Origin: Amphiscolops sp. MND2022 | Taxonomy: Eukaryota | Length of the DNA stretch: 64,000 nucleotides | Direction of reading: 5' to 3' | Assembly (NCBI GenBank): GCA_964187785.1 | Contig: OZ076411.1 | Span: 44,826,001 to 44,890,000 of the forward strand | In this document: one piece after another, positions 1 to 64,000 of the stretch | Numbering within the stretch: the first letter of the stretch is position 1 | Layout of the letters: each line of letters begins with the position of its first letter | Made by a program: the position numbers and the translations under genes | Notes under the pieces: generated by a model | What the model was told of the DNA's origin: nothing | Database searches by the model: none | Seen by the model: the letters and a program-made list of their open reading frames with translations, nothing else

Positions 1-2250
1 TAGAAGGAGAGTTTGTCGTACTTGTGTGAATTTAACATTTCTAACAACAGTGTCAAGCGTCCGCAAGTCACGTACAGTCAATTTTAGCGCAATCGTTTGA
101 ATTTTTCCACGGTTCAGCAAGTGTTGTTTACTGTGTAAAATTTTCAAGTCGCTAGTAGCTGCTCTAGAAGTGATTTTCACTTCTCTCAGACGTTCATATT
201 GACGGAAAAATTGTTGAAATTGTGAAATTTTACAAAAGATAACACTGTTTTAGCTTGTGTAATCGCAAGTGAGGCTTCCAACGACCTCACTAGTACACTA
301 GTCACCCATAGCACGTCCCGCTGAAGCACTCTGGATAGAGCTAAGTTAACCCTAAGATCTTGGGTCTATTAGAGAACTGTTTTGAGACATATTAGTGAAA
401 AACGTGAAATCGTGTTTTTCCTCGCAGCAGCTGTCAAGGCGGCTTAGGTGCAAACTTTTAATTGCGTTCACGCCTACTCTAACCTAGGAGCGCCGTGCAA
501 GAGCTAGCGCGCGCTTAAGGGCACTTTTGAAGACCTAGACTTGATACGCAGCGCGACTCAAGACAGAACATCTAGTACAGTAGTATCTCTGTGTGCAGAA
601 AACTGTGTTCCCCTTGATCGTACCTCGAGGGTCCTAGTATCTACGCATCCCTAGGGTCTATCACCAGTGTCCCCTTTCAATAGTAACCCCCTTCAATAGG
701 TTTAAGGCGCCAGCATTGTGATTACTGAACTGATCACCGTGAAACCTATTAAATGCGCCAAAACATTTCAGTTAGCTCCAATAGCATACACTTTGGCTGC
801 ACAAAACGTAGATCAGCTCTGTCTGTTTATAGTCTTCTTGAGTAGCCTTTAGCGGTTATACACAAAAACCTAATTTCGTAGCATAACCATCTCAACTTAG
901 TGGAGTAGCAACCTTTCCGTTTTGATTATTGGTGATTAGCACCAGCGCATGTAATCTAGAGACTGTAGTTTGTGAGCCAGCTGTTTTCGATCCGAACTTA
1001 GTAGGTTATCACGAGCTGCAAGCTCCAGAACGTAGTAGTACTGTAGTTTAGTTTGAGTATTAGAGGGAGTAATTTTGAAACTTCCAATTTTGTTTGTCTT
1101 TAGTTCAAATTTTAACGAGAAAAAGGGTGGGCAATCCACTTGAAAAGCCAAACGAAAGTTTAGTTGTTCGCAAGAGTAGAGGTCAGAGCCAGTGTTAGAG
1201 ATTGAGTGGAAGGGAATATCTGAGATTTTTGAGTGAATCGACTAGGGACTAGTCGCTTCCATGTCACTAATCCGTATACAAGTAACGTAAAGGCGTTGTC
1301 GAGGCTTAGTGCACGTGTTGGAAGAGTTTCGGACGACGTGATTGCAAGGATGCTTTCAGACGTCTTGTCCGACAATGAAAAAACGCAGCGCAAAACTCTG
1401 AGATGTTGCAAGGTAGTCAACCAAAGTCATCGCGAGCCTCTTCGTATAGTGCTAACTCTGCAGATGGCACTGCCACTAACCCCAGTAATGTTTGGCCTCC
1501 TCTAAAAGCCTCGGTGACTGCTTTCGGAGACTCTGCTCGTCTCGGCCAATGACCTGTTCAAACAGTGAAAACGTCTAACTGAAAGGCGTATGTCAGAAAT
1601 GGCAGCAATCATGACAGAAAGAGATCGACAAGCTGACCAACGCTGAAAGCTCATGTCCGATTTGATGCATCGCCGAGACACAGATGTTGATGAGCACATG
1701 GTGGTCCTAATGACTACAGTCCAAGTCCTAACCCAAGGAGTAAAAAAAACTGTAGTAACGCAACACAGAGCGGTTAATGGTCGCCCTCCACAAGTGCCAG
1801 TGGCATTTAACTCAGCGAATGTACCGACTACCAGTGCATTCCCAACTCAGCAGCCCACATATGAGGAAATGGTTCAGCGTCACAGTGAGACACGATCTGA
1901 GCAAACAAAACAAAGCTACACAAGTTATAACCACCGGCAATGTACAAGAAAAGGGCATGCGAAAAGCCAAGTCCCGAAAGCCATCCAAACCGACTTGAGA
2001 TTTTGCGAGGTGTCCGGCCCACCATCTTTCGACCCTTATGCCAAAGGTGCTTCGACGACTGGAGACTAATACTCTGTGGCTATGCGGCCAGATGACCAGT
2101 GACATAGAGTTGCGTACAACGACAGGAGGCACGGAATGCCATACTGCAGCCTCGTCGAATCCCACCTAGAAGCGCCTGTTGCTTTCCTTTGGAAACACCC
2201 CTCAAGACCACTGGCCTCGGGTATGCTAAAGAAGTCAACTTCAAAAAAGT

Positions 2251-3736
2251 ATGAATCTGGAAACAAAGGAGGAAGTTCCAACTGGTGACGTTCCAAATAG
2301 AATTCATGGACAAACACTTGTCGAGTCAATCGCCATCGCAATGTCTAAATGTTTGGAACCGCTGCTGACAGCTAAAGAAACCAAGAATAAGCCAACCAAG
2401 TATCACGGTAAGCGTGATGGCATCTTTTACGGCTGGTTGATGCTGTGGAAGCGCTACTTAGAGAAGGAGCACGCGAAAGACCCTCCTTTGGACAGAGCAT
2501 GGACTGTATTTGAGTTTGTAAAAGATGAAGCAAGAGTCTACATCACGAGTAAGTCTCAGGCTGAGAGAGACACTGACGAGAAAGTCTTCGCGCTGCTAGC
2601 GCGCCGGTTCGGAACAGGACCTAGTAATACACACGAACAACAGCAATTTCGTAGGCGCAACCAGACTAGTGATGAGGACTTCATGCAATACCTCAATGCC
2701 TTTGGAGGCTTGCTTAGCCAAGGCTTCCCGAATGAAGAAGTAGCGGTGCGACGCTATGAAATTTTGCAAAAATTCATTGACGGAGTCCGTAACTTTGAAA
2801 TGAAACGCATTTTTGCGTTGATGTATGCGCAAGAGAAATACATTGAGGAGCCACCCACGGTGGAAGCGTTGAGATTCACAGTTCAACAACCTGCGTATGC
2901 GTGGCTCTGCTCGCACTAATCATTACCAGGCAGCTCAGCAACAACCAGCTTTTCCGCAAAACCAACCAAAACCAGTTCAACAGCAGACCGTTCCTCCGCC
3001 GGAACACAATGCGCAGCAGGTACCCCGGCACCAAGTGGCATATCAACAACAACCGCCTAGAGCGTGTTTCAATTGCGGCGACCCGGCGCATTTTGTAGCC
3101 GACTGCCTTCTGCAGGACCGCGCACAAAAACCTATGCAACAACTAATCAATTCACATCGAACGAAGCCAGCTGGTGAATGGACTTGTCCATCAAACCCTC
3201 ACAGCGTGAACAATGACATTGTGCCTGCGGCACTACTTGTGCATGGAACAGTAACATTTTGCATCATTTGCGGTCGTACGGGCCACGCGGCATCCGAGTG
3301 TTTGGTGCACGAGAATGCAACGACGGAAGAACAATTGAAAGCGGCGGGGTACGCTCCGGACAACATCCCCGCGGAATGCACCGATTCAGACGAGCATATA
3401 AGGGGGATATCGACATCGGAGGAAGGAGGCCCTTCTCGTCCCGTAGTCGTGACTTGCGGTGAGAAACAGATCCTCACGACGCTCGAAGCCCCGGCACCTG
3501 ACTGCACCAAGATTTTGATCTCAATTCATTTGGTGCTGTCAGCAGAGCAAAAAGCGCATCCTAACTTCATATTGTCGCAATTGAAAGAGGAGCTTTCTCG
3601 TAACACTAATCTGACTATAGCCTCAAATCCATTGCCACATTTGTCTGGAAAAGATGAGACTAAGCTAGCTCAGGTACAAAAGGTCAAGACAAACGCGCCC
3701 GTGGTCAAAAGGTTAATGTCGATGGTGTCGATATGA
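2251..3736 (+). pseudogene. gypsy gag (frameshifted) with two CCHC zinc knuckles
   Basis: ORFs 2251-2919 and 2897-3736; motifs CFNCGDPAHFVADC and CIICGRTGHAASEC. Confidence 0.8.
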
Positions 3737-3847
3737 GTTTCGATGCGATTGTTGTCCTGGAGGACACTTTCCGCAAGGCTTGTTTTTGGGCAGGCAAGAA
3801 TTGCGCTGCTATAACATTGGAGTGCAGGATGCACAAGTGGAGGCAGA

Positions 3848-4075
3848 TTGAAGAGAGCCTCACCGGTAGTAGCATTCGGTACTCTTCTACAGAAGCCGAA
3901 GCCACTTTTCGGATTGATAGACACCGGTTCAGCAGTCTCCAGTTTTTCACTGATTGCATACAAGAACATTGCATCCACGCATGAGCTGAGTCTGTTACCA
4001 TATGACGTTGAACAGTATGCCGCTAACGGCAAGAGCACTATCACCGTCGGTTTCGCCGAGGATGTAAGCTTCTAG
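3848..4075 (+). pseudogene. gypsy aspartic protease fragment
   Basis: FGLIDTGSAVSSFS active-site motif. Confidence 0.8.
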
Positions 4076-4923
4076 CTAGGCGGACATACACTGAAAACAA
4101 ACTTCGTCCTCATTGCTGATCACATCGGCTCAAAGGATTTTCTTCTGGGTCACAATTTCTGGCGTACGTACATCGTGCTAGTGAACCTGACTGCTATGAA
4201 TGTAACCATCCAAGACCCCAAAACTACAGATTTTTCAAAGCAATTCATGAGGTTAGTGACCAAGAAGCATCGTTTGTAGTTTCTGCCGAGAAAGTGGCTT
4301 TAGGGCCCTTTGAGCGAAAAGTAGTGCGCGCGAAGATAGTGACTCAGCACCACAATGAATTTCATTTCCGTAATGTAATGGTGCACCCATGTAGCTTCAA
4401 GTCCATTTCATCATTTGTTTCAAAAGAAACACTAACTTCCGTGGGAGAAAACGGTGTTTTTTTCAGCCCTAAGATCCCAAACTGCCAAAGAATTTGTAAG
4501 AATCAGGAAGCAAACTGTAGTTGAAAGAGCGGTGCTCACCAATTTTGCCCTGAACTCTATTCCCATTCAAGACGAATATGGAGCTTCGAAGCTTCGAACT
4601 AATTTTGTAAATCAAGAGCACAGAAATTTCGACATGGACACAAATTCAGAACTTATATCCTTTGCACAGAATCTTTTGTCTTCAATCAAGATGTCAGAGA
4701 TAGATTTATCGGAAAATAAGAATCGCAAAAGAACAGATCCACAATTGCTCAAGCAAATCCCAGGCCGGGATCTCTCGTTTGTCCTTTCTTCATGGGGGAA
4801 GAGGCATTGGATAAATTGGAAGGAAGGTGTCTTAAATGATTACGAAGACCTTTTCATGAAATCGTAAAACATCGTATTGAGCTAGAGCAGGAGGCTGTAC
4901 CACAACGAGAAGGAGCTAGGCAA

Positions 4924-5997
4924 ATGCCCCCTGATAAAGCAGCAATAGCCAAACAGGAAGTGCAAAACCTGCTGGTTCTTGGTCTGATACAACCCTCCTA
5001 CTCTTCGTGGGCTAGTGGGATAGTCATGGTAAAAAAATCCAGCGAGCTTCGCTTTTGCTGTGACTTCGGCCAGGTAAATGATGTAACAGTGAAGGATGCA
5101 TTTCCCTTGCCTAGAAAAGATCAGAGTCTTTCGAGAATTAGGAATACAAAAATCTTCACAAGCATTGATTTCGCGTGGGCCATTTGGCAGTCTCCGCTAA
5201 AAAAGCGTGAACGCGTTCGCGTGTAAGCTTGGCCTGTTCGAATGGCTCCGCATGCCCTTTGGGCTATGCAATGCATCGGCAACTTTTCAACGATCGATCA
5301 CCAGAGCTCTACAAAAAATTCAACAACGACACGGAAGTATTGCCATGGCGTACATTGAAGACATAGTCATCGACACAGAGACTATCGATGATCACTTGAT
5401 GAGAATCAGAGAAAAGTATGAGTGTCTCAGAGAGGCAAGTTTCAAGATGCGAGCTGAGAAATGCGATTTCATGCGCACAGAAACCAAATTCCTAGGACGG
5501 GTATTGTCTGCATAAAACAAGACCCGACAGCAATCAGCAAGATCCAAGACTATATGCCCCTGAGGAATACAGAAGAGCTAAAAAGCTTCCTCGCATTTGC
5601 TTATTACTACCGAGACTTCATTCCTTTTCACGCTGCTGAGGTACAACCTATGCAGGAACTGTTGAGGAAAAACCAACACTTCTACTGGGACGAGAAGCAT
5701 CAAGAAGCGTTTGATTCAGTGAAACAGGCATTAGCCGATGCCACTGCTTTGACAGCGCCAAACCAAGGAGGACGTTTTGTCTTGGATAAGGATGCCAGTG
5801 TAGTTGCGATAGCAGGAATCCTACACCAATCTATTTTCCGTCCTGTCGTTTATGGTAGCAAGTCACTGGCTCGAACACAACTGAATTATGGCGCTCCCAA
5901 ATTGGAGATGTATGCCGACGTTTATTTCATCGAGAAGTTTCATTCATACCTTGCAGGTCGAGATTTCAAACTGCGCGTGGACGACCAAACTCTCTAA
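4924..5997 (+). pseudogene. gypsy reverse transcriptase and RNase H (frameshifted)
   Basis: GLIQPSYSSWASGIVMVKK, LRFCCDF, MPFGLCNASATFQR, degenerate AYIEDIV, then FVLDKDASVVAIAGIL and LNYGAPKLEM RNase H motifs. Confidence 0.9.
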
Positions 5998-6779
5998 TGT
6001 CTGAAGACGTATTCGATGGGTCACGCCATGATTGGACGCCGGATTGCGCGTCTCGATCAATACCACTTCAAGGCAGTCCACAGACCATGCACGCAACACA
6101 GAAATTGAGACAGTCTCAGCAAGAGGACCAACGACTACGTGCATCAGGAGAAGATTGTAGAGACCCTACCAGAAGTGAGCAAGGGATTCAGTTTCATGTC
6201 TCATGATGATTATGAAAATCTTCCCACTGTGCCGTGCATCGATAAACACGTAAAGGTCTTACCGAATCGCCCTGGGCTTCCAGCGGAAGCTCGAGCAGAA
6301 CTCCCCGTGCTCTATTATTTTGAAGAGGCAACCAAAGAAAGAACTAGCACCAGATGAATCTTTGGACTCCAAACCATGGTACCCAGAGGTACGATGGGAA
6401 ACCACTCCGACATCAACCGAAATGAAAGACCGAATTGTATCCTCAGTATAACAAGCAAAGTGCCACCGACACGTCTCGACACCAGACGCGACCCAGCATT
6501 GCGTAGATTGCCTAGGCAGTGTCAGAAGCAAACCGTCCTCCTCAGGCTAGTCGGAACTGAGCTGCCTGAACATCAATCAACAATGCGTGGGTTGAAGGAA
6601 CTTCACTTAGCTCAAAACAGGGATCTCTTCCCGCTGGCGTTGAAAAAACTCATAAACAACGAGCCATTCGATGACATCTTGTTCCCGGAAAACATGCAGG
6701 ACTTTGGAAAACGATACTCTTATCAAAAAAGAACCTACTGTTTCTGAATCCCGATGACATTCGTTGACAGAGCGCACAA

Positions 6780-7135
6780 CGAATCAGAACACCAGGGCGT
6801 AAAGTATTGGCAAGAATTCAAAAACGCCACACTTGGCCCGGCATCAAGCGTGATGTAGACAACTACATTAAGCACAGCTTAACGTGTTACAGACAAAACA
6901 TCCGCTGGGAATCGTTGCTATTCTTCACAAAGCATTAATAGCTGCAACTTTAATGACTTGGTGCACTTCGACAATTTGAAACTTTGCAAGACAACATCAG
7001 GGAACAATGGACTGCTAGTCATTATCGATCAATTAACTAATGTCGCAGAGGCAATCCCATGCGCTCATGACAAGTACGATGCCCAGACAACTGCCTTGAT
7101 TATCCTGAACAATCGGATAGTTGCGTCAACCTAGT
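6780..7135 (+). pseudogene. gypsy integrase, N-terminal zinc domain and start of core only
   Basis: Hand translation gives ARIQKRHTWPGIKRDVDNYI and FNDLVHFDNLKLCKTTSGNNGLLVIIDQLTNVAEAIP, then truncation. Confidence 0.75.
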
Positions 7136-7209
7136 AGAAGTGAGAACACCGGAAAAGAAATTGACCCGGGGAGCGGATGCTCTTGCCCAAGATTTAGTTG
7201 ACATGAACG

Positions 7210-7948
7210 CAGTAGACCATCCACAACACGACATTTATGCTATTCAGGCCAAAAACCAAGACGTTCCACTTGTACATAGTATAGTGATAACTGTAAAAAA
7301 AACTTACTTCAGCATTGACCCATGTGCGGTTCCTCCATTAAAAACTACTTTGAAGGAAATGCTTGAAACATCACCTACGGATTGTCCCAACTATCGCTTC
7401 AAGGTGTGGACATGGCATGAAAAGAGATTAGAGTTCACGTTAGCTGCTATCAATCCCCGACTCCCACCCAAGATGTTTTTTTGCGAACGTGAATTCTAAA
7501 GACACAAACGTAGCAATGGTACGCTGTGTCACCGCGCATCAGCTATGGAAACAAGATGTCGTGACTTCCCCTCCTGGAGATGTGTATCACTCAACCGCTG
7601 GTTGGTGGCTATTAGTCAATTCCCTGGATGAATCATCACTAGTGTCGCCGGGAACTCTATTAATTAGTCTTCAGAATATACGTACACTCGTCGAGCTCGA
7701 CAACACTCTTTGTTTCCGTTTAGCTAAAATCTTTCGCAGCAAAATCCATATTCAACATTGGTTACAGCTACTAGCTATAATTTTCTGTCGCCAAGCCAAA
7801 ATAGGCCTATTAGACAAACAACCATATACGTTTGAAACGCCTGTAACAGTACTGGAAGCATTCGCCGTTGTTCGCGATTGGTCAACCACAAACATGGGAA
7901 ACCGCCCGCTGCGACAACTAAGTTCGGCAAGATCGTCGAGCCATTGTC
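7210..7948 (+). repeat. Segment A, 739 bp, near-identical to 26551-27289
   Basis: Direct comparison shows two substitutions and two compensating homopolymer indels. Confidence 0.95.
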
Positions 7949-8223
7949 GAGCTTGTGACACCGTACAAAGTTCCCGTCGAGCGCCCAAGAAAACGGTTAA
8001 TCACGCAGCCGAAAGTCCGCCCGAATTACCTTCAATGGATCTCGTACGACAACACCGACATATTACAAGCACCCGGCATTGTAGTTTCATGTCGTTTGCG
8101 AACTTCGATTCCCGCGCAGCAATGACGCGCTATGCCATCCGAGAATACGGACAAGAAGCAATTTTCAGACGACAACCTACAACCTACAGTAGGAAAAGCT
8201 TCACACTTGGTCTCGATCTTTAA
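7489..8223 (+). CDS. 244-aa ORF of unknown function downstream of the truncated integrase; may join 7140-7499 across a homopolymer frameshift
   Basis: Open frame. The duplicate at 26692-27303 reads through the junction (KMFFANVNSKDT) because it has 6 T rather than 7. Confidence 0.4.
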   Translation: MNSKDTNVAMVRCVTAHQLWKQDVVTSPPGDVYHSTAGWWLLVNSLDESSLVSPGTLLISLQNIRTLVELDNTLCFRLAKIFRSKIHIQHWLQLLAIIFCRQAKIGLLDKQPYTFETPVTVLEAFAVVRDWSTTNMGNRPLRQLSSARSSSHCRACDTVQSSRRAPKKTVNHAAESPPELPSMDLVRQHRHITSTRHCSFMSFANFDSRAAMTRYAIREYGQEAIFRRQPTTYSRKSFTLGLDL

Positions 8224-8811
8224 AAGCGCCTCGGGAAAATGACTTTGTTTTCCTGTTCACTAGAGCTTCCAGCAAATATCAACTATTACATGATATTCTT
8301 CATCTGAGTCTACTTGATTTAGCTATTACGCTCCCAATGGTTATTGCCAAATCATTACACTTCCCATTTCATGACCCAAAAAGATCTGCTAACATGTTAC
8401 TAACCTGGTACTCAGTGCTTGAAGAACTGTTTCGGTATACAAACGTCAAAACAGTCCTGCACGATAGAGTCTTTGTATCGATAGCATGGATCTTAACAGG
8501 AGATAGCAAAGCGTAACTGGAGGAGCAAGTTATACTACAGCAACTCGTGAGGCCTGCGGTCTTATTTTTTTCCTAATAGTACTCAAATTGAAATGTGTCA
8601 GTCTTTTAATCAAATAATTCTGGTTTTAATCAAGTTTTGTTCAGATGTCCTTTTGTTTCAATCTACGAATGCAACCTGTTTTCAGTCATGTCATGTTTCA
8701 GTGCCCTTGCGCAGCTCTCTAATCGATATCCAACATCCTCATATCATCAAGCAAAGATGCTACTTGTTAACGCAGAACACTATCGTTTCTTGCCTGTACA
8801 TAGTGCATTAA

Positions 8812-8983
8812 TCTTTCACTGTGTTGAGAGTTTGACCATTCAACAATCTGAGCAATGTGGATTCGACTAACAAAGACAAGAAATCAAGATATTATCTTCT
8901 GATCACTTGCAACTAAATACTGTCAGCAGCAGAACAATAGTGAAATCGTACATGACAGGAGACGGATATGAATTCAATCTTAG
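8812..8983 (+). repeat. Segment B, 172 bp left flank of the large transposon, repeated at 27288-27459
   Basis: Direct sequence identity by eye. Confidence 0.95.
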
Positions 8984-9006
8984 CATTACGAGGCCAAAGT
9001 GGGAAA
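8984..9006 (+). repeat. Left terminal inverted repeat CATTACGAGGCCAAAGTGGGAAA
   Basis: Matches the reverse complement of 26220-26242 at 21 of 23 positions. Confidence 0.93.
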
Positions 9007-9017
9007 TGTTCAATTTT

Positions 9018-9330
9018 TCAAGAATCAAGAAAAGTGGTAGTTTAACGCAGCGAAGTGAATTGTTTCCCGATTCTTGAAATTTGAACTTCAAAGAAATTGT
9101 TTATGCCGCCTATAAAAGTCAAGAATTGAGAAAACAATAAAGCGCATGTATTTCCACTATTTTCAAGAATCGAGAAAAAGACATTCGAGAATCTAGACAC
9201 TAATTTTAATACATGGAGATAATGTGTTAACATTAGTTTGTCGATTCTCGAAATTTTGTCGATTCTTGAAAATTTTGTCGATTCTTGGAAATTGTCTGGA
9301 TTCTTAGAAAATTTTCCCGAATTCTTATTC
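9018..9330. repeat. Left subterminal repetitive region (TTCAAGAATCGAGAAA-type motif in both orientations)
   Basis: Copies such as ttcaagaatcaagaaa, cgattcttgaaa, tttcaagaatcgagaaa and a tandem run of tcgattcttgaaaatttt at 9241-9330. Confidence 0.8.
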
Positions 9331-10325
9331 AAATGTTACAATAGTGAATTTAATTCATTCAGTACGCGCGGTCCTTATGTATTTTTATTAAGTTTAATTG
9401 TAATTCATTTTTTTCAGTGTTTTTTTATTGCTCAAATTGAATCAAACAATATAAAAAAAATAGTGAATTTAATTGATCAGTTGATAATTTTTTTCATCAA
9501 ATTAACGGAAGAATCATTGTTAAAATTATAATAAAGGTTTACAATGATTGCTCAAGTTAAATTGTTCTGAACCAGTTAGATTCTAAGGTGCTAAAATATT
9601 TTTTAATTGAGACTTTTACTAGATTTTTTGAATGAATAATTCAATTTTTTTGCAGCAACGATTTTTTTCTGAACCAATAGCACCTCCGTTTTAGCTTTTT
9701 ACTTCGTTACTTGTCAAAAGTTTCTAAACCGTGAGTAACAAAAGCAAAATTGAATTGACATTGAGTCTTTAAAAGAATTACTAAATATTTCTAATCCATG
9801 AGCAACAAAGGAAAAACTTCAATTGAAATCGAGTCTTTCAATGAGTTATTAGAAACCAGTTGTCTGAAACCAACAGGAGCAACAAAAGCAAAAAGAAATT
9901 GAATTCGAGTCACTCTTTGAACTTTCAAGCCTCATCGATTTTGGCCACATGAAACAGGTTCCGGAAAACGAATTAGACCATCCTAATTGTTATTATCTCT
10001 TCGAGTCACTCTTTGAGTTTTCAAAAACTTTTAAACTAGGAATATAAATGAAATATTAGAACTATTTTAAATTTGAGTCAAAAATTTGAACACGAAAATA
10101 AATTTCATTGAAGTTTACCAAAGTACAGAATCATGTTCACGACTACATCAAATAATCGGATTGTGCCTCTTTCAAATTGTGTCTAATTACTTCTCGGTAG
10201 CTTGAAGCTGGATACACCCCTTCAATTGTCACCAAACCACATTTAATGAAGGACATGCTGAATATTTTCCGGATATAAAATCTCATTGACTTGATGTATT
10301 TATCGCTTTCTTCGTATGATCCTGG

Positions 10326-11662
10326 TCATCTGTCCCAAGATTTGCCGAGAACTGAGTCCCAAGATTCATTACATCCAACTTCAGTGCAGGCATTTTGAAT
10401 TGAAAACATGACATCTTTCTCTTTTTCGAATCCAAGGCTTCTTTTTGCAAAATCGTCAGCGATGCAAATAATCCCGGAGTAGCCAAACTTGGACCCTAGA
10501 GCCATACCCACTGCATGCTTCACAGCTGAATAAATGCCACACACTTTATCGATGGGGTGAATTAGTTCCTGTATCAAATTCTCGTGGGTACTTTTTAATA
10601 AATAGTTGCGTTCTTTGAGTTGTACCATAGTCGAAGGCATGGTCACAGTAACATCGTCACACTCTTCGGACACCATTGTCACAAAAACAATATGCTTGTC
10701 TTTTTTGTAAGTTGACTTCATTTCGATCACTGTTGCTGCCTCACCAGAGTGATCAAGGACCTTGGCACCAATTTGAAGTATCCCATTTATGCAAGGGAAG
10801 CATTTCATCGGTACTCGTTCGACCGACTTCTGAAAATAAAAAAATTGCTCATGAGACTCTTCACTGATATGACGCACATATGACACATCTCATGACGCAT
10901 AACTCATCACTTAAAAATGATTTCTGAGAAAAACTGACTTTTCCTGAATCAAATTCGAAAAATGAAAAAAATATATTTTTGAATGAAGTGCTTCTATGGT
11001 TAAATACTTACAGGGACCAATGTAGACATATCGACAGGCTCAGTTTGTTTCTTTGCTCCAAAGGTTACTTTTTTGGGCTTTGGAGCAGTTAATTTTTCTT
11101 CTTTATCGTCGTTTGAACAATAATTTTCGTCTTCGATATTATCAAGATTTGTCGACGAGGACGGCTGGTGAGCGACTCGGATGGCACATAGATCATTGTA
11201 TGGAAATTTCAAAGTGGGATAGTTTGTGTTAAGGGCTTTGATTTCTTCGTGGTCTTCATGCCAATTTTCGTAATCTTCCTCCAACAAAATTTCCATTACA
11301 CTTTTCACTGAGTCATTTTTGAATACCCAACCCGGCGTTTTTAGGCCGTCCTTCAAAAAACATACTTGATCGCAACGAGAAAGGAATTTTGGATTGTAAT
11401 CAAGTTGTTCTTTTTTTGTTCGACGGCGTTTTTCGGGTAAAACATCTCTTATCGCTGCAGATTTTCGAATATTCCACTTTTCAGGTTGCCCCCTTATGTT
11501 TTCTTCTACGTGAATTTCTGATGTGGTATTTTTGCCGAAATATTTCCACTGCACAATCACCGTCCAGTCATCTTTGATAGATACAATTTTTGCCTTCCAC
11601 CAAATAAAAAGTTCATCAACTGCATCGACAATGTCGTTAACTTGAAATTTTTTTGATAGCAT
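10326..11662 (-). CDS. Two-exon gene (11662-11012, 10829-10326; about 384 aa) with an N-terminal Tudor/Agenet-like chromatin-reader barrel
   Basis: FQVNDIVDAVDELFIWWKAKIVSIKDDWTVIVQW resembles Tudor-knot/PHF20-type barrels. GTAAGT donor at 11011 and TTTTCAG acceptor before 10829 join in phase 0. Confidence 0.65.
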
Positions 11663-11821
11663 CTTTTTCGGGATTTTTGGTATGAACGTAAGATGAAGTT
11701 AATTCGGGAATGAAATTTGAGATATGACACAAAAAATGCTGATCTAATATTTTGAAAATAAGCCTGTGAACTTCAGAGTGTGAAACTCATTTCTTTGCGT
11801 TTCGAAGACTCATTTTAGTGA

Positions 11822-11909
11822 CAATGTGACGCGTCACATTGGCCTCAAAAAGAGTCACTCTTTTTGGACACATTTGAACGAATCTTTGACGGTCAAAGAT
11901 TTGTTCAAA
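11822..11909. promoter_or_regulatory. Two palindromes in the divergent intergenic region between the Tudor gene and the transposase locus
   Basis: Perfect 20-bp CAATGTGACGCGTCACATTG (11822-11841) and an 18-bp-arm inverted repeat with one mismatch (11873-11909). Confidence 0.5.
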
Positions 11910-12038
11910 ATGATGGAAGTTTTTTTCAAACCAATATGACTCTTTTCCAACGGATGTAAATATCATGATAACATAATATGATAATATACTTGATAAAGAT
12001 CACACTTTTTTATAAACCATTACAACCTAATCTTTTCA

Positions 12039-13024
12039 TTGCTTTCAAACAATCAATTCATTGCTTATTATTCTCAAATGGATCTTTGGAAACAACATTC
12101 AATGATCATCGATGGCCGACATTTTATTGATTACGAACTTATCGATTATTTACGTGATCACACAGAGGGAAACAAATGCCGACAAGCAGAAGTCCTTGTA
12201 AAGCATGTCATCAGCGGAACCTCGTTGAACTTCCAGGATCTCATTGTGACATGGACCAAAAAAGGAATGAAACGTCACTCAGTCTTCATCGCAGTAAGTT
12301 ACTTCTGGTTGTGACACTTTTTCATCGTAAAATTAGCCTCATTTTGAGAAAAACGCATTTTTATATCAAAAAACTGCTTTTAAAGTAGTAATGACGAGGT
12401 ATAAATCATCACTCGTTTTTTTGCAGTTTTGTGATCTTCTTCTAGAGAAAAAATTATTTTAAAATCGATCTAAGACTTAAAACTATATATCATACAAATT
12501 TGTATCGATTTTTTCTAAACCGGGAGCAAACAAAAATTGCTCCAGAATCAGAAAAAAACCAACATATACATATCTGCATTTAAATTCAAACAAATGCTCA
12601 CAGTTTAGAATTGATTATTGTTTTTTCATTTCAGGCTCAAATAATGCAGCTGATTGTTCTGAGTGGCGGCAAAAGTCTACCCTGGTCACAAAAAAGAAAT
12701 GCTTTCATCAAGGCTTTTTTGGGGTTGGATTTGTACCCTGCAAACCCTTTCCAGGATGTTGTTGCTTCAGCGACGAGTTGTTGTAGTGCTTCCATGACAA
12801 CTCAGGAAACACAAACAGATGAGGTCGCAACGATTGAAACACCTTCCATTCAAATAGACGCAGTCTCCGTGACTGAACCCCCTAACTCCATTTGTATCGA
12901 CGAAGTCCCAGCGACTGAACCCTCTACCATTCGAATGGACGAAGTCCTCGTGACTGAACCCCTTAACCCTATATGTATTGACGACGTCCCCATGACTGAA
13001 TCTCAAACGATGATGAAGCCTTAA
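12039..13024 (+). CDS. Two-exon ORF upstream of the transposase (exon to 12293, intron 12294-12634, exon 12635-13024) with about 14-aa VTEP tandem repeats
   Basis: GCA|GTAAGT donor and TTTCAG|GCT acceptor join in phase 0; repeats VTEPPNSICIDEV, ATEPSTIRMDEV, VTEPLNPICIDDV. The stop overlaps the transposase ATG (TAATG). Confidence 0.55.
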
Positions 13025-14781
13025 TGGATGAGGAAAACGTGTCGTCTCGGAATCGCAAAACTAAGGCTCGAAAACTGGAACTGAAAAGAGTAGCAAGGTT
13101 GCAGAAATGTCCGTATATTTCTTGGAAATACGTTTTGAATCACGCCAAAACTAACAATGTTGACTTCGAGATACTAATAGAAGTGATCCTGAAAGTATCA
13201 AAAACGAAACAATCATCGTATCTTAAAACAATTGTTGAAAAACTTTTCCTAAATATGAAGTCCAAAGAGGCGATGATTTCAAGTCTTGCTGTTTCGGTTC
13301 GATCAGGAAATATTGATGTAATTTCAACGATTCGGGCTAATTTATCGATCAACGGACAGCTGCACAACATTATTCCATCCTCAAGAGCGATCCGAAGTTT
13401 CTCGAAGATCTTAACGAATGCGTTCATTTTGATGTGCAAACCAGAAGCCACGTTCTCAGGGTTTCGATGTGATCTCGTCAAGTGTGTCAAAATCGCCGCG
13501 TGGCTCCTTTTTGAAACTGAAGACCTTTCTGAATTGACTATCGATTTATGGGGAGATGGATGTGAGATTGGTGGTGTCGATCATACAAGAATGTGCTTCC
13601 GGATACTGAAGAATTATTTCTCGAAAGTTACCGTTCAATCAGCTACTGTGGCATTTTGTTTTAGCGCATTTCATGGTAAAGATAGTAGATTTACCCTTGA
13701 ACAAAATCTCGGACCTTCAGTTGTTGGGAACCAAGAAACAGGATGGCTGTACAAACAAACCAAAGAACTCTCATCTCAAGGTGCCATCGTGACTTGTTCT
13801 GGAGACAATCCTTATTTATATCGTTTGATTGAGGGTATTGATAGCGATGCCTCATCAAAATATCCATCTGATCTTGCACTTTATGTTGGTGAGGCAAAAT
13901 TTTTCCCAACTGATGTCGACCCTTCAACAGGATTCCGCTACAAAGTTAATGTGCCCTTCAGGAGAGAAATACCCCCTCAATCGCTCGTACATCTCGATGA
14001 CATACGATGTGTTGTACCGGATGTCACCCACATGATCACCCGTTGTGTCGAAAGTGACCTCAAGAAAGTTGCCCAAAAAATCGTTCGAAAAAAATATCCT
14101 TATCACAAGAAAACTATTGAAACCCTCGAAGAAAACTGCACTCGAAGAGGAATAAAGAAACCCAGATTCAAATTCGACGTGGAGATCAGAGGAACAAGTG
14201 ATTTGAAAAAACCAACAGTTGGATCCGTCTCTTTGTCTGGAACGTCTGCTATTGTTGCCATTGCTGAAAAAGATGAATTTGAAGGTGTAGAAGGCTTACC
14301 AAACATTTTCGACAATTTATGGAACAATGAGATTATCTTTGACCCCAAGAACGACAACATGGACAAAGATGATGCCCGTGCAGCCCGCAATGCGTTTTAC
14401 GCCCTCAAGAAACTGCACTCCGACAAAATTCCAAATTCAGACAGTTATAAAACCAAAGATTGTGCCCAATTGCTACAAACAAGCTTGAATAAATGCGCAA
14501 AACTTTTGAGAGGTTCAAAAAATGGCCTTGACATTGAACAATTCGAAATTTGGTCCGAGACATACTATCAATGCTCAATTCTTTTCTTTTCCGGAAAACA
14601 CGGTTTGACACCATATAAGTTGAAGATGATAATGATACCCCAGATTTTGAAGGCGGGTTTCGCAATGAGTCCTTGGTACCATATGTGTGAAGCAATGGAG
14701 AAATCAAATCACCACGCACATAAAGACTTCCAAACGAAAACGATGAGAGGTGGAGGGAAAATTCATGTGAATTACCAGTGA
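13024..14781 (+). CDS. 585-aa DDE transposase, Chapaev/Transib/RAG1-core-like
   Basis: Ordered motifs LWGDG (D178), CSGDNPYL (D261), PDVTHMITRCVE (D333/H336), SLSGTSA, LTPYKL and CEAMEKSN (E559) parallel RAG1 D600/D708/E962 and Chapaev ISGDG/GGDWKFL/DTLH/TPYMH/LEKLN as I recall them. Confidence 0.8.
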   Translation: MDEENVSSRNRKTKARKLELKRVARLQKCPYISWKYVLNHAKTNNVDFEILIEVILKVSKTKQSSYLKTIVEKLFLNMKSKEAMISSLAVSVRSGNIDVISTIRANLSINGQLHNIIPSSRAIRSFSKILTNAFILMCKPEATFSGFRCDLVKCVKIAAWLLFETEDLSELTIDLWGDGCEIGGVDHTRMCFRILKNYFSKVTVQSATVAFCFSAFHGKDSRFTLEQNLGPSVVGNQETGWLYKQTKELSSQGAIVTCSGDNPYLYRLIEGIDSDASSKYPSDLALYVGEAKFFPTDVDPSTGFRYKVNVPFRREIPPQSLVHLDDIRCVVPDVTHMITRCVESDLKKVAQKIVRKKYPYHKKTIETLEENCTRRGIKKPRFKFDVEIRGTSDLKKPTVGSVSLSGTSAIVAIAEKDEFEGVEGLPNIFDNLWNNEIIFDPKNDNMDKDDARAARNAFYALKKLHSDKIPNSDSYKTKDCAQLLQTSLNKCAKLLRGSKNGLDIEQFEIWSETYYQCSILFFSGKHGLTPYKLKMIMIPQILKAGFAMSPWYHMCEAMEKSNHHAHKDFQTKTMRGGGKIHVNYQ

Positions 14782-15335
14782 ATTTGCTAATCGATAAAAT
14801 GACCACAATTTTCGCAATCGAAAAAAGCGAGACCTATACCGAAATTTGTCAAAAAATTGTGCCTCTTCCAGTGATTGATGTTGGTGCTCAGCGAAAGAAA
14901 CAGGAATTGCTCTTTGGTTTCCGATTCCACGTGGTTGGCTTTTTCCCTGGAGTCAAAGACAATCAAAAGGGAGTTGAAGACATGATAATTGAATTGGGTG
15001 GAGAAGTATTGACAAAAGAAAAAGCACTGGGCTTGACCAAACGTCATAGTAAAACTCCGAATTGCTTCATTGTACTCTATAACGATTTCGAATTGAAGAG
15101 GGCCACCACTGGAAACGGAGACCACAACTCTGCATCTGGTTCGGAAAGTGACAACCCCGTGAAATTTACCAAATCATCATCCAGGCGAACAATCAAGCCA
15201 CGTATCATGGTGAAGGGCCCAGCTCAAACCTGTCTACTATTTGCGGCAACGGATTTTCAATTCCTGAACGTTGCCTACATCTTTGATACAAACAACTCTG
15301 ATCGTGTTCTTGACCCTTCAAAGTATCTTATGTGA
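14778..15335 (+). CDS. BRCT-domain ORF directly after the transposase (possibly its spliced C-terminus)
   Basis: GFRFHVVGFF...VEDMIIELGGEVL and C-terminal FQFLNVAYIFDT..S.RVLDPSKYL follow the BRCT pattern. Confidence 0.6.
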   Translation: MNLLIDKMTTIFAIEKSETYTEICQKIVPLPVIDVGAQRKKQELLFGFRFHVVGFFPGVKDNQKGVEDMIIELGGEVLTKEKALGLTKRHSKTPNCFIVLYNDFELKRATTGNGDHNSASGSESDNPVKFTKSSSRRTIKPRIMVKGPAQTCLLFAATDFQFLNVAYIFDTNNSDRVLDPSKYLM

Positions 15336-15844
15336 AGTGCCACTGAAATTGAACGAATCTGTGTGAATGATCAACGACCACTTTTTGCGAAACAGAGAAA
15401 TCCTAACAATACCGAAAATGTTACCACATCATTGGTTTATGCATTGAAGATCTCGAGAAAGCGGGCCCGCGAAGAAGAACAAGAATTTGACCACGTAAAT
15501 GATAATATGAAGAAAGACAAACACACATGAACGTTTTTTTTATGACAAGGCTTTTGACATGGATCATCTAATCCTATCATTTATATGACTTTTCGAAAAT
15601 TTATTCTTGGTCATTGAATGATCATCTATGATGTTTTCAAAATCTTTGTCCTGATCACTGATTGATCGTCTATGATGTTTTCGTAGAAAAAACCATATCT
15701 CTTGAAGAATTATCAAAAAATCAAATGCTTGAAAAATGAATAAACCAAATCAATAATTCAAATATCAAATCAATAATTATTCAAAAAAGTTTTTTCTAAA
15801 CTTGCTAAGAGAGGAGAATGCTAAGAGAATATTGAGAATAGTAT

Positions 15845-17003
15845 TTATTCTGAAAACATCTTTCTTGCTTCTTGATCCCCATAATCATATCTTAGCTCGT
15901 CGAAGGGAGGAATGTCATGTTTCGCCACCATTAACAACACAGATTTGCTGGAGGATAGATTCAAAATAACAGGTTTGACGTTGGTGTGCTTAGGAGATTT
16001 GTGGCTTATCAATCGGGCCATGCATCTATTCTTCATATGATCGACTACTGGACATAGTTCGTTTGAAGCATCGATTAGATGTTTCAGTGAAATCTGAAAA
16101 AGATATTCACTGCATTCTGGGTGATCAGCCATGTAATCGTTGGCAGTGATGCCCTTCACGACTTTTCCATGGTAATCATCAAGGATTTGATCCTTGTCTA
16201 TGAAATCGGTGGTAATGACTCCCCGGCCGAATCCTTTGATGTTGACGTCACATATGAATGGCCACGTCTGATCTTTGCAGGTTTTCGTCAGGATCTTTTT
16301 AAATTGTTCATGCTGATCTTCTCTTGAGGGGAGCATCAAAGCCTGTGATCGTAACGAGACAGTCTGTGTCTGGAGTGCCTCGGGTTTCAACCGACATTGA
16401 ACGATTTTCCAGGTCTGAAAAGAGTTGGTGTTAATAATCAAATTTATACTTGCGATTTTGTGAAATTTCTTTTTAAAAAATATTTTTTTTATTTCTTCAA
16501 CAATTTCTTCTTCAATAAAATTCAATGCTCTTGAATCTCCCAATTTAATGCTCTTAAGATAACGTTTCTTCTGAAGTTTTTTAAAATGACATATTTTGAT
16601 TGGAAAATAGACAGCAGAAAAACTGAAATACTTTTTTGAGGTCTTCATTTTCGTTCCACCCTCTTGTTTTGTACAGACTTTTGAGTTTCTCATGGGTCGG
16701 GTTCTGGGCATAACGCTTTCCAAAATCACAATACTCGAGGAAAGCCTTAGCCCTTGCGACTTGTCTCGCATATTTTTGGGCACTTTGCCGGGAAACGACA
16801 GCTGACCCCAGTTCTCGCTCAGTAATTTCATTTTGGGCCGCCCACTCCTTGTCAACTTTCAAGGCCCATATTTCAGACATTGTCCGTTTCTTTTTCAAAA
16901 ATGTTGCATCGGGCGATGCTGATATTGGCATATAGGATTTGACGTATTTTCCCACTCTGACGTATATTCCCACTCGATGGTGTCGCGGCTTCTTTTTTTC
17001 CAT
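15845..17003 (-). CDS. KMT5A/PR-Set7-like SET-domain protein, last two exons (17003-16632, 16570-15845)
   Basis: KGFGRGVITT..DYHG, YLFQ..IDAS, MARLISH, LLMVAKHDI..FDELRYDYGD. A 61-nt GTATTT...TTCAG intron (16631-16571) joins the two ORFs in phase 0. Confidence 0.85.
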
Positions 17004-17009
17004 CTGCAG

Positions 17010-17210
17010 AAAAATCATTTGAAAATATTTCTAAACCATGAGCACATCTTTTCAATATGCAAAAAAAAATAATTTTAAAATACGTCTAAACCACAAGCAC
17101 GTCTTTTCAATGTGCAAAAACGAATCATTTGAAAATATTTCTAAACCACGAGCACATTTCATCAATATGCGAAAAGAATCATTTGAAAATATTTCTAAAC
17201 CACGAGCACA
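17010..17210 (+). repeat. About 55-bp tandem repeats, each carrying the 15-bp element motif
   Basis: Motif copies at 17029, 17084, 17139 and 17193 within repeated atcatttgaaaatatttctaaaccacgagcaca. Confidence 0.85.
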
Positions 17211-17299
17211 TTTTTTCAACAATGGTTCAAATTATTTTTAAAAAATACCTTATCCAACACTTCCTCCGCAATGACTCGAGAATTGAAAGAGGTCTTTCC

Positions 17300-18147
17300 C
17301 ATTGACGAAAAGAAAAACTTGGTTGTCATAACTTATTCAATTTCTTCGTCTTCGCTTCTGAGGAAGGCCCTCTTCACCACTTCGGGTTGCGCCCGCATGA
17401 ATTGCGGTCTCACGCATTTGTGGTACACTTTCATGGCTTCAACGAATAGCGGCTCCACAGTATGTTTGCTTCGAATTGTTGACCTTGAAATCAAATAAAC
17501 AATATCAGTATTTGAGTGGTTAACAAAACAAGTTTACTTGATCTAGATTTTTTCCAAAAAAATGAAAAAGACATCAAAAAATGGAAAAAAAAAACAAAAA
17601 ATGAAAGTTTTGGATGAAAAAATACTTTACCGAAAAAAGGTTCCACCTCAATTTCACCAGCACCATTTTTGCTCTGCTTGGCGTTGATGATGAGTTGCAT
17701 CATCGAATGCACAGTAACAGATTGCACCGTCTTTGTCATCATGGGAACCGGCTCAGTGTACATGAAAAGGTATGTTATAATACCGTGAAATAAATTGACC
17801 CTTTGATGGTAACTAAGGCCATCATTTACTGCATATTCGTCCAAAATTTCGCGGACATAACTCTCTAATTCGGGTCGTACCTTTGCCGACCAGAGTCCTT
17901 TTGCAGCATTTCGTTTTGATTCAGTTTCGTCTTGGGGTTCCGGAAGTAGGGGTCGTTTTAACGGATTTACTTTTTCGGTGGAAGGGATCTCGTCAAAACT
18001 ACCGGAATTGGTTGATGGTAAATTTTCAAAAACAATGTTTTCTTGTGTGTAATTGAACGTGCGGTTTCCATAATTTAATGGCCGAATGGGACTCTCACTT
18101 GGACTGAAACTGAAATTACTCACAAAAAGAGTCTTGTTAGAACCCAT
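17300..18147 (-). CDS. Probable upstream exons of the SET gene, forming part of a degenerate tyrosine-recombinase-like fold
   Basis: ORF 17491-18147 plus an open frame at about 17484-17330 (STIRSKHTVEPLFVEAMKVYHKCVRPQF..RAFLRSEDEEIE). Junctions need a 1-nt correction. Confidence 0.45.
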
Positions 18148-19403
18148 TTGGTAGTTGGGAGTAGACTGATATATTGCATTTGAATTGTGCGAATGATTAG
18201 TGTATTATGGAAGCGGAGGAGGTAACAAAGGTGTGAGGGAAGTTGAGTCTGTGGTAACGAGCCAAGAAAGTTAGTGCTCGCGTTAAGATCAATTTGTCTA
18301 AGAGGCTGACTCGACATTGTGAAATTTTGACAGAAATTATAGAGAGCAGAAATTGAAAAATGATTCTAAGTTGAATGCAGCCGCTTAAATATATATCTTT
18401 AATAACCCACATCATGTGATAATCCAATGACACCATGCCAAATCGCGGAATATTAATTACCACCCGTGGTGTCATTCGATAATCCGCGATGTCGCATGGT
18501 GTCAATGGATTATCAATATATGGATGCTGATAAAATGCCCATTAATCTTCCGCAAAAATTGACATAGTTACTTCATCGCACAATTTTAAATGAAATTTGA
18601 AAAGACTACTATACCTTAATTAGTTGAAACTCTAAGAATAATCGGCGCAATAATAATTAAACATGCGTGAAGAATTCAGAAATGGATAATTAACCATTAA
18701 CCTCATGTTTAAAGATATAAATTTGGACATTTAATCGATTTCTTCTTGCTCCCAGAACGACACAAGAATTCACGTAAGCATAATTATTCATGATTTTAAG
18801 AATCCCCACACGCATAATTAACCATGGCAAATTTTCTTTTAAGGCAGTAGCACACGAAGTTTATTCAAATTGCAATTGAATTTTTGTGGATTCTTCAAAG
18901 TAATGATTAAACATTCGCATGCAAAAATTCTTCCAAACTTAATGCTCCTGGTTTAGAAAATTGATGTTTTCATTAGGTTTTTCATTATTAAAATCATGAT
19001 ACAATTTTCAGTACATGTTAACTACTCTTGCGCTATTGGTTTGGAAACTTTATCAGCTCAGGTTTTCTTATAGAACTTTGTATTTTAATAGCAAAATAAA
19101 AAACGTTATCGAACTTGTATTTTCATCGACTCATATGCTCACGGTTTAAAAACTTTTAATTCATTTTAGAATTTTTTTTTGTAACTACATTCTTGTACTC
19201 GCAGGAAGCTAGACTGAAGTGCTAGATATAACCTCAAAAGATTTTTTTTCAGCAAAAGAATAATAGCCCTCTTGAATTTTCGTGTTTTTTGGAAGAGTAA
19301 ATGAAAAAGATTAAAGGCGTCCATAATCAGAAAATCATAAGTATAAATCATACAAAGTATAAGTACAACATAACAAGTTCAGATCATGATCATCTTATTC
19401 AAA

Positions 19404-22400
19404 CTAAGCCCCTGAGGGGGATGATGGCAATTCAATTGCCGAATTCTTCTGTCTCTTGTTTCTCTTTTTCATTAGGGCTCTCTGTTCGTCATAGGGAAAA
19501 CGAAAAGCCAAGTTGGAATGTGCTGAGGGGGGAATGCAGCGTGCAACTTGACACTTCGAGAGTGAAAGCTTGTTTTCTTCATCGGGGGCACAATCGAGTA
19601 GTAGCAGACAAACTTTCTCTGCGTAAGGGACCAGTCTAAACAACATTTGTTTTTCGAATGTTCAAACAATTTTGTTGTTCAACATCAATAAGGGTTGAAA
19701 TTTTCTCATTTAAAAAAAAAGATATCTGGACAAATGTAAAATATGCATTTTGCTCACGGTTGAGAAACTTCTTCTATGATTAGTAAGTTGTTAGCAAAGC
19801 TAATAAAAATTCTCACTAGTGAGCAAAAGCAAGAAAAAATCAATAAATTAATATTTTGTGGGTGAAGATAACGTGATCGTCTGGTTTCAATTCGTTTTCC
19901 AGCAATGTGATATCGTCGATTCGCTCTTCGAATTTCCTGGGTGGATCATGCGCGTACTCCAATTCGGGACTCCGCGAACACAGCTCGGGTATGATGGCTT
20001 GGAAATCATCGCCCACCCGTGTTTCAGCCTTTTTGTCCAATTGCTTGTTCTTGGACGGGCCACGGATCTTGAAAAAAGTTGAATCCTAATTTTTTCTATG
20101 TCAGAATGAACATCAAAAAACCACTTGACAAAAACTTGATCAATCACTCTTAAGGAATTTATTGACTGTGGATGAATAGGCGCTGGTGGTGGTATGGATG
20201 AGGTGCTGGAGGAGGTATCGGTGGAAACTTTCGGTTGAACCCGGGAGAGAGCAACAGACCAAAAACCCTCAGGCACAAGACGTCTTTTCAGCAGGGTCAT
20301 GATCATCTCTTCGAGGAGATCAAAATGAGGACACGCCTTGAAATAAAAATTTGATATATTAATTTCATCAACGCTTGTGAGAGGAAAAAAAAACAGATTT
20401 TTGCTATCTCAAAAAACTGATTGCTATTGATAATTGATAAAAACTTTTAAAAAATTGATAGAAAGCAAAAAATCATTGAAAAATTATTGACTCTTCAACT
20501 GGATCATTTTTCACATTTTTCAAACTGGTTTACTTCTTTGATGATTGGCATTTCTTGATGGAATTTTGTCTTGAGGCGCTTCAAAAAATTCCACACCCAG
20601 ACCGAAGACACATCGCCTCGACCATCATTCTTCTGCTCCATGACATGCGAGTATATGAGAGCAGCCAACACTCCCGACAAGCAGGGATAGACACTGTCCG
20701 CATCATCGTCGTTTCGCACATGGGAGTCAATCACCAAACCCATGTGACCAAAGGAGAGAAAATTCGATCCGAGTGCGATGGAATCCCCAACTGTGAGGAC
20801 GCAATGAATCCAATTTGAGGGCATTATGATGGTGTCACCTGCTTTTGCATGGATTCTATGGCATCCGCCTTCAATCGAAGCCATATCGCCAAACGACAAG
20901 TTTTAAAAAATTAATGTTCTTTTTGTCAAAATATTCAGATTCATTTCATCAGAGTCTCAGTTGAGGAAAAACTCAAAATTGATCACAGTTCAGATACTTT
21001 TTTGCCGGAAATGACCTTGAATTTTTTGACAAAAAAATTGACAAAACGAGTGAGTCAGCGAAAAAACTCACGGTTTAGAAATAAAAGATTTATTCAAGTC
21101 AGTGTATATACTTGAATGGAATGAAATATAGCTTCAGATAAACAATGTGTTGAAAAATACTTTTCGACATATAACTTTCTGGGCATTAACTGGAATAGAA
21201 CATGAATGGCTCACGGTTTAGAAAAAATTGTAAAAATAGGTAGCCTGTTAGTAGATTCGAACTTGGTAACTACGACTTTGAACTCTCAAGTTTAACCAAC
21301 TATGCCACCGAGCCCTTGTATACATTAAATTTTCATTGCCATATACTTACTGACTGGGGTTGTCATGCAAGCAGTATTTCTCGAACATGTTGAGATTCTT
21401 TTTTGTTGGCTCAGCAAGCCAAAAAATTTTCTCCCCGCGCAACACCACATAGAAGACTGATGTTCCGGAGAAATCAATGTGCCATGGCGTGACACAACGG
21501 TCGTTTGAAAGCAAGAGGAAATTCCAAGTGCTTGCCGCGAAATATCCTTCGCTATGGGGGGTTAAAGATTCGGCAAACGGATCCATTGCCATCTTCCGTA
21601 CTGCTGTCGGTGGTTTGAAGACCTTGATAATATACAATCAACTCTTTTATCGCTAACAGAAAAAAAATCTTACTACTAGTAAGTTTTTTCCTTCTGACAA
21701 AACAAACACTTCTGCTATAGCTACTAGTAGTACTAGTAGCTATAGCAGAAGTGTTTGTTTTGTCAGAAGGAAAAAGGGTTAAAATTTAAAAAAAAATCAT
21801 TTTTACCCCAGGACGGAGGATTACGTCAATAACATTGACCGGAAAAGCATTCAATGGCGCAGAGTCTGGATCCCGTTGTTCTGCGGGGTATTCGGCTCTT
21901 GACAACTTTCGTGAGAGGACAGGCTTGGGGGACGATGGTGAACTTTGCAAAAAAAATTGTTATTGTTTTGCCTCCTCATTGAAAGACTTCTGGTATATAT
22001 TTTTTCTTCAGAGAATTGTTAGTTAGTTTCTTAGTAGGTTAGTTTCTCATTGCTCACGGTTTAGAAAGTTCCAAATACTCACTTGACAAAAACGAGCTGA
22101 TTTGCAGTCGAGTTTTTTGTCTGGATCAGACATGAATCCCAGCAAATGTTCGGCATTATCCGGAAAACTGGTGATGTGAGCTGGTATTTGCGGTACACGC
22201 AGCCCTTGTGCGTTCTTGGCCGCATCTTTCCACAGGATCGGAATCCCGTGAAGCATGAAGAAGGTCACTTGCTCAATTTCTCGATCAACGTGGCCACTCC
22301 ATGTCACGGTTTTCGCCTCAGGGTTGATCCGTGTTCCTTCGATATGATCGAAGTACCGTTGAGAACCCTCAGTTGCTGACTTTCTGGGGTAGCGAAGGAA

Positions 22401-23671
22401 TTTTGCTGTCTCCTTCCACGCGTGCAGATAGTTTCGATCCATGTGTCTTTCATAACTATATTTATGCAAAAACACTTGATCGCATCCAACACATGTTTTG
22501 AGATCTCCGATGACAGTCTCTGCAAAATTAAAACTTGATTGTTTACAGTTGAAATTCTTAATGTATAAAGTTCTTGAATTATAAGTTTGAACAGGAAAAT
22601 ATAATGACCAGTACATTCAAAAGACTTTGACTTTACACGACACAACTTTCATGCGCCTCAAAACTCTTTTTGCTCAATTGTTGGCGTACGTCATAGAGAA
22701 ACAACTGAATCACTGGAAAAAAAATTGAAATCTGAAACGGGAGGTTCTAAATACATCTGAAGACTCAAAAAAATATTATGTACACATGCAGGGGCCTTCA
22801 AAGGAAGATTAATTTGGCTTCGAATCGTTTGCTTTTTTGCAGAAATATTTTTTGACCAGTTATTGACGTACATCGTAGAGAAACAACTGAAACACGAGAG
22901 AAAATGTTTTCTTTAAAAGTGAAATGGGAGGGTCTGAATACATCTGGAGGTTCAAAAAATTGACATGTACACATGCAGGAGGCTTAAGAGAAAGTTATTT
23001 TGTCGTCGATTACTGTGGTTTTTTGCATAAAAACGTTTTGACCAGTTATTGGCGTACGTCATAAAGAAACAACTGAAACGTTGAAAAATTTTTCAATAAT
23101 TTCGAAATGGGAGGTTCTAAATACATCTGGAGGTTCAAAAAATTGACATGTTCACGTGCAGGAGGCTTCAAGAGAAAGTTATTTTGTCTTCGATTTCTTT
23201 GCTTTTTTGCATAAAATTTTTTTGACCAGTTATTGGCGTACGTCATAAAGAAACAACTGGAACGGTGGAAAATTTTTTTCAATAATTTCGAAATGGGAGG
23301 TTCTAAATACATCTGGAGACTCAAAAAATTGACATGTACACATGCAGCGGGCTTCAACGGAACAATATTTTGGCTTCAATTTTTGTGTTTTTACATTAAA
23401 AAAGTTTTTTGACCTTTTATTGGCGTACGTCACTAAAGAAACAACTGAAACACTGGGAAAACTTTTGATTGAAATCGAAGTGTTTGAACTCACTGTTTTT
23501 GAACAAAGCTGGAGCTTTTCCCTCGTTGAGTCTCTGGACTCTTTTCGCGCATGCTTTTGACTCTTTATGCCGTTCTAAGGCCAATTTCGACGAGACAGGT
23601 TGTCCACAAAGGTCGCAAACTTTCGGAAGATAATTCTTCGGAGAATCCTGTTTTCCTTGGCATTTCTTCAA
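19404..23671 (-). CDS. Multi-exon gene: C2H2-type zinc finger(s), KDM2/KDM7-like JmjC demethylase, ELM2-like domain
   Basis: Exon peptides in order: CDLCGQPVSSKLALERH, CVGCDQVFLHKYSYERH, HGIPILWKDAAKNAQGLRVP, PVNVIDV, VFKPPTAVRK..VTPWHIDFSGTSVFYVVLRGEKIFWL, GDTIIMPSNWIHCVLTVGDSIALGSNFL, ETRVGDDFQAIIPEL. That all exons form one transcript is inferred. Confidence 0.7.
19850..20060 (-). CDS. ELM2-like exon
   Basis: ETRVGDDFQAIIPEL resembles the ELM2 start IRVG.EYQA.IP.L; only the N-terminal motif is recognised. Confidence 0.6.
20531..20902 (-). CDS. JmjC catalytic exon 2 (distal His)
   Basis: CHRIHAKAGDTIIMPSNWIHCVLTVGDSIALGSNFL matches KDM2 CQRIELKQG.TF.IPSGWIHAVYTP.D.LVFGGNFL. Confidence 0.88.
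21241..21315 (-). ncRNA. tRNA-derived/Pol III promoter-like sequence inside a JmjC intron
   Basis: Minus strand GGGCTCGG-TGGCATAGTTGG (A box)...AGTTCGAATC (B box); acceptor and T stems do not pair well, so not a functional tRNA. Confidence 0.45.
21351..21622 (-). CDS. JmjC catalytic exon 1 (HxD)
   Basis: TPWHIDFSGTSVFYVVLRGEKIFWL matches KDM2/PHF8 TDFHIDFGGTSVWYHV.RG.KIFWL; acceptor before 21622, GTAAGT donor at 21350. Confidence 0.9.
21685..21775. repeat. Perfect 91-bp palindrome (45-bp arms, 1-nt spacer at 21730)
   Basis: tttttccttctgacaaaacaaacacttctgctatagctactagta-g-exact reverse complement, inside intron 21806-21623. Confidence 0.95.
22680..23450. repeat. About 185-bp tandem repeat, four full units plus a partial
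   Basis: Anchor ttggcgtacgtcatarAgaaacaactgaa recurs at about 22681, 22863, 23049, 23233 and 23420. Confidence 0.9.
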
Positions 23672-24965
23672 GTGTCTTTAGAAGTTGTATTTACGAGTCG
23701 ACTCGTAGTCGCAAAGTTCACATCTCATGATATCAAGTCAAGTTTCTGTGACAAAGTTTCACTATGATAATCCACTGGTTTTGGCTCACGGTTTAGAAAC
23801 AAATTGAAAATTTCATCATGTCAAACATGGGCGAAATTTTATACAAAACGTGGTGAAAATTTCATTCAAATCATCAGAAATTCTCGTCAAATTCATTTTC
23901 AATCTGATTTTTGTTTTGAAGTGCTCATGGTTTAGAAATAATGTTTCTTCAAAAAATGTATTCGAAGTTAGGTGAAGTTCAAATTCATTAGTTGGGTGTA
24001 AAACTACATTCAAATCATCTCATTTTATTATTGCAAAGGCTCGTCGAATTGATTTTAAAGTGCATTTTCAAAAATTAGAAATAACGAATTACCTTCAAAG
24101 ACAAAAAGGGTGAAGAGAGAAGAGGTTACTTCAAAGATCAAGCGGTAAACAAGAGGTTTGCACGAAACGGAGCAACTGTAAAATCGAAAAATAGGGGTCT
24201 TCCTAGGAGTTCGAAATTTTATTTTAATTATCAGGAGTCCGAAAAAGAACACAACAGTGAAAATTGAATTTGCACAAAAAATATTCAAATACTAAATTAG
24301 GCGAATGGCTCATTTATACCAAGGTATCTGCAGGTATGTAGCTATGTAGTTGATTTCGACAGGCCCTGAATTAATGAAAATCCTTGATTTCGTCAGGTCT
24401 GGGACTTCGCTGTTTCAAGTTATTTTCGAGTTTTTGTTACTTGTATGTATGTTCTTTTAATTCAATTTTGCCTAGAACTCAATTTTTTGACGCTCACGGT
24501 AGTTAGTTTCAAATAAATACATTGTTAAAGTTGCATAAAAACTGTGAAATACAAATGAAACGGCTTAATGATCTTTCGAACTTATTGGTATTAAAATGTA
24601 TTTCCGGACTCGTGAATAGCAATCGAATAATAACAGTGATAAATTGAGTTTTAACGTGCTAGGCGAATGACTTGCTGCAAAGTGATTTGAAGGAAGGAAT
24701 TCAAATGAATCGGCGAGTTTGCTCGCGGAGTAGAAATTTTATACAAGCATTTGTTTGCATTGCTCGCGGAGTAGAAATTTTATACATGCATTTGTTTGCA
24801 TTGTGAAGCAATATTTTCGTATAATGCAAAGTCTTATTTGCATTGTGAAGCGAAACGAAATTTCCTTACAAGATTGATGCCTGGATATTTTATAAAATTT
24901 CGCACTTTGTGCCCAAATGTGCCATAGTATGATGATGTTTAAAATCAATTCGAAAGATAGTTTTT

Positions 24966-25407
24966 GCTCAGGGTTTAGAAACAATGATACGAATCTAATT
25001 CCATAATTCAAAAGAAAACTCAAAACAAAAACTCAGCTTTTGCTCACAATTTAGAAATAATTCCAAGAATCAAAAAGAAAACTCAAAAGAAAAACTCATG
25101 AAATTTCTAAAAGAACTTAGCTTTTGCTCACGGTTTAGAAAAAATGAAACGAAAGTAATTCCATATTTCAAAATGAAAACTCAGAGGAAAAACTCATGAA
25201 AACTCATTAGAAAAACTCAGTTTCTGCTCACGATTTAGAAATATTGAAACGAATCGATTTTCATTATTACTGACTCAAATTACAAACTCATAATTTGGCT
25301 CATGGTTTAGAAATAACCTTGATGACTCAACTCATAACTCATAACTTGGCTCTTGGTTTAGAAAGAAAACTGATGACTCAACTCATAACTTGGCTCATGG
25401 ATTAGAA
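24966..25407 (-). repeat. Cluster of seven 15-bp element motifs near the right end
   Basis: GCTCAYGGTTTAGAA variants at 24966, 25042, 25126, 25226, 25298, 25349 and 25393. Confidence 0.9.
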
Positions 25408-25512
25408 ATAATCTTGATCATCATGATGATATTTATTTAAAATCGAGAATGAAATTGCAATGAGAATAAAAATCGAGAACGAAATTTATTTAAAATTGAG
25501 AATCAAATTTTG

Positions 25513-25740
25513 TTGCACTGGTTTGTTGGGGGAATGGGTTCTGATTTGTTGATAAGCAGGTTTGTTCATCGATGCCATTCGTGGACAGTAATGTCTGCCA
25601 GCAGAACCTGCCATGTGTATTTCAAGAAGGACGGAACGAACAGATGCCTTGAGGTTGAAAAGGCCTTGCGTTTTGATCCCAAGCCAGTCCGCCAAGTCCC
25701 GGGTATTGGCCAAAGCAGTAGAAAGTCCAACCACGCGAAC
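25513..25740 (-). pseudogene. ASCC3: Captured fragment of a host ASCC3 (Ski2-like helicase) exon
   Basis: [75 protein letters not shown] closely matches the ASCC3 second helicase cassette as I recall it; preceded by an intact TTCAG acceptor. Confidence 0.85.
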
Positions 25741-25899
25741 CTGAACAAATTTTTGATTTAAAATTGAGAATTCAAATAAAATTGGTTTAAAAAAGGATGA
25801 TATTTATATAAAAGCGAGAATGAATTTTTTTAAAAACAGAGAATCAAATCTCAATAACATTGATTTAAAAAAAGAATGGAATTTAGTATGATTAGATTA

Positions 25900-26160
25900 G
25901 ACCAAGAATTGATGAAAAGTTTTGAAGAATTGATGTACAATTTTCAAGAATTCATATAAATTTTAAGAATCAACGTAAAATTGAAGAATCGAGAAAGTTT
26001 CAAGAATCGCTAGAAGCTGTTTTTCTCGATTCTTGAAACATTTCTCGATTCTTGAAACATTTCTCGATTCTTGCATGCTATGCATTATATTTGAATCAAG
26101 AATCGAGAAAAATCCCCACTTGCTTTCGCTTAGTTTTTCTCGATTCTTGAAGTTTGTATG
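25900..26160. repeat. Right subterminal repetitive region (TTCAAGAATCGAGAAA-type motif in both orientations)
   Basis: gaagaatcgagaaa, tandem ttctcgattcttgaaaca, caagaatcgagaaa; same motif family as 9018-9330. Confidence 0.8.
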
Positions 26161-26219
26161 TATTACCATTAGTTCAAGAATTCAAAAATTACTACAACGA
26201 AATCGTTGTAGTTCACGTT

Positions 26220-26242
26220 TTTCCGACTTTGACCTCGTAATG
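26220..26242 (-). repeat. Right terminal inverted repeat (reverse complement CATTACGAGGTCAAAGTCGGAAA)
   Basis: 21/23 match to the left TIR; followed by the AG TSD. Confidence 0.93.
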
Positions 26243-27767
26243 AGTGGTGTTCAAACCACCGGCCTCTGTACGATTGACGCAGCCTGTGATAACTGTGCAA
26301 GTTTCCAGTAGAGCAAATGCATTCCCGTGTTTGATGTCTGACTGATGTCATGTGTTTCAGTCCTACGGTCGTCGTCTTCTGAACCGCTTGTTCTGCCTGA
26401 ACTTCATACACTTGAATGGACGATGGATGAACTCCCTAAAGACAAGACGAACACGGTAACTGAAAGGGATCCCCAATCACGCGTCGGAGCACAATGGACT
26501 GAATGGACGCTTATTTGTAATTTGTTTCGATGTTTTATGTGTCTTGTTTCCAGTAGACCATCCACAACACGACATTTATGCTATTCAGGCCAAAAACCAA
26601 GACGTTCCACTTGTACATAGTATAGTGATAACTGTAAAAAAAAACTTACTTCAGCATTGACCCATGTGCGGTTCCTCCATTAAAAACTACTTTGAAGGAA
26701 ATGCTTGAAACATCACCTACGGATTGTCCCAACTATCGCTTCAAGGTGTGGACATGGCATGAAAAGAGATTAGAGTTCACGTTAGCTGCTATCAATCCCC
26801 GACTCCCACCGAAGATGTTTTTTGCGAACGTGAATTCTAAAGACACAAACGTAGCAATGGTACGCTGTGTCACCGCGCATCAGCTATGGAAACAAGATGT
26901 CGTGACTTCCCCTCCTGGAGATGTGTATCACTCAACCGCTGGTTGGTGGCTATTAGTCAATTCCCTGGATGAATCATCACTAGTGTCGCCGGGAACTCTG
27001 TTAATTAGTCTTCAGAATATACGTACACTCGTCGAGCTCGACAACACTCTTTGTTTCCGTTTAGCTAAAATCTTTCGCAGCAAAATCCATATTCAACATT
27101 GGTTACAGCTACTAGCTATAATTTTCTGTCGCCAAGCCAAAATAGGCCTATTAGACAAACAACCATATACGTTTGAAACGCCTGTAACAGTACTGGAAGC
27201 ATTCGCCGTTGTTCGCGATTGGTCAACCACAAACATGGGAAACCGCCCGCTGCGACAACTAAGTTCGGCAAGATCGTCGAGCCATTGTCTTTCACTGTGT
27301 TGAGAGTTTGACCATTCAACAATCTGAGCAATGTGGATTCGACTAACAAAGACAAGAAATCAAGATATTATCTTCTGATCACTTGCAACTAAATACTGTC
27401 AGCAGCAGAACAATAGTGAAATCGTACATGACAGGAGACGGATATGAATTCAATCTTAGTGGTGTTCAAACCACCGGCCTCTGTACGATTGACGCAGCCT
27501 GTGATAACTGTGCAAGTTTCCAGTAGAGCAAATGCATTCCCGTGTTTGATGTCTGACTGATGTCATGTGTTTCAGTCCTACGGTCGTCGTCTTCTGAACC
27601 GCTTGTTCTGCCTGAACTTCATACACTTGAATGGACGATGGATGAACTCCCTAAAGACAAGACGAACACGGTAACTGAAAGGGATCCCCAATCACGCGTC
27701 GGAGCACAATGGACTGAATGGACGCTTATTTGTAATTTGTTTCGATGTTTTATGTGTCTTGTTTCCA
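26243..27767 (+). repeat. Composite duplication C-A'-B'-C' (C 26243-26552; A' 26551-27289; B' 27288-27459; C' 27458-27767)
   Basis: Constant offsets of 19341 (A), 18476 (B) and 1215 (C); junction overlaps CA, TC and AG. Confidence 0.95.
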
Positions 27768-27810
27768 TATTGGTGGTATTCATTTTGCAGTTAATTTTGA
27801 CAGGCATTGT
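27290..27810 (-). pseudogene. Possible degenerate non-LTR retrotransposon RT fragment (the sequence the DNA transposon inserted into)
   Basis: Scattered peptides GSLSVTVFVLSL and GGLNTTKIEFI resemble RT QGD.LS..LF.L and GL.LN..KTE motifs; frames are broken. Confidence 0.3.
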
Positions 27811-30800
27811 AACGCTCTTTCAAGATCATAGCTTGTGCAATAATCTCTTCAAGTGCTTTCGTGCATTTCGTGAATAGCTGGTAGGTAGGTCCCAGCTTGG
27901 TGCCTGCTTACTTGCAAAGTGAAAAAGTGCAATTAAAATTTTACATTGAAATTCTCCTCGATTTCCGTTTTGAATGGCGACAAGCGTAACCTGCTTTCAA
28001 AAGAAACTTTAGCTAAACTGGGATTGAATGAATGACAAGAGTTTTTAGAGAAACTGATTTTTAACCTTTAGAATACCAAAAAGTGCTAATGTCAAAAAGT
28101 ATTACCAAAATGGTGCTGAAAGTTTAAATAATGAAATCAAAGGTAGAAAGAGAAAGGAAGTTGCTAAAGACCCGCTGGGTATGTATTATTCTTTCTCATT
28201 TGCCAAAGACGACAAACTACGGCCCGGGGAGGATGTAACGTCCAGCAGAAATCGCTCAAAAAATCCGTTCAACAAGTAAAAAATGTGCGAGTCAAGATGG
28301 CCGACCTGGCAGGTCTTTGAAATCGAAAAAGATCGGACAGAAAGTGAAAAAGAGCCCAACCCCTCACGGTTTCTACAGAAGAATATTTTCAAGGTTTCTA
28401 CAGAAGAATTCCCTGAAATCCAGATATCACCTGTTTGTGGATGATGAAGAAAACTCCGAAACCAACATGAACGAACTGGAAGAGCTACTTTTGATCAGTT
28501 CTAGTGTTATTGATGTTTATTTGCAGGTTTATGGTGATGCTGGATCTGGTATATCCTTGTATTTGTATCTTTAGACTTTATTCAGCTAATAGAATGTGAG
28601 AATTTGCTTTTGCTAAACCCCTGTTTTTGGACCTCGTAAGTATGTAGGAACACGCAGGAACCTTTAGGAAGGTTTTTACGTGCTTGTGGGACGTGTCCGG
28701 ATTTTGAGTGTGCCGGCACGTCGCCACGGAGCTCTCATTTGAGGAGTCTCTTTAGACCAATGGAAAGTCCCCTAGGAGACCTTTTCGGGACTAAAGACTA
28801 ATGTCTAGGATTATAGTAGGACATTGGTCTCCTGTTCAACTAATCCAGGCATTGTCACAGTTCTAGAATGTAGCTGTTAGCTTGACGTTACACATTAGAC
28901 TATTCACGGAAAATGATGTTCGACTGCTTCAGAAAAAGTTGTAACCATTTCATTTAGATTGATTGAATGGTAAAACAATTCTCATTAGGACGCATTTTGT
29001 TTCATCGATGGATTTGAAAACATTACTTCTCGGACATTTGCTCACGCTGATCGATTCCAATCTGGAGATGATCAGTATTTATATTTATGCAGTTAAATTG
29101 GTTAACTTTTAGTGAATCCTTAGCGTCAATATAACATCCTGAATGGTCAGACTTTTTAACCAAATAGTGAAGGCCTTGAATATAAAATTGCCTTCTGCAT
29201 TTCCTTTCATTTTAGTCTTCAAAACTAGTTTCAGCTCGTGAAATGGGTGGGACTAGATTGAAAGTTTGCTACTCAGGAGTGTGCGTACAATGCGGGGGCG
29301 TTGCACCTATGTCAAACAAGGGTATCTTCCAGTGTTCGATCCCCCTAAGAGGAGACCAAATTGAAATTTCGCAAAAGTCCCAATATCTTGTTTTTTGCGA
29401 GGTGATCATCTTCGCAGTCATAGAGTGAAGGCACGACAAAGGTATTGTTTAGAACTGGAACGAAAGCTTCAAACTTGCCTATCTCAATATTGGCTAGGGA
29501 ATGTTTGTCCGCTTCGAGCCCCATCAGTTTGTTTCCATCCACAACATCATACAACCATTCCATAGCCATCTTAGACCTCGTATGTAGTCTCACTAATGGG
29601 CTCTTGCATGAAAACTATTCTCTTGATATTTTGTGAATGATTAACGTGCTGAAACGCGAATTTCTGAACTGATTTCATCCAACTATTGATAAAGATTTTG
29701 ATCTATCGTTTGGTTTTTCACAGTTCATCAATACACTTGATTTTAAAAATCAGTTAAAAAACCTAGCCACTAAAGAAAGCTTAGAGTCGTGTAGTCACGT
29801 ATGAGCTTTGAATGTTCCGAACTGGACAAGAATTTCAATTAGAATTCCGAATTTTCAGACTTACATTGATCACGTTTGGTGACCAAATTTTCCTTCATCT
29901 ATCACTCCCGCATTTTAAAAGCTAGCATGGTATGCTTTATCTATAATAAAGTTTGACACAATCAACAACTCTTAGTGTTGTAAAACCTATTTTTCATCTA
30001 TGAGGCATCCCGGTAACATTTAAAAATTGCATCACCAAAACTAAGAACTTTCCCTGAGAAAAAAATCGACGTCGACTATTGTTCACTTCAGGCGTTGGCA
30101 ATGCGATATTCATTCAAAAAAATGAACTGTTGTGTCAATAGCTTAAGAGGACGATATTGTAGTTGTCTAAAGACATGAAATCAGGGATGTAAAGAGAATA
30201 ATTGTTTTAAAATATTTGCAAAAAATTATTGCAATTATTTTTTTTAATACAGAGCAATATTCATTATTCATTTTTTGCTTAAATTTATTGTTTCAAGGTC
30301 AAAATTATTTGGTTTTATTATTACAAAAATTCAGTAATGGGACTACCTGCAAAACATTTGCAGCCCGCATCATGTACCAAGTAAACAAAATGAAGTTTAA
30401 CCATAAATAGCACCGTGGTACGTTTTTGCACGAATTGAAAGCTGCAAACATCTAAAGGCACCAACTGACCGTACGGTAAAAAAACTCTTGAATAAGATTT
30501 TCAGACGATATTACATAGCATTACACGCAGTTCCACGTGTTTGTTGACCTGATGTCTCCAAAATCAAGAAAACGGGACCAAAAAATCAAAAAAATGTCCG
30601 CAAAGTTTTGTTTTTCCAGTTTTCTTGTGTGGCCACTTTATCCCACTGGGGACAAGATTGGGTCAAAGTGGCCCAATCATGTTTTGAAATGTTTTGCAAT
30701 GTTTTGAAAATGTTTTGCGCATACTGAAATCAAAACAGAGGCAGGAGGCGTGCAAAGTTTTGGCGCAAAGTCCGGAGCCAGTGTGTTTTTTAGTCTTATC

Positions 30801-31297
30801 ATAAGCTTCCAAGCAATTGTAACCATTATAGGTTTTCGAGAAAACGTATCCATTTTTGAATACAACAAGTTTATTACACAGACAAGGAAGCTTTTTCGGT
30901 TTTGATATATAGCTATTTGACATCATTAGAAAATATCAAGTGCCAACCTGCTAAAAAGTGAAAGTTTCTGTCTTCTAAATAACCAACACAGAAGGAAGAA
31001 AGTATATGCATATAGGCGATGCTGTTATTTGAGCCCAAATTTACTCAATGCAAAAGCTCTCTTTGCTTCCAAACCTTGAAGTGGTAACCAATTTTATCCT
31101 AATCTCTGTACTTAGCAGAACTTCAAAAGTTCGGTTTGAAATTTCGAAACAATTTAGATTGCTCTGTCTGACAACACTGTCAGAATCAACTTACATCCCT
31201 CCCTTTCGCTAGAATGTCGGCTGATTTCAAAGCTAATTTGCTAAAGATGTTTCGTAACGACTTGAAACTTGAAAATCTGAACCGTTGAATGGATACT

Positions 31298-31507
31298 TGT
31301 TGTATATCTAATAGATGTACAAGAAAGAAAATTTGTAGTTAAAATTCAACTTTTCTGTTACTATCTTTTTCCTATATGCTCGTACAAAGTTTCATCTGCG
31401 CTTATGTGGCAGGGCTGGTATTTAATATATAAATAGCAACAGTATAAATAAGTACAGACAAGAACGCAGACTAATCAATTTCTACGTGAGTTCGTCTGTC
31501 CTCTACA
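31298..31507 (-). repeat. 3' LTR
   Basis: tgttgtatatctaatagatg...gtcctctaca; homologous to 39326-39536 and 44752-44960; PPT GGAGGGGAAA (minus strand) adjacent at 31508-31517. Confidence 0.92.
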
Positions 31508-31663
31508 TTTCCCCTCCACTATTGGCTGGTGATCGGCCAATGGGGGCGTTCTGCTTTCTGTTGTGGCGGGCAGTCAGTCATCCACTGGTCCAGTGTTTGG
31601 TGGACGGTTAACCGTTCCTCGTAATTTGATCTGTTCCGGTTTGCAATTGACCGTAACGTCTGA

Positions 31664-34021
31664 ATCTACTTCCACATCCTGACTGCTCGGATTAGAGGTC
31701 ATTGTTAATTCGATGGTCCTGGACATGCGTAGCGGACTCTATGTGGCTGTAGTGATGGTCAATACTCGTTAGCACGGTCTTGATTCAGCTGAGCTTAGGA
31801 CGCGATGCCGACTTGAATTGAGGCTGAAGGGGGTTGGTATTGACTATCTGAAGTGACCTGTGTCACGGAAGACTGTCTCTATCCTCACCTGGACCCGATG
31901 TAGTAGCTCATTGGCATATAGAAACCAACTGGGTAAAGGAGACTCTTAGGTAGAAATCGGACAGTAGTGGAAACCTTTTAAACGAAGCTACTGGACTTCT
32001 GCCTGCAGATCCGCCCTACACTTAGCCTAACCGAGTAGTTCTCTCAAGGACCGTTGATTGTTATTTCCGAAAACGCACGAACCTCATTGAACAGATAATG
32101 GGGGCCTCATTAGGTGTAACAATCTTCATGAACTGAATTAACAAAAGGCGGTTAAGTCGTATGGTTGCTGCCATTAGGATTTGCGAGTATGCGCATCTCA
32201 TTCTGTCACGATTTTGAGCCTAATGTGGGGGAGGCTCCACTGCATGTTGAGAACATTAGGCAGCATACTTAGCCTAACTGTTCGAGGATGGAAGTAAGCA
32301 CAATGATCTCGTTGTCGCGTGAACATCGATTGAGCATGAGCTCTACCCGTAGCAGAGATATCGCTGGTAGTAGCTAGATAAGTGTCAATGATGAATGGAT
32401 GGACTCAGCACGTCGTGCTCGAGGATGAAACTCAGTAAAGGCCCATGGCTAAACGGCTCCAGAAGAGCACTGAGACACTTGAACTTGGCTCTCTTGGCTG
32501 AGGAATCATTGTCCATCCGGCTCGGAAACCTGAAGTATGAATAGAAAACCTAGGTGACTTTTTAATTAGAGTCACACAGGCCAGTATATTGATTCAGATG
32601 GCAGATGGAAAGGTGGACTTTGTTCATGGTTGCTGAACTCCCTTATGATAGCGATTACGCGCACCGTGCTTGACTGGCTAGCACCTGCATACAGGAGGGC
32701 AAAGGAAACCAACCTCGGTTGGGAGTTTTTCTCAAGTGGAGTAAGATGTCAGTCGGTACTCGGGCCGTGATATGACGGAGGGGAAGGATACACCAAAACC
32801 TCACCCAAGGACACGGAGATGCTATCACGAATGGAGCGACCAAGTAAGCATTATATGCGTAAATGTCGGACTCCTGGCAGAGCCGTTAGTGAAGTGTCAG
32901 AGTTACTGTTAAATGCCAACTTTAGTCTGTGATGGGCGAAGGTTGCTCAGCAAACGACATCCATAACCAAATCTCCCCTAGTTCTGATAACTAGCAGAGA
33001 CTCACCAAAACCCTGGCTACACTTAAAGTCCTCATATGAGAATCGGGGTATGATCCTATCTCAGCCTTCTCGGAGGTGGCAAACTCTGTTAAAATCACTC
33101 TCGAGTCGATTTTATTGCATTCCCAAAGCGGTTGTGTATTTCCTGATTAGTACTTGTACTGATCATGGTAACAGACGCTGTTACTCGCATGCTTCATTTC
33201 GGATCTACTTCCACATCCTGTCTGCTCGGATTAGAGGTCATTGTTAATTCGATGGTCCTGGACATGCGTAGAGGACTCTATGTGGCTGTAGTGATGGTCA
33301 ATACTCGTTAGCACGGTCTTGATTCAGCACAGCGCAAGAAGCTCTGCCGACTTGAATTGAGGCTGAAGGGGGTTGGTATTGACTATCTGAAGTGACCTCG
33401 GTCACAGAAGACTGTCTCTATCCTCACCTGGACCCGATGTAGTAGCTCATTGGCATATAGAAACCAACTGGGTAAGGGAGTATCTTAGGGAGAAAAAGGA
33501 CAGTAGTGGAAACACTTTAAACGAAGCTACTGGACTTCTGCCTACAGATCCGCCCAACACTTAGCCTAACCGAGTAGTTCTCTCAGGGACCGTTGATTGT
33601 TATTTCCGAAAACGCACAAACCTCATTGAACAGATAATGGGGGCCTTATTAGGTGTAACAATCTTCATGAACTGACTCAACAAAAGGCGGTTAAGTTGTG
33701 TGGTTGCTGCCATTAGGCTTTGCGAGTATGCGCATCGCATTCTGTCACGATTATGAGCCTAATGTGGGGGGGTCTTTAGTGCATTATGAGAACATTAGGC
33801 AGCCTCCTTAGACTAACTGATCGAGGATGCTAATAAGCACAATGATCTCGTTGTTTCGTGAACATCGATTGAGCAGGAGCTCTACCCTTACCAGAGATAT
33901 CGCTGGTAGCAGCTAGATAAGTGTCAATGATGAATGGGTGGACTCAGCACGTCGTGCTCGAGGATGAAACTCAGTAAAGGCCCATGGCTAAACGGCTCCA
34001 GAAGAGCGCTGAGACACTTGA
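31664..34021. repeat. About 820-bp diverged direct repeat in the 3' non-coding region (31664-32482 and 33203-34021)
   Basis: Both copies run atctacttccacatcc...ctgagacacttga; period 1539 bp. Confidence 0.9.
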
Positions 34022-34919
34022 GCTCACATTACTTGCTAGGTCTAAGTCAATATTTTCTAGATTATCCTCTAGAGTGTTCGAATTGGTGTTATTATTAGTA
34101 AATACCCGCACCGCTTTCGTCTCGGATAAAAAATTCCAGGTCTGCGGATTTAGCGTCGTCTATAGCACGGTCTACTTCCGTGTCCGTCATATTTGTTGCT
34201 ATGATGGTCAGTGGCCCATGCTCCTTCCGGGCGTAGGTGTATTGCTTGGTGTCTGTGGGGAGTTTGAGATGGTACGGTCTCGGATTAGCCTTGATCTGTC
34301 TCGTCCGAACGTACTCGTTTTGAGCGTTGTGTTGTGGAGGGCCTCTGGCGTCTTTGGACTCTCTGTGTCCATGAATGGCGTCTCTGGTCCGTTTTTGTTT
34401 GGATCGTGATCTGATAAATTGGCCGTCCAGTCCGCGTGGTCCAATCCTTCTGTTGTTTTGTTCCTGTTTAAAATCAGAAATAGGTTTACTAATCATTTTC
34501 CTGTGTAACACTCTTCCGTTTGGAGTTGTTACTGTATGGTTTGTGCCCGATTTTGCTAATTGTAGTTTCTCGGAATATGCACTTTCGAATTTGTTTCGTT
34601 GGTGTTTTTTCAAAGAATGAAAAGTGCTAGTTACTAACTCCTTTTGTGTTTTTCTTCGGCTTCATTGGTAGCTGGTCAGACACATCGCCAGCTATACTGA
34701 ATGAAAATATCTCTAAGGTATCTTGTTTCGCTGAAACAGAACATTTTGTCAACTTTTCTATTTTATCGAGATTTAGTAGGTCACCCTATTTCCGTATTTG
34801 GTATTCTACCGTAGTGAAGTTCGAAAGCTAATTTTTACCGCGTGTGTGAGTTGTTTTTCGCATTACGTCCAATGACATACCTAGAGCCCTACCGAAGCGT
34901 TCTCCAGCTTTAATGTTTG

Positions 34920-35555
34920 TTACAGATTTTCTTTTAAGGTTCTGACTCCCCGTTCCACCAGGCCGGTGGGTGTATGGATATACGGTGTCCAGTATATTAC
35001 TTTGAAGTAAATTTTTTTGCAGATGTCCGTGAACAGACGTCCCGTAAAGGCAGTAGCTTTATCTGTTCTTATTGTTTTTGGTGTCACGTTGAGTTGGATA
35101 TACTGTTCAGGAACTTTTGTCGCCGATTCGCCGTCAGTGGACGTACAAAAGCTTGCCGCCGGCCATTTGCTGAACCGGTCCATGGATAATAAAATGTGAC
35201 ACGGACGGTTGTTTATCGTGATTGGTCCAATGAAATCCAATTGGATTTCTTCATTCATACTATCTAGCCGAGGAAGGTTACTCGTTTCCGTGTTCAGTAT
35301 GTTAGGCCTAATATTCTTACCGGAATTTTTGCAGGGGATGCATGATTCGCTCTTCTTTTGAAATCCCTTGGTCATTTTCGGCCACCAAAGGTGTCGTGCT
35401 TCTATTGTCATCTTATTGATGGCAGGATGGCGTTTATGTAGGAGGCTGATGATGGCTGTTCGGATGTTCTTTGGGACAATTATTTTGCCCTCGGTGAAGA
35501 CCAGACCGAACCGACGTGATAACTTTTTCTTGATATTCATTCGGTAATTGATCAT
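34920..35555 (-). pseudogene. gypsy integrase core
   Basis: HPAINKM..ARHLWWP, IQLDFIGP, SMDRFSKWP, RTDKATAF, TGLVERGVRTLK. Confidence 0.9.
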
Positions 35556-36676
35556 GTTGTTGGCGTTCCAGACAAACCAAAGTTTTTAGCAGAGTCGGAT
35601 CATTGGTAGTCTCGTTCAATAATAGCTGCAGGTCTGTTGAGAAGTTCTCCTCCTTTTCTCTCACATCTTGTTCGAGATCCCAGTTGTTGTCTTCTTGAGT
35701 TGTGATCTTTTGGGCGTGTTCCATCTTGACGCATTGAACGCTCCTTACCCCGACGTAGCGTGCCCAATTTATTGCGGGGACTTCCAGGATTGACGGGTCT
35801 TGGTCCGTTCTAGAGTCGATCTCCCCTTCCTCCATCGCCGTTGGGGCGTATTGGTCGAGGTCTGTTGGGGCTGACGATGGTCGGGGCATGTTTTGCTGTT
35901 GAGTTGGTGTTGGTCGGTCCATTTCTCAAAAGGATCTACGGTCCATTGTTCTGACCTTCTCGTTTGGGGGATGAAGCCTCCGCTGTGTTTTGGACCGATT
36001 TTTTGTCTCAGGTCACCTTTTCCCGACCTCGAATATTTTGGTGAATTCTTTCCTCGATAACTTGTCTCTCGTTCCTCAGGAATTTCAGTTCGTGGTGTTT
36101 CTTTTACTTTCCTCCGGTCTTACGATCTATACCGGGCTTTACCATTTCTTTCCATCTTTGAATCAATTCCGTAGTTTCCTCCCAATAATCTACAGCTGCG
36201 AGATTATCAATTGTTCTAGCAACCATTGTGAGATTGAGGCTTTTTGTAGCTTGCGGTTTTGGTGAGTTGCGTGTGAATGTTGTATCAATAAGGCAATCAA
36301 TGGCAGTTTGTTTCCGCGCGTCTTTTGGCCGTGGTTTGTTTTTTGTTTTACGTTCATTTTCGTCCTGCTCGCTCTTTGATTGGTTGATGTAGTTGCTAAG
36401 GCTGCCGTATTTGGGAATGAACTTGTAGCGCGGTAAGATGTTTTTGACGACGTATTCTTCGTCGTACGCTTCATTCGTTTGTGGCTGCGCTGACGGATTT
36501 CTGCTCAAGTAGTCCGTGAGCGGTAAATGTTTGCCTGTGATATGGTTTACGGTAATAGTGAAATGTGCTAACTGGTCCATGCAACTTGTTAGCCGTGCGC
36601 TATGTGTTTTATTGGATCGGTTTTGGTTAATTAATGGTTCCAAACCCTGATGATCCATGAGTAGTTTAGTCAGTTT

Positions 36677-38246
36677 TCAGTAGATATAAAATCGGAAGTG
36701 TTCTAATCCCCACACTACAGCCAGTAGTTCAAGTTCATTCATCGCGTATTTTTTTTCGGTGTCTGAAAGAAATTGGCTTGCGAAACTGATTGGTTTTAAC
36801 TTTCCGTCTGAGTGTTCTTGCCAGAGTGTTGCACCGAGGCCTTTCGTACTGGCATCAGTTGTGATCACGTTCGGATAACTTGAGTTTTAGTGAGCCAGAC
36901 ACGGTATCTCAGTGATCTTTTGTTTGAGATTTTCGAATGCTTGTGAGTGTTCTTCCGTCCATAGCCATCAATTGTCTTTCTTTAAAAGCTGTCTTAGGCT
37001 GCCTATTTGTGAGGATAGGTTGTTTATGTATTTGGACAAGTGCTGCATGGCCCCTAAAAGTGATTTGAAATCTTTCTCATTGTTGGGTCGTTTCAGACTC
37101 TTATTGCCATCAGTGTGTCTTGTAGCGGCCTGATCCCGTTTTGGTCTATTTTATGGCCAATTCATTCAATCTCCGTTTTAAAAAAAACGGATTTCTTTTT
37201 GCTGAGCCTGTATCCGGCATTCTCTAGTCGGGTAAAATCGTCTACTAGCTCTCCTCTTTGTGTTGTTTTTTTGATCGTTCGGTTACGACGATAAAATCGT
37301 CCAACCATGTTGGGTGTTTGTTTTCTAATGTCGGTTCGATTTTCTTTTCAAAAATGGTCGGTATGTCCGCTAACCCGTATAATACTTTTAAGAAACGGTA
37401 GTAACCGGTAAAATTTCCGCCAAGTACGGCGAATATGCACAGGTTTCGGGCGTCCCTGGACAATAGTAACTGGCCATATGCGTAATCCAGGTCAAACTTC
37501 GAAATCCAAATCTCAACTGCCCGTCTACCGCAATCTTTCTGGAACTCCTGGAGATTAGTTCCTCCATGTTGGGCATCTGTGCCTTGCTTTTTATGGTGAT
37601 TTCATTTATTTTTCGTGAATCCAGAGCTGTTTTTACCAACTTTCCTTCTTCACCGTGATTACAACTGGACTGACAAAACAGTTTTCGTCAATGTTGTTTG
37701 CTTTTTTGATGTATCTTGTGTCAAGAGTTCGTCCATTTCATTTCCAACGGATTGTTATAGGTGGATCGGTTTTTGTATTCCTCTTTGCTGTATCAATTTT
37801 GCGTCTTCCTTTACCTGCATTTTTACTTCGAGTCCATTAACGTTGAGATTTTCTTTGAATAGTTTTTTGAACCTTCTCTTTAAAATTGTAATGTCCGGAT
37901 CCTCTGTTATGTGATTCATCTGTGGATCGGTCTTACCGGTATCCATCGTTATTCTCAGTTTCTCCATCCAATCCAAACCTAGTAAAGGGTTGATTTTTGT
38001 TGTTATTAGCAGGATTTCGAGGCCGTTCCGCGTCCCATTTATTTCTACTGATGCGATTGTAATTCCTTCAAATTTACTCCGTTTGTCGTTCACATCTCTA
38101 TATTCAATTTCGATTGGCTTCAGCGGCGTTATTCTATGGAATTGTGACTTTGGTATTAAGGTTACCGGTGAGCTACTGTCTATTACAAATTCGATTCGCC
38201 CGTTATTGACAAATGCTGTGAAGATTTCCGGACCGTTCTTTCTCAT
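36677..38246 (-). pseudogene. gypsy protease, RT and RNase H fragments
   Basis: FVIDSSSPVTLIP (PR), WLDDFIVV (RT), TTDASTKGLGATLWQ..ELELLAVVWGLEHFR (RH). Confidence 0.88.
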
Positions 38247-38299
38247 GTGACGTGTTGAAGGGACTTCTGGGTTACTGAAGGAATTGTGTTTGGTGATCA

Positions 38300-39290
38300 G
38301 TCGTCTTCTTCCGCACTGTTTGCCTCATTTTCTTGTACGTGCTTAACTCTTTTGTTTGTTCTACAGCATTTTGCGTAGTGGCCAATCTTTTCGCAATTCG
38401 CACATTTCTTCCCCCTAGCAGGGCATTCGTGCTGTCATGACCAGTTGGGTGCGCCGCATTTGTTACAGTGTAATTTCTTGAACTTTGCCGGTATATCCAA
38501 CGGTTCTTTGGTACTTTTTGTCTTCCTTTTATTTGGATTTCGGATTTTGTTCTCCTCTTCTGTTTCCGGTGAAACTTTCAATTGCTCATACATGTACTCA
38601 TGTAGTGCTTCGGTTATTGCCTCCACTGACATGTCGCTTTTTCTGATTTTTTTTGAGGTCGTAGTCACCCGTCGATTTTTTCAATAACGGATAAAAATTT
38701 TGATGCCAAGAGTTTCGCTGCGGTTATTATTTCAAGTTCGCAGTTTCTCTTGACTTTTTAATATCCGTTTCCAGACATCTGTTGCGGACTCTCCGTCTTC
38801 CCGTTTAAGGTCGAAGACGTCGGCTCTGCTGTGTTGAACATTTCTCTCCGGTGTGAAGTGTAGTGGAAACAATGTATATAGTTTGTACAACGGTAGTGAG
38901 CTTGGCTCTCTTCCTCTAACCGTTTTGATCCTTTTTCGTGGTAGCGTTTTGTCCAATTGCCAGTAGGAATATAATCTTTATCTCTGTTTCTAATTGATCA
39001 CGGTATTGTGACAGTATATCTTTGCTGTTTGTCATCTTTGATAGGTCTAGACCTTTTTTCATCTTTACGTATTGTACAAACTTCTTAACCATATGTTTGC
39101 GTTGGTTTGGTCTTGTTTTTCCAATGTTGGAATGGTGAGATTCTGGGTACACGTCTGTTCATTGGTTCTGTTCAGTGTATCGTTCGGTAGCGGTTGTTCG
39201 TTCGAGTGTGTTCCCGCCGACGTCCTGTTGGTAGCTCCGTTCCTTGGAGTGGTGTTTGTGCTGTCGTCCTTTAGGATTTTGTGCATTGGT
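38300..39290 (-). pseudogene. gypsy gag fragments with CCHC knuckles
   Basis: CNKCGAPNW..HECP motif and a second knuckle; multiple frameshifts. Confidence 0.75.
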
Positions 39291-39315
39291 TCTTTGTAAT
39301 TCTCATGGTTACTCT

Positions 39316-39325
39316 GACTGCGCCA
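39316..39325 (-). other. Primer-binding site TGGCGCAGTC (tRNA-Ser-like); second copy at 44742-44751
   Basis: Directly abuts the 5' LTR; resembles the PBS of Drosophila 17.6/297 elements. Confidence 0.7.
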
Positions 39326-39536
39326 TGATGTTTCTCTAATAGATGTACAAGAAAGAGAACTTGTAGTTAAAATTCAACTGATCTGTCACTATCTTTTTTC
39401 TATATGCTCGTACAAAGTTTCATCTACGCTTATGTGGCAGGGAAGGTATTAATCTATTAATAATAGCAACAGTATAAATAAGTACAGACAAGAAACAGAC
39501 TAATTAGTTCCTAAGTAAGTTCGTCTGTCCTCTACA
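39326..39536 (-). repeat. 5' LTR
   Basis: tgatgtttctctaatagatg...gtcctctaca. Confidence 0.92.
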
Positions 39537-40321
39537 ATACCCTTGGGTTTTCGATTGTTTGGCGTAACAGCCAATTTCAAGAAATCTTTCTGCAATGTTT
39601 TGGCATTGGTGAAACAGTGGACGCTATGGGTATTTGCATTGCCTGGTTTTTGGGATCGTTTCAAAAAATGTTAGTAGAGAATTCTCTAGGAAGCGAATTT
39701 AAACAGGGTACTGCTTGCACATAGTGTGGGTCGAAGATGTTGAGGGGAAACAAACATAAACACTGAACCATGGAGTTCCAGAAGGTGTGTGGAGATAGCG
39801 CGAAGCAATTTGAGTCCGGGCTCGAGACATTAGTATCGGTGTTTGAACAATTTTTTTGTAAAATTACTGAACAAATTATTGTGGGATTGTGGAACAAACA
39901 CGGAATTGTGGAATCCGAACCCGTTGCCCTATTTTCCAGTACCTGCAAATTCTGCAACAAGATTCAATTACAATGCATGAAATAAGAAAGAGATAAAATG
40001 AGTCAATTCAGGATTTTCCTCCGAATTATAAAATTTCCTGGTCCAGCTTCTTCTGTCTTGCAGGATAGCTGAATTTCGTTTTTTCAGTCAGCGGGAACTT
40101 ATTGTGAGCAATGAAGTAAAGTAATACTTTGAGTAGTTTGTAAATTCTGCACTGTGACTTGTCGATTTCCTACCAAGAGCCAGCTTCAAAAATCTAAAGC
40201 GTGTTCTACTTTTGAACAAAAAATAATTCTTCCGTACATCAATTCAACTGAGCTGACATGGCGGGGACAATTTCTATGCGGTCAGAAATATACAAAAGGC
40301 AAGCATCCCCATCACAAGGCA

Positions 40322-43300
40322 TCGCATTACGTCCAATGACATACCTAGAGTCCTACCGAAGCGTTCTCCAACTTTAATGTTTGTTACAGATTTTCTTTTG
40401 AGGTTCTGACTCCACGTTCTACCAGGCCGGTGGGTGTATGGATATGCGGTCACCCGTATATTAATTTGATGTAAATTTTTTTGCAGATGTCCGTGAACAG
40501 ACGTCCTGTAAAGGCAGTAGCTTTATCTGTTTTTTTTATTTTTGGTGTCACGTTGAGTTGGATATACTGTTCAGGAATTTTTGTCGCCGATTCGCCGTCA
40601 GTGGACGTACAAAAGCTTGCCGCCGGCCATTTGCTGAACCGGTCCATGGTTAATAAAATGTGACACAGACGGTTGTTTATCGTGATTGGTCCAATGAAAT
40701 CTAATTGGATATCTTCATTTATATTATCTAGCCGAGCAAGGTTACTCTTTTCCGTGTTCGGTATGTTAGGCCTAATCATCTTACCGGACTTTTGCAGGGG
40801 ATGCTTAATTCGCACTTCTTTTGAAATCCCTCGGTCATTTTCGGCCACCAGAAGTGTCGTGCTTCTATTGTCAAGTTATTGATGGCAGGATGGCGTTTAT
40901 GTAGCAGGCTGATGATGGCTGTTCGGATGTTCTTTGAGACACTTATTTTGTCCTCAGTGAAGACCAGACCGAACCGACGTGATAACTTCTTCTTGATATT
41001 CATTCGGTAATTGATCATGTTGTTGGCGTTCCAGACAAACCAAAGTTTTTAGCAGAGTCGGATCATTGGTAGTCTCGTTCAATAATAGCTGCAGGTTTGT
41101 TGAGAAGTCCTGTTCGAGATCCCAGTTGTTGTTTTCTTGAGGTGTGATCTTTGGGGCGTGTTCCATCTTGACGAATTGAACGCTCCCTACCCCGACGTAG
41201 CGTGCCCAATTTATTGCGGGGACTTCCAGGATTGACGGGTCTTGGTCCGTTTCAGAGTCGATCTCCCCTTCCTCCATCGCCGTTGGGGCGTATTGGTCGA
41301 GGTCCGTTGGAGCTGACGATGGTCCGGGCATGTTTTGCTGTTGAGTTGGTGTTGGTCTGTCCATTTCCCAAAAGGATCTACGGTCCATTGTTTGGGGTTG
41401 GAAGCCTCCGCTGTGTTTGGGACCGATTTTTTTTGTCTCAGGTCGCCTTTTTCCCGACCTCGAATAATTTGTTGAATTCTTTCCTCGATAACTTGTTTCT
41501 CGTTCCTCAGGAATTTCAGTTCGTGGTGTTTCTTTTACTTTCTTCCGGTCTTACGATCAATACCGGGCTTTAAGATTTCTTCCCATCATTGAATCAATTC
41601 TGTAGTTTCCTCCGAAGAATCTACGGCTGCGAGATTTTCAATTGTTCTAGCAACCATTGTGAGATTGGTGCTTTTTGTAGCTTGCGGTTTTGACAAATTG
41701 CGTGTGAATGTTGTATCAATAAGGCAATCATTGGCAGTTTGTTTCCGCGCGTCTTGTGGCAGTGGTTCGTTCTTTGTTTTGCGTTCATTTTCGTCCTGCT
41801 CGCTCTCTGATTGTTTGATGTGGTTGCTAAGGCAGCCGTAATTGTGAATGAACTTATAGTGCGGTAAGATGTTTTCAATGACGTATTCTTCGTCGTACGC
41901 TTCATCCGTTTGTGGCTGCACTGACGGATTTCTACTCAAAGAGTCCGTGAGCGGTAAATGTTTGCCTGTGATATGGTTAACAGTAATAGTGAAATGTGCT
42001 AACTGGTCCATGCAACTTGTTAGACGTGCGCTATGTGTTTTATTGGTTCGGTTTTGTTTAATTAATGGTTCCAAACCATGATGATCCGTGAGTAGTTTAA
42101 TCAGCTTTCCGTGATATAAAATCGGAAGTGTTCTAATCCCCAAAGTACAGCCAATAGTTCAAGTTCATTTATCGCGTATTTCTTTTCGGTGTCTGAAAGA
42201 AATCGACTTGCGAAACCGATTGGTTTTAACTTCCCGTCTGACTGTTCTTGCCAGAGTGTTGCACCGAGGCCTTTCGTACTGGCATCAGTTGTGATTACGT
42301 TCGGATAATTTGAGTTGTAGTGAGCCAGACACGGTATCTCAGTGATCTTTTGTTTGATATTTTCGAATGCTTGTGTGTGCTCTTCCGTCCATAGCCATCC
42401 ATTGTCTTTCTTTAAAAGCTGTCTTAGGCTGCCTATTTGTGAGGATAGGTTGTTTATGTATTTGGACAAGCGCTGCATGGCCCCTAAAAGTGATTTGAGT
42501 TCTTTCTCATTGTTGGGTCGTTTCAGACTTTTTATTGCCATCAGTTTGTCCAGTAGCGGCCTGATCCTGTTTTGGTCTATTTTATGGCCAATCCATTCAA
42601 TCTCCGTTTTAAAAAAGTTGGATTTTTTTGCTGAACCTGTATCCGGCATTCTCTAGTCGGATAAATTTGTCTATTAGCTCTCCTCTATGTGTTGTTTTTT
42701 TGACCCTTTGGTTACGTCGATAAAATCGACCAACCATGTTGGGTGTTTGTTTTCTAATGTGTGTTCGATGTTCTCCTAGAAAATGGTCGGTATGTCCACT
42801 AACCCGTATAATCCTTTTAGGAAACAGTAGTAACTGGTGAAATTTCCACCAGGTACGGAGAATTTGCACAGGTTTTGGGCGTCCCTGGACAATAGTAACT
42901 GGCCATATGCGTAATCCAGGTCAAACTTCGAAATCCAAATCTCATCTGCCCGTCCGTCCGCAATCTTTCTGGATCTCCCGGAGATTAGTTTCTCCACGTT
43001 GGGCATCTGTGCTTTTCTTTTTATGGTGATTTCATTTAACTTCCGTGAATCCAGAGCAATTTAATCGGACTTTCCTTCTTCACCGTGATTACAGCTGGAC
43101 TGACCCAACAGTTTTCGTCAATTTTGTTTGCGATTTCGATATACCTTGTTTCAAGAGTTTGTCTATTTCTGTTCCAACCGATTGTTGTTGGTAGATCGGT
43201 TTTGGTATTCCTTTTTGCTGTATCAATTTTGCGTCTTCCTTTACCTGCATTTTTACTTCGAGTCCATTAACGTTGAAATTTTCATTGAATATTTTTTTGA

Positions 43301-45711
43301 ATCTTCTCTTTAAGATTGTTATGTCCGGATCCTCTGTTATGTGATTCATCTGTGGATCGGTCTTACCGGTATCCATCGTTATTCCCAGTTTCTCCATCCA
43401 ATCCAAACCTAGTAAAGGGTTGATTTTCGTTGTTATTAGCAGGATTTCGAGGCCGTTTCGCTTCCCATTTATTTTTACTTATGCGTTTGTATTTCCTTCG
43501 AATTTAATCCGTTTGTCGTTCACATCTCTATATTCAGTTTCGATTGGTTTCAGTGGCGTTATCCTATTGAATTGTGACTTTGGTATTAAGGTTACCGGTG
43601 AGCTACTGTCTATTATAAATTTGTTGGCCCGTTATTGGCAAATGCGATGAAGATTTCCGGCCCGTTCTTTCTCATCTGACGTGTTGCATGGATCTTCTGG
43701 GTTACTGAATGAATTGTGTTTGGTGATCAGTCGTCTTCTTCCGCACTGTTTGCCTCGTTTTCTTCTACGTGCTTAACTCTTTTGTTTGTTCTACAGCATT
43801 TTGCGTAGTGACCAATCTTTTCGCATTACGCACATTTTTTCCCCTAGCAGGGCATTCGTCCTGTCCTGACCAGTTGGGTGCTCCGCAATTGTTACAGTGT
43901 AACTTCTTGAGTTTTGCCGGTATATCCAACGGTTCTTTTGTACTTTTTGTCTTTCTTTTATTTAGATTTCGGACTTTCTTCTCTTCTGTTTCCGGTGAGT
44001 CGTTCAGTTGCTCATACAGGTACTCACGTAGTGCTTCGATTATTTCCTCCACTGACATGTCGCTTTTTCTGATTTTTTTCTTGAGGTCGTAGTCACCAGT
44101 TGATTTTCCAATAACGGATAAAAATTTTGATGCCAAGAACTCCGCTGCGGTTATTATTTCAACTTCGCAGTTTCTCTTGACTTCTAATATCCGTTTCCAG
44201 ACATCTGTTGCGGTTTCTCCGTCTTCCCGTTTAAGGTCGAAGAAGTCGGTTCTGTTGTGTTGAACATTTCTCTCCGGTGTGAAAAGTAGTGGAAACAAGG
44301 TATATAGTTTGTACAACGGTAGTGAGCTTGGCTCTCTTCCTCTAACCGTTTTGATCCTTTTTCGTGGTAGCGTTTTGCCCAATTGCCAGTAGGAATATAA
44401 TCTTTATCTCTGTTTCTAATTGATCACGGTATTGTGACAGTATATCTTTGCTGTTTGTCATCTTTGGTAGGTCTAGACCTTTTTTCATCTTTACGTATTG
44501 TACAAACTTCTTAACCATATGTTTGCGTTGATTTGGTCTTGTTTTTCCAATGTTGGAATGGTGAGATTCTGGGTACACGTCTGTTCATTGGTTCTGTTCA
44601 GTGTATCGTTCGGTAGCGGTTGTTCGTTCGAGTGTGTTCCCGCCGACGTCCTGTTGGTAGCTCCGTTCCTTGGAGTGGTGTTTGTGCTGTCGTCCTTTAG
44701 GATTTTGTGCAATGGTTCTTTGTAACTTTCATGGTTACTCTGACTGCGCCATGTTGTATCTCTATTAGATGTACAAGAAAGAGAACTTGTAGTTAAAATT
44801 CAACTGATCTGTTACTATCTTTTTTCTATATGCTCGTACAAAGTTTCATCCACGCTTATGTGGCAGGGCAGGTATTATTCTATTATTAGCAACAGTATAA
44901 ATAAGTACAGACAAGAAAGCAGACTAATTAGTTTCTAAGTGAGTTCATCTGTTCTCTACATTACCCTTGGGTTTTCGATCGTTTGGAGTAACAGCCAAAT
45001 TCAAGAAATCTTTCTGCAATGTTTTGGCATTGGTGAAACAGGGGACGCTATGGGTATTTGCATTGCCTGGTTTTTGGGATCGTTTCAAAAAAATGTTAGT
45101 ACAGAATTCTCTAGGAATGTAATTTAAACAGGGTACTGCTTGCACATAGTTTGGGTCGAAGATGTTGAGGGGAAACAAACATAAACACTGAACCATGGAG
45201 TTCCAGAAGTTGTGTGGAGATAGCGCGAAGCAATTTAAGTCCGGGCTCGAGACTTAAGTATCGGTGTTTGAGCAATTTTTTTGTAAAATTACTGAACAAT
45301 TTATTGTGGAATCCGAACCCGTTGCCCTATTTTCCAGTACCTGCAAATTCTGCCACAAGATTCAATTACAATGCATGAAATAAGAAAATAGAATAAATGA
45401 ATATATTCAGGATTTTCCTCCCAATTGTACAATTTCCTGGTTCAGCTTCTTCTGTCTCTCAAGATAGCTGAAATTCGTTTTTTCAGTCAGCGGGAACTTA
45501 TTGTGAGCAATGAAGTAAAGTAATACTTTGAGTAGTTTGTAAATTCTGCACCGTGACTGTCGATTTCCTACCAAGAGCCAGCTTCAAAAATCTAAAGCGT
45601 GTTCTACTTTTGAATGAAAAATAATTCTTCCATACAACAATTCAACTAAGCAGAAATGGCGGGGAAATTTTCTATGCGGTCAGAAATCTACAAAAGGCAA
45701 GCATACCCATC
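40322..45711 (-). mobile_element. Tandem duplicate of 34858-40313: 5' part of the gypsy element, 5' LTR (44752-44960) and about 750 bp of flank
   Basis: Homology starts at tcgcattacgtccaatg and ends at aaaggcaagcat.cccatc; contains RH ORF 42101-42649 and gag ORF 43765-44382. Confidence 0.92.
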
Positions 45712-46059
45712 TTTCTGTCTGTTCAGAAGTTCTGTCGGTTCACTTAGGCAGTGGTGACCTCTTTTATTCCTAAAAAGGATTTTTTATAGTATAGTGTGAC
45801 TGATGAACCTATAGTGTTCCTACATAGGATTTTATCTGCTAAGTTGTGAAATAAAGTTTGCGTTTACCAATTGAACAGCGTAAAAAAACTGAAAACACGG
45901 TTTATTGCGTCGGAAAAATTGTTCGTCTTTACAAATTCTATTTGTGAACACATCCTTTACACAGTCGACAGGAAACCATTTTTTTTAAAATCAATGAATT
46001 TGTGGCATTCTTGTATTTCAAAAGAAAGGCAAAGCATATTCCGGTTCTGAGCATACTTC

Positions 46060-47747
46060 TCAAAGAGTTTTGGGAAATTTGCCGTCTCCAGCTAACGTTC
46101 AGCACTAACGTTCAGCATTTCAAAAGCTGCCTACTTAACAAGCTACAAGAAGATCATGCTGTCCGCCACAAGTTCATGTAAAAAATCGTCCAGTTTCTTG
46201 TAGACTGTTTTCAAAGACCGCCGCAAAAGCAGCTGCGACCGGGTTCTGATTGGTTTAAATAGGACTTTCCGTGTTGGACATTGATCAACATGACCGTAAA
46301 CTGCCACATAACTTGTTTCATCGCCAGCATCAGATGCAAGTTTCATCAAGAACTGTTTGCCCTGAACGAAATGTTTTCATTTCTCTTTTAATTTAACACT
46401 CCGACTTCCATCCATATTTTTTTCAGACATGCTTTTTCCAATTCTTCGTTCGTTTGGTGTCAATAAATACTGACTGTTCATAGAAGGGTTGAGCAATGCT
46501 GTGGGTTGGAAAATTATTCAAATTCTTTTTAGATGTCATTTGACTGCTCAAAATGACGCAAAAGTTTTTCACTGACTGGACTATGTTTTCACTTTTGGAC
46601 AATTGCGAAAGGAACTTTTGAATTTTACTTAATTGATGGAAAATTTGATTGGCAACAGGTTGCTCGCTATCACAAACTTGCCAAGTTTTTTGAATACATC
46701 CAATAGGTCTTTCATTCCAATATTTGTGAGATGGTCTAATTCACTAAGTTGATTTGGACGAGCCTTTTTTGACTTTCACTTTTGTCAGCATGTTTTGATG
46801 AAAATTCGATGATGACCGTACCATCCGGCATCCGATAAAGATGGGCCTTGATTGGCTTTAACAAAGGAATCCAAATGGCGACAGTATGAACTGTCGGATG
46901 TTCAGTGAAAAATGGCAGCGCGCACTAAATCAACGTCACATCCAACTACGGATCCATCAATTTTCCCAGTCTTTCTCAGCAAATGAGAAAGTTTTCAACG
47001 AGAACTTTTTCACGATCTTTTTCTTCGTCAGAAGAAACGCCAGTGCTGATGAGTAACAAGTCTCTGTTACTACCCGTTATCATTGAATTACAGTTATCAG
47101 ACTGGAACCCTCGGCATTCGGAGGGATCAAGTTTGACGTTTTCTAGCGTTTCGAAAAACTCTCGTGACGTGATTCCATATGTTGACAGATCGACTCTTTG
47201 AATTCTATTAGTGTATGTGGCTGTCAATCCATTGTAATTCAAGATGTTGAAATATAACTAATTGCTTTTCCTTTCTCACTTGTCCAATGGTCCAGTTGGA
47301 CCCGGTAATAATTTGCTGTTTTGAGATAATCCAAGCTGGCTCGTCCAAGTTGCTCCTGGTCACTTTTTTTGTAGTTGTGGGTAATTTCCATTGCTTGAAT
47401 TGATTCAAGAAATCGTTTCCTATTTGCGTTACGAAAAGTGGATAGAAAACCGGCAAGATTTTCCGTGAGATGTTTCGAACCATTTTTAAACGCGCAAGTT
47501 TTGTTGTTGAAATTGTGACTCCATTTTCGATTGTTGCTCAATTTTCGATTGATTTGAGTCCCATGAATGATGAATTTCTTGCATGAGCTCTTCAGGTTAT
47601 CCCCGACTTTTTCAAAAAGTTGATGTTCCTTGTTCCACGAAGTTCTCTACAACGTTTGGATAAAAGACATTCAAATGAATCTTCGTCACCGTTGTACTGG
47701 AAATGCTGTTCAATTTTTCTCCTTTTTTCGAAAGGTGTACATCTCAT
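46060..47747 (-). pseudogene. hAT-superfamily transposase relic with BED-finger-like N-terminus
   Basis: IEQHFQY...FECLLSKRCRELLVEQGTST, VQLDHWTS (first D), FQSDNCNSM (second D); many stops and frameshifts. Confidence 0.7.
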
Positions 47748-48145
47748 GCTCTAATTCGAGGAACGATAAACAAAAACACAAAGAAATTTTTAAAAACAAA
47801 AAAGTATAAAGAAATCCCTCAATAACTTGAAACAAACAGATGGATCCGAGTGAATGAGATGGATGAATAGAAGTCGCAGCCAATCTTTTCTCAGTTGGTT
47901 TTAATTGCGTTTACGTACTTCTCAAATCAAAGAATTGGACTAGCAATGAATCTTAAAAATAGTAGAAATAACTAATTGAATTGTTATTATTCGAGAAAAA
48001 TGGACCAATCAAGTTTCAGTCACGTAATAAATGGTAAGATTACATGTCGACAGCTATCACATGCCGCGAGCGTCTGCCCAACATAACATAACGTAAGTTG
48101 ATTCAAACCAAAATATTTTATATTTTACAAAGGAAACGATGTTAA

Positions 48146-49763
48146 TGTTGTCGCAGGCTGCCACCTGCGACGGGACTATGATCACAACGACCGACTGCTG
48201 ACGGCCAGGGCATTGCCCAGGGGACGCTCCCTACCTTTTATTAATAAAACTATAGCACTATTTTTCAAAACTAGTAATTAATTTGCTTAGATATAGTTAA
48301 CGCATTTGATTTTATATTAGTCTGTTAACAATTGTTCAATGAACTGGTTTGATTTTGTAAAGTGATGCAAAAATGGATGCAATATGTAAGCGAGTTACTA
48401 TACGATGCAAAGGAAACGTGTTCAAGTGCTGTAACGTCCTTTCTCGGCGACGTAACTTGTTGGATTATAGCTGACTAATCACGATTAGCTGTCCGGTTAC
48501 GGCCAATTGACTCAATTAGTCTACTTTTAACGCGGACGCTAGTCAAATAGCCGGATTCGGCCTGTTTAACTTTCATTGATTTAACTGTTTGTTTAAAGAG
48601 TAGTACTGCCTGCTTTAACAAAAGGTGCTTAAAACCATCTTGGTATGTGAAATAATGTAATTGAAGCTGTTAAATCTTCTTGAAACACCAGTATTTAGAC
48701 CGATTAGGGCAAAACAAGGTCGTTTATCCCATGTATTTTGGCCTATTTAGACCTACATCACAATAACATGAAACCATGTAAATCAATGTATTTACCTGGA
48801 TGCTATTTTAGTCTCACCTGCAAACGCGCGTTGGAAATTGTTGCTACATTCTTCTAATGTTTAGATCATGAGCTAGCACTTTGATTATCATAAGTGTTTA
48901 CAAACGATGCATTAACTATTTCAAATATGTTCAAACTATATCGGGCCAAGTTCCTAAAAGGGTTGAAATAGTTACCCATGTGCAGTTTAAAATACCAACG
49001 CTGCTAGCCACCACACCTTTTATGGAGTTTTTGCCTAAGTCTCAGTATTATTTTGTTCAACGAAATACGGTTGGAATGTTGTTTACTCATACAATACCGA
49101 ACGGAATGTAATTGTCATGCCTCATGGGGGGGTATGTATACCTGTCCTTCTCATGAGACAGCACAATTGTGTAAAACCGTGTTAAGAATCAGACTTGTTC
49201 TAATCCCACAAAATACATATTTCCGATCTGAAGCAATTCAAAAATTTTTACTCGGATATTCTTCAATGCCTACTACAAAAACAAAACAGAAAAAGGCAAG
49301 GAAGTCAAGAGGACTAGAGTTATTCTCAGATATAGAGAATCTAGATATAAATCTAGGTGAAAGACATTCTGAGAGAGATGGAAGTGCGAATAGAAATTCA
49401 GCCAGAAGGCCAGAAAGTGTCACTAGCGACATGTTTGGAAATGGTGAAGAAAACCTATACTTAAGTCGAACAGAAATGAGGTCTGATAATAATGCCGACC
49501 CCGGACAAAATTCAGCAAGATCAATAGGTTGTCGAGTGAGCTCAACTCTAGGTTGTCTCGAGAGATGAAAGAGATGATGAGCACTGTCAATACTCAGATC
49601 CAAAGAGCAATTGATGATGCTATTAGCAATCAGATATTGCCTCAAATACAGCAAGCCCTAAGGGCCGGATCGGGACATATGACACAAAACAGATGGAACG
49701 TTCCGGCTGAGAGACTGGAAATTAATCCCGAAGACTACCGCAGTGAGAAAACTATAAGCAACT
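48146..49763 (+). repeat. About 1.6-kb direct repeat (partner 55922-57609), probably LTR plus gag start of a gypsy-like element
   Basis: Collinear homology from gcaggctgccacctg to gagaaaacta.aagcaact; includes MPTTKTKQKKARKSRGLELFSDIENLD. Confidence 0.8.
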
Positions 49764-52700
49764 AATTATAACGATGCACAAGATTCTCCAAAAAGCGGGG
49801 GTGATATTATCGTGCCGATATATCGCGAAGACTGAGTCCTAGAGGGGGGAAATATAACCTCAGGCCCAATCCTAATCCAAACTACTCAGAAGATTTCAGA
49901 TACTAGAAAAGTCCGAATTCTGCCCAAAAACGAGGTCTGGGTTTTCTTTTCTTTTATCTTTTCTTTTTCCTGTCCCTTGGGAGTATCTTTTGAATAAATA
50001 ATGGGAAATTCAAATAAGACCCCTTCTTGAGCAATAAATACAGGGGTTTGATATAAACTGACAAACAAATGATGCATAAACAAAAGGAGCAAGCTAACAG
50101 ACAAATACTAATGCAAGAAATCAACAAGGCCTACAGTCTAGAAAGTGTACATAAATACATTTGTACAAATTAATGCTTAGAAGATTGTCGAACAGAGCTG
50201 CCATCCACAGAAGTGGTTGCTACCGGAACGCTTCTTTTTCGTCTGTCTAGGAAAATCGAGGGACTTGTTCATAACACTTGACACCTTGGTTCCCTCCGTC
50301 CTCTTGACGCTGATTTGAGGTCCGGCACACGCAGTTTTGAGCGATGTCAGCAAGGACTTGTAGATCCGAGAACGTCCAAATGAATCGACAAAGGTCCACG
50401 GGTCGTAATCATCGGAAAAGGCAGTTCGAGCAAAGTCAACAGAGAGAAGAGAGAACTTAGACATGCTATCATCACTGCTGCAATAGGAGACCGAATCAGC
50501 CACCCCAGCCATATAACTCTGACTAGGCAAGGCGACATCAGTGAAACGTCCCTTGAAGTTCGTGGTATTGAAGTTCCAAATGGTGATGGCCGGGAATTGG
50601 GGGCTGGGGGTCGTGATACAAAGGCAACAAAGTTTAAATAAACACAAGAGACGAGCACGTCCAGGAGTTCCAAATACTCGTAGCGGTAAGAGGGCTCGTC
50701 AGCACTAGTCACCCATGCTCTCAGGAGGAAGGTAGTGTAAAGGGCTTCAAAGTGCCGTAAGGCAATATCAGTCCACACTGTCGTGGAAGTTCATCAAGGA
50801 GGTAACCAATGTAATGGAGTGCACTGGTGGTAAAGTCAAATTTTACCGATGTCTTCGGAATGGTCGAATGCTTATCCCTAGTTCCAGAATGAATCCCCTC
50901 CGCTTTTTGTTTACTGGCAGTTATTACTTTGCTTGTGAGCTTTTGGCGAATGAGGAACTCGTCCGCACCAGCATATTTTTCTTCTGAAGTATTGAACCCA
51001 AGAAGGTCAAACCATGCATTTTCTAGAGGGGTTGTATCAGGAGTGTAGCAACGGAAACACAACTTGTGAATGAAACGACAGATATCTCCACATGAGTCGA
51101 ATGAGGAATCACGCCGCTGGCTCAAACTGACTGAGAAGCTGGTCACATCTAAAAACACAGGAAGGTGTCCAAGAATGGACGTGTGTCATGACGAATATAC
51201 GACTCAAAGGGTACTAACAATCGTTGACGAGGAGGCAAAAGAACTCCGATTTCACCACGAAGAATTCGTCACAAATCAGTGACCACTCAAAACTCGGCAC
51301 CTGAAATAGGGTTGAGAACCTTTCAGAGCAAACCTCTAAGTCAAAGAGTGGAAAGACTATGAGAGCCGAAGGAAACCGGGAGATCTGAACACAAGACTTA
51401 TTCTTCTATGTACTCCTTGTCCCTCCTGTATGGGCGAGTATTTCGTCAGGAACTCTGTGACTGGCTTCCATTGGGTCGTCAGTTCACGACACAAATATGG
51501 TACTTTTTGCATGGTCAGCTTATTTGTCGTTACGGCCTAAAAGGGCCAGGTCCATTTTAGCTACAGAACCTTGAGGTTGCCAGTTTGCGATCCCTAACTA
51601 TTGTCCCCCGCCTATTAAGTACAAAATTAACTAACGCGGGTGAGATTGGGTGATTTCTGCATCCAAGCTTCTCCAAGCGAACTGCCCTAAGAAACCAGCA
51701 ACGATCGGAGAACAGAGAAGAAGTCAGCTCTCCCGAACACACTGTAGCTCTGCTTGTGCATCAAGGTAGGGAGGTCTAAGCTGTCGAACTTGAAGCACTG
51801 TTGGACACCTCGGGTGAAGTAGGGGGAATGATTGATGGCCTGGATCAAGCCTATTCGGCTCCCGGGGCAGGCAACGATGTCAACTTGGGTGAACGTAACT
51901 GACAGCAATCAGGTCAAGCACCCTAACTCCCCTGTCAGGTCAGTGGATGTTAGTGCACTTCGACAGAGGAAGACCCGGCACAACTCATTACCCTTTCAGA
52001 TCCGGACGGTCATGAGTCGGAAATTGCTTCGCTTCTCGAACTCAATGGAGAGGCACTGTTTTTTGGTGACCTGCTCAGCAATGTCTTCCATGGCCCGACA
52101 GAAGATATGTTGGAAGATAGCTTAAACAAGGAATGATATATTTGTAGTACCAACCTAAGGAGGCCTACTAAAACCTAGTGTGTTATACTTACAGAACGTT
52201 GCTCTTCCCCTAGTCAAAATCGCACAATGTGGCTTGGTATTTTGTACAAGAGCTGACACGAGCCCACGAATTGCGAAACAACGAGAGGTTGCCTTGGTAC
52301 TTGATGAAGTCTGCCACTATGCAGACTTGGGTTTTGGCCCTGGGCTCAGGCGTGACGAGTGCAGTGTTGTGGCCCTGCAGGAACTCGTCGTAAAAGGGGA
52401 ATCTCTCCCCGATGTCCACGAATTCCGCATGGATAAATTTAGGTAATTCTTTAGCGAGCTGCAATTTATTCAGGAGTTTGCCGTCTCGTCCTCGTACTTG
52501 GTGTTGAATGTTTCCTGTGATGGAATCAACCGATTTGAGGTGCTCCTAGCGCCATCTCTGGTCACGTCGCAGATGCTTATCAGTCGGATGATGACGCAGT
52601 ATCTCAAGTACCCCCTTGATCCTGATAGAAAAGATGCGCTTGCAGATATGACTCCAGACTGTGAGAGGGTAATGGACTGGGTCAGCAGGTCCCGAAAAAA

Positions 52701-55700
52701 AAGACCTTGTTCAGTCGATGTTCCGGAAAGATTCTTCTGGCATTAGTACTGCTCTATGTGGCATTCTCTTGATCTTTTTCACCTTCTTGCTAGGGGGTTC
52801 CGTCTGCGTCTTTTCAACTTTGGTCTGCTCCCGTATCTCGGACAAGGTAACGTCGTGGCTGGTGAATCCCGAAGATTCAAATTCATCGGCGGATGTTGCT
52901 GTTGGTAAGGTCCTACTTGCTGAAACCGGGGGTTGACTTATTGGTGACTTATTGGAAGAAGCTGTTATGAGGGCCATCTCAGTAGCCCCATCACTCTCCT
53001 CACAGCTGGCAACACTTTCATGTCCTAACTCAGCACCCACTTGTCCTAGAAAATCTGAACCTGACGCAGACTCAAAACTGGACCCACTGCTTCCTTCTGG
53101 CCGGGGTGTTTGGGCTCTGCCTCTGACTCTGAAGTGGTCTGTGCGGGATTGTTTGGTTGTGGGCTTCCCTATTAAAGCTTCAAGAATCATCTTTTCCATA
53201 GTGGAATATGCTAGACTCATGGTCTCATTGGTGAGAATTTTCAAAAGATGAAATAATTGGGTCTCAGTGAAAGCCACTGCTGGATGTCCTATATGCAGCG
53301 GTAACGAGTCACTTGGCTTAAAATACTCCTTCCGCAGTGCTCAACTTTGCCCAGACAACTCGTGGAGTTTGGTCCTAGGGGCCTGGCTTGTTGAAGTACT
53401 TGGACCAACTTGGTCTGTTTGGTGGGGAACCACCCGGACGCGTCTCCTCCTTCAGTACCCGAGTCTGTTATCTGGGGAATTCCCGCATATAAGGGCTGGA
53501 TGTCTTGAGAGTCTCCATCGGCTTCAGTCAACTCTTCTTCACTTGGATCGGTCAAGAACCTTACTTCACTGGTTCCTTCAGACATTGAGGCGGCATCGTA
53601 CAAGGAAGACGTTGTCACATCCCGATGTTGTTGGTTTGTGCTCTCTGACTCCACGGCATCAGGGGTGTGGACAGGAAGTAATTCTGTCAGGGGCGTTTTA
53701 GACGTGGTGGCAACCTGGAGATTAGCTTCCAAGGAAACCAGGCTCTCATCCCTATCACTGGCTTCGACTTCGGGTACAGGAGTACTAGGAGTACTAATTG
53801 TTGGGCGGTCTTCCCACTGAGAAGAACTGCATGCTGGATTTAGCCCTTCCGGCTGCTTGCCACCGACTAGGTCCTCTCGGGTTGACTCCTCTTGCGTAGC
53901 GGCCTGCGCTATTTCCATAATATTCACCATGGCATCAGCGAAGGCATTGACGTCAGTGTCACTCTCAACACTGGTTGGTGATCAGGCTGGCATCTCAGTC
54001 GAACGTGCTGAGGATTCTGGTTTTGACATTTCAGTAGTAGCAAACTTAAGTGGTGGAAAAGGAGGTGGAGAGTAAACCTTGGAAAGATCAAGTGATATTC
54101 TGCCTGGACTAAGATCTGGTGTTCGTGAGTTTTCTGAACTTTGTTTATCTGAACAGCTAAACTTGGCGGTGTGCTTCCTTAAAAAAACCATTTAACGCAC
54201 TAGAAATCTTCCGGAAGTAATTCTCAAACTTGAAACAACGTGTTATCACGCTTTCAACGATGGAAAAAGGAAGCGTCTTGTGAACATAATTTAGCCCTGA
54301 TCAAATTAAATTAGTTCAAGATTTTAAATCCAGACCAACCTGAGTTTGATGACATTTCGCTACAAGTGGAGATGATTGCAAGGAAACAGTCCTTGGATGG
54401 CTGATGGAAATTGGGAAGATGGCCAGGTCCGGTAGTAAAGGAAAGATACTCCGGGATACTTCAAGGGAGAAGTCAGCGACAAAGTTGGAGACGGATGTGG
54501 ACAGATGTAGTAAACAACAATACAAATGTAAAGAATTCGAATGGTAATGGAATTGGAAAATGATTAAAAATAAAAAGTTTTAGTTCGTGGCTGACGAAAA
54601 TTATCGGACTAATATCTTGTGGTTATATACCTTTTTAAAATTGTACATTGAGTCTGCCAGCGAAATTCACAGAAGTCCATTCATTATTTACAACTTAGTT
54701 AGTTAGACGGCGAATATGGCCCTTTACCTTGTTTCGTTTTGCCGTTCCGTTCCATTATCATTGTTGTTTTAAGTTAGAATTTTCGCCATGTTTGGGTTTT
54801 TAGAATTTTTATTTTACGCCATTTTGACAATCATTTTCCAACTTTATCGAAGGTTAATCCTGATTGGCTGAAGTAATCTTGGAAGAAATTGTTCGACGCG
54901 TGCCGTTAATTACACTCGAGCTCACTGTTAATTACCCACTTGTATTGAGTTATTTGTTGATGAAAACTTAGAGACTCTGAACACCTCTACTGATGATGGT
55001 AGCGAGAGGGGGCAAACACCGTGAATTCAAAGGGTGCCGATTCTCAGAAAAATTCCATTCAGAAAAGTTTACGACGGATCAGGAGGATTAACCGAAGGTT
55101 CTACCGCCAAATTGAAACTCCGGGGAAATCCTAACTCGGCCTGAAACAGAATTCTAGTAAATATATTCTGATTTGAATCTCGCTAATAATAAGTCGCCTC
55201 TCCAGCTTCAAAATCGCTAAAAACTGATAACGCAAAGATTTAACTTTGCTAGAAAACTCTTCGACATCGATGGAGCAGACTCTGAAGACTCAGATAAATC
55301 GGTCATCTACGTCTCGAGTGACGAGGGCGATTCATCGAACGGATGGGAATCCGACTACTCGACAGATACATAGCAACTAGTAGCCCGCATCGAAAAAGAG
55401 GTCATCGCCAGCACAATTTTGATCGTTGGGCGAATAATGACTGTGGAAGACGAGCAAGAGGAGATGGTTCCTGGCCCCAGTTCGAGCGGACAACTACACG
55501 TGGTTACCCCTAAACTGGACCACAAATACTTCAATCGGGAAATGTGTTATCCCCCACCTAAAGCAATTGGGAAATCAAGAATTGAGCTATGCAAAACTCT
55601 ATTGCCTGTTCTGTGATCACCAATGTCTCCACCAGAACACGAGAGAGGCCCTTCCTTGGATACCCCGCTAGTGCAGCCAGCAGTGTCAAGTTTTCACGCG

Positions 55701-55921
55701 TCCTATCATGTGCAAAATACAAGCCCTTACCAAAACGTCAACGAGGTGCGTTACTCTGGCTGTTCACGGCCGTTCGGTGGACGCAATCAAAAGGGAGAAG
55801 ACAGACTGGTTTATGAGACGGTCTACCCCACGAGATGAACCAGAACAGATAACGAGGCTCAGAAAGGAGGCAGTCGAAAACGGGCTCAATACTGGCTGTT
55901 TTCGCTTCATACCACCCGCAT

Positions 55922-57609
55922 TGTTGCAGGCTGCCACCTGTGACGGGATTATGATCACAACAACAGCTGACGGCCAGGGCATTGCCCAGGGGACGCTCCA
56001 TACCTTTTAATATTAAAACTAAAACTATTTTTTGAAATTAGAAGTTAATTTGTTTAGATATTGTTAACGAATTTGATTTTGTATTAGTCTGTTACCAATT
56101 GTTCCTTGAACTGGGTTGATTTTGTAAAGTGATGCAAAATTGGAATGCAATATGTAAGCGAGTTACTATACGATGCAAAGGAAACGTGTTCAATTGCTGT
56201 AACGTCCTTTCTCGGCGACGTAACTTGTTGGATTATAGCTGTCCAATCACGATGCAGTACTAGTAATATTACTTCTGAGCAGTATATCATTTGGCAGGTT
56301 ACGGCCAATTGACTCAATTAGTCTATTTTTAATGCGGACGCTAGTCAAATAGCCGGATTCGGCCTGTTTAACTTTCATCGATTTAACTGCTCTGTTTAAC
56401 TAATAGTACTACGTGCTTTAACAAAAGTTGCTTAAAACCATCTTGGTATGTCAAATATTGTAATTGAAGCTGCTAAATCTTGATCTATTGACTGTTTTAA
56501 CCAGTGTTGCTAATATTGAAAGACCGACCAGCTTTTGGACCGACTAGGGCAAAATGTATCCTATGTATTTTGGCCTATTTAGACTTGCATCACAATTACA
56601 TGAAACCATATAAATCAATGTTTTTACCCGAATGCTATTTTAGTCTCACCTGCAAACGCGCGTTGAAATTGTTGCTACATTCTTCTAATGTTTAGACCAT
56701 GAGCTAGCACTTTGATGTTCATAAGTGTTTACAATGGATGCATCAACTATTTCAAATCTGTTCAAACTATATCGGGTCAAGTTCCTAAAAGAGTTGAAAT
56801 AGTTACCCATGTGCAGTTTAAAATACCAACGCTGCAAGCCACCACCCCTTTTATGGAGTTTCTGGCTAAGTCTCAGTTTTATTTTGTTCAACAAAACACG
56901 GTTGGAATGTTGTTTACTCATACAATAACGAAAGGAATGTAATTGTCATGCCTCATGGGGTATGTATACCTGTCCTTCTCATGAGACAGACACAATTTTG
57001 TAAGACCGTGCTAAGAATCAGACTTGTTCTAAACCCACAAAAAACAAATTTCCTATCTGAAGCAATTCAAATTTTTTTACTCGGATATTCTTCAATGCCT
57101 ACTACAAAAAAAAACAGAAAAAGGCAAGGAAATCAAGAGGACTAGAGTTATTCTCAGATATAGAGAATCTAGATATAATGTTAGGTGGAAGACATTCTGA
57201 GAGAGATGGGAGTGCGAATAGTAATTCGCCCAGAAGGCCAGAAAGTGTCACTAGCGACATGTTCGGAAATGGTGAAGAAAACCTAGAATTAAATCGGACA
57301 GAAATGAGGTCTGGTAATAATGCCGACCCCGGACAAAATTCAGCGAGTGCTAACTCAAATGCTGAGATCAATAGGTTGTCGAGTGAGCTCAACTCTAGGT
57401 TGTCTCGAGAGGTGGACGAGATGATGAGCATTGTTATTACTCAGATCCAAACAGCAATTAGTCATGCTATTAGCAATCAGATATTGCCCCAAATACAGAA
57501 TGCCCTAAGGGCAGGATCGGGTCAAATGACCCAAAACAGATGGAACGTTCCGGCTGAGAGACCGGAAATAATCCCGAAGAATACCGCAGTGAGAAAACTA
57601 AAAGCAACT
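55922..57609 (+). repeat. Second copy of the 1.6-kb direct repeat
   Basis: See 48146-49763; diverged by substitutions and indels. Confidence 0.8.
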
Positions 57610-59249
57610 TTAGAAGTGAGCCTACACGTGATTGTTTCCTTGACAATCATCAGGAACAAGCTTACGACAAATATAAACGATTTTAATAGGATCCGATAAA
57701 TGGATTTCATATAAACTTATAACCATTATAGGAATTCATATTTATAGAAACGTATATAATTTTGTTCATAAGGCATAATTTACTGGTGAACACTGCCTTA
57801 TGTAACGAAGACATCTTTAGGTGAACTTTTTTTACATTTTACGGAATCATCTCTGCAAAAAACTAATATTTTAGCCCCAAGATTCCCCTACGAAGTCGCT
57901 ACAAATGTTTGAAAAAAAACAAAAGTTATTTCAGTCTGTCAAAAAATTTCAAATCAACCCTGTAGTTTTGCTGTCTATTTCATCAAGAAAGGTATTAAAT
58001 TTGACATGTTTTTCACGTATAAATTGAATTACAAGTTTTTTTTTAATGTTGCAGATTGAATGCGAATAATCAATCTAATTATAATCCTAATCGTTTGTTC
58101 GATAGGTCAGGTTGAAATGATTTTGAAAAGCACCTTGACTGAAACAGGACATTTTCATACTGCCATTTTCATACCTTTGTTCACTACCACGTCTGACTCT
58201 ATTTGGTTTCACGTCAGGTTAAACGCTGAACAATAAGATATCACAAAACTATTAGATATCACAAAAAGATTTTGATTCACAAAACATATCACAAAAAATT
58301 AGAACTCAACGGTATGTTTAGCTTGTACTTTCACTTTTCTGATGCTTCGTTTTCAACCTTGATGGCCTCATATACCTGTCTTCACTGACATGCCGTGATA
58401 GTCGGGTGAGGTTCTATTCTGCCTTGATATTGCTTCGTCCTTCACTCCTACAGTTCCTCCGACAGTGTCATCACTTTTCTCTCTTGAGCTTGCACTTGGT
58501 TGGTGAGGATCTTTTTTCATTTCACTTTTTCTTCATTATTTGTTTCCACTTGCTCAAAACCAAAGTTTCAGAGTTTTCTAAGTTCTGCCTGTCGGCTTTC
58601 AGGCTTGTTTTTGACACTGTATATATAATTTTTAAAGAGTGCTGGCATAATCATATATCCTAATCAAAATCATTAACGTACACACTTTGCCAAAGTGAAT
58701 TCCAGTCAAAATGTGTACAAGGTTAGAAAGAAGATGATGAATGCTTCAGAGTGGAAAACAGTCAAAGTAATCACTAGCTTACACACTTTGATTGTTTTTC
58801 ACTTTGAAAGTGAATTCCAGTCAAAGTGTGTACCAGGTTAAAGTGTAAAACAATCAATTTCCGTCTTCGTGTGTGAAGTGGAAACCAGTCAAAGTACGTA
58901 ATTGTAGAGAGTGTAAAGTAGTCATTTGCTGTAGTTTGATCATTACGCGTAACGCCAAATCACACAGCGTAACGAGCAAAACGCGTAACGCGTATTTAAA
59001 ATAATAACGCGTTTTCATTGGCTGTAAATCGAACTAGCAAGATCTTGCTAGTTCGTTGCGGCATATGTATCGTAATGCAGTTCGGACGTTGTCTTCTATT
59101 CGGGCTTTTTTATTTGTTATTTTCCGCCCTCAAAAATTCATTGTATGTAGTGGGAGTAAAAACACCATACTGTATTGCGTTCTTTTTTCAAGTTCGGCTA
59201 AATCTCCACTTCATTACTCCATTTAGTATGTAAATATTTTAGTCACCGT

Positions 59250-59335
59250 GGCCCGGCAGACCACCTGCGACCGCCTGGCGTGCGTCCGCCTGGCAGGCAG
59301 AAGGTAGTGAATTCGAACCCGGGATGGACCCTGAA
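59250..59335 (-). other. GC-rich patch with a Pol III B box, possible SINE remnant
   Basis: Minus strand GGGTTCGAATTC; no convincing A box. Confidence 0.3.
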
Positions 59336-59807
59336 TTTTTTATAATGGAAAGGAAATTATCCCGTGCTTAGCGGGCGTCTTGTTGTTTACTTCTCAGCTT
59401 TTCGCCGCTAGTTGACAGTCCTCCTTGCTTTAATAGCTCCTTTTTGATAGCAACTGTTCTTTTCTATGTCCTTCTTACATCAAGTCGTTGTTATTCTTGT
59501 TTCTTTTCGAAGTGTTTTGCTCATTTTTGTAGGCCATTTGACTCTGTACTCCGTTCCAGTTTTCGCAAGAAAGTTTCCAGAGATTGGGTTTTTCAGAAGC
59601 TCGCATAGTTCGAGTTCGAAGCTTGGGTTGTTCTCGCAACTTTAGCTTCTGTGGTAAAGAGAAATTTCAAAGGAGTGAGTATTCTTCCTATATGTAGTTG
59701 TCCACGTGAAGGTTTTGTGGATCTTTCGATTCGATCTATTTTTTGCTTTTCCTGACATTTTCAGTCACCGTTCGTTTATTAGATCATTATATAGTTCAGT
59801 ATTATGA

Positions 59808-61280
59808 TTATTGGGGCACGAGCGGAGCGAACGTCATATGGTGACGTTTTTTTTTTTCGCAGATTTCGTGACATGTGCCAATTTTTCAAACTTGTGAGGC
59901 AAATTTCTTAAAACCCATAACAGATACGGACACCATGTTTCCGCTAAAAGTTGCGCAGGTTCCTGGGCTACATTTTCGCCGAAAAAAATTTTCGAAAAAA
60001 AATCGGCTTCATGGTTTTTTTTAAAAAGAAGTTTTGAAAAAACGCTATTTTTGACTGTTTTTTATGTTTGATCCCCCATTTCTCAGAACCAGGACCAAAT
60101 ACAGGGTCCATGGTTCCGTGTTATTTACAAGCGTTTCATAGGCTGCATTTTCGCTCAAAAATGGCGTCAAAATTTTTTTCACACTTGGTTTTTTGGGCAA
60201 AAAAAGGGATGAAAAAAAATGTCGAAAAATTTTTTCTCATTTGTAGCTCATATTTCTCCAAACTGACGAAAGATACAGAAACCATTCCCCCTCAAGACAA
60301 ACAGCAAGGATGTAAGCTAGTTGTTGTACTAACAAAAATTCCGTCATCACGTATGACGCGTTCGTTTTTCTGCTAAAAATACTTATTTTTTTTTTGAAAA
60401 ATTTTCCTAATTATTTTATACTTGAGCCCCTATATCTCAAGACCGAGAACAAATACGCAGTCCATGGTTTCATAATTTGTTCTAGGGCTCAGTAGTCTGC
60501 GTTTAAAGCAGTGAATGACGTCGAATTTTTTTCGCTCTGGTTTTTCTGGGCAAATAAAGGGATGAAGAAGAAATTTCAAAAATTTCCCATTTTTTCATAA
60601 TTTGTAACTGATTTTTCTCAGAACTGAAAAGAGATACGAAAAACCTTTATCCTAGCTAAAAGTTGCGCAGGATCCTCGGCTACAATTGCGTCAAAACAAT
60701 TTGCAAGAAAAATTCGGCTTTATGGTTTTTTTTGAAAAGAAATTTTGAAAAAAACGCTATTTTTGACTGTTTTTCATCTTCCATCCCCTATTTCTCAGAA
60801 CCGAGACCAGATACAGGGTTCATGGTTTCGTATAAAATACAAACGTTTCATAGATTACATTTTCACCTAAAAATGGCGTCAAAAAATTTTTTTCGACTTC
60901 GCTTTTTGGGCAGAAAAAGGGATTTAAAAAAAATTTCGAAATTTTTTTTTCATTTGTAGCTCATATTTCTCAAAACTGACGAAAGATACAGAAGCCATTC
61001 TTCCTCAAGACAAACAGCAAGGATATATGTTTTTTTGTACCACCCAAGTATTCGTCATCAAGTATGACGCTTTCGGGTTTCTGCCAAAAATACATTTTTT
61101 CATTTCTCTTTTTAAAAAAATTTCCTTCATCTTTTTAGCTTTCATCAAAGTATCCTCATCTGAGATTGGATAAGTTCACAAGGTTGTGAGCCCTGGAACA
61201 CAAAGAATTTGTAACATCTTCTGCAGACCATTTAACGTTTCTGCTCGTGCCCAAGCGCGACATGCCGTCGCGCCTATGTT
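59808..61280 (+). mobile_element. Non-autonomous Helentron-type element (HINE/DINE-1-like)
   Basis: Subterminal inverted repeat GGGCACGAGC (59814-59823) / GCTCGTGCCC (61243-61252), 3' stem-loop GCGCGAC-atgcc-GTCGCGC (61255-61273), T-rich flanks, internal duplicated blocks (about 59900-60400 and 60620-61100). Confidence 0.7.
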
Positions 61281-61978
61281 TTTTGATTGGTCTGCAATTT
61301 CTCTATAATCTTTAAAAAAGCAAGTGAAAAGTTTCATTACGATTCAGATATCGAATACTATATTTCGAAAAATTTTATCAACTTTTTGCTGTTTGATTTT
61401 TTTGAAGACATAGTGTCTGGCCAATGTAACGTAAAGCTAGAGGCGTACATACAAGAGCTGGAATACTTCTTATGTTGCCTTGACAGGAGACCATAGTCTT
61501 GCTACAACTATAGACATCAGTTGGTGTCCCAGGAGTGGTCTCCTAGGGCTTTCCTAACGTTGAGGATACTTCTGTATTAGAACTCCGAGGCAACGTGCTG
61601 GTACACTCAAAGTCCGGATACATCCTATGAGCAAGTAAAATCGAATCATAAGGTTCTTGCGACTTCCTACATACTCCCAAGGTCGAAAAAAGCAATTATC
61701 TGAAAAACATTATATTGAGCTTCATGGGTGATAAATATAGGGGATCTAGCAGATCACACATCACCAAATACCTGTAAACTACAATAAAACGGCAATAACA
61801 ATTCGAGATAGAATCAGGTAAAATCTCAACGAGTTTTGAATCTCCGGTGCAGTTTGTCTTCCGGAAATATCGTCATCATCTGCTGAGTTCAACATGGTAC
61901 ACACAGTGTCGTATCTCGCTTTCAGAGAAGATAAGTAGCTTTTTTCGTTTTTTTTTCACTCGTTTTCTGCGTTTAGTG

Positions 61979-61982
<4 letters not shown>

Positions 61983-62020
<38 letters not shown>
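61983..62020. repeat. (TC)19 microsatellite
   Basis: Directly visible. Confidence 0.98.
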
Positions 62021-62024
<4 letters not shown>

Positions 62025-64000
62025 TTCTTTCGCTCGTGCGCCGTCTTCTGAACTAATTTTGGGTTACCTGCAAGGTCGGCCATGTCAGAATTCAAAATTT
62101 TTCAGAAATTGCTAATAGGTGCCACCAGACTTGTGTATGTTACACATTTCACTTTGCTTTTTTGAAGCTATCAAACATTTTTTGTTGCTTATCAGAATCT
62201 GGCAGAGTACTGTAATGCTATTACTAAATTTATCGTTGTTTTGAACATTCAAATCAATTCAAAATTATGCTTTCGTTCAAAAAGTTTTGTTCATTTTCAC
62301 AGGTTCTTTGATAACAGGTTGCCATCATCGTATAATCTCTATGGGTTCACAACCACCAGGGGTTGTTGAAATGATTCAAAATTTGGACACAGCCATGTGG
62401 GCCCATTTTAGAAGGTTTTCGACTGCTTTTTTTATGAAAACCATTTGCAGATCGAAAGTAGCAATTCGCAGTAACTTTTTTGAGCGTCGTCCAGCTTACG
62501 ATATTCTGACTTGTTCAAGTAGCCAAATAAACTTCTCTTAGTTCCCGTCATCTTTGGAATTGGCTAGAAAAAAGTTTTCTCTGGTTTAGTGGAACTTTTC
62601 TTAGTTCTCCGAGGACGGCCTTAGGGACCTTTAGCATGTCACTTTGAAACCAGCTTCAAGCCGACCATTGCTTGACAATTTGGCTGCCAATTGGTACCAA
62701 AGCTTTCTATTGGGAGTATCCGAAAAGAGATCCACTTAGAAAAGTGCTTATTCAGCGTCTGCCCTGCGGGATTGGTAAAATGAACTTCTTTCGTCTACTA
62801 CTTCTAGTTACATCACAAGTCTTTAGCAAAGCCGTCATTTTGTTTAACCACCACTGGAAAGGCACTGTAGCCCTTGCCTCACTTACGTGTCACTCTCTCG
62901 CCATAAATCATGTGATGTTTTGACTTGCGAAAGAGGGAGAGATCAGAGTGAATGACACAAATTCGCTGAGTATCTGGTGCTAACTTTTTAGATAAGTAAA
63001 AATTGTTCAGTTTGGAAGAAAAAAGTTTATCACCCGTGTTTTTATTATGATGCCATTATGATGTAATATGACCAATAAGATATAATAGTTCTCAAACCCA
63101 GCCACCTCGAGGTTTAGTCAGATATATTTGTGAACACGTGCATTCTTTGGTCTTTCGCTTCCTTCATTGATCGATTTTGATTCCCCCACCTTCGGATAAT
63201 GATACGAAGCTGCTCACGTCAACTTAGCATGGGCTGAAACAAAAACAATTCTGTAGAATGAAAATTCAGAATTTTTTAACATATTTGATTTTATTTATTC
63301 AGAAAATAATCAAAATAAACTAATAAACAAATTAATAAACATAATGAAATAAATGTAGTTACCTTATTTCAACATTTTGTGTGACAGTGAAACGGGAAAC
63401 GAAAAAAAAATGTCCGAGAAACAAGGAGCTAAAGTCGATATTCAGAGAACATTATTTTTGAAATTGCTGCCTCAAATAATTCGAATCATCGTCATTGGAA
63501 TTTAGAATAAACTGGAATGATGCTCTGGAAAGAATTATCTTCTCTCTTCGAAAAATGCAGTCAAATTGACTGCTTCCGTAATAATTTCATCTTTCAGTTG
63601 TTTTTGGTTTCATTTTTATTTCCTCTCTTATTACTTTCTGGCTCTTTCAAGAGAGATCTGTCATTGTATACACATAGATCTTGTACTTTGCATCATTATT
63701 GGTGAAAAATCAATAGAGAAACTACGATTTTTTATTCATGTCAACGGTCTGTATATTTAATCAGTCCTAATCAGAATTTTCCCCAAAATATTAATGTAAA
63801 ATCAGTATTGCCTGGGTTTCCTCAATTATTTAGACCATCGATTGACAGGATATTCATGAGTCTGCAAGAAAAGTACTAGAATGTATAAGACGTTGAAATA
63901 ACCACGTATTCGACGCCCTTTATGTTCCGGAATGTATACGCCAGACATTGTTTGAAGGCAAAAACAATCATCGAATAACTTCAAGTGCTTTTTAACTATT

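Follow-up and report, generated by a model that had tools for sequence, protein, structure and literature searches.

A multi-copy 17.3-kb DNA transposon family with SET, JmjC and Tudor-like cargo genes and a private dispersed motif

Positions 8984-26242 of the window (the whole 64-kb stretch of DNA that was analysed) raise the question of whether genes for chromatin proteins belong to a DNA transposon and, if they do, what they might do for it. The first-pass annotation had described terminal inverted repeats (TIRs), a 2-bp target-site duplication (TSD) and a transposase enclosing these genes, all of which were borne out. The ends and the insertion site are as follows.

8982-8983, unstranded: left copy of the TSD, AG, set by an empty site with a single AG
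8984-9006, + strand: left TIR, CATTACGAGGCCAAAGTGGGAAA, with a 5'-CA terminus; homology to copies B and C begins exactly here
9012-9290, unstranded: left subterminal array of TCAAGAATCGAGAAA, 7 copies in both orientations
25940-26150, unstranded: right subterminal array of TCAAGAATCGAGAAA, 6 copies
26220-26242, - strand: right TIR, ending ...CGTAATG-3', identified by pairing with the left TIR and by copies B and C
26243-26244, unstranded: right copy of the TSD, AG, set by the empty site
27288-27767, + strand: paralogous empty site, in which left flank 8812-8983 is joined straight to right flank 26243-26552

The two 23-nt TIRs match at 21 of 23 positions, are the sole such pair in the 64 kb (chance expectation 0), and give the element 5'-CA..TG-3' termini. 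None of the 13 copies of the subterminal motif is farther than about 300 bp from an end. The empty site is identical to both flanks over 482/482 positions, uninterrupted, and carries one AG only, at 27458-27459. This uninterrupted empty site, about 1 kb from the element, proves the 2-bp TSD, with AG flanking the window copy on both sides. Two close copies elsewhere, B and C, have the same ends, the same cargo and the same gene order. A second family copy has the TSD GC/GC, i.e., it is an independent insertion; the three copies have both ends in common and unrelated, TE-rich flanks, and remnants of retrotransposon gag, pol and integrase surround all 3 mapped insertions. As such, we are confident that the 17.3-kb segment is a real DNA transposon, one copy of a multi-copy cut-and-paste family.

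The enzyme that would move this family is encoded as follows.

12644-15527, + strand: transposase gene, a single 992-aa ORF in copy B
14778-15332, + strand: BRCT-like C-terminal domain of the transposase, matching Pfam BRCT/BRCT_2 and the PARP1 BRCT profile

The DDE core occupies 13033-14766. In the window the gene is disrupted: it has a frameshift near 13009, is short of a net ~90 bp between 14766 and 14778 (a single ~70-bp deletion accounts for most of this) and runs into a stop at 15333-15335. The transposase matched no Pfam family, and its structural model places D307/D311 on beta-1, D394 after beta-4 and E689 within a helix, with Hermes transposase (hAT; weak) and RNase H as its best fold matches. 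On this model, the protein is an RNase-H-fold DDE enzyme with a C-terminal BRCT domain; six family members gave Pfam BRCT/BRCT_2 matches in the BRCT part, one of which exceeded the cut-off, and the top PDB profile match of this part was the PARP1 BRCT (E 0.22). The BRCT ORF had been listed as a cargo gene of its own, which we reject, as intact copies encode one 992-aa protein whose C-terminal part has been detached by the deletion in the window copy. Clustered at 90% identity, the transposase falls in a group of 21, three of which measure 992-995 aa, the clusters of sister subfamilies have 128 and 77 members, and the transposase profile matches 558 clusters formed at 50% identity.

Assignment to the CMC superfamily, proposed from the first reading, is not supported by the transposase. 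The CA..TG termini and 2-bp TSD fit, but the protein signature fails, with the transposase having neither the C(2)C nor the H(3-4)H motif. ENS1_Cis, an animal CACTA element, has 5'-CAC..GTG-3' termini and a 2-bp TSD (PMC6004678), and CMC elements of this kind resemble the window element in their CA..TG ends, TSD length, subterminal arrays and large multi-gene organisation. In contrast, the best, weak fold match of the window transposase is to Hermes, not to RAG1 or Transib.

The remaining genes all lie on the minus strand.

10176-10829, - strand: Tudor-ORFA exon 2, a domain of unknown function with homologues in lineages L005, L006 and L007
11012-11662, - strand: Tudor-ORFA exon 1, with donor CCCT/GTAAGT in phase 0 and dN/dS 0.18
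15848-16414, - strand: SET gene exon 2, a KMT5A/SETD8-like SET domain
16632-17003, - strand: SET gene exon 1, a conserved N-terminal region without a known domain
17348-18147, - strand: ORFX, with no function assigned and conserved blocks at 17348-17482 and 17626-17961
19843-20067, - strand: JmjC gene last exon, with an ELM2-like motif, RVGDDFQAIIPEL
20507-20903, - strand: JmjC exon encoding the second Fe(II) histidine (NWIHCV)
21351-21622, - strand: JmjC core exon encoding the HxD iron-binding motif (WHIDF)
22083-22519, - strand: JmjC gene exon 2, a third C2H2-type finger and the N-terminal part of the JmjC fold
23494-23728, - strand: JmjC gene exon 1, two C2H2/C2HC zinc fingers, dN/dS 0.09

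The introns of the cargo genes are of the GT-AG type, and the intron-containing Tudor-like, SET and zinc-finger/JmjC/ELM2 genes of the first-pass annotation were all recovered. The SET domain is supported by Pfam (E 7.7e-8) and by KMT5A as best PDB match (E 6e-7), and the motifs GRGV, YHG, RLxNH and ELxYDY are kept at the family level, with the window copy reading RLISH where every other copy reads RLINH. Residues 1-70 of Tudor-ORFA exon 1 are predicted, by fold only, to form a Tudor/Agenet-type beta-barrel, the closest match being PHF20 Tudor 2 (E about 0.02). Two JmjC exons match PHF8/KDM2A/KDM7 (E 4e-12 and 6e-8), with the HxD...H iron ligands kept at the family level, and the ELM2 match is partial (24.4 bits against a 21.7-bit cut-off), the ELM2-like tail being found in the window's subfamily only. 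KDM2A/B (CXXC-JmjC) likewise couple their catalytic domain to zinc fingers that bind DNA. Whereas KDM2A/B use CXXC and PHF8/KDM7 a PHD finger, this KDM2/7-type JmjC protein has three N-terminal C2H2/C2HC fingers in place of the usual histone- or CpG-reading module, and its gene, encoding a putative demethylase, is transposon-borne and multi-copy.

The window copy has at least eight lesions and is dead, decayed and non-autonomous. Besides the damage to its transposase, it carries an in-frame TGA at 10326-10328 in Tudor-ORFA exon 2 (AGA in copies B and C) and a TAA at 23678-23680 in JmjC exon 1 (GAG in B and C), and at about 20904 it has lost the TAG acceptor that B and C have at the JmjC exon at 20507-20903. 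The copy was nevertheless inserted very recently and, being broken, was therefore presumably mobilised in trans.

Other copies have intact ORFs, and the cargo lies between the same ends in all three of the copies compared. Five diverged lineages, drawn from three sequence datasets, keep cargo beside a transposase whose identity to that of the window family is 66% in L006, 44% in L007, 41% in L005, 31% in L008 (from another dataset) and 29% in L010 (from a third). All five lineages have SET, most of those that could be examined for JmjC and Tudor/ORFA have these as well, and cargo identity drops in parallel with transposase identity. Cargo exons have dN/dS values of 0.09-0.54 (0.15-0.30 for Tudor-ORFA exon 2), compared with about 1 or more for accidental ORFs. 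The chromatin genes are thus integral cargo of the transposon.

The second distinctive component of the element is a repeated non-coding motif.

9721-25408, unstranded: 22 dispersed copies of GCTCAYGGTTTAGAAA

An array of about 23 copies of a private 15-bp motif had been claimed; the array stands, all inside the element, but the motif is 16 nt long, with 22 copies at up to 2 mismatches and 24 at up to 3 against an expectation of 0.06, and no copy elsewhere in the 64-kb window. All copies are non-coding, lying in introns, promoter-proximal or intergenic DNA. Some precede the start codon of SET by 25-190 nt, others that of JmjC by 56-210 nt, and further copies occupy the divergent region between transposase and Tudor genes. 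Seven consensus-type copies cluster at 24966-25408 and, with variant copies at 24721 and 24762, form a nine-copy array by the right end. Up to 17.2 kb every copy but the one at 12596 is on the minus strand, whereas from 18.9 kb onward the copies are on the plus strand, the switch falling across ORFX; this mirroring about the element centre is seen in the window copy, B, C, L006 and L007. The layout is kept in copies B and C, with positions between copies conserved no better than ascertainment alone predicts. L006 has a different dispersed motif, GCTCCCGGAGTCGTTAC, and L005 and L007 have a ~60-bp unit containing TGGTTTCCACG. The array is family-specific: other subfamilies substitute other motifs, and each subfamily examined has its own.

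A plausible reading of cargo and array together, which we favour tentatively, is anti-silencing, in which histone modifiers targeted to the motif would keep the family open. An element-encoded, sequence-specific DNA binder would recognise the array, the zinc-finger-JmjC protein being the best candidate and the transposase an alternative, and binding would concentrate demethylase, methyltransferase and reader on all copies sharing the motif. The JmjC protein would erase repressive methyl marks within the KDM7/PHF8 range (H3K9me1/2, H3K27me2, H4K20me1), and a substitute mark, written by the SET protein and recognised by the Tudor protein, would keep family promoters open. Several observations count against this reading. 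KMT5A-type H4K20me1 has ties with compaction, replication and repair that are no weaker than those with activation, so that the effect might run in either direction. ELM2 in MTA/MIER/CoREST is a histone-deacetylase-recruiting module, and the ELM2-like tail, present in this subfamily only, points toward repression. The Tudor assignment is a predicted fold similarity, the window copy itself cannot function, motif positions show no conservation beyond ascertainment, and the inverted symmetry of the motif also suits a role in transposition.

Such a role, in which the cargo serves the cut-and-paste reaction and not transcription, is possible but rather doubtful. A KMT5A-like writer, a PHF8-like H4K20me1 eraser, a Tudor domain and a BRCT domain resemble the H4K20me/53BP1-type axis, which is a double-strand-break and replication-licensing axis, and could skew the repair of donor sites or synchronise excision with S phase, leading to copy gain, with the end-oriented motif arrays as transposase or accessory-protein sites aiding synapsis of a 17-kb element. 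The fusion of BRCT to the transposase across the family favours this, as do the closest matches of the cargo (KMT5A for SET, PHF8/KDM7/KDM2A for JmjC, PHF20 Tudor 2 for Tudor) and the mirrored motif orientation, which recalls subterminal transposase-binding repeats. These modifiers are connected to repair pathways, and PHF20 Tudor 2 binds dimethyl-lysine. However, many motif copies lie deep inside the element and next to promoters, which is unusual for subterminal binding sites, and the distinct subterminal repeat TCAAGAATCGAGAAA is already present.

It is unlikely that the cargo instead steers integration into, or installs, a chromatin state such as that of heterochromatic TE-rich DNA, by which the cost to the host would be lowered. 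The chromodomains of some retrotransposons target H3K9me regions, TE capture of chromatin readers for targeting is documented in general, the ELM2-like motif and KMT5A-type SET are compatible with repression, and 3/3 mapped insertions are in TE-rich DNA; but three insertions in a TE-rich genome give no statistic, and neither a demethylase nor internal motif arrays would be needed. A little less probable again is that the motif is a shared cis-regulatory element through which a host or element transcription factor co-regulates the element's genes, the chromatin proteins acting in trans on host or general targets without recruitment by the motif. This would fit the copies that immediately precede the SET and JmjC starts or lie between the divergent transposase and Tudor genes, pointing either way with respect to the gene. 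The nine-copy right-end array does not resemble a promoter, however, nor do the copies found in introns or 3' regions, and a conserved host factor is at odds with how fast the motif turns over from one subfamily to the next. Passive passengers without use to the element (host gene copies taken up by Pack-type capture) or a segmental duplication or assembly artefact, to which the many lesions of the window copy and its tandem-duplicate flanks (perhaps a heterozygous insertion mis-assembled as a duplication) might point, are very improbable and already largely refuted by the precise ends, TSDs and empty site, the intact ORFs of other copies, dN/dS well under 1 and cargo kept, with matching divergence, down to 29-31% transposase identity in three datasets.

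The anti-silencing reading has precedents that may count for it by analogy, namely VANDAL/VANC and the repeats linked to Plavaka PAG3. VANDAL elements are Arabidopsis Mutator-like transposons whose VANC protein, as related in PMC12730594, binds DNA and causes loss of DNA methylation (Hosaka et al. 2017), and the scheme proposed here would be a histone-level analogue. Both have an element-encoded accessory function and short, family-specific non-coding motifs differing between related subfamilies. VANC as described there has no histone-modifying domains, whereas the window cargo comprises SET, JmjC and a Tudor-like reader; VANDAL TSDs are 8-10 bp rather than 2 bp, the window transposase is unrelated to MuDR, and motif binding here is putative. 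Red-algal Plavaka elements, of the EnSpm/CMC clade, carry accessory genes PAG1-3, of which PAG2 joins an N6-adenine methylase to a SET domain and PAG3 combines a ParB domain with a poorly defined 2OG oxygenase (bioRxiv 10.1101/2025.02.11.637652). They too are large TIR transposons with stable epigenetic accessory genes, including SET and a 2OG-dependent oxygenase, and with arrays of tandem repeats to which one accessory protein is proposed to bind. The window element differs in that its oxygenase is plainly a JmjC of the KDM2/7 type, with zinc fingers in the same protein, its SET is KMT5A-like, and it adds a Tudor-like gene and a BRCT-fused transposase. Phytophthora HarbingerS and MuDR families carry SET genes, and fungal KDZ/Plavaka/EnSpm/Helitron elements carry TET/JBP dioxygenases (PMC12730594); these are likewise DNA transposons encoding an enzyme for an epigenetic mark, but with a single accessory enzyme, transposases of other superfamilies, and no histone demethylase, reader or motif array reported.

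The concept thus has precedent in transposons bearing SET or 2OG-oxygenase genes (red-algal Plavaka, HarbingerS, fungal TET/JBP elements, VANDAL), although our literature search found no description of a KMT5A-like SET, JmjC and Tudor-like set. The cargo genes and the private motif suggest, short of proof, that the element manages its own chromatin, and the family has kept SET, JmjC and Tudor-like genes together with a subfamily-specific motif throughout its diversification.

The element at 8984-26242 is delimited by terminal inverted repeats (TIRs) that form the sole such pair in the window, where none would be expected by chance, and its termini read CATTACG...CGTAATG (5'-CA..TG-3'). An AG dinucleotide adjoins both ends, and the window also holds an empty site in which the left and right flanks are joined directly through one AG. 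There, 27288-27459 is a copy of the left flank (8812-8983) and 27458-27767 a copy of the right flank (26243-26552), each at 100% identity, with 482/482 flanking positions identical between the filled and empty sites. A single AG in the empty site and AG/AG around the element prove a 2-bp target-site duplication (TSD), and the identity of the flanks to the empty site indicates that the insertion is very recent. These flanks are part of a unit, about 1.2 kb long, of which there are two tandem copies, only one with the element inside. The units may be a true tandem duplication, or they may be a heterozygous site whose alleles, one filled and one empty, the assembler set side by side; under either origin they are a filled/empty pair. 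An 863-bp segment (7949-8811) occurs in the left unit only, between parts A and C, with a TC dinucleotide duplicated at its borders; we considered it as a MITE related to the element and dropped this candidate, since it lacks TIRs. The features of the window copy and its site are as follows.

8984-9006 and 26220-26242: terminal inverted repeats, 23 nt, identical at 21/23 positions
7210-7948 (A), 8812-8983 (C) and 26243-26552 (D), against 26551-27289 (A') and 27288-27767 (C' and D'): tandem units, identity 99.5-100%
27288-27767: empty site
11662-11012 and 10829-10176, minus strand: Tudor-ORFA gene, exons 1 and 2, spliced in phase 0
12644-13009, 13006-14766 and 14778-15527, plus strand: transposase pieces, parts of the ORF that is P0001 in a close copy
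17003-16632 and 16414-15848, minus strand: SET gene exons, GT-AG intron in phase 0
17348-18147: ORFX, without a recognised domain in Pfam
23728-23494, minus strand: JmjC gene exon 1, two C2H2/C2HC fingers
22519-22083, minus strand: JmjC gene exon 2, third finger and start of the JmjC fold
between 22083 and 21622, minus strand: putative small JmjC gene exon
21622-21351 and 20903-20507, minus strand: JmjC core exons, HxD and distal His intact
20067-19843, minus strand: last JmjC gene exon, ELM2-like motif

Further copies are held in ENA assembly ERZ25074608, namely copy B (L001 and L003) and copy C (L002 and L004). Copy B, whose insertion is flanked by GC/GC, is 84-91% identical to the window copy, and both of its ends fall exactly at the window's TIR ends. 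Copy C is mostly 95-98% identical, with 89% in its right-hand part; its left end is as in the window, its right tip is degenerate, and its transposase region is tandemly duplicated. The flanks of the three insertions are mutually unrelated and full of retrotransposon remnants. Of the 21 members of the 90%-identity cluster of the transposase, three are 992-995 aa long, and sister subfamily clusters have 128 and 77 members; a word-indexed search with the 585-aa transposase ORF retrieved 25 homologues, all in metagenome-type assemblies. A SET protein from the transposase-cluster collection, P0076, shares the private substitutions of the window copy over the region compared; the window thus probably comes from the same genome as that collection. 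With its TIRs, its TSD and empty site, a transposase of DDE/RNase-H fold and multiple copies with shared ends, the element is a class II TIR (cut-and-paste) DNA transposon, as the first-pass annotation had held. As a side observation, tandem duplication of the transposase region is seen in two independent members of the family, at 11951-15551 of L002 (copy C) and at 6531-8264 and 9385-11118 of L005.

The cargo is an integral part of this transposon. Copies B and C carry the same cargo genes in the same order between the same ends, and diverged family members retain much of the set, as listed here with transposase identity to the window copy.

L006, 66%: Tudor, ORFA, SET, ORFX and JmjC, in the window's order
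L007, 44%: ORFA, Tudor, SET and the BRCT tail; a retrotransposon interrupts the JmjC side
L005, 41%: SET, Tudor, ORFA and JmjC, rearranged
L008 (a different run, Logan ERR15087781), 31%: a 419-aa SET ORF, a JmjC tail, and weak ORFX and ORFA matches
L010 (a third assembly, ENA ERZ21818094), 29%: SET and BRCT

The identity of the cargo declines with that of the transposase, from 56% through about 33% to about 30% for SET and from 64-68% to 40-42% for JmjC. Computed per exon between the window copy and copy B, dN/dS is 0.18 for Tudor, 0.15-0.30 for ORFA, 0.26-0.37 for SET, 0.27-0.54 for JmjC, 0.09 for the finger exon, 0.23 for the ELM2 exon, 0.39 for the transposase and 0.29 for BRCT, against 0.8-4 for accidental ORFs in the same comparison. 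The cargo genes are thus not single-copy host genes, other copies keep them, and they do not evolve neutrally. Their description as intron-containing also holds, with GT-AG introns in every cargo gene of the window's subfamily; domain calls were made on single exons, and the gene models were built by hand. Separately, the ORFs of L008 and L010 are long and apparently intron-less (SET of 419 aa; transposases of 1301 and 1125 aa).

The transposase of copy B is a single ORF of 992 aa (P0001), and the BRCT ORF that had been read as a separate gene is its C-terminal domain. In the window copy this ORF is split by a frameshift and a net loss of about 90 bp (mainly one deletion of about 70 bp), with a further stop at 15333-35. 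Pfam finds BRCT or BRCT_2 in the C-termini of six family transposases (E 1.2e-4 to 1.4e-3), with P0082 alone above the BRCT cut-off (22.7 bits vs 21.3) and the window's own piece below Pfam detection; a family profile of the region has the PARP1 BRCT domain as its best, weak, PDB match (E 0.22). For the 585-aa ORF and 18 relatives (19 members in all), no Pfam transposase family was found at E up to 0.1, and a transposase profile retrieved no match among PDB sequences. The AlphaFold2 model of the core (residues ~260-690; 10-residue block-mean pLDDT mostly 55-89) predicts an RNase-H-like beta-sheet with D307/D311 and D394, a large helical insertion, and E689; these acidic residues are conserved and lie on the expected secondary-structure elements. 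The best Foldseek matches of this model, Hermes transposase and RNase H, are weak and non-significant (E 0.03).

The element had also been called CMC-type, and at the level of its DNA this stands. The CMC/CMCT clade is marked by 5'-CA..TG-3' termini and a TSD of 2-5 bp (PMC12730594), and the element has CA..TG termini and a 2-bp TSD; it further resembles CMC elements, including the CACTA elements of animals (PMC6004678), in having subterminal repeats. In contrast, the transposase lacks the protein signature of the clade (EnSpm-Mirage-Chapaev-Transib), as that signature is restated in passages of PMC12730594. The only conserved C/H residues between D394 and E689 are C464, H469, C624 and H686, and in place of the CMC signature there is a conserved C-x-D-x2-H-x3-R-x2-E block. 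No likeness to CACTA, Transib or RAG1 transposases was found in searches of Pfam, PDB and Foldseek, with Repbase and Dfam lying outside the search. The element is here placed in no superfamily. The family, whose profile matches 558 clusters at 50% identity (187 of them below 1e-30), has no Pfam model and appears to be uncatalogued there.

The SET gene that had been reported inside the element is confirmed, with a Pfam SET domain at E 7.7e-8. KMT5A/SETD8 fills the first 14 places among its PDB matches (6e-7, across some 120 residues), and no subfamily has lost the motifs GRGV, YHG, RLxNH and ELxYDY; only the window copy departs from them, reading RLISH, with N>S in the NH motif. By closest match and by its cofactor and catalytic motifs, the predicted product is of KMT5A/SETD8 type; because identity to KMT5A is low, specificity for H4K20 mono-methylation does not follow. 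A word-indexed search with the SET exon returned two TE copies as sole homologues, with no cellular relatives.

The JmjC gene has at least six exons. The first core exon retrieves PHF8 (4e-12), KDM2A (1.6e-10) and KDM7 (4e-9) from the PDB and the second retrieves ceKDM7A (6e-8); the two halves of the Pfam JmjC domain match the core exons in the correct order, and WHIDF and NWIHCV align with the Fe(II) ligands (HxD/E...H) of PHF8 and KDM7. Fold, closest relatives and Fe(II) ligands thus place the gene in the KDM2/7 subfamily, and demethylase activity is predicted. The product had been described as a zinc-finger/JmjC/ELM2 protein, of which the fingers and the JmjC domain are borne out. The ELM2-like motif scores 24.4 bits against a cut-off of 21.7 while matching only profile positions 2-23 of 53, it occurs in the window copy and copy B only, and no SANT domain was found beside it, as there is in MTA/MIER/CoREST. 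Two features of the introns of this gene may be recorded. A perfect palindrome (45+45 nt with a 1-nt spacer, 21685-21775) falls where alignment to copies B and C leaves a gap of some 58 nt, so that part or all of it is peculiar to the window copy; and a 186-bp tandem repeat (4.3 units, 81% matches, 22667-23466) fills most of the first intron.

For the Tudor-like protein, it is the fold that upholds the earlier description, since at the sequence level Pfam reports Agenet alone, at E 0.19. Residues 1-70 of Tudor-ORFA are modelled by AlphaFold2, from an alignment of five subfamily sequences, as a five-stranded barrel (block-mean pLDDT 76-89), and Foldseek ranks Tudor 2 of PHF20 first (probability 1.0, TM 0.72, E 0.017), followed by TDRD1, Agenet H3K9me2 readers and PWWP domains. 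A sequence profile of the region run against the PDB ranks PHF20 Tudor 2 second (E 0.08), and W21, W33 and W39, a candidate aromatic cage, are invariant in the five Tudor-like sequences. A Tudor-like N-terminus is therefore supported at the level of the predicted fold. Pfam yielded nothing significant for the Tudor, ORFA and ORFX pieces, ORFA had no phmmer match in the PDB, and hhalign of the Tudor profile with a 452-aa ORF of L008 gave no match. The sole hint on ORFX comes from its homologue at 14186-14938 of L006, which has a sub-threshold match (E 9.6e-4, 19.9 bits vs a cut-off of 27) to Rua1_C, the C-terminal domain of a fungal transcription regulator.

Two repeat motifs accompany these genes. 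One, TCAAGAATCGAGAAA, is subterminal, with 13 copies (0.43 expected) lying within roughly 300 bp of one end or the other. The second, GCTCAYGGTTTAGAAA, is internal and private; it was counted 22 times when up to two mismatches were allowed and 24 times with up to three (0.06 expected), all within the element and outside the conserved exons, with none in the other 47 kb of the window. The first-pass annotation had counted about 23 copies of a private 15-bp motif; its count and privacy hold, and the length is revised, as the flanks of individual copies are unrelated and so define a discrete site of 16-18 nt. Apart from one exception, its copies to the left of 17.2 kb lie on the minus strand; those to the right of 18.9 kb lie on the plus strand, so that the two halves of the array mirror each other across the middle of the element. 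The mirrored layout of GCTCAYGGTTTAGAAA recurs in copies B and C, with local tandem expansions in copy B.

In L005, L006 and L007, GCTCAYGGTTTAGAAA was not found, and each carries another motif. L006 has six copies of GCTCCCGGAGTCGTTAC, on the minus strand in the left arm and on the plus strand in the right arm; this motif has the GCTCNCGG half in common with GCTCAYGGTTTAGAAA, and at 24721 and 24762 the window has variants, GCTCGCGGAGTAGAAA, of a form midway between these motifs. In L005 and L007 a unit of about 60 bp with TGGTTTCCACG recurs 14-16 times. With motifs that differ between subfamilies and layouts that are alike, the sequence turns over while the arrangement persists. In a test of selective constraint, motif instances were 94% identical vs 87% in their flanks (p = 9e-5); we rejected this as evidence of constraint on individual sites, because choosing near-consensus window sites predicts about the same identity.

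The window copy itself is dead. Besides the three lesions in its transposase, it has a TGA at 10326-28 in ORFA (AGA in copies B and C), a TAA at 23678-80 in finger 1 (GAG in B and C), a lost TAG acceptor of the second JmjC core exon, and the N>S change in SET. These lesions are older than the insertion, given that its flanks do not differ from the empty site, and the copy was presumably moved in trans by an intact relative. Its divergence from copy B is uneven, 2.6-3.1% over 21638-24700 against 10-13% in other non-coding parts, which makes the element a mosaic and suggests recombination or gene conversion between family lineages. No host genes were recognised anywhere in the window, where the flanking ORFs are retrotransposon remnants or unmatched, and there were no tRNA or Rfam matches. 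The host is likely to be an animal, given that KMT5A and ELM2 are found mainly in animals. LTR-retrotransposon remnants lie at 2897-3736 (plus strand), at 34920-35555 (minus strand) and across 34-44 kb, with gag zinc knuckles and an integrase H2C2 and rve core, and the plus strand is strongly T-rich at 34-44 kb (AT skew -0.24 to -0.33).

This mobile element, then, stably carries genes for a writer of KMT5A-like type, an eraser that joins zinc fingers to KDM2/7, a Tudor-like reader and a transposase fused to BRCT, and subfamily-specific motif arrays sit in its promoters, introns and right arm. We tentatively prefer the reading, which we hold at somewhat less than an even chance, that an element-encoded DNA binder, for which the three-finger JmjC protein is the best candidate, docks on the motif array; the docked binder would concentrate the modifiers on all copies with the shared motif, and these modifiers would keep such copies transcribable. 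The more specific proposal, that this is an independently evolved, histone-based, VANDAL-like anti-silencing system acting through a motif-recruited zinc-finger KDM2/7 demethylase and paired with a transposase of an undescribed superfamily-level lineage, is possible but doubtful. It would have a complete writer/eraser/reader set for lysine methylation encoded by one transposon family, private arrays whose rapid co-evolution lets each subfamily lift repression from its own copies and no others, and a BRCT-fused DDE transposase with a CMC-like 2-bp TSD and no CMC signature. The element is like VANDAL/VANC in its family-specific short motif arrays, which lie in non-coding DNA and differ between subfamilies; it differs in that its proteins have no homology to VANC, and motif binding and mark removal are here proposed.

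The strongest rival holds that cargo and motifs serve repair, replication or synapsis; the shared theme of H4K20me, Tudor and BRCT favours it, as does the end-oriented symmetry of the motifs, and we regard it as unlikely while deserving serious weight. It is rather improbable that the cargo serves chromatin-guided targeting or self-restraint, and slightly more improbable still that the motif is a plain shared promoter element. That the cargo consists of functionless passengers, or is an artefact, we consider very improbable.

The general idea of a TE with epigenetic accessory genes has precedent beyond VANDAL/VANC. HarbingerS elements and the MuDR elements of Phytophthora contain SET genes, some elements of fungi contain TET/JBP genes (PMC12730594), and red-algal Plavaka elements carry SET with N6-methylase genes and ParB with 2OG-oxygenase genes, with associated repeats (bioRxiv 10.1101/2025.02.11.637652). 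Chromatin readers are widely captured by TEs. In the full-text literature, whose coverage was incomplete and did not include Repbase, we found no described transposon with a JmjC demethylase, a KMT5A-like SET gene, a Tudor-like gene and a BRCT-fused transposase.

TEs are usually viewed as passive targets of host chromatin silencing. Few counter-measures are known, VANC in plants being one, with TET/JBP in fungal elements and SET with a 2OG oxygenase in red-algal Plavaka proposed as others, and they are either directed at DNA methylation or ill defined. In the present family, the histone-methylation enzymes are recognisable and conserved; a reader accompanies them, and there is also a candidate cis-targeting code, which differs from one subfamily to the next. 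Cataloguing its transposase would improve TE annotation. Should the encoded proteins work on the chromatin of the element itself, anti-silencing (or self-management) by a transposon at the level of histones could be tested directly, the family would offer a natural case of a sequence-programmed demethylase, and it would help to explain how large DNA transposons persist.

Follow-up and report, generated by a model that had tools for sequence, protein, structure and literature searches.

The transposon and its genes

The window analyzed here is a 64-kb stretch of the genome of Amphiscolops sp. MND2022, which we take to be an acoel worm. Self-BLAST of the window together with junction reading placed a transposon of 17,259 bp at positions 8984–26242 (+ strand), flanked by a 2-bp target-site duplication (AG); self-BLAST also revealed an empty copy of its target at 27458/27459. 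The left terminal inverted repeat (8984–9011, + strand) begins CATTACGAGGCCAAAGTGGGAAA, with a tip common to two more full copies of the element (A and B, 89–97% identical), and the right terminal inverted repeat (26215–26242, − strand) ends CCTCGTAATG. The inverted ends of the element read CATTACGAGG, and those of the family CATTACGA.... Copies A and B begin and finish at bases identical to those of the window element, and copy A has a 2-bp target duplication, GC. Next to the terminal repeats lie arrays of a separate 13–19-bp motif, TCGATTCTTGAAA, in both orientations, at 9012–9315 on the left (32–306 bp from the end) and, with the same motif, at 25904–26152 on the right. These are the real subterminal repeats of the element, lying 32–320 bp from its ends.

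The transposase gene (12611–15506, + strand), assigned from a structure model and its PDB matches, is interrupted in the window copy, where the frame shifts near 13024 and ~70 bp are deleted near 14770. The best solved-structure matches of the model are the RAG1 core, HzTransib and BbRAGL. Because a P element also matches, the fold assignment is uncertain: the model points to a RAG1-like fold, with RAG1/Transib and other RNase-H-type transposases not separable with certainty. A sequence search of the PDB with the transposase returned nothing informative, and no Pfam transposase family was matched in the ORFs of the element. The other genes lie on the − strand. The G4-SET gene (15845–18147) has a Pfam SET match and tblastx blocks at 17686–18147, 17246–17494, 16629–17018 and 15845–16420. 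The ZnF-JmjC gene (19887–23722) encodes two C2H2-like fingers and JmjC exons, as judged by Pfam and tblastx; the tblastx block of its first conserved coding block extends to 23722. G1 (10143–11698) has a weak Agenet/Tudor-like match. A homologue search with G4 found no relatives outside this genome, and an atlas search with P0026, a longer relative of G4, gave no informative neighbour.

An element-specific 17-bp site in non-coding DNA

A pattern search of the 64-kb window found nine exact matches to the 15-mer TTCTAAACCRYGAGC and 25 matches with at most two mismatches, against 0.41 expected and a maximum of two in shuffled sequence. Every copy listed in a first-pass annotation of this DNA (7 on the + strand and 16 on the − strand) was reproduced with its position and strand. 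Beyond these 23 copies, two variants, TTCTACTCCGCGAGC, occur on the − strand at 24721 and 24762, and a weak copy of the 15-mer lies at 9665. The weight-matrix scan that the first-pass annotation had suggested, run on the window, yielded a 17-bp core, TTTCTAAACCRTGAGCA; the site is a bipartite 17-mer of the form TTTCTAAA-CC-NN-GAGCA, of which the 15-mer is the core. The scan set the sites apart: scores in the element range from 17 to 29.5 bits, and the best score in the other 47 kb of the window, where no full copy had been seen in the first pass, is 15.1 bits. All 25 sites fall within the transposon. Moreover, scans of 67 kb of host DNA, taken from the window and from the sequence flanking copies A and B, and of 149 kb spanning other-subfamily loci found no site of at least 16 bits; together these scans cover a small fraction of the genome. 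There were no Rfam matches in the 64-kb window.

The copies have unrelated flanks, including at least 11 isolated copies, which argues for a short site and rules out a longer repeat or MITE. About half of the copies sit in recognizable tandem units of 41, 51, 55, 67 or ~100 bp. As had been proposed, the sites occur only in the introns and intergenic DNA of the transposon, outside all conserved coding blocks; merging the copies of each tandem array leaves 15 clusters, all of them non-coding (P about 2e-4). A splice-donor or U1 site (GTGAG) was considered and ruled out. The two central bases are free both here and in the sister subfamily described below (for example GGGAGC and AGGAGC), and a dispensable central GT counts against a splice-donor role.

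Orientation of the sites along the element

At the left, two + copies in 67-bp repeat units (9722 and 9789; 9722–9803) lie 3′ of the minus-strand G1, with degenerate units at 9665 and about 9856. An inverted pair at 12513–12610 (12513, +; 12596, −) falls between a conserved block at 12018–12302 and the transposase ATG (about 12644), directly upstream of the latter. No copy is found in the divergent G1/transposase promoter region (11699–12017). Four + copies (17029, 17084, 17139 and 17193; 17029–17207) form a 55-bp tandem array within an intron of the G4-SET gene, as delimited by tblastx exons, and are antisense to that gene. The following interval, 17208–18943, is free of copies and holds the G4-SET 5′ exons and a 99-bp imperfect palindrome at 18417–18515. 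To its right, three − copies (18944, 19137 and 19752; 18944–19766) lie in the stretch that separates the 3′ part of the JmjC gene from the G4-SET start, and three more (21066, 21209 and 22052; 21066–22066) lie in introns of the ZnF-JmjC gene, in the sense direction. Two − copies (23784 and 23923; 23784–23937) lie upstream of the ORF end at 23671, at distances of 113 and 252 bp; this ORF, 23417–23671, contains the first conserved ZnF-JmjC coding block. A dense right-arm cluster on the − strand (24721–25407) comprises the two variants, in 41-bp units, and seven copies (24966, 25042, 25126, 25226, 25298, 25349 and 25393), in units of ~100 and 51 bp, at 835–1520 bp from the right end. By the tblastx exon map, most copies are intronic or distant from gene starts. 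The 15-mer begins at least 680 bp from either element end, with most copies 3–8 kb inside, and it was ruled out as a true subterminal repeat, given the different motif at the ends.

With one exception (12596), the sites are + on the left arm and − on the right arm, pointing inward from both ends; the convergence on the 17.2–18.9 kb interval described in the first-pass annotation was confirmed. Collapsing the tandem arrays to 15 clusters, a two-block orientation with one exception has a P of about 0.006–0.012. The polarity tracks the arm and not the gene strand: the SET-intron array and a sister-subfamily copy between two G1 ORFs run antisense, and copies in the JmjC introns run in the sense direction, which rules out gene strand as the determinant of orientation.

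The flip had also been placed near the element midpoint. For the window element this is correct, the midpoint (17613) lying inside the flip interval, but the rule is not general. It fails in copy B, in which a 3.6-kb internal duplication is present and the flip interval, at relative positions 11583–13333, excludes the midpoint at 10499. The midpoint link does not generalize because the flip sits at a homologous place in the copies, near the SET gene. The polarity is not measured from the physical midpoint; most likely, it carries the inverted symmetry of the termini into the interior, each site working in relation to whichever end is closer. Two other candidate signals were rejected. A palindrome conserved at the flip is contradicted by the sister subfamily, whose flip interval contains none. 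A mirror GC skew, with a cumulative minimum near 17.9 kb, was tried as an independent polarity signal; after masking of motifs and exons it amounts to −0.003 in the left arm and +0.08 in the right arm, and the flat left arm makes it too weak to use.

The site in family copies and in a sister subfamily

Copies A and B retain both the sites and their orientation. The random polarity in other copies that the first-pass annotation had named as an argument against its reading was not found in these two. Family copies contain about 25–36 sites per element, and their unit numbers differ. The SET-intron array has 4, 2 and 3 units in the window, copy A and copy B, respectively; upstream of G4-SET there are 2, 11 and 2 site copies in the same order; and family contigs show unit-number variants as skips of 81, 92, 73 and 104 bases. 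Between the window and copy B, motif columns diverge by 3.1% and flank columns by 6.2% (p = 0.005), a modest twofold difference in a test whose sites were ascertained in copy A and which alignment inside arrays may inflate. Since the three near-identical copies share ancestry, conserved positions alone are weak evidence.

A sister subfamily (65% transposase identity) carries an altered site, GTAACGACTCC-NN-GAGC, with two free bases at the same place. The version in the window subfamily, TTCTAAACC, thus compares with GTAACGACTCC, and the respective weight matrices are TTTCTAAACCRTGAGCA and GTAACGACTCCNNGAGC. In the sister subfamily, too, sites are + on the left and − on the right, with positions that differ in part. 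Its lineage-specific left-arm sites are all +, and the right-arm ones of L009 are all −. Its terminal repeat has the tip CATTACGACGCCAAACAGGGAAC, and the specific half of its motif matches positions 3–12 of its own terminal repeat in the same orientation (8/10, p about 0.014 uncorrected), a suggestive likeness; the motif of the window subfamily shows no resemblance to its own terminal repeat. The two TTCTACTCCGCGAGC copies in the window are intermediate between the subfamily versions.

Neither version of the site is present in subfamilies at 37–44% identity, whose own arrays are too poorly resolved to generalize. In the distant subfamilies L007 and L011, own arrays appear to flip across or after the transposase, and in L006 no flip of own arrays was seen in the portion covered; with imprecise element limits, both observations are suggestive only.

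Search for a binding protein

Pfam searches at relaxed thresholds for a DNA-binding protein in the ORFs of the element returned weak single C2H2 matches only. No FtsK-like or multi-finger protein was found among its listed ORFs, and no homologue of VANC, TnpA, FtsK or CTCF was seen in the element.

Discussion

The targets of VANC21 in VANDAL21 (YAGTATTAY) are element-specific, non-coding and densely packed in a shared orientation; they form tandem repeat arrays with gain and loss, and related families have different motifs (Hosaka et al. 2017, PMC5735166). The element described here is reminiscent of VANDAL21 in several respects. A short motif is highly enriched in a single transposon family, with 25 sites in 17.3 kb, and scarce outside it, with no site of at least 16 bits in the 67 kb and 149 kb scanned; it lies in introns and in upstream or intergenic DNA; its tandem arrays gain and lose units between copies; and related subfamilies differ in the motif, the sister having its altered form and those at 37–44% identity having neither. 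Both elements also encode factors that could alter their own chromatin. The suggestion of VANC-like targets made in the first-pass annotation is therefore partly supported: at the sequence level, the motif shares the properties of the VANDAL21 targets (PMC5735166), but no VANC homologue was seen. VANDAL21 has a plant host and a Mutator-type 9-bp duplication, whereas the present element has an animal host, a predicted RAG1-like fold and a 2-bp duplication, and no VANC-type or other pertinent Pfam family was found among its ORFs. Its site is longer (17 bp), bipartite and known from sequence alone, and its arm-mirrored orientation has no description in PMC5735166. In addition, VANC causes loss of DNA methylation, whereas the present element encodes histone modifiers.

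In En/Spm (CACTA), TnpA binds 12-bp subterminal repeats and acts both in pairing the ends and in relieving epigenetic silencing; its sites lie within about 180–300 bp of the Spm ends, in both orientations. The present element is similar to Spm in its tip (CATTAC..., one base from CACTAC), its short target duplication and its many family-specific motif copies, TnpA being an element-encoded accessory binder. However, the 15-mer is interior and arm-polarized, and it is the TCGATTCTTGAAA repeats that fit the layout of TnpA sites. Spm has a 3-bp duplication and TNP2/TnpA-type proteins, whereas the duplication here is 2 bp in two insertions and no Pfam transposase family was matched. The nonamer-binding domain of RAG1 is a second module that recognizes an A-rich site ending in CC, oriented relative to the end; we presume a loose and weak resemblance between the RAG nonamer and the 5′ half of the motif, CTAAACC. 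The modeled transposase matches likewise link the element to RAG, Transib and ProtoRAG, but its tip is CATTACG and not a CAC heptamer, its duplication is 2 bp and not 5 bp, and its sites are many and deep inside, not one per end at 12/23-type spacing. A skewed orientation converging on an internal zone is also seen with KOPS and CTCF sites. KOPS are 8-mers, spread across whole bacterial chromosomes, that FtsK reads in the direction of dif, and CTCF is an 11-finger host protein with a different consensus. In contrast, neither a translocase nor a dif-like site is evident in the element, and the sites converge on a homologous gene region, which comes to lie off the midpoint if one arm grows longer, as it has in copy B. 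For the polarity cue put forward in the first pass, the arm-specificity is real and independent of gene strand, but no FtsK or CTCF homologue was seen and the link to the midpoint is not general.

Based on these comparisons, we propose, with a probability of about 0.45, that the sites are family-specific candidate targets of an element-encoded DNA-binding protein that would direct the chromatin enzymes of the element to its own DNA, in the manner of VANC or TnpA. The SET and JmjC genes of the element speak in favour of this reading. Oriented protein binding, as envisaged in the first-pass annotation, fits best with a motif that is element-specific, non-coding, slow-evolving, subject to tandem turnover and altered in the sister subfamily, although no binding protein was found. 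In the proposed mechanism, a sequence-specific protein encoded by the element would recognize the 17-bp site, the candidates being the zinc-finger-JmjC protein, the G4-SET protein and the first 260 residues of the RAG1-like transposase, a part that is poorly modeled. Once bound, this protein would label the DNA of the element as self, so that the SET, JmjC and Tudor-like proteins would work on copies of the element and leave host genes aside. The presumed outcome is chromatin control, on the same principle as VANC acting on VANDAL21 and TnpA acting on Spm. Tandem duplication of short units gives rise to new sites, and the specific half of the site changes along with the subfamily.

Alternatively, the sites could act in transposition, with the transposase or a helper binding them relative to the nearer end and folding the 17-kb element so that its ends meet, similar to TnpA or the internal enhancer of phage Mu. 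Such a role would agree with sites that point inward on both arms regardless of gene strand (antisense in the SET intron, sense in the JmjC introns), with the uniform strands of the lineage-specific left-arm sites of the sister subfamily and the right-arm sites of L009, with the match of the sister motif half to its own terminal repeat, with a densest cluster 0.8–1.5 kb from the right end and with the predicted RAG1-like fold. We nonetheless regard it as unlikely: the ends bear their own, different subterminal repeats, the 15-mer stays at least 680 bp away from them and mostly 3–8 kb inside, the motif of the window subfamily is unlike its own terminal repeat, and copies are few on the left arm and numerous on the right. 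The sites might also be enhancer or insulator elements through which a host factor drives or times expression of the element genes. Same-orientation site clusters are common in enhancers, two copies lie 113–252 bp upstream of 23671, where the ORF of the first conserved JmjC coding block ends, and the inverted pair is directly upstream of the transposase ATG. Yet the 67 kb of host DNA contain 0 copies, the divergent G1/transposase promoter region lacks them, most copies are intronic or distant from gene starts, and the sister subfamily has altered half of the site in all copies, a change that a fixed host factor would resist; we therefore find this explanation quite unlikely.

It is also conceivable, if improbable, that the motif has no function: it would be the core, conserved in appearance, of short units that replication slippage and unequal exchange have multiplied, and its polarity would be a historical accident, retained because local duplication copies orientation. 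The tandem units that hold about half of the copies, the unit numbers that vary among copies and the small number of independent clusters (about 15) would all be expected, but the isolated copies with unrelated flanks (at least 11), the slower divergence of the motif than of the rest of its own repeat units, the avoidance of coding DNA and the new positions of sister sites, on the strand that fits the arm, would not. During gap repair, cut-and-paste transposons undergo internal deletion at short direct repeats, and this process could shape the polarity whatever role the sites have. When a gap is refilled from both ends, arms of the same orientation would anneal early and delete the middle, and elements with opposite orientations would survive better. 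The mirror layout is the sole sequence basis for this highly improbable explanation. Direct repeats within one arm, of which the right arm has 18, should also cause deletions by template switching, and masking of motifs and exons all but removes the mirror GC skew from the left arm.

Sequence-specific self-recognition by transposons against silencing has reportedly been established by experiment for VANDAL/VANC in Arabidopsis and for TnpA of Spm. To our knowledge, very few elements have been shown to recognize themselves in this way, and we know of no animal example; a targeted literature search for such a system in an animal found no paper. The element described here is a giant animal transposon, with a predicted RAG1-like transposase and histone methyltransferase and demethylase-like genes, that shows a VANC-like signature at the DNA level, and the altered site of the sister subfamily represents a natural specificity swap. 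Its arm-mirrored polarity, independent of gene strand, lies outside the plant description and may bear on end pairing or on the gap-repair survival of very long cut-and-paste elements. A bolder version of our proposal, which we consider quite unlikely, is that of an animal transposon with a self-addressing chromatin system, in which its own protein would read a fast-evolving 17-bp tag dispersed over the non-coding DNA of the element and recruit SET, JmjC and reader proteins to its own copies, and in which the mirrored orientation would itself have a function, such as lining up the arms and thereby letting ends 17 kb apart meet. If true, animals would have their own equivalent of VANC or TnpA, one that also serves an architectural role. 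The element provides a concrete case for asking whether animal transposons target chromatin enzymes to themselves.

A discrete oriented site in the non-coding DNA of the element

Exact TTCTAAACCRYGAGC occurs nine times in the window, and allowing up to two mismatches raises the count to 25, against 0.41 expected from shuffles. A mismatch-tolerant pattern search reproduced the position and strand of all 23 copies in the first-pass annotation; variant copies (TTCTACTCCGCGAGC) at 24721 and 24762, both on the minus strand, extend that list. In a weight matrix derived from the copies, the site lengthens to 17 bases, TTTCTAAACCRTGAGCA, with the pair of bases preceding GAGC almost free. Copies in the element score 17–29.5 bits and the remaining 47 kb of the window reaches at most 15.1 bits, in keeping with the earlier statement that no full copy lies there. 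The 30-base flanks on each side of the copies are unrelated among themselves, which excludes a piece of a longer repeat and indicates that the motif is a discrete short site. The annotated placement in introns and intergenic gaps was likewise borne out, as every copy falls outside the conserved coding blocks mapped by translated comparison with other subfamilies. The TAATCC variant (TTCTAATCCATGAGC) has only two copies, 9789 and 25393, which have unrelated flanks and lie at nearly equal distances (806 and 836 bp) from their respective ends, as is also seen in copies A and B, two further full copies of the element.

Self-comparison of the window revealed two copies of the host sequence surrounding the element, one of them lacking the insertion (27458/27459). 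This empty copy fixes the element limits at 8984–26242 (17,259 bp); the ends read CATTACGAGG.../...CCTCGTAATG, and the duplication is 2 bp long (AG). The doubled target region (7210–8983 and 26243–27767) is filled once and empty once 1.2 kb downstream at 99.5–100% identity, and may reflect either duplication in place or the tandem assembly of two alleles; the filled copy carries an additional 863 bp (7949–8811) without obvious inverted ends. Another repeat, TCGATTCTTGAAA, is found in both orientations 32–320 bp inside each end, in 19-bp units at 9012–9315 and 25904–26152, and is absent elsewhere in the element. It is the classical subterminal repeat of the element and is separate from the oriented motif, which starts at least 680 bp inside. 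Words related to TCGATTCTTGAAA (GTGGATTCTTCA and GTGGATTCCAC) form internal arrays at loci of other subfamilies (L005, L007). Unrelated to the element, a 5.4-kb unit is tandemly duplicated at 34858–45711 (~93% identical, strong AT skew of −0.25 to −0.33).

Conservation and turnover among copies

Full-length copies A and B come from an ENA assembly that was judged, by the shared family and near-identity, to be of the same species. Copy A (18,914 bp; 2-bp duplication GC) is ~89–92% identical to the window copy over most of its length, with 84% at worst and 96% in the JmjC-side segment, and copy B (20,998 bp; ~91–98% by segment) contains a 3.6-kb internal duplication. The boundaries of both coincide to the base with those of the window copy. 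Motif copies occupy homologous places on the same strands in A and B, and none was found in ~21 kb of their flanks. Unit numbers differ: the SET-gene intron array has four units in the window, two in A and three in B, and the region upstream of G4 has two, 11 and two copies, respectively. Short contigs of four public runs placed on 20500–26400 skip 81, 92, 73 and 104 bases within arrays; family-consensus pieces have ~20–30 times the depth of rare pieces, which roughly suggests tens of family copies.

Because sites chosen in the window are biased towards apparent conservation, the sites were instead taken from copy A, and the window and copy B were then compared with each other column by column. 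The difference was 3.1% (16/515) in the motif and 6.2% (133/2143) in the 40-base flanks (Fisher p = 0.005); the biased comparison of window-chosen sites with copy A gave identities of 95.5% and 88.5%, respectively. This modestly slower divergence is in the direction that would be expected of a functional site.

Polarity follows the arms of the element

When tandem arrays are collapsed, 15 clusters remain in the strand order + + − + followed by eleven −, and so clean a two-block pattern has P about 0.006–0.012 under random orientation. A by-product of gene direction is excluded, since the SET-gene intron array (17029–17207, plus strand) is antisense to the minus-strand G4-SET gene and the JmjC-gene intron copies (21066, 21209 and 22052, minus strand) are sense to the minus-strand JmjC gene. 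The window, copies A and B and the sister subfamily all switch strand within the stretch from the SET-gene intron to the DNA upstream of that gene. Convergence on the midpoint (17613), as first proposed, holds in the window and copy A, where the motif-free flip interval (17208–18943 in the window) includes the physical midpoint, but fails in copy B, where a duplication has made the left arm longer; the organizing principle is thus the arm and not the midpoint. The GC skew is also mirrored, reaching its minimum near 17.9 kb, but on the left arm this signal was largely lost after masking. The flip interval also holds a 99-bp imperfect palindrome upstream of the G4-SET gene (18417–18515; 48-nt arms, 81% complementary), for which no counterpart was found in the flip interval of the sister subfamily.

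The site in related subfamilies

Loci with a ~65% identical transposase, the sister subfamily, lack the window's motif and carry GTAACGACTCC-NN-GAGC instead. The two sites share the GAGC block, CC and two free bases in common register and differ in the upstream block; the two variant window copies (…ACTCCGCGAGC) look like intermediates. Sister sites lie outside called ORFs, at positions only partly homologous to those of the window: one lies between the two ORFs of G1, a gap that is probably an intron, and several others occupy places 3′ of the transposase and of SET that hold none in the window. In L005, L010 and copy C, the left-part sister sites all read plus, and L009 switches across the SET-G4 gene, from plus (8686, 8737, 12276) to minus (15756, 17142, 20322–20452).

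Neither version of the site is present in subfamilies at 37–44% identity, which have arrays of their own. These arrays flip in L007 and L011 and do not in the part of L006 that was covered, a pattern that is suggestive only. In L007 (37% identity), two mutually inverted arrays of 183-bp units (12802–13380 and 18823–19465; up to 95% complementary) flank 5.5 kb of DNA where the orientation of the ZnF-JmjC gene is opposite to that in the window, which suggests inversion through recombination between the arrays. L012 has a 38-bp satellite of ~78 units in a single orientation directly 3′ of the transposase gene (12147 to ~15000). At L001 (2236–6432) and L011 (14076–21818), family copies adjoin or contain genes of Gypsy-type LTR retrotransposons (RVT_1, RNase H, integrase).

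Genes of the element

Pfam confirmed the SET domain, and JmjC matches fell below Pfam's own cut-offs. Searches for DNA-binding domains returned, apart from proteins without relatives, only a pair of isolated C2H2-like fingers, both in the JmjC gene. A 585-residue ORF has 25 relatives, all unnamed, among them an intact 992-residue protein in copy A. Its structure model, built with 13 input sequences, has a core pLDDT of 70–90, flanked by 260 N-terminal and 250 C-terminal residues that are poorly modelled. Among solved structures the RAG1 core matches best (E 4e-7), followed by HzTransib, BbRAGL and P-element transposase, and the predicted RAG1 match is a fold-level likeness only. Two lesions disrupt the window transposase: a frameshift near 13024 and a ~70-bp deletion near 14770 (14766–14776) that takes out a conserved stretch (…DPLF…); given the intact ORF in copy A, the window copy is thus unable to supply its own transposase.

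The transposase N-terminus (12824–13000; residues ~60–125 of protein P0001) contains tandem peptide repeats with units of ~14 and 27 residues (TEPxxPICIDEVP). VANC proteins have tandem peptide repeats in variable regions (PMC5735166), a resemblance that may be coincidence. Within the JmjC gene, a 186-bp tandem repeat (22667–23466, 4.3 units) with contig depth raised 3–6 fold resembles, at the translated level, locus L012 from a distant subfamily. A JmjC-gene intron contains a perfect 91-bp palindrome (21685–21775; 45-nt arms, 1 nt between), apparently a single arm in copies A and B, with strand-switch joints in the public-run contigs.

Discussion

In VANDAL21, the VANC21 protein binds a target motif and causes loss of silencing marks (PMC5735166). 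Point for point, the site described here matches that motif (PMC5735166): it is family-specific, is restricted to non-coding DNA, clusters in a common orientation, grows through tandem duplication, turns over among copies and is altered in a sister lineage. In behaviour, VANC/VANDAL and TnpA/Spm are the closest systems. By membership the element belongs to neither, as it differs in transposase fold and target duplication and lacks proteins of the VANC or TnpA type. Of the KOPS and convergent CTCF analogies in the first-pass annotation only the orientation pattern is seen, and the defining features of recombination signals are lacking.

Given these VANC21-like features and the chromatin enzymes in the element, we favour the reading that the motif copies are putative sites for an element-encoded DNA-binding protein, which would recognize them and address the enzymes to the element's own DNA. 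The earlier proposal of oriented protein sites gains from the features and the polarity. The main rival keeps the putative binding and assigns it to transposition, in arm alignment or end pairing. Arm-mirrored polarity would suit such a role, as would the match of the sister motif to its own terminal repeat (8/10, in the right orientation), although the subterminal repeats are separate from the motif and most sites are interior.

Less likely is an enhancer for a host factor; copies do lie near the JmjC and transposase starts, but the motif is absent from the host DNA scanned, and every copy in the sister lineage has a changed site. Also less likely is a neutral origin as a minisatellite, which would leave the isolated copies, the slower motif divergence and the exon avoidance unexplained. 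The array has a VANC-like cis-architecture, here in a transposon of an animal whose transposase is RAG1-like, together with an arm-mirrored polarity not described in the plant VANC work.

What the first reader, a model, noticed from the sequence alone, without database searches (positions are those of the whole stretch)
19404..23671. C2H2 zinc finger-JmjC-ELM2 architecture: a possible sequence-targeted histone demethylase
Seen: the Fe(II) ligands HxD...H (WHID, WIH) and the 2-oxoglutarate T and K positions are retained, and a C2H2 finger shares an exon with the JmjC N-terminal segment. Established: animal KDM2 uses CXXC/PHD/F-box and KDM7 uses PHD; C2H2-guided JmjC targeting is known from plant REF6/ELF6; ELM2 recruits HDAC1/2 in MTA, CoREST and MIER proteins. 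Inference: a new shuffled architecture that may recognise the 15-bp motif. Caveat: the 22082/21947 junction is out of phase and an in-frame TAA lies at 20905-20903 if the 20919 acceptor is used.
Basis: partly seen in the sequence, partly recalled or inferred. Interest (0 to 1): 0.85.

Follow-up and report, generated by a model that had tools for sequence, protein, structure and literature searches.

The report
Dead copy of transposon-borne demethylase gene
This stretch is a broken copy of a gene carried by a giant jumping gene; intact sister copies encode an enzyme of the kind that removes methyl marks from histones, fused to three zinc fingers and a short motif known from deacetylase-recruiting proteins, so the unusual design is real, but what it does is untested.

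Summary
On the minus strand, 23728-19404, lie three C2H2-type fingers, a KDM2/7-type JmjC core with all Fe(II)/2-oxoglutarate residues, and an ELM2-type N-terminal motif.

It is not a working host gene. It is cargo of a ~17-kb terminal-inverted-repeat DNA transposon present in many copies. Against 12 other copies, the window copy has five disabling lesions of its own:
- TAA in finger 1
- exon 3 acceptor AG changed to TG
- exon 5 acceptor lost
- 18-nt deletion of the exon 7 donor
- 1-nt deletion in exon 8

L006 and L016 read open through eight phase-compatible exons (719 and 703 aa); L005, L007 and L008 show no lesion.

dN/dS between the two subfamilies is 0.37 overall and 0.16 in the JmjC part. 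The finger-JmjC order recurs in lineages with 27-65% amino-acid identity. The ELM2 motif recurs in two of them.

Only the first 22-35 of 53 ELM2 positions match, and no SANT domain was found. No RNA data were available. Binding to the 15-bp motif is untested.

Other windows of this scan already noted this element family and architecture. I found no paper describing it.

The parts
23494..23728 (-). Exon 1. ATG at 23728. Finger 1 at 23722-23660 (C-x2-C-x12-H-x4-C), finger 2 at 23617-23549. In-frame TAA at 23680-23678, private to the window copy. Donor GT at 23493-23492, phase 1.
   Evidence: All 12 other copies have GAA, GAG or GGA at the TAA codon. Pfam zf-C2H2 at 31.2 bits (cut-off 25.2) on the intact L006 exon.
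22667..23466 (.). 186-bp tandem repeat, 4.3 units, inside intron 1. Unit number differs between copies.
22083..22519 (-). Exon 2. Finger 3 at 22493-22422, then a conserved ~90-residue segment in the position of the JmjC N-terminal flank. The window has a private in-frame 9-nt deletion just before the finger's first Cys.
   Evidence: Reads carry the 9 nt. The flank gave no PDB or Pfam hit.
21807..21947 (-). Exon 3. It is in phase with exon 2, but the ancestral acceptor AG is TG here (21949-21948; A to T at 21949).
   Evidence: (13-copy alignment)
21685..21775 (.). Perfect 45+45-nt palindrome in intron 3. This intron is 184 nt in the window and 126 nt in L006 and L016.
   Evidence: (opposite-strand joints)
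21351..21622 (-). Exon 4, first half of the JmjC core. T 21490-88, H 21481-79, D 21475-73, Y 21451-49, K 21430-28. The donor leaves phase 2.
   Evidence: (PHF8 at E=4e-12)
20534..20903 (-). Exon 5, second half of the JmjC core with the second His at 20806-20804, plus a helical tail. The ancestral acceptor (T-run, then AG) is lost in the window, which has TA at 20905-20904. The upstream AG at 20920-20919 reads into TAA at 20905-20903.
20136..20336 (-). Exon 6, a low-complexity linker.
19859..20067 (-). Exon 7. ELM2-type motif (ETRVGDDFQAIIPE) at 20025-19984. An 18-nt deletion near 19859/19858 removes the donor, so the frame runs on to TGA at 19842-19840.
19404..19635 (-). Exon 8. The ancestral frame reads WSLTQRKF... 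and the window has a 1-nt deletion near 19532/19531.
   Evidence: (reads carry the extra base)
19752..23798 (-). Five instances of the 15-bp motif TTCTAAACCGTGAGC inside or just upstream of the gene: 19752, 21066, 21209, 22052 and 23784. All lie on the gene's strand, in introns or about 56 bp upstream of the ATG.

Best explanation
The stretch is a decayed copy of a cargo gene of a ~17-kb terminal-inverted-repeat DNA transposon.

Shown. In intact copies the gene has eight exons and encodes a 703-719-aa protein. Its parts are three separate C2H2-type fingers, a KDM2/7-type JmjC domain with a complete Fe(II)/2-oxoglutarate site, a linker, and an ELM2-type N-terminal motif followed by a conserved tail. 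The window copy has five private disabling lesions. The gene has stayed with the transposase through deep divergence, under purifying selection.

Inferred. The intact protein is an active lysine demethylase that the element uses on chromatin. The most likely role is to remove repressive methyl marks from its own copies or from target sites. The fingers would provide nucleic-acid targeting. The ELM2 motif would dock a partner such as a class I deacetylase. The direction of the effect (activating or repressing) and the substrate are not known.
For: Cargo status:
- 13 copies at 90-97% nucleotide identity lie on different contigs. The exon 5 ORF cluster has 16 members; the 15 listed lie on about 24 contigs.
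- The same 24-nt terminus beginning CATTACGAGG sits at both ends in inverted orientation. In L002 the right-end terminus abuts a different flank.
- The transposase ORF is syntenic in L001 (70% aa) and L009 (42% aa over 580 aa). The SET gene is syntenic in L001 and L010.

Private lesions. DNA reads carry the unbroken states at 20904-20905, 19526 and 22494.

Intact copies: the L006 coding sequence is 2160 nt and that of L016 is 2112 nt, each with a single terminal stop. L005, L007 and L008 show no lesion.

Selection, L006 against L016:
- whole gene dN/dS 0.37 (46.3 synonymous against 63.7 non-synonymous, p=2e-6)
- JmjC part 0.16 (p=5e-7)
- introns 8.7% divergent

Architecture conserved:
- L001, L009, L010 and marine-metagenome contigs L011 and L013 have fingers upstream of the JmjC exons.
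- L001 keeps the intron phases.
- ELM2 scores: L006 at 29.0 bits, the window at 24.8 and L010 at 22.1, against a cut-off of 21.7.
- The best PDB matches of the motif profile are the ELM2 motifs of MIDEAS and MTA1.

Catalytic residues.
Against: - No RNA evidence. The four runs that hold the stretch are DNA, so transcription and exon linkage rest on conservation alone.
- Some 'copies' may be two haplotypes of one insertion. The fetched loci lie wholly inside the element, so their flanks could not be compared.
- Only the first 22-35 of 53 ELM2 positions match. The PDB matches are weak (E 0.05-0.4). No SANT domain was found.
- The finger part shows only 4 differences between the subfamilies, so selection on it could not be measured.
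- No Jumonji helical domain was detected, although cellular relatives have one.
- A deacetylase-docking motif would point to repression, not anti-silencing.
Confidence: 0.8

Rival explanations
1. One reading: a functional host gene at this locus, with a newly shuffled architecture, encodes a sequence-targeted histone demethylase.
For: The domains and catalytic residues are present.
Against: This copy has a nonsense codon, two lost acceptors, a deleted donor and a frameshift. It lies inside a multi-copy element bounded by inverted terminal repeats.
Confidence: 0.03
2. The protein of intact copies binds the element-specific 15-bp motif array through its fingers and erases repressive marks on its own element. 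This would be an enzymatic analogue of the sequence-specific anti-silencing proteins (VANC) of plant VANDAL transposons.
For: - The motif occurs 22 times where 0.12 are expected, and only inside the element.
- Each diverged lineage has its own dispersed 13-15-nt motif, and the window's motif is absent from them.
- Motif columns differ at about 4% between subfamilies, against 6.5-8% for other non-coding columns (p 0.014-0.057; the comparisons are not independent).
- VANC proteins bind motifs in non-coding regions of their own elements (abstracts of PMC5735166 and PMC10398659).
Against:
- The fingers are isolated, not a tandem array.
- Motif orientation flips at the element's midpoint (plus strand at 9722-17207, minus strand at 18944-25407, with one exception at 12596). 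This symmetry about the ends is what transposase-binding sites show.
- The motif constraint is only marginally significant.
Confidence: 0.2
3. The JmjC protein acts without demethylating histones. It could be a non-catalytic anti-heterochromatin factor like fission-yeast Epe1, or a hydroxylase or demethylase of a non-histone protein such as the transposase.
For: [quoted passage not shown]
- The helical domain seen in cellular relatives is not detected here.
Against: All iron and 2-oxoglutarate ligands are kept in every lineage examined. The JmjC part has the lowest dN/dS, 0.16, which argues for a retained active site.
Confidence: 0.15
4. The finger exons, the JmjC exons and the ELM2 exons belong to separate transcripts that only happen to be adjacent.
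For: No RNA data are available. In the marine contigs L011-L013 an OTU-protease ORF lies between the exon-1-like finger exon and the JmjC exons, although a second finger sits just upstream of the JmjC exons.
Against: - Two copies have one uninterrupted frame across all eight exons, with canonical sites.
- The phase-1, phase-2 and phase-1 junctions are conserved in L001 at 42-65% amino-acid identity.
- No in-frame start or stop separates the parts.
Confidence: 0.08

Closest known systems
KDM7/PHF8/PHF2 and KDM2 (JHDM1) JmjC demethylases, including C. elegans KDM7A (PDB 3n9l)
   Same: These are the best sequence matches. They share the HxD...H iron triad and the Thr/Tyr/Lys 2-oxoglutarate contacts, with the same spacing.
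   Different: - Cellular members scanned carry JHD, PHD or both. From established knowledge, KDM2 uses CXXC and F-box domains.
- Here the N-terminus has three C2H2-type fingers, no helical domain is detected, the C-terminus has an ELM2-type motif, and the gene rides in a transposon.
Plant REF6/ELF6 and yeast Rph1/Gis1 (JmjC enzymes with C2H2 fingers)
   Same: A JmjC enzyme is combined with C2H2 fingers. In REF6 the fingers give DNA-sequence targeting (established knowledge). Rph1 and Gis1 are zinc-finger proteins with JmjC domains (abstract of PMC4085034).
   Different: Those are KDM4-type enzymes with JmjN and C-terminal tandem fingers, and they are host genes. This one is KDM2/7-type with N-terminal, non-tandem fingers, and it is mobile-element cargo.
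ELM2-SANT co-repressor scaffolds (MTA1, MIDEAS, MIER, CoREST)
   Same: The motif of the form [ED]-[IT]-R-V-G-x-x-[FY]-Q-A-x-I-P matches the start of the ELM2 domain. Its best PDB matches are the MIDEAS and MTA1 ELM2 motifs from HDAC1 complexes.
   Different: Only the first 22-35 of 53 profile positions match. No SANT domain was found. No JmjC domain is known in those scaffolds.
VANC anti-silencing proteins of Arabidopsis VANDAL transposons
   Same: Both involve an element-encoded chromatin-acting protein, together with family-specific short motifs scattered through non-coding parts of the same element.
   Different: VANC is not an enzyme and is unrelated in sequence. Here binding is untested, and the host is an animal.
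Fission-yeast Epe1
   Same: It is a JmjC protein of the same broad clade that counteracts H3K9 heterochromatin.
   Different: It is a host gene, has no fingers or ELM2 motif, and its catalytic activity is disputed.

Membership tests
KDM2/7-clade JmjC oxygenases | HxD...H iron triad in a JmjC (cupin) core | tested here: met
   H 21481-79, D 21475-73 and H 20806-04 align to the ligands of PHF8 and C. elegans KDM7A. The Pfam JmjC hits on single exons fall below the cut-off because the domain is split.
KDM2/7-clade JmjC oxygenases | 2-oxoglutarate contacts (Thr three residues before the first His; Tyr and Lys after it) | tested here: met
   TPWHID...SVFYVV...GEKIF aligns with the PHF8 stretch TDFHID...SVWYHV...GEKIF. 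Which residues contact 2-oxoglutarate is from established knowledge of the PHF8 and KDM7A structures.
KDM2/7-clade JmjC oxygenases | Jumonji helical domain (PF17811) after the core | tested here: inconclusive
   It is not reported for exon 5 of the window or of L006 at E up to 1. It is present in 15 of the 18 cellular relatives scanned. The region is conserved within the element family.
KDM2/7-clade JmjC oxygenases | PHD or CXXC reader N-terminal to the core | tested here: not met
   No PHD or CXXC hit. C2H2-type fingers take that place. There is one weak PHD hit (18 bits, below cut-off) in the marine lineage L011.
KDM2/7-clade JmjC oxygenases | Lysine demethylase activity | not testable with these tools
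   This needs a recombinant enzyme assay.
ELM2-SANT deacetylase-recruiting module | ELM2 N-terminal motif | tested here: met
   Pfam ELM2 scores 29.0 bits (L006), 24.8 (window) and 22.1 (L010) against a cut-off of 21.7. L001 scores only 13.2.
ELM2-SANT deacetylase-recruiting module | Remainder of the ELM2 domain (profile positions about 23-53) | tested here: not met
   The matches end at profile position 22-35.
ELM2-SANT deacetylase-recruiting module | SANT domain following ELM2 | tested here: not met
   The exon 8 peptide has no Pfam hit at E up to 1. A profile of three lineages gave no SANT or Myb match in the PDB.
ELM2-SANT deacetylase-recruiting module | Binding of HDAC1/2 | not testable with these tools
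   This needs co-immunoprecipitation or reconstitution.
C2H2 zinc fingers | C-x2-C-x12-H-x3-6-H/C ligand spacing, conserved | tested here: met
   Three fingers in the window family, L001 and L010, and two each in L009 and L011, all with ligands kept. Pfam zf-C2H2 scores 31.2 bits against a cut-off of 25.2 on the intact exon 1. Finger 3 is weak (E=0.08).
C2H2 zinc fingers | Tandem array with short conserved linkers, as in sequence-specific polydactyl DNA binders | tested here: not met
   Fingers 1 and 2 are 14 residues apart. Finger 3 is about 30 residues further on and in another exon.
Cargo gene of a terminal-inverted-repeat DNA transposon | Many copies with shared ends and different flanks, syntenic with a transposase across lineages | tested here: met
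   The transposase's own family could not be confirmed by sequence (no PDB or Pfam hit).
Functional gene at this locus | Open frame with intact splice sites | tested here: not met
   TAA at 23680-78; TG in place of the acceptor at 21949-48; TA in place of the acceptor at 20905-04; 18-nt donor deletion near 19859; 1-nt deletion near 19532.

The most novel reading that the evidence does not exclude
An animal DNA transposon encodes its own sequence-guided chromatin editor. The finger-JmjC-ELM2 protein would recognise the lineage-specific short motifs strewn through its own element. It would then enzymatically reset histone methylation there, and possibly acetylation through a docked deacetylase, so that the element escapes or tunes host silencing. 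Motif and fingers would co-evolve between element lineages.
Probability: 0.2. Interest if true: 0.9.

Novelty: new variant of a known kind. Interest (0 to 1): 0.6.

Why it matters
Transposons are known to be targets of histone-methylation silencing. Very few are known to carry tools against it, and the best-studied case (plant VANC) is not an enzyme.

Here a demethylase-type enzyme has been kept under selection inside a giant cut-and-paste element, with its own fingers and a co-repressor-type docking motif. The same element also carries a SET-domain gene and a Tudor-like gene.

If the protein acts on the element's own chromatin, it would be a direct, testable example of a mobile element that edits histone marks in an animal. 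It would also be a natural example of a finger-guided JmjC enzyme.

For this window alone the result is ordinary: the copy is a pseudogene.

Tried and rejected
RNA evidence. Both run searches returned the same four runs. Laid on the stretch, they cover introns evenly and show no splice joints, so they are DNA.

My own first gene models, dropped after comparing copies:
- A frameshift in exon 4, suggested by a chance resemblance in another frame.
- A cryptic acceptor at 21907-21906 as the true start of exon 3. Five copies have AA there, and the real acceptor lies 42 nt upstream.
- A donor at 19957 joined to the LVPYAEK frame of the last exon. Other copies show a 33-nt in-frame stretch and a canonical donor further on, and the conserved frame is WSLTQRKF.

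Searches that found nothing:
- A SANT domain in exon 8.
- A PDB match for the exon 2 flank, as a single sequence or as a four-lineage profile.
- The transposase against PDB and Pfam.
- A tRNA-like stretch that I thought I saw in intron 4: no ARAGORN or Rfam match.
- Rfam over the whole window.
- The 4571-aa hit P0004 with 15 JmjC-like stretches: an unrelated repetitive protein.

Steps not done:
- A KDM2-versus-KDM7 tree.
- A structure prediction.
None was built.
Full report
**What is in the window**

The gene lies on the minus strand and has short introns with T-rich acceptors. Translation and ORF listing give the following pieces.

- An exon from ATG 23728 carries two fingers: C-x2-C-x12-H-x4-C at 23722-23660 and C-x2-C-x12-H-x5-C at 23617-23549.
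- Exon 2 (22519-22083) carries a third finger and a conserved ~90-residue flank.
- Exon 3 runs 21947-21807.
- Exon 4 (21622-21351) carries TPWHID, then Y and GEKIF.
- Exon 5 (20903-20534) carries NWIH.
- Exon 6 (20336-20136) is a linker.
- Exon 7 starts at 20067 and carries the motif ETRVGDDFQAIIPE.
- Exon 8 runs 19635-19404.

Exons 4 and 5 match PHF8, KDM2A, KDM7A, PHF2 and C. elegans KDM7A in the PDB (E=4e-12 and 6.5e-8). The iron and 2-oxoglutarate residues are aligned.

Pfam reports ELM2 above its cut-off (24.8 against 21.7 bits), but only for profile positions 2-23 of 53.

**The gene is transposon cargo**

An exhaustive search with exon 5 found ORF fragments of many near-identical and diverged relatives. 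The 90% cluster has 16 members; the 15 listed lie on about 24 contigs of one assembly.

I fetched 12 further copies (L002-L008 and L014-L018). I also fetched diverged relatives from the same assembly (L001, L009, L010) and from marine metagenomes (L011-L013).

L002 aligns to the window from 26250 down to the end of that locus at 10577, with 89-97% identity, and then stops. The 24-nt terminus beginning CATTACGAGG sits at both ends of the window's element in inverted orientation. In L002 the right-end terminus abuts a different flank.

The 585-aa ORF at 13024-14781 is the presumed transposase. I could not confirm its family by sequence. It is syntenic with the JmjC gene in L001 (70% aa) and L009 (42% aa over 580 residues). 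The SET gene is syntenic in L001 and L010.

Earlier notes of this scan describe the same element family and the same gene architecture on other windows. I treated them as leads and re-derived the points above.

**The window copy is dead, and its lesions are private**

Alignment of 13 copies shows five disabling changes found only in the window.

1. TAA at 23680-23678, in finger 1. All other copies have GAA, GAG or GGA there.
2. The exon 3 acceptor is TG instead of AG (A to T at 21949). Exon 3 starting at 21947 is in phase. The next AG, at 21944-21943, is not.
3. The exon 5 acceptor (a T-run followed by AG) has become TA at 20905-20904. The next AG upstream, 20920-20919, keeps the phase but reads into TAA at 20905-20903.
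4. An 18-nt deletion near 19859 removes the exon 7 donor.
5. A 1-nt deletion near 19532 shifts exon 8.

There is also a private in-frame 9-nt deletion just before finger 3.

DNA contigs from four public runs carry the unbroken states at 20904-20905, 19526 and 22494.

Other copies have different lesions of their own:
- L002: start codon GTG, two frameshifts and a TGA.
- L003: exon 5 acceptor TG.
- L004: a 1-nt deletion in exon 4.
- L014, L017 and L018: larger deletions, plus a stop in exon 4 of L014.

**Intact copies exist and the gene was under selection**

Joining the eight exons of L006 gives 2160 nt with one terminal stop (719 aa). L016, from the window's own subfamily, gives 2112 nt (703 aa).

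L005, L007 and L008 show no lesion against the L006 model. L015 differs only by an in-frame 6-nt deletion. Some of these may be two haplotypes of one insertion; I could not check their flanks.

Between L006 and L016:
- dN/dS is 0.37 overall (46.3 synonymous against 63.7 non-synonymous differences, p=2e-6 for an excess of synonymous changes).
- It is 0.16 in the JmjC part (p=5e-7).
- It is 0.54 in the C-terminal part (p=0.017).
- The finger part has only four differences and says nothing.
- Introns are 8.7% divergent.

**Is it one gene?**

No RNA evidence could be obtained. The only runs holding the stretch are DNA. The case therefore rests on conservation.

L001 has 42-65% amino-acid identity. 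It has the same order: finger, finger, finger, flank, JmjC, tail, ELM2-like motif (IMFGSNFQPAIPP), then the WSL...APSAH tail. Its junctions are canonical, frame-compatible and free of stops. It has the same phases as the window family at exon 1/2 (phase 1), exon 4/5 (phase 2) and exon 7/8 (phase 1).

L009, L010 and the marine contigs also have fingers upstream of the JmjC exons. L010 has an ELM2 hit above cut-off (22.1 bits). No ELM2-like motif was found in L009 or L011.

**How far the domain names hold**

- Fingers. Pfam zf-C2H2 is above cut-off on the intact exon 1 (31.2 bits) and the ligands are conserved in all lineages. The fingers are isolated, not a tandem array.
- JmjC. It belongs to the KDM2/7 clade by best matches. 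Of the 18 full-length cellular relatives scanned, 15 carry JHD and 9 PHD beside JmjC, and none has C2H2 or ELM2. The helical domain is not detected in the element's protein.
- ELM2. Only the N-terminal motif matches. A profile of five sequences finds the ELM2 motifs of MIDEAS (6z2j) and MTA1 (4bkx) as the top PDB hits, but weakly (E 0.05-0.2). From established knowledge, this motif is the part that lies on HDAC1 in those complexes.
- SANT. No SANT domain was found in the tail.

The full deacetylase-recruiting module is therefore not present as known. Recruitment is a hypothesis.

**The 15-bp motif**

TTCTAAACCGTGAGC (up to 2 mismatches) occurs 22 times where 0.12 are expected. All instances lie between 9722 and 25407. 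Orientation is plus up to 17207 and minus from 18944, with one exception at 12596. Five instances lie in or just upstream of this gene.

The diverged lineages lack this motif, but each has its own dispersed 13-15-nt motif.

Between subfamilies, motif columns differ at about 4%, against 6.5-8% for other non-coding columns. The p values are 0.014-0.057 and the comparisons are not independent.

The motifs are thus probably functional sites that co-vary with the element lineage. This fits an element-encoded DNA binder. Their symmetry about the element's midpoint points at least as much to the transposase as to the finger-JmjC protein. Nothing here tests who binds them.

**Mechanism**

Shown: the architecture, its conservation, the intact active-site residues, selection, cargo status, and the death of this copy.

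Inferred: the intact protein is an active lysine demethylase used by the element on chromatin.

My best guess, at about 35-40%, is removal of repressive marks on the element or at target sites (anti-silencing). A repressive or self-limiting role is also possible, as would fit a deacetylase-docking motif. So is a non-catalytic role like that of Epe1.

**Novelty**

I found no paper that mentions Transib together with JmjC, and none that describes a JmjC-ELM2 protein or a DNA transposon carrying JmjC and SET genes. The search covers open-access text only.

The closest analogues are named in the comparison fields. I file this as a new variant of a known kind: a finger-guided JmjC enzyme, here of the KDM2/7 type, carrying an ELM2 motif and borne by a transposon.

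The window's copy itself is an ordinary pseudogene. The interest lies in the family.

Noticed in passing
window 21685-21775: A perfect 45+45-nt palindrome with 1 nt between the arms lies in intron 3. This intron is 184 nt here and 126 nt in L006 and L016. It looks like a private inverted duplication. Read contigs show opposite-strand joints there.
   Followed up: partly
window 22667-23466: A 186-bp tandem repeat (4.3 units, 81% matches) fills most of intron 1. Read depth rises several-fold over it, and the unit number differs between copies.
   Followed up: partly
L001, L009, L010, L011 (whole loci): Each diverged lineage of the element has its own dispersed short motif: GAAGAATCCACAAA (L001), GTCGTGGAAACCAA (L009), CAGTGGATTCCACAA (L010) and AGAGTGGTCCCTA (L011). 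The L001 and L010 motifs share the core GAATCCAC.
   Followed up: partly
window 7210-7948 and 8812-8983, against 26551-27289 and 27288-27459: The sequence left of the element is repeated, at 99.5-100% identity, to the right of it. The element's left flank therefore reappears about 1.2 kb beyond its right end. The flanks are retrotransposon-like ORFs.
   Followed up: partly
L002:1-2034: Just outside the right end of the L002 copy lies a 697-aa ORF with a Pfam Monjiviricetes_fusion (viral fusion glycoprotein) hit.
   Followed up: no
L011:1731-3797 (also L012, L013; Tara Oceans marine metagenome contigs): A distant relative of the finger-JmjC gene, from marine metagenomes, has a 688-aa OTU-protease ORF between its first finger exon and the JmjC exons. 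The exon-1-like ORF also gives a weak PHD hit.
   Followed up: no
window 14778-15335: The ORF directly after the presumed transposase gives weak DUF7811 and BRCT_2 hits. The 220-aa ORF at 11000-11662 and the transposase itself have no Pfam hit.
   Followed up: no
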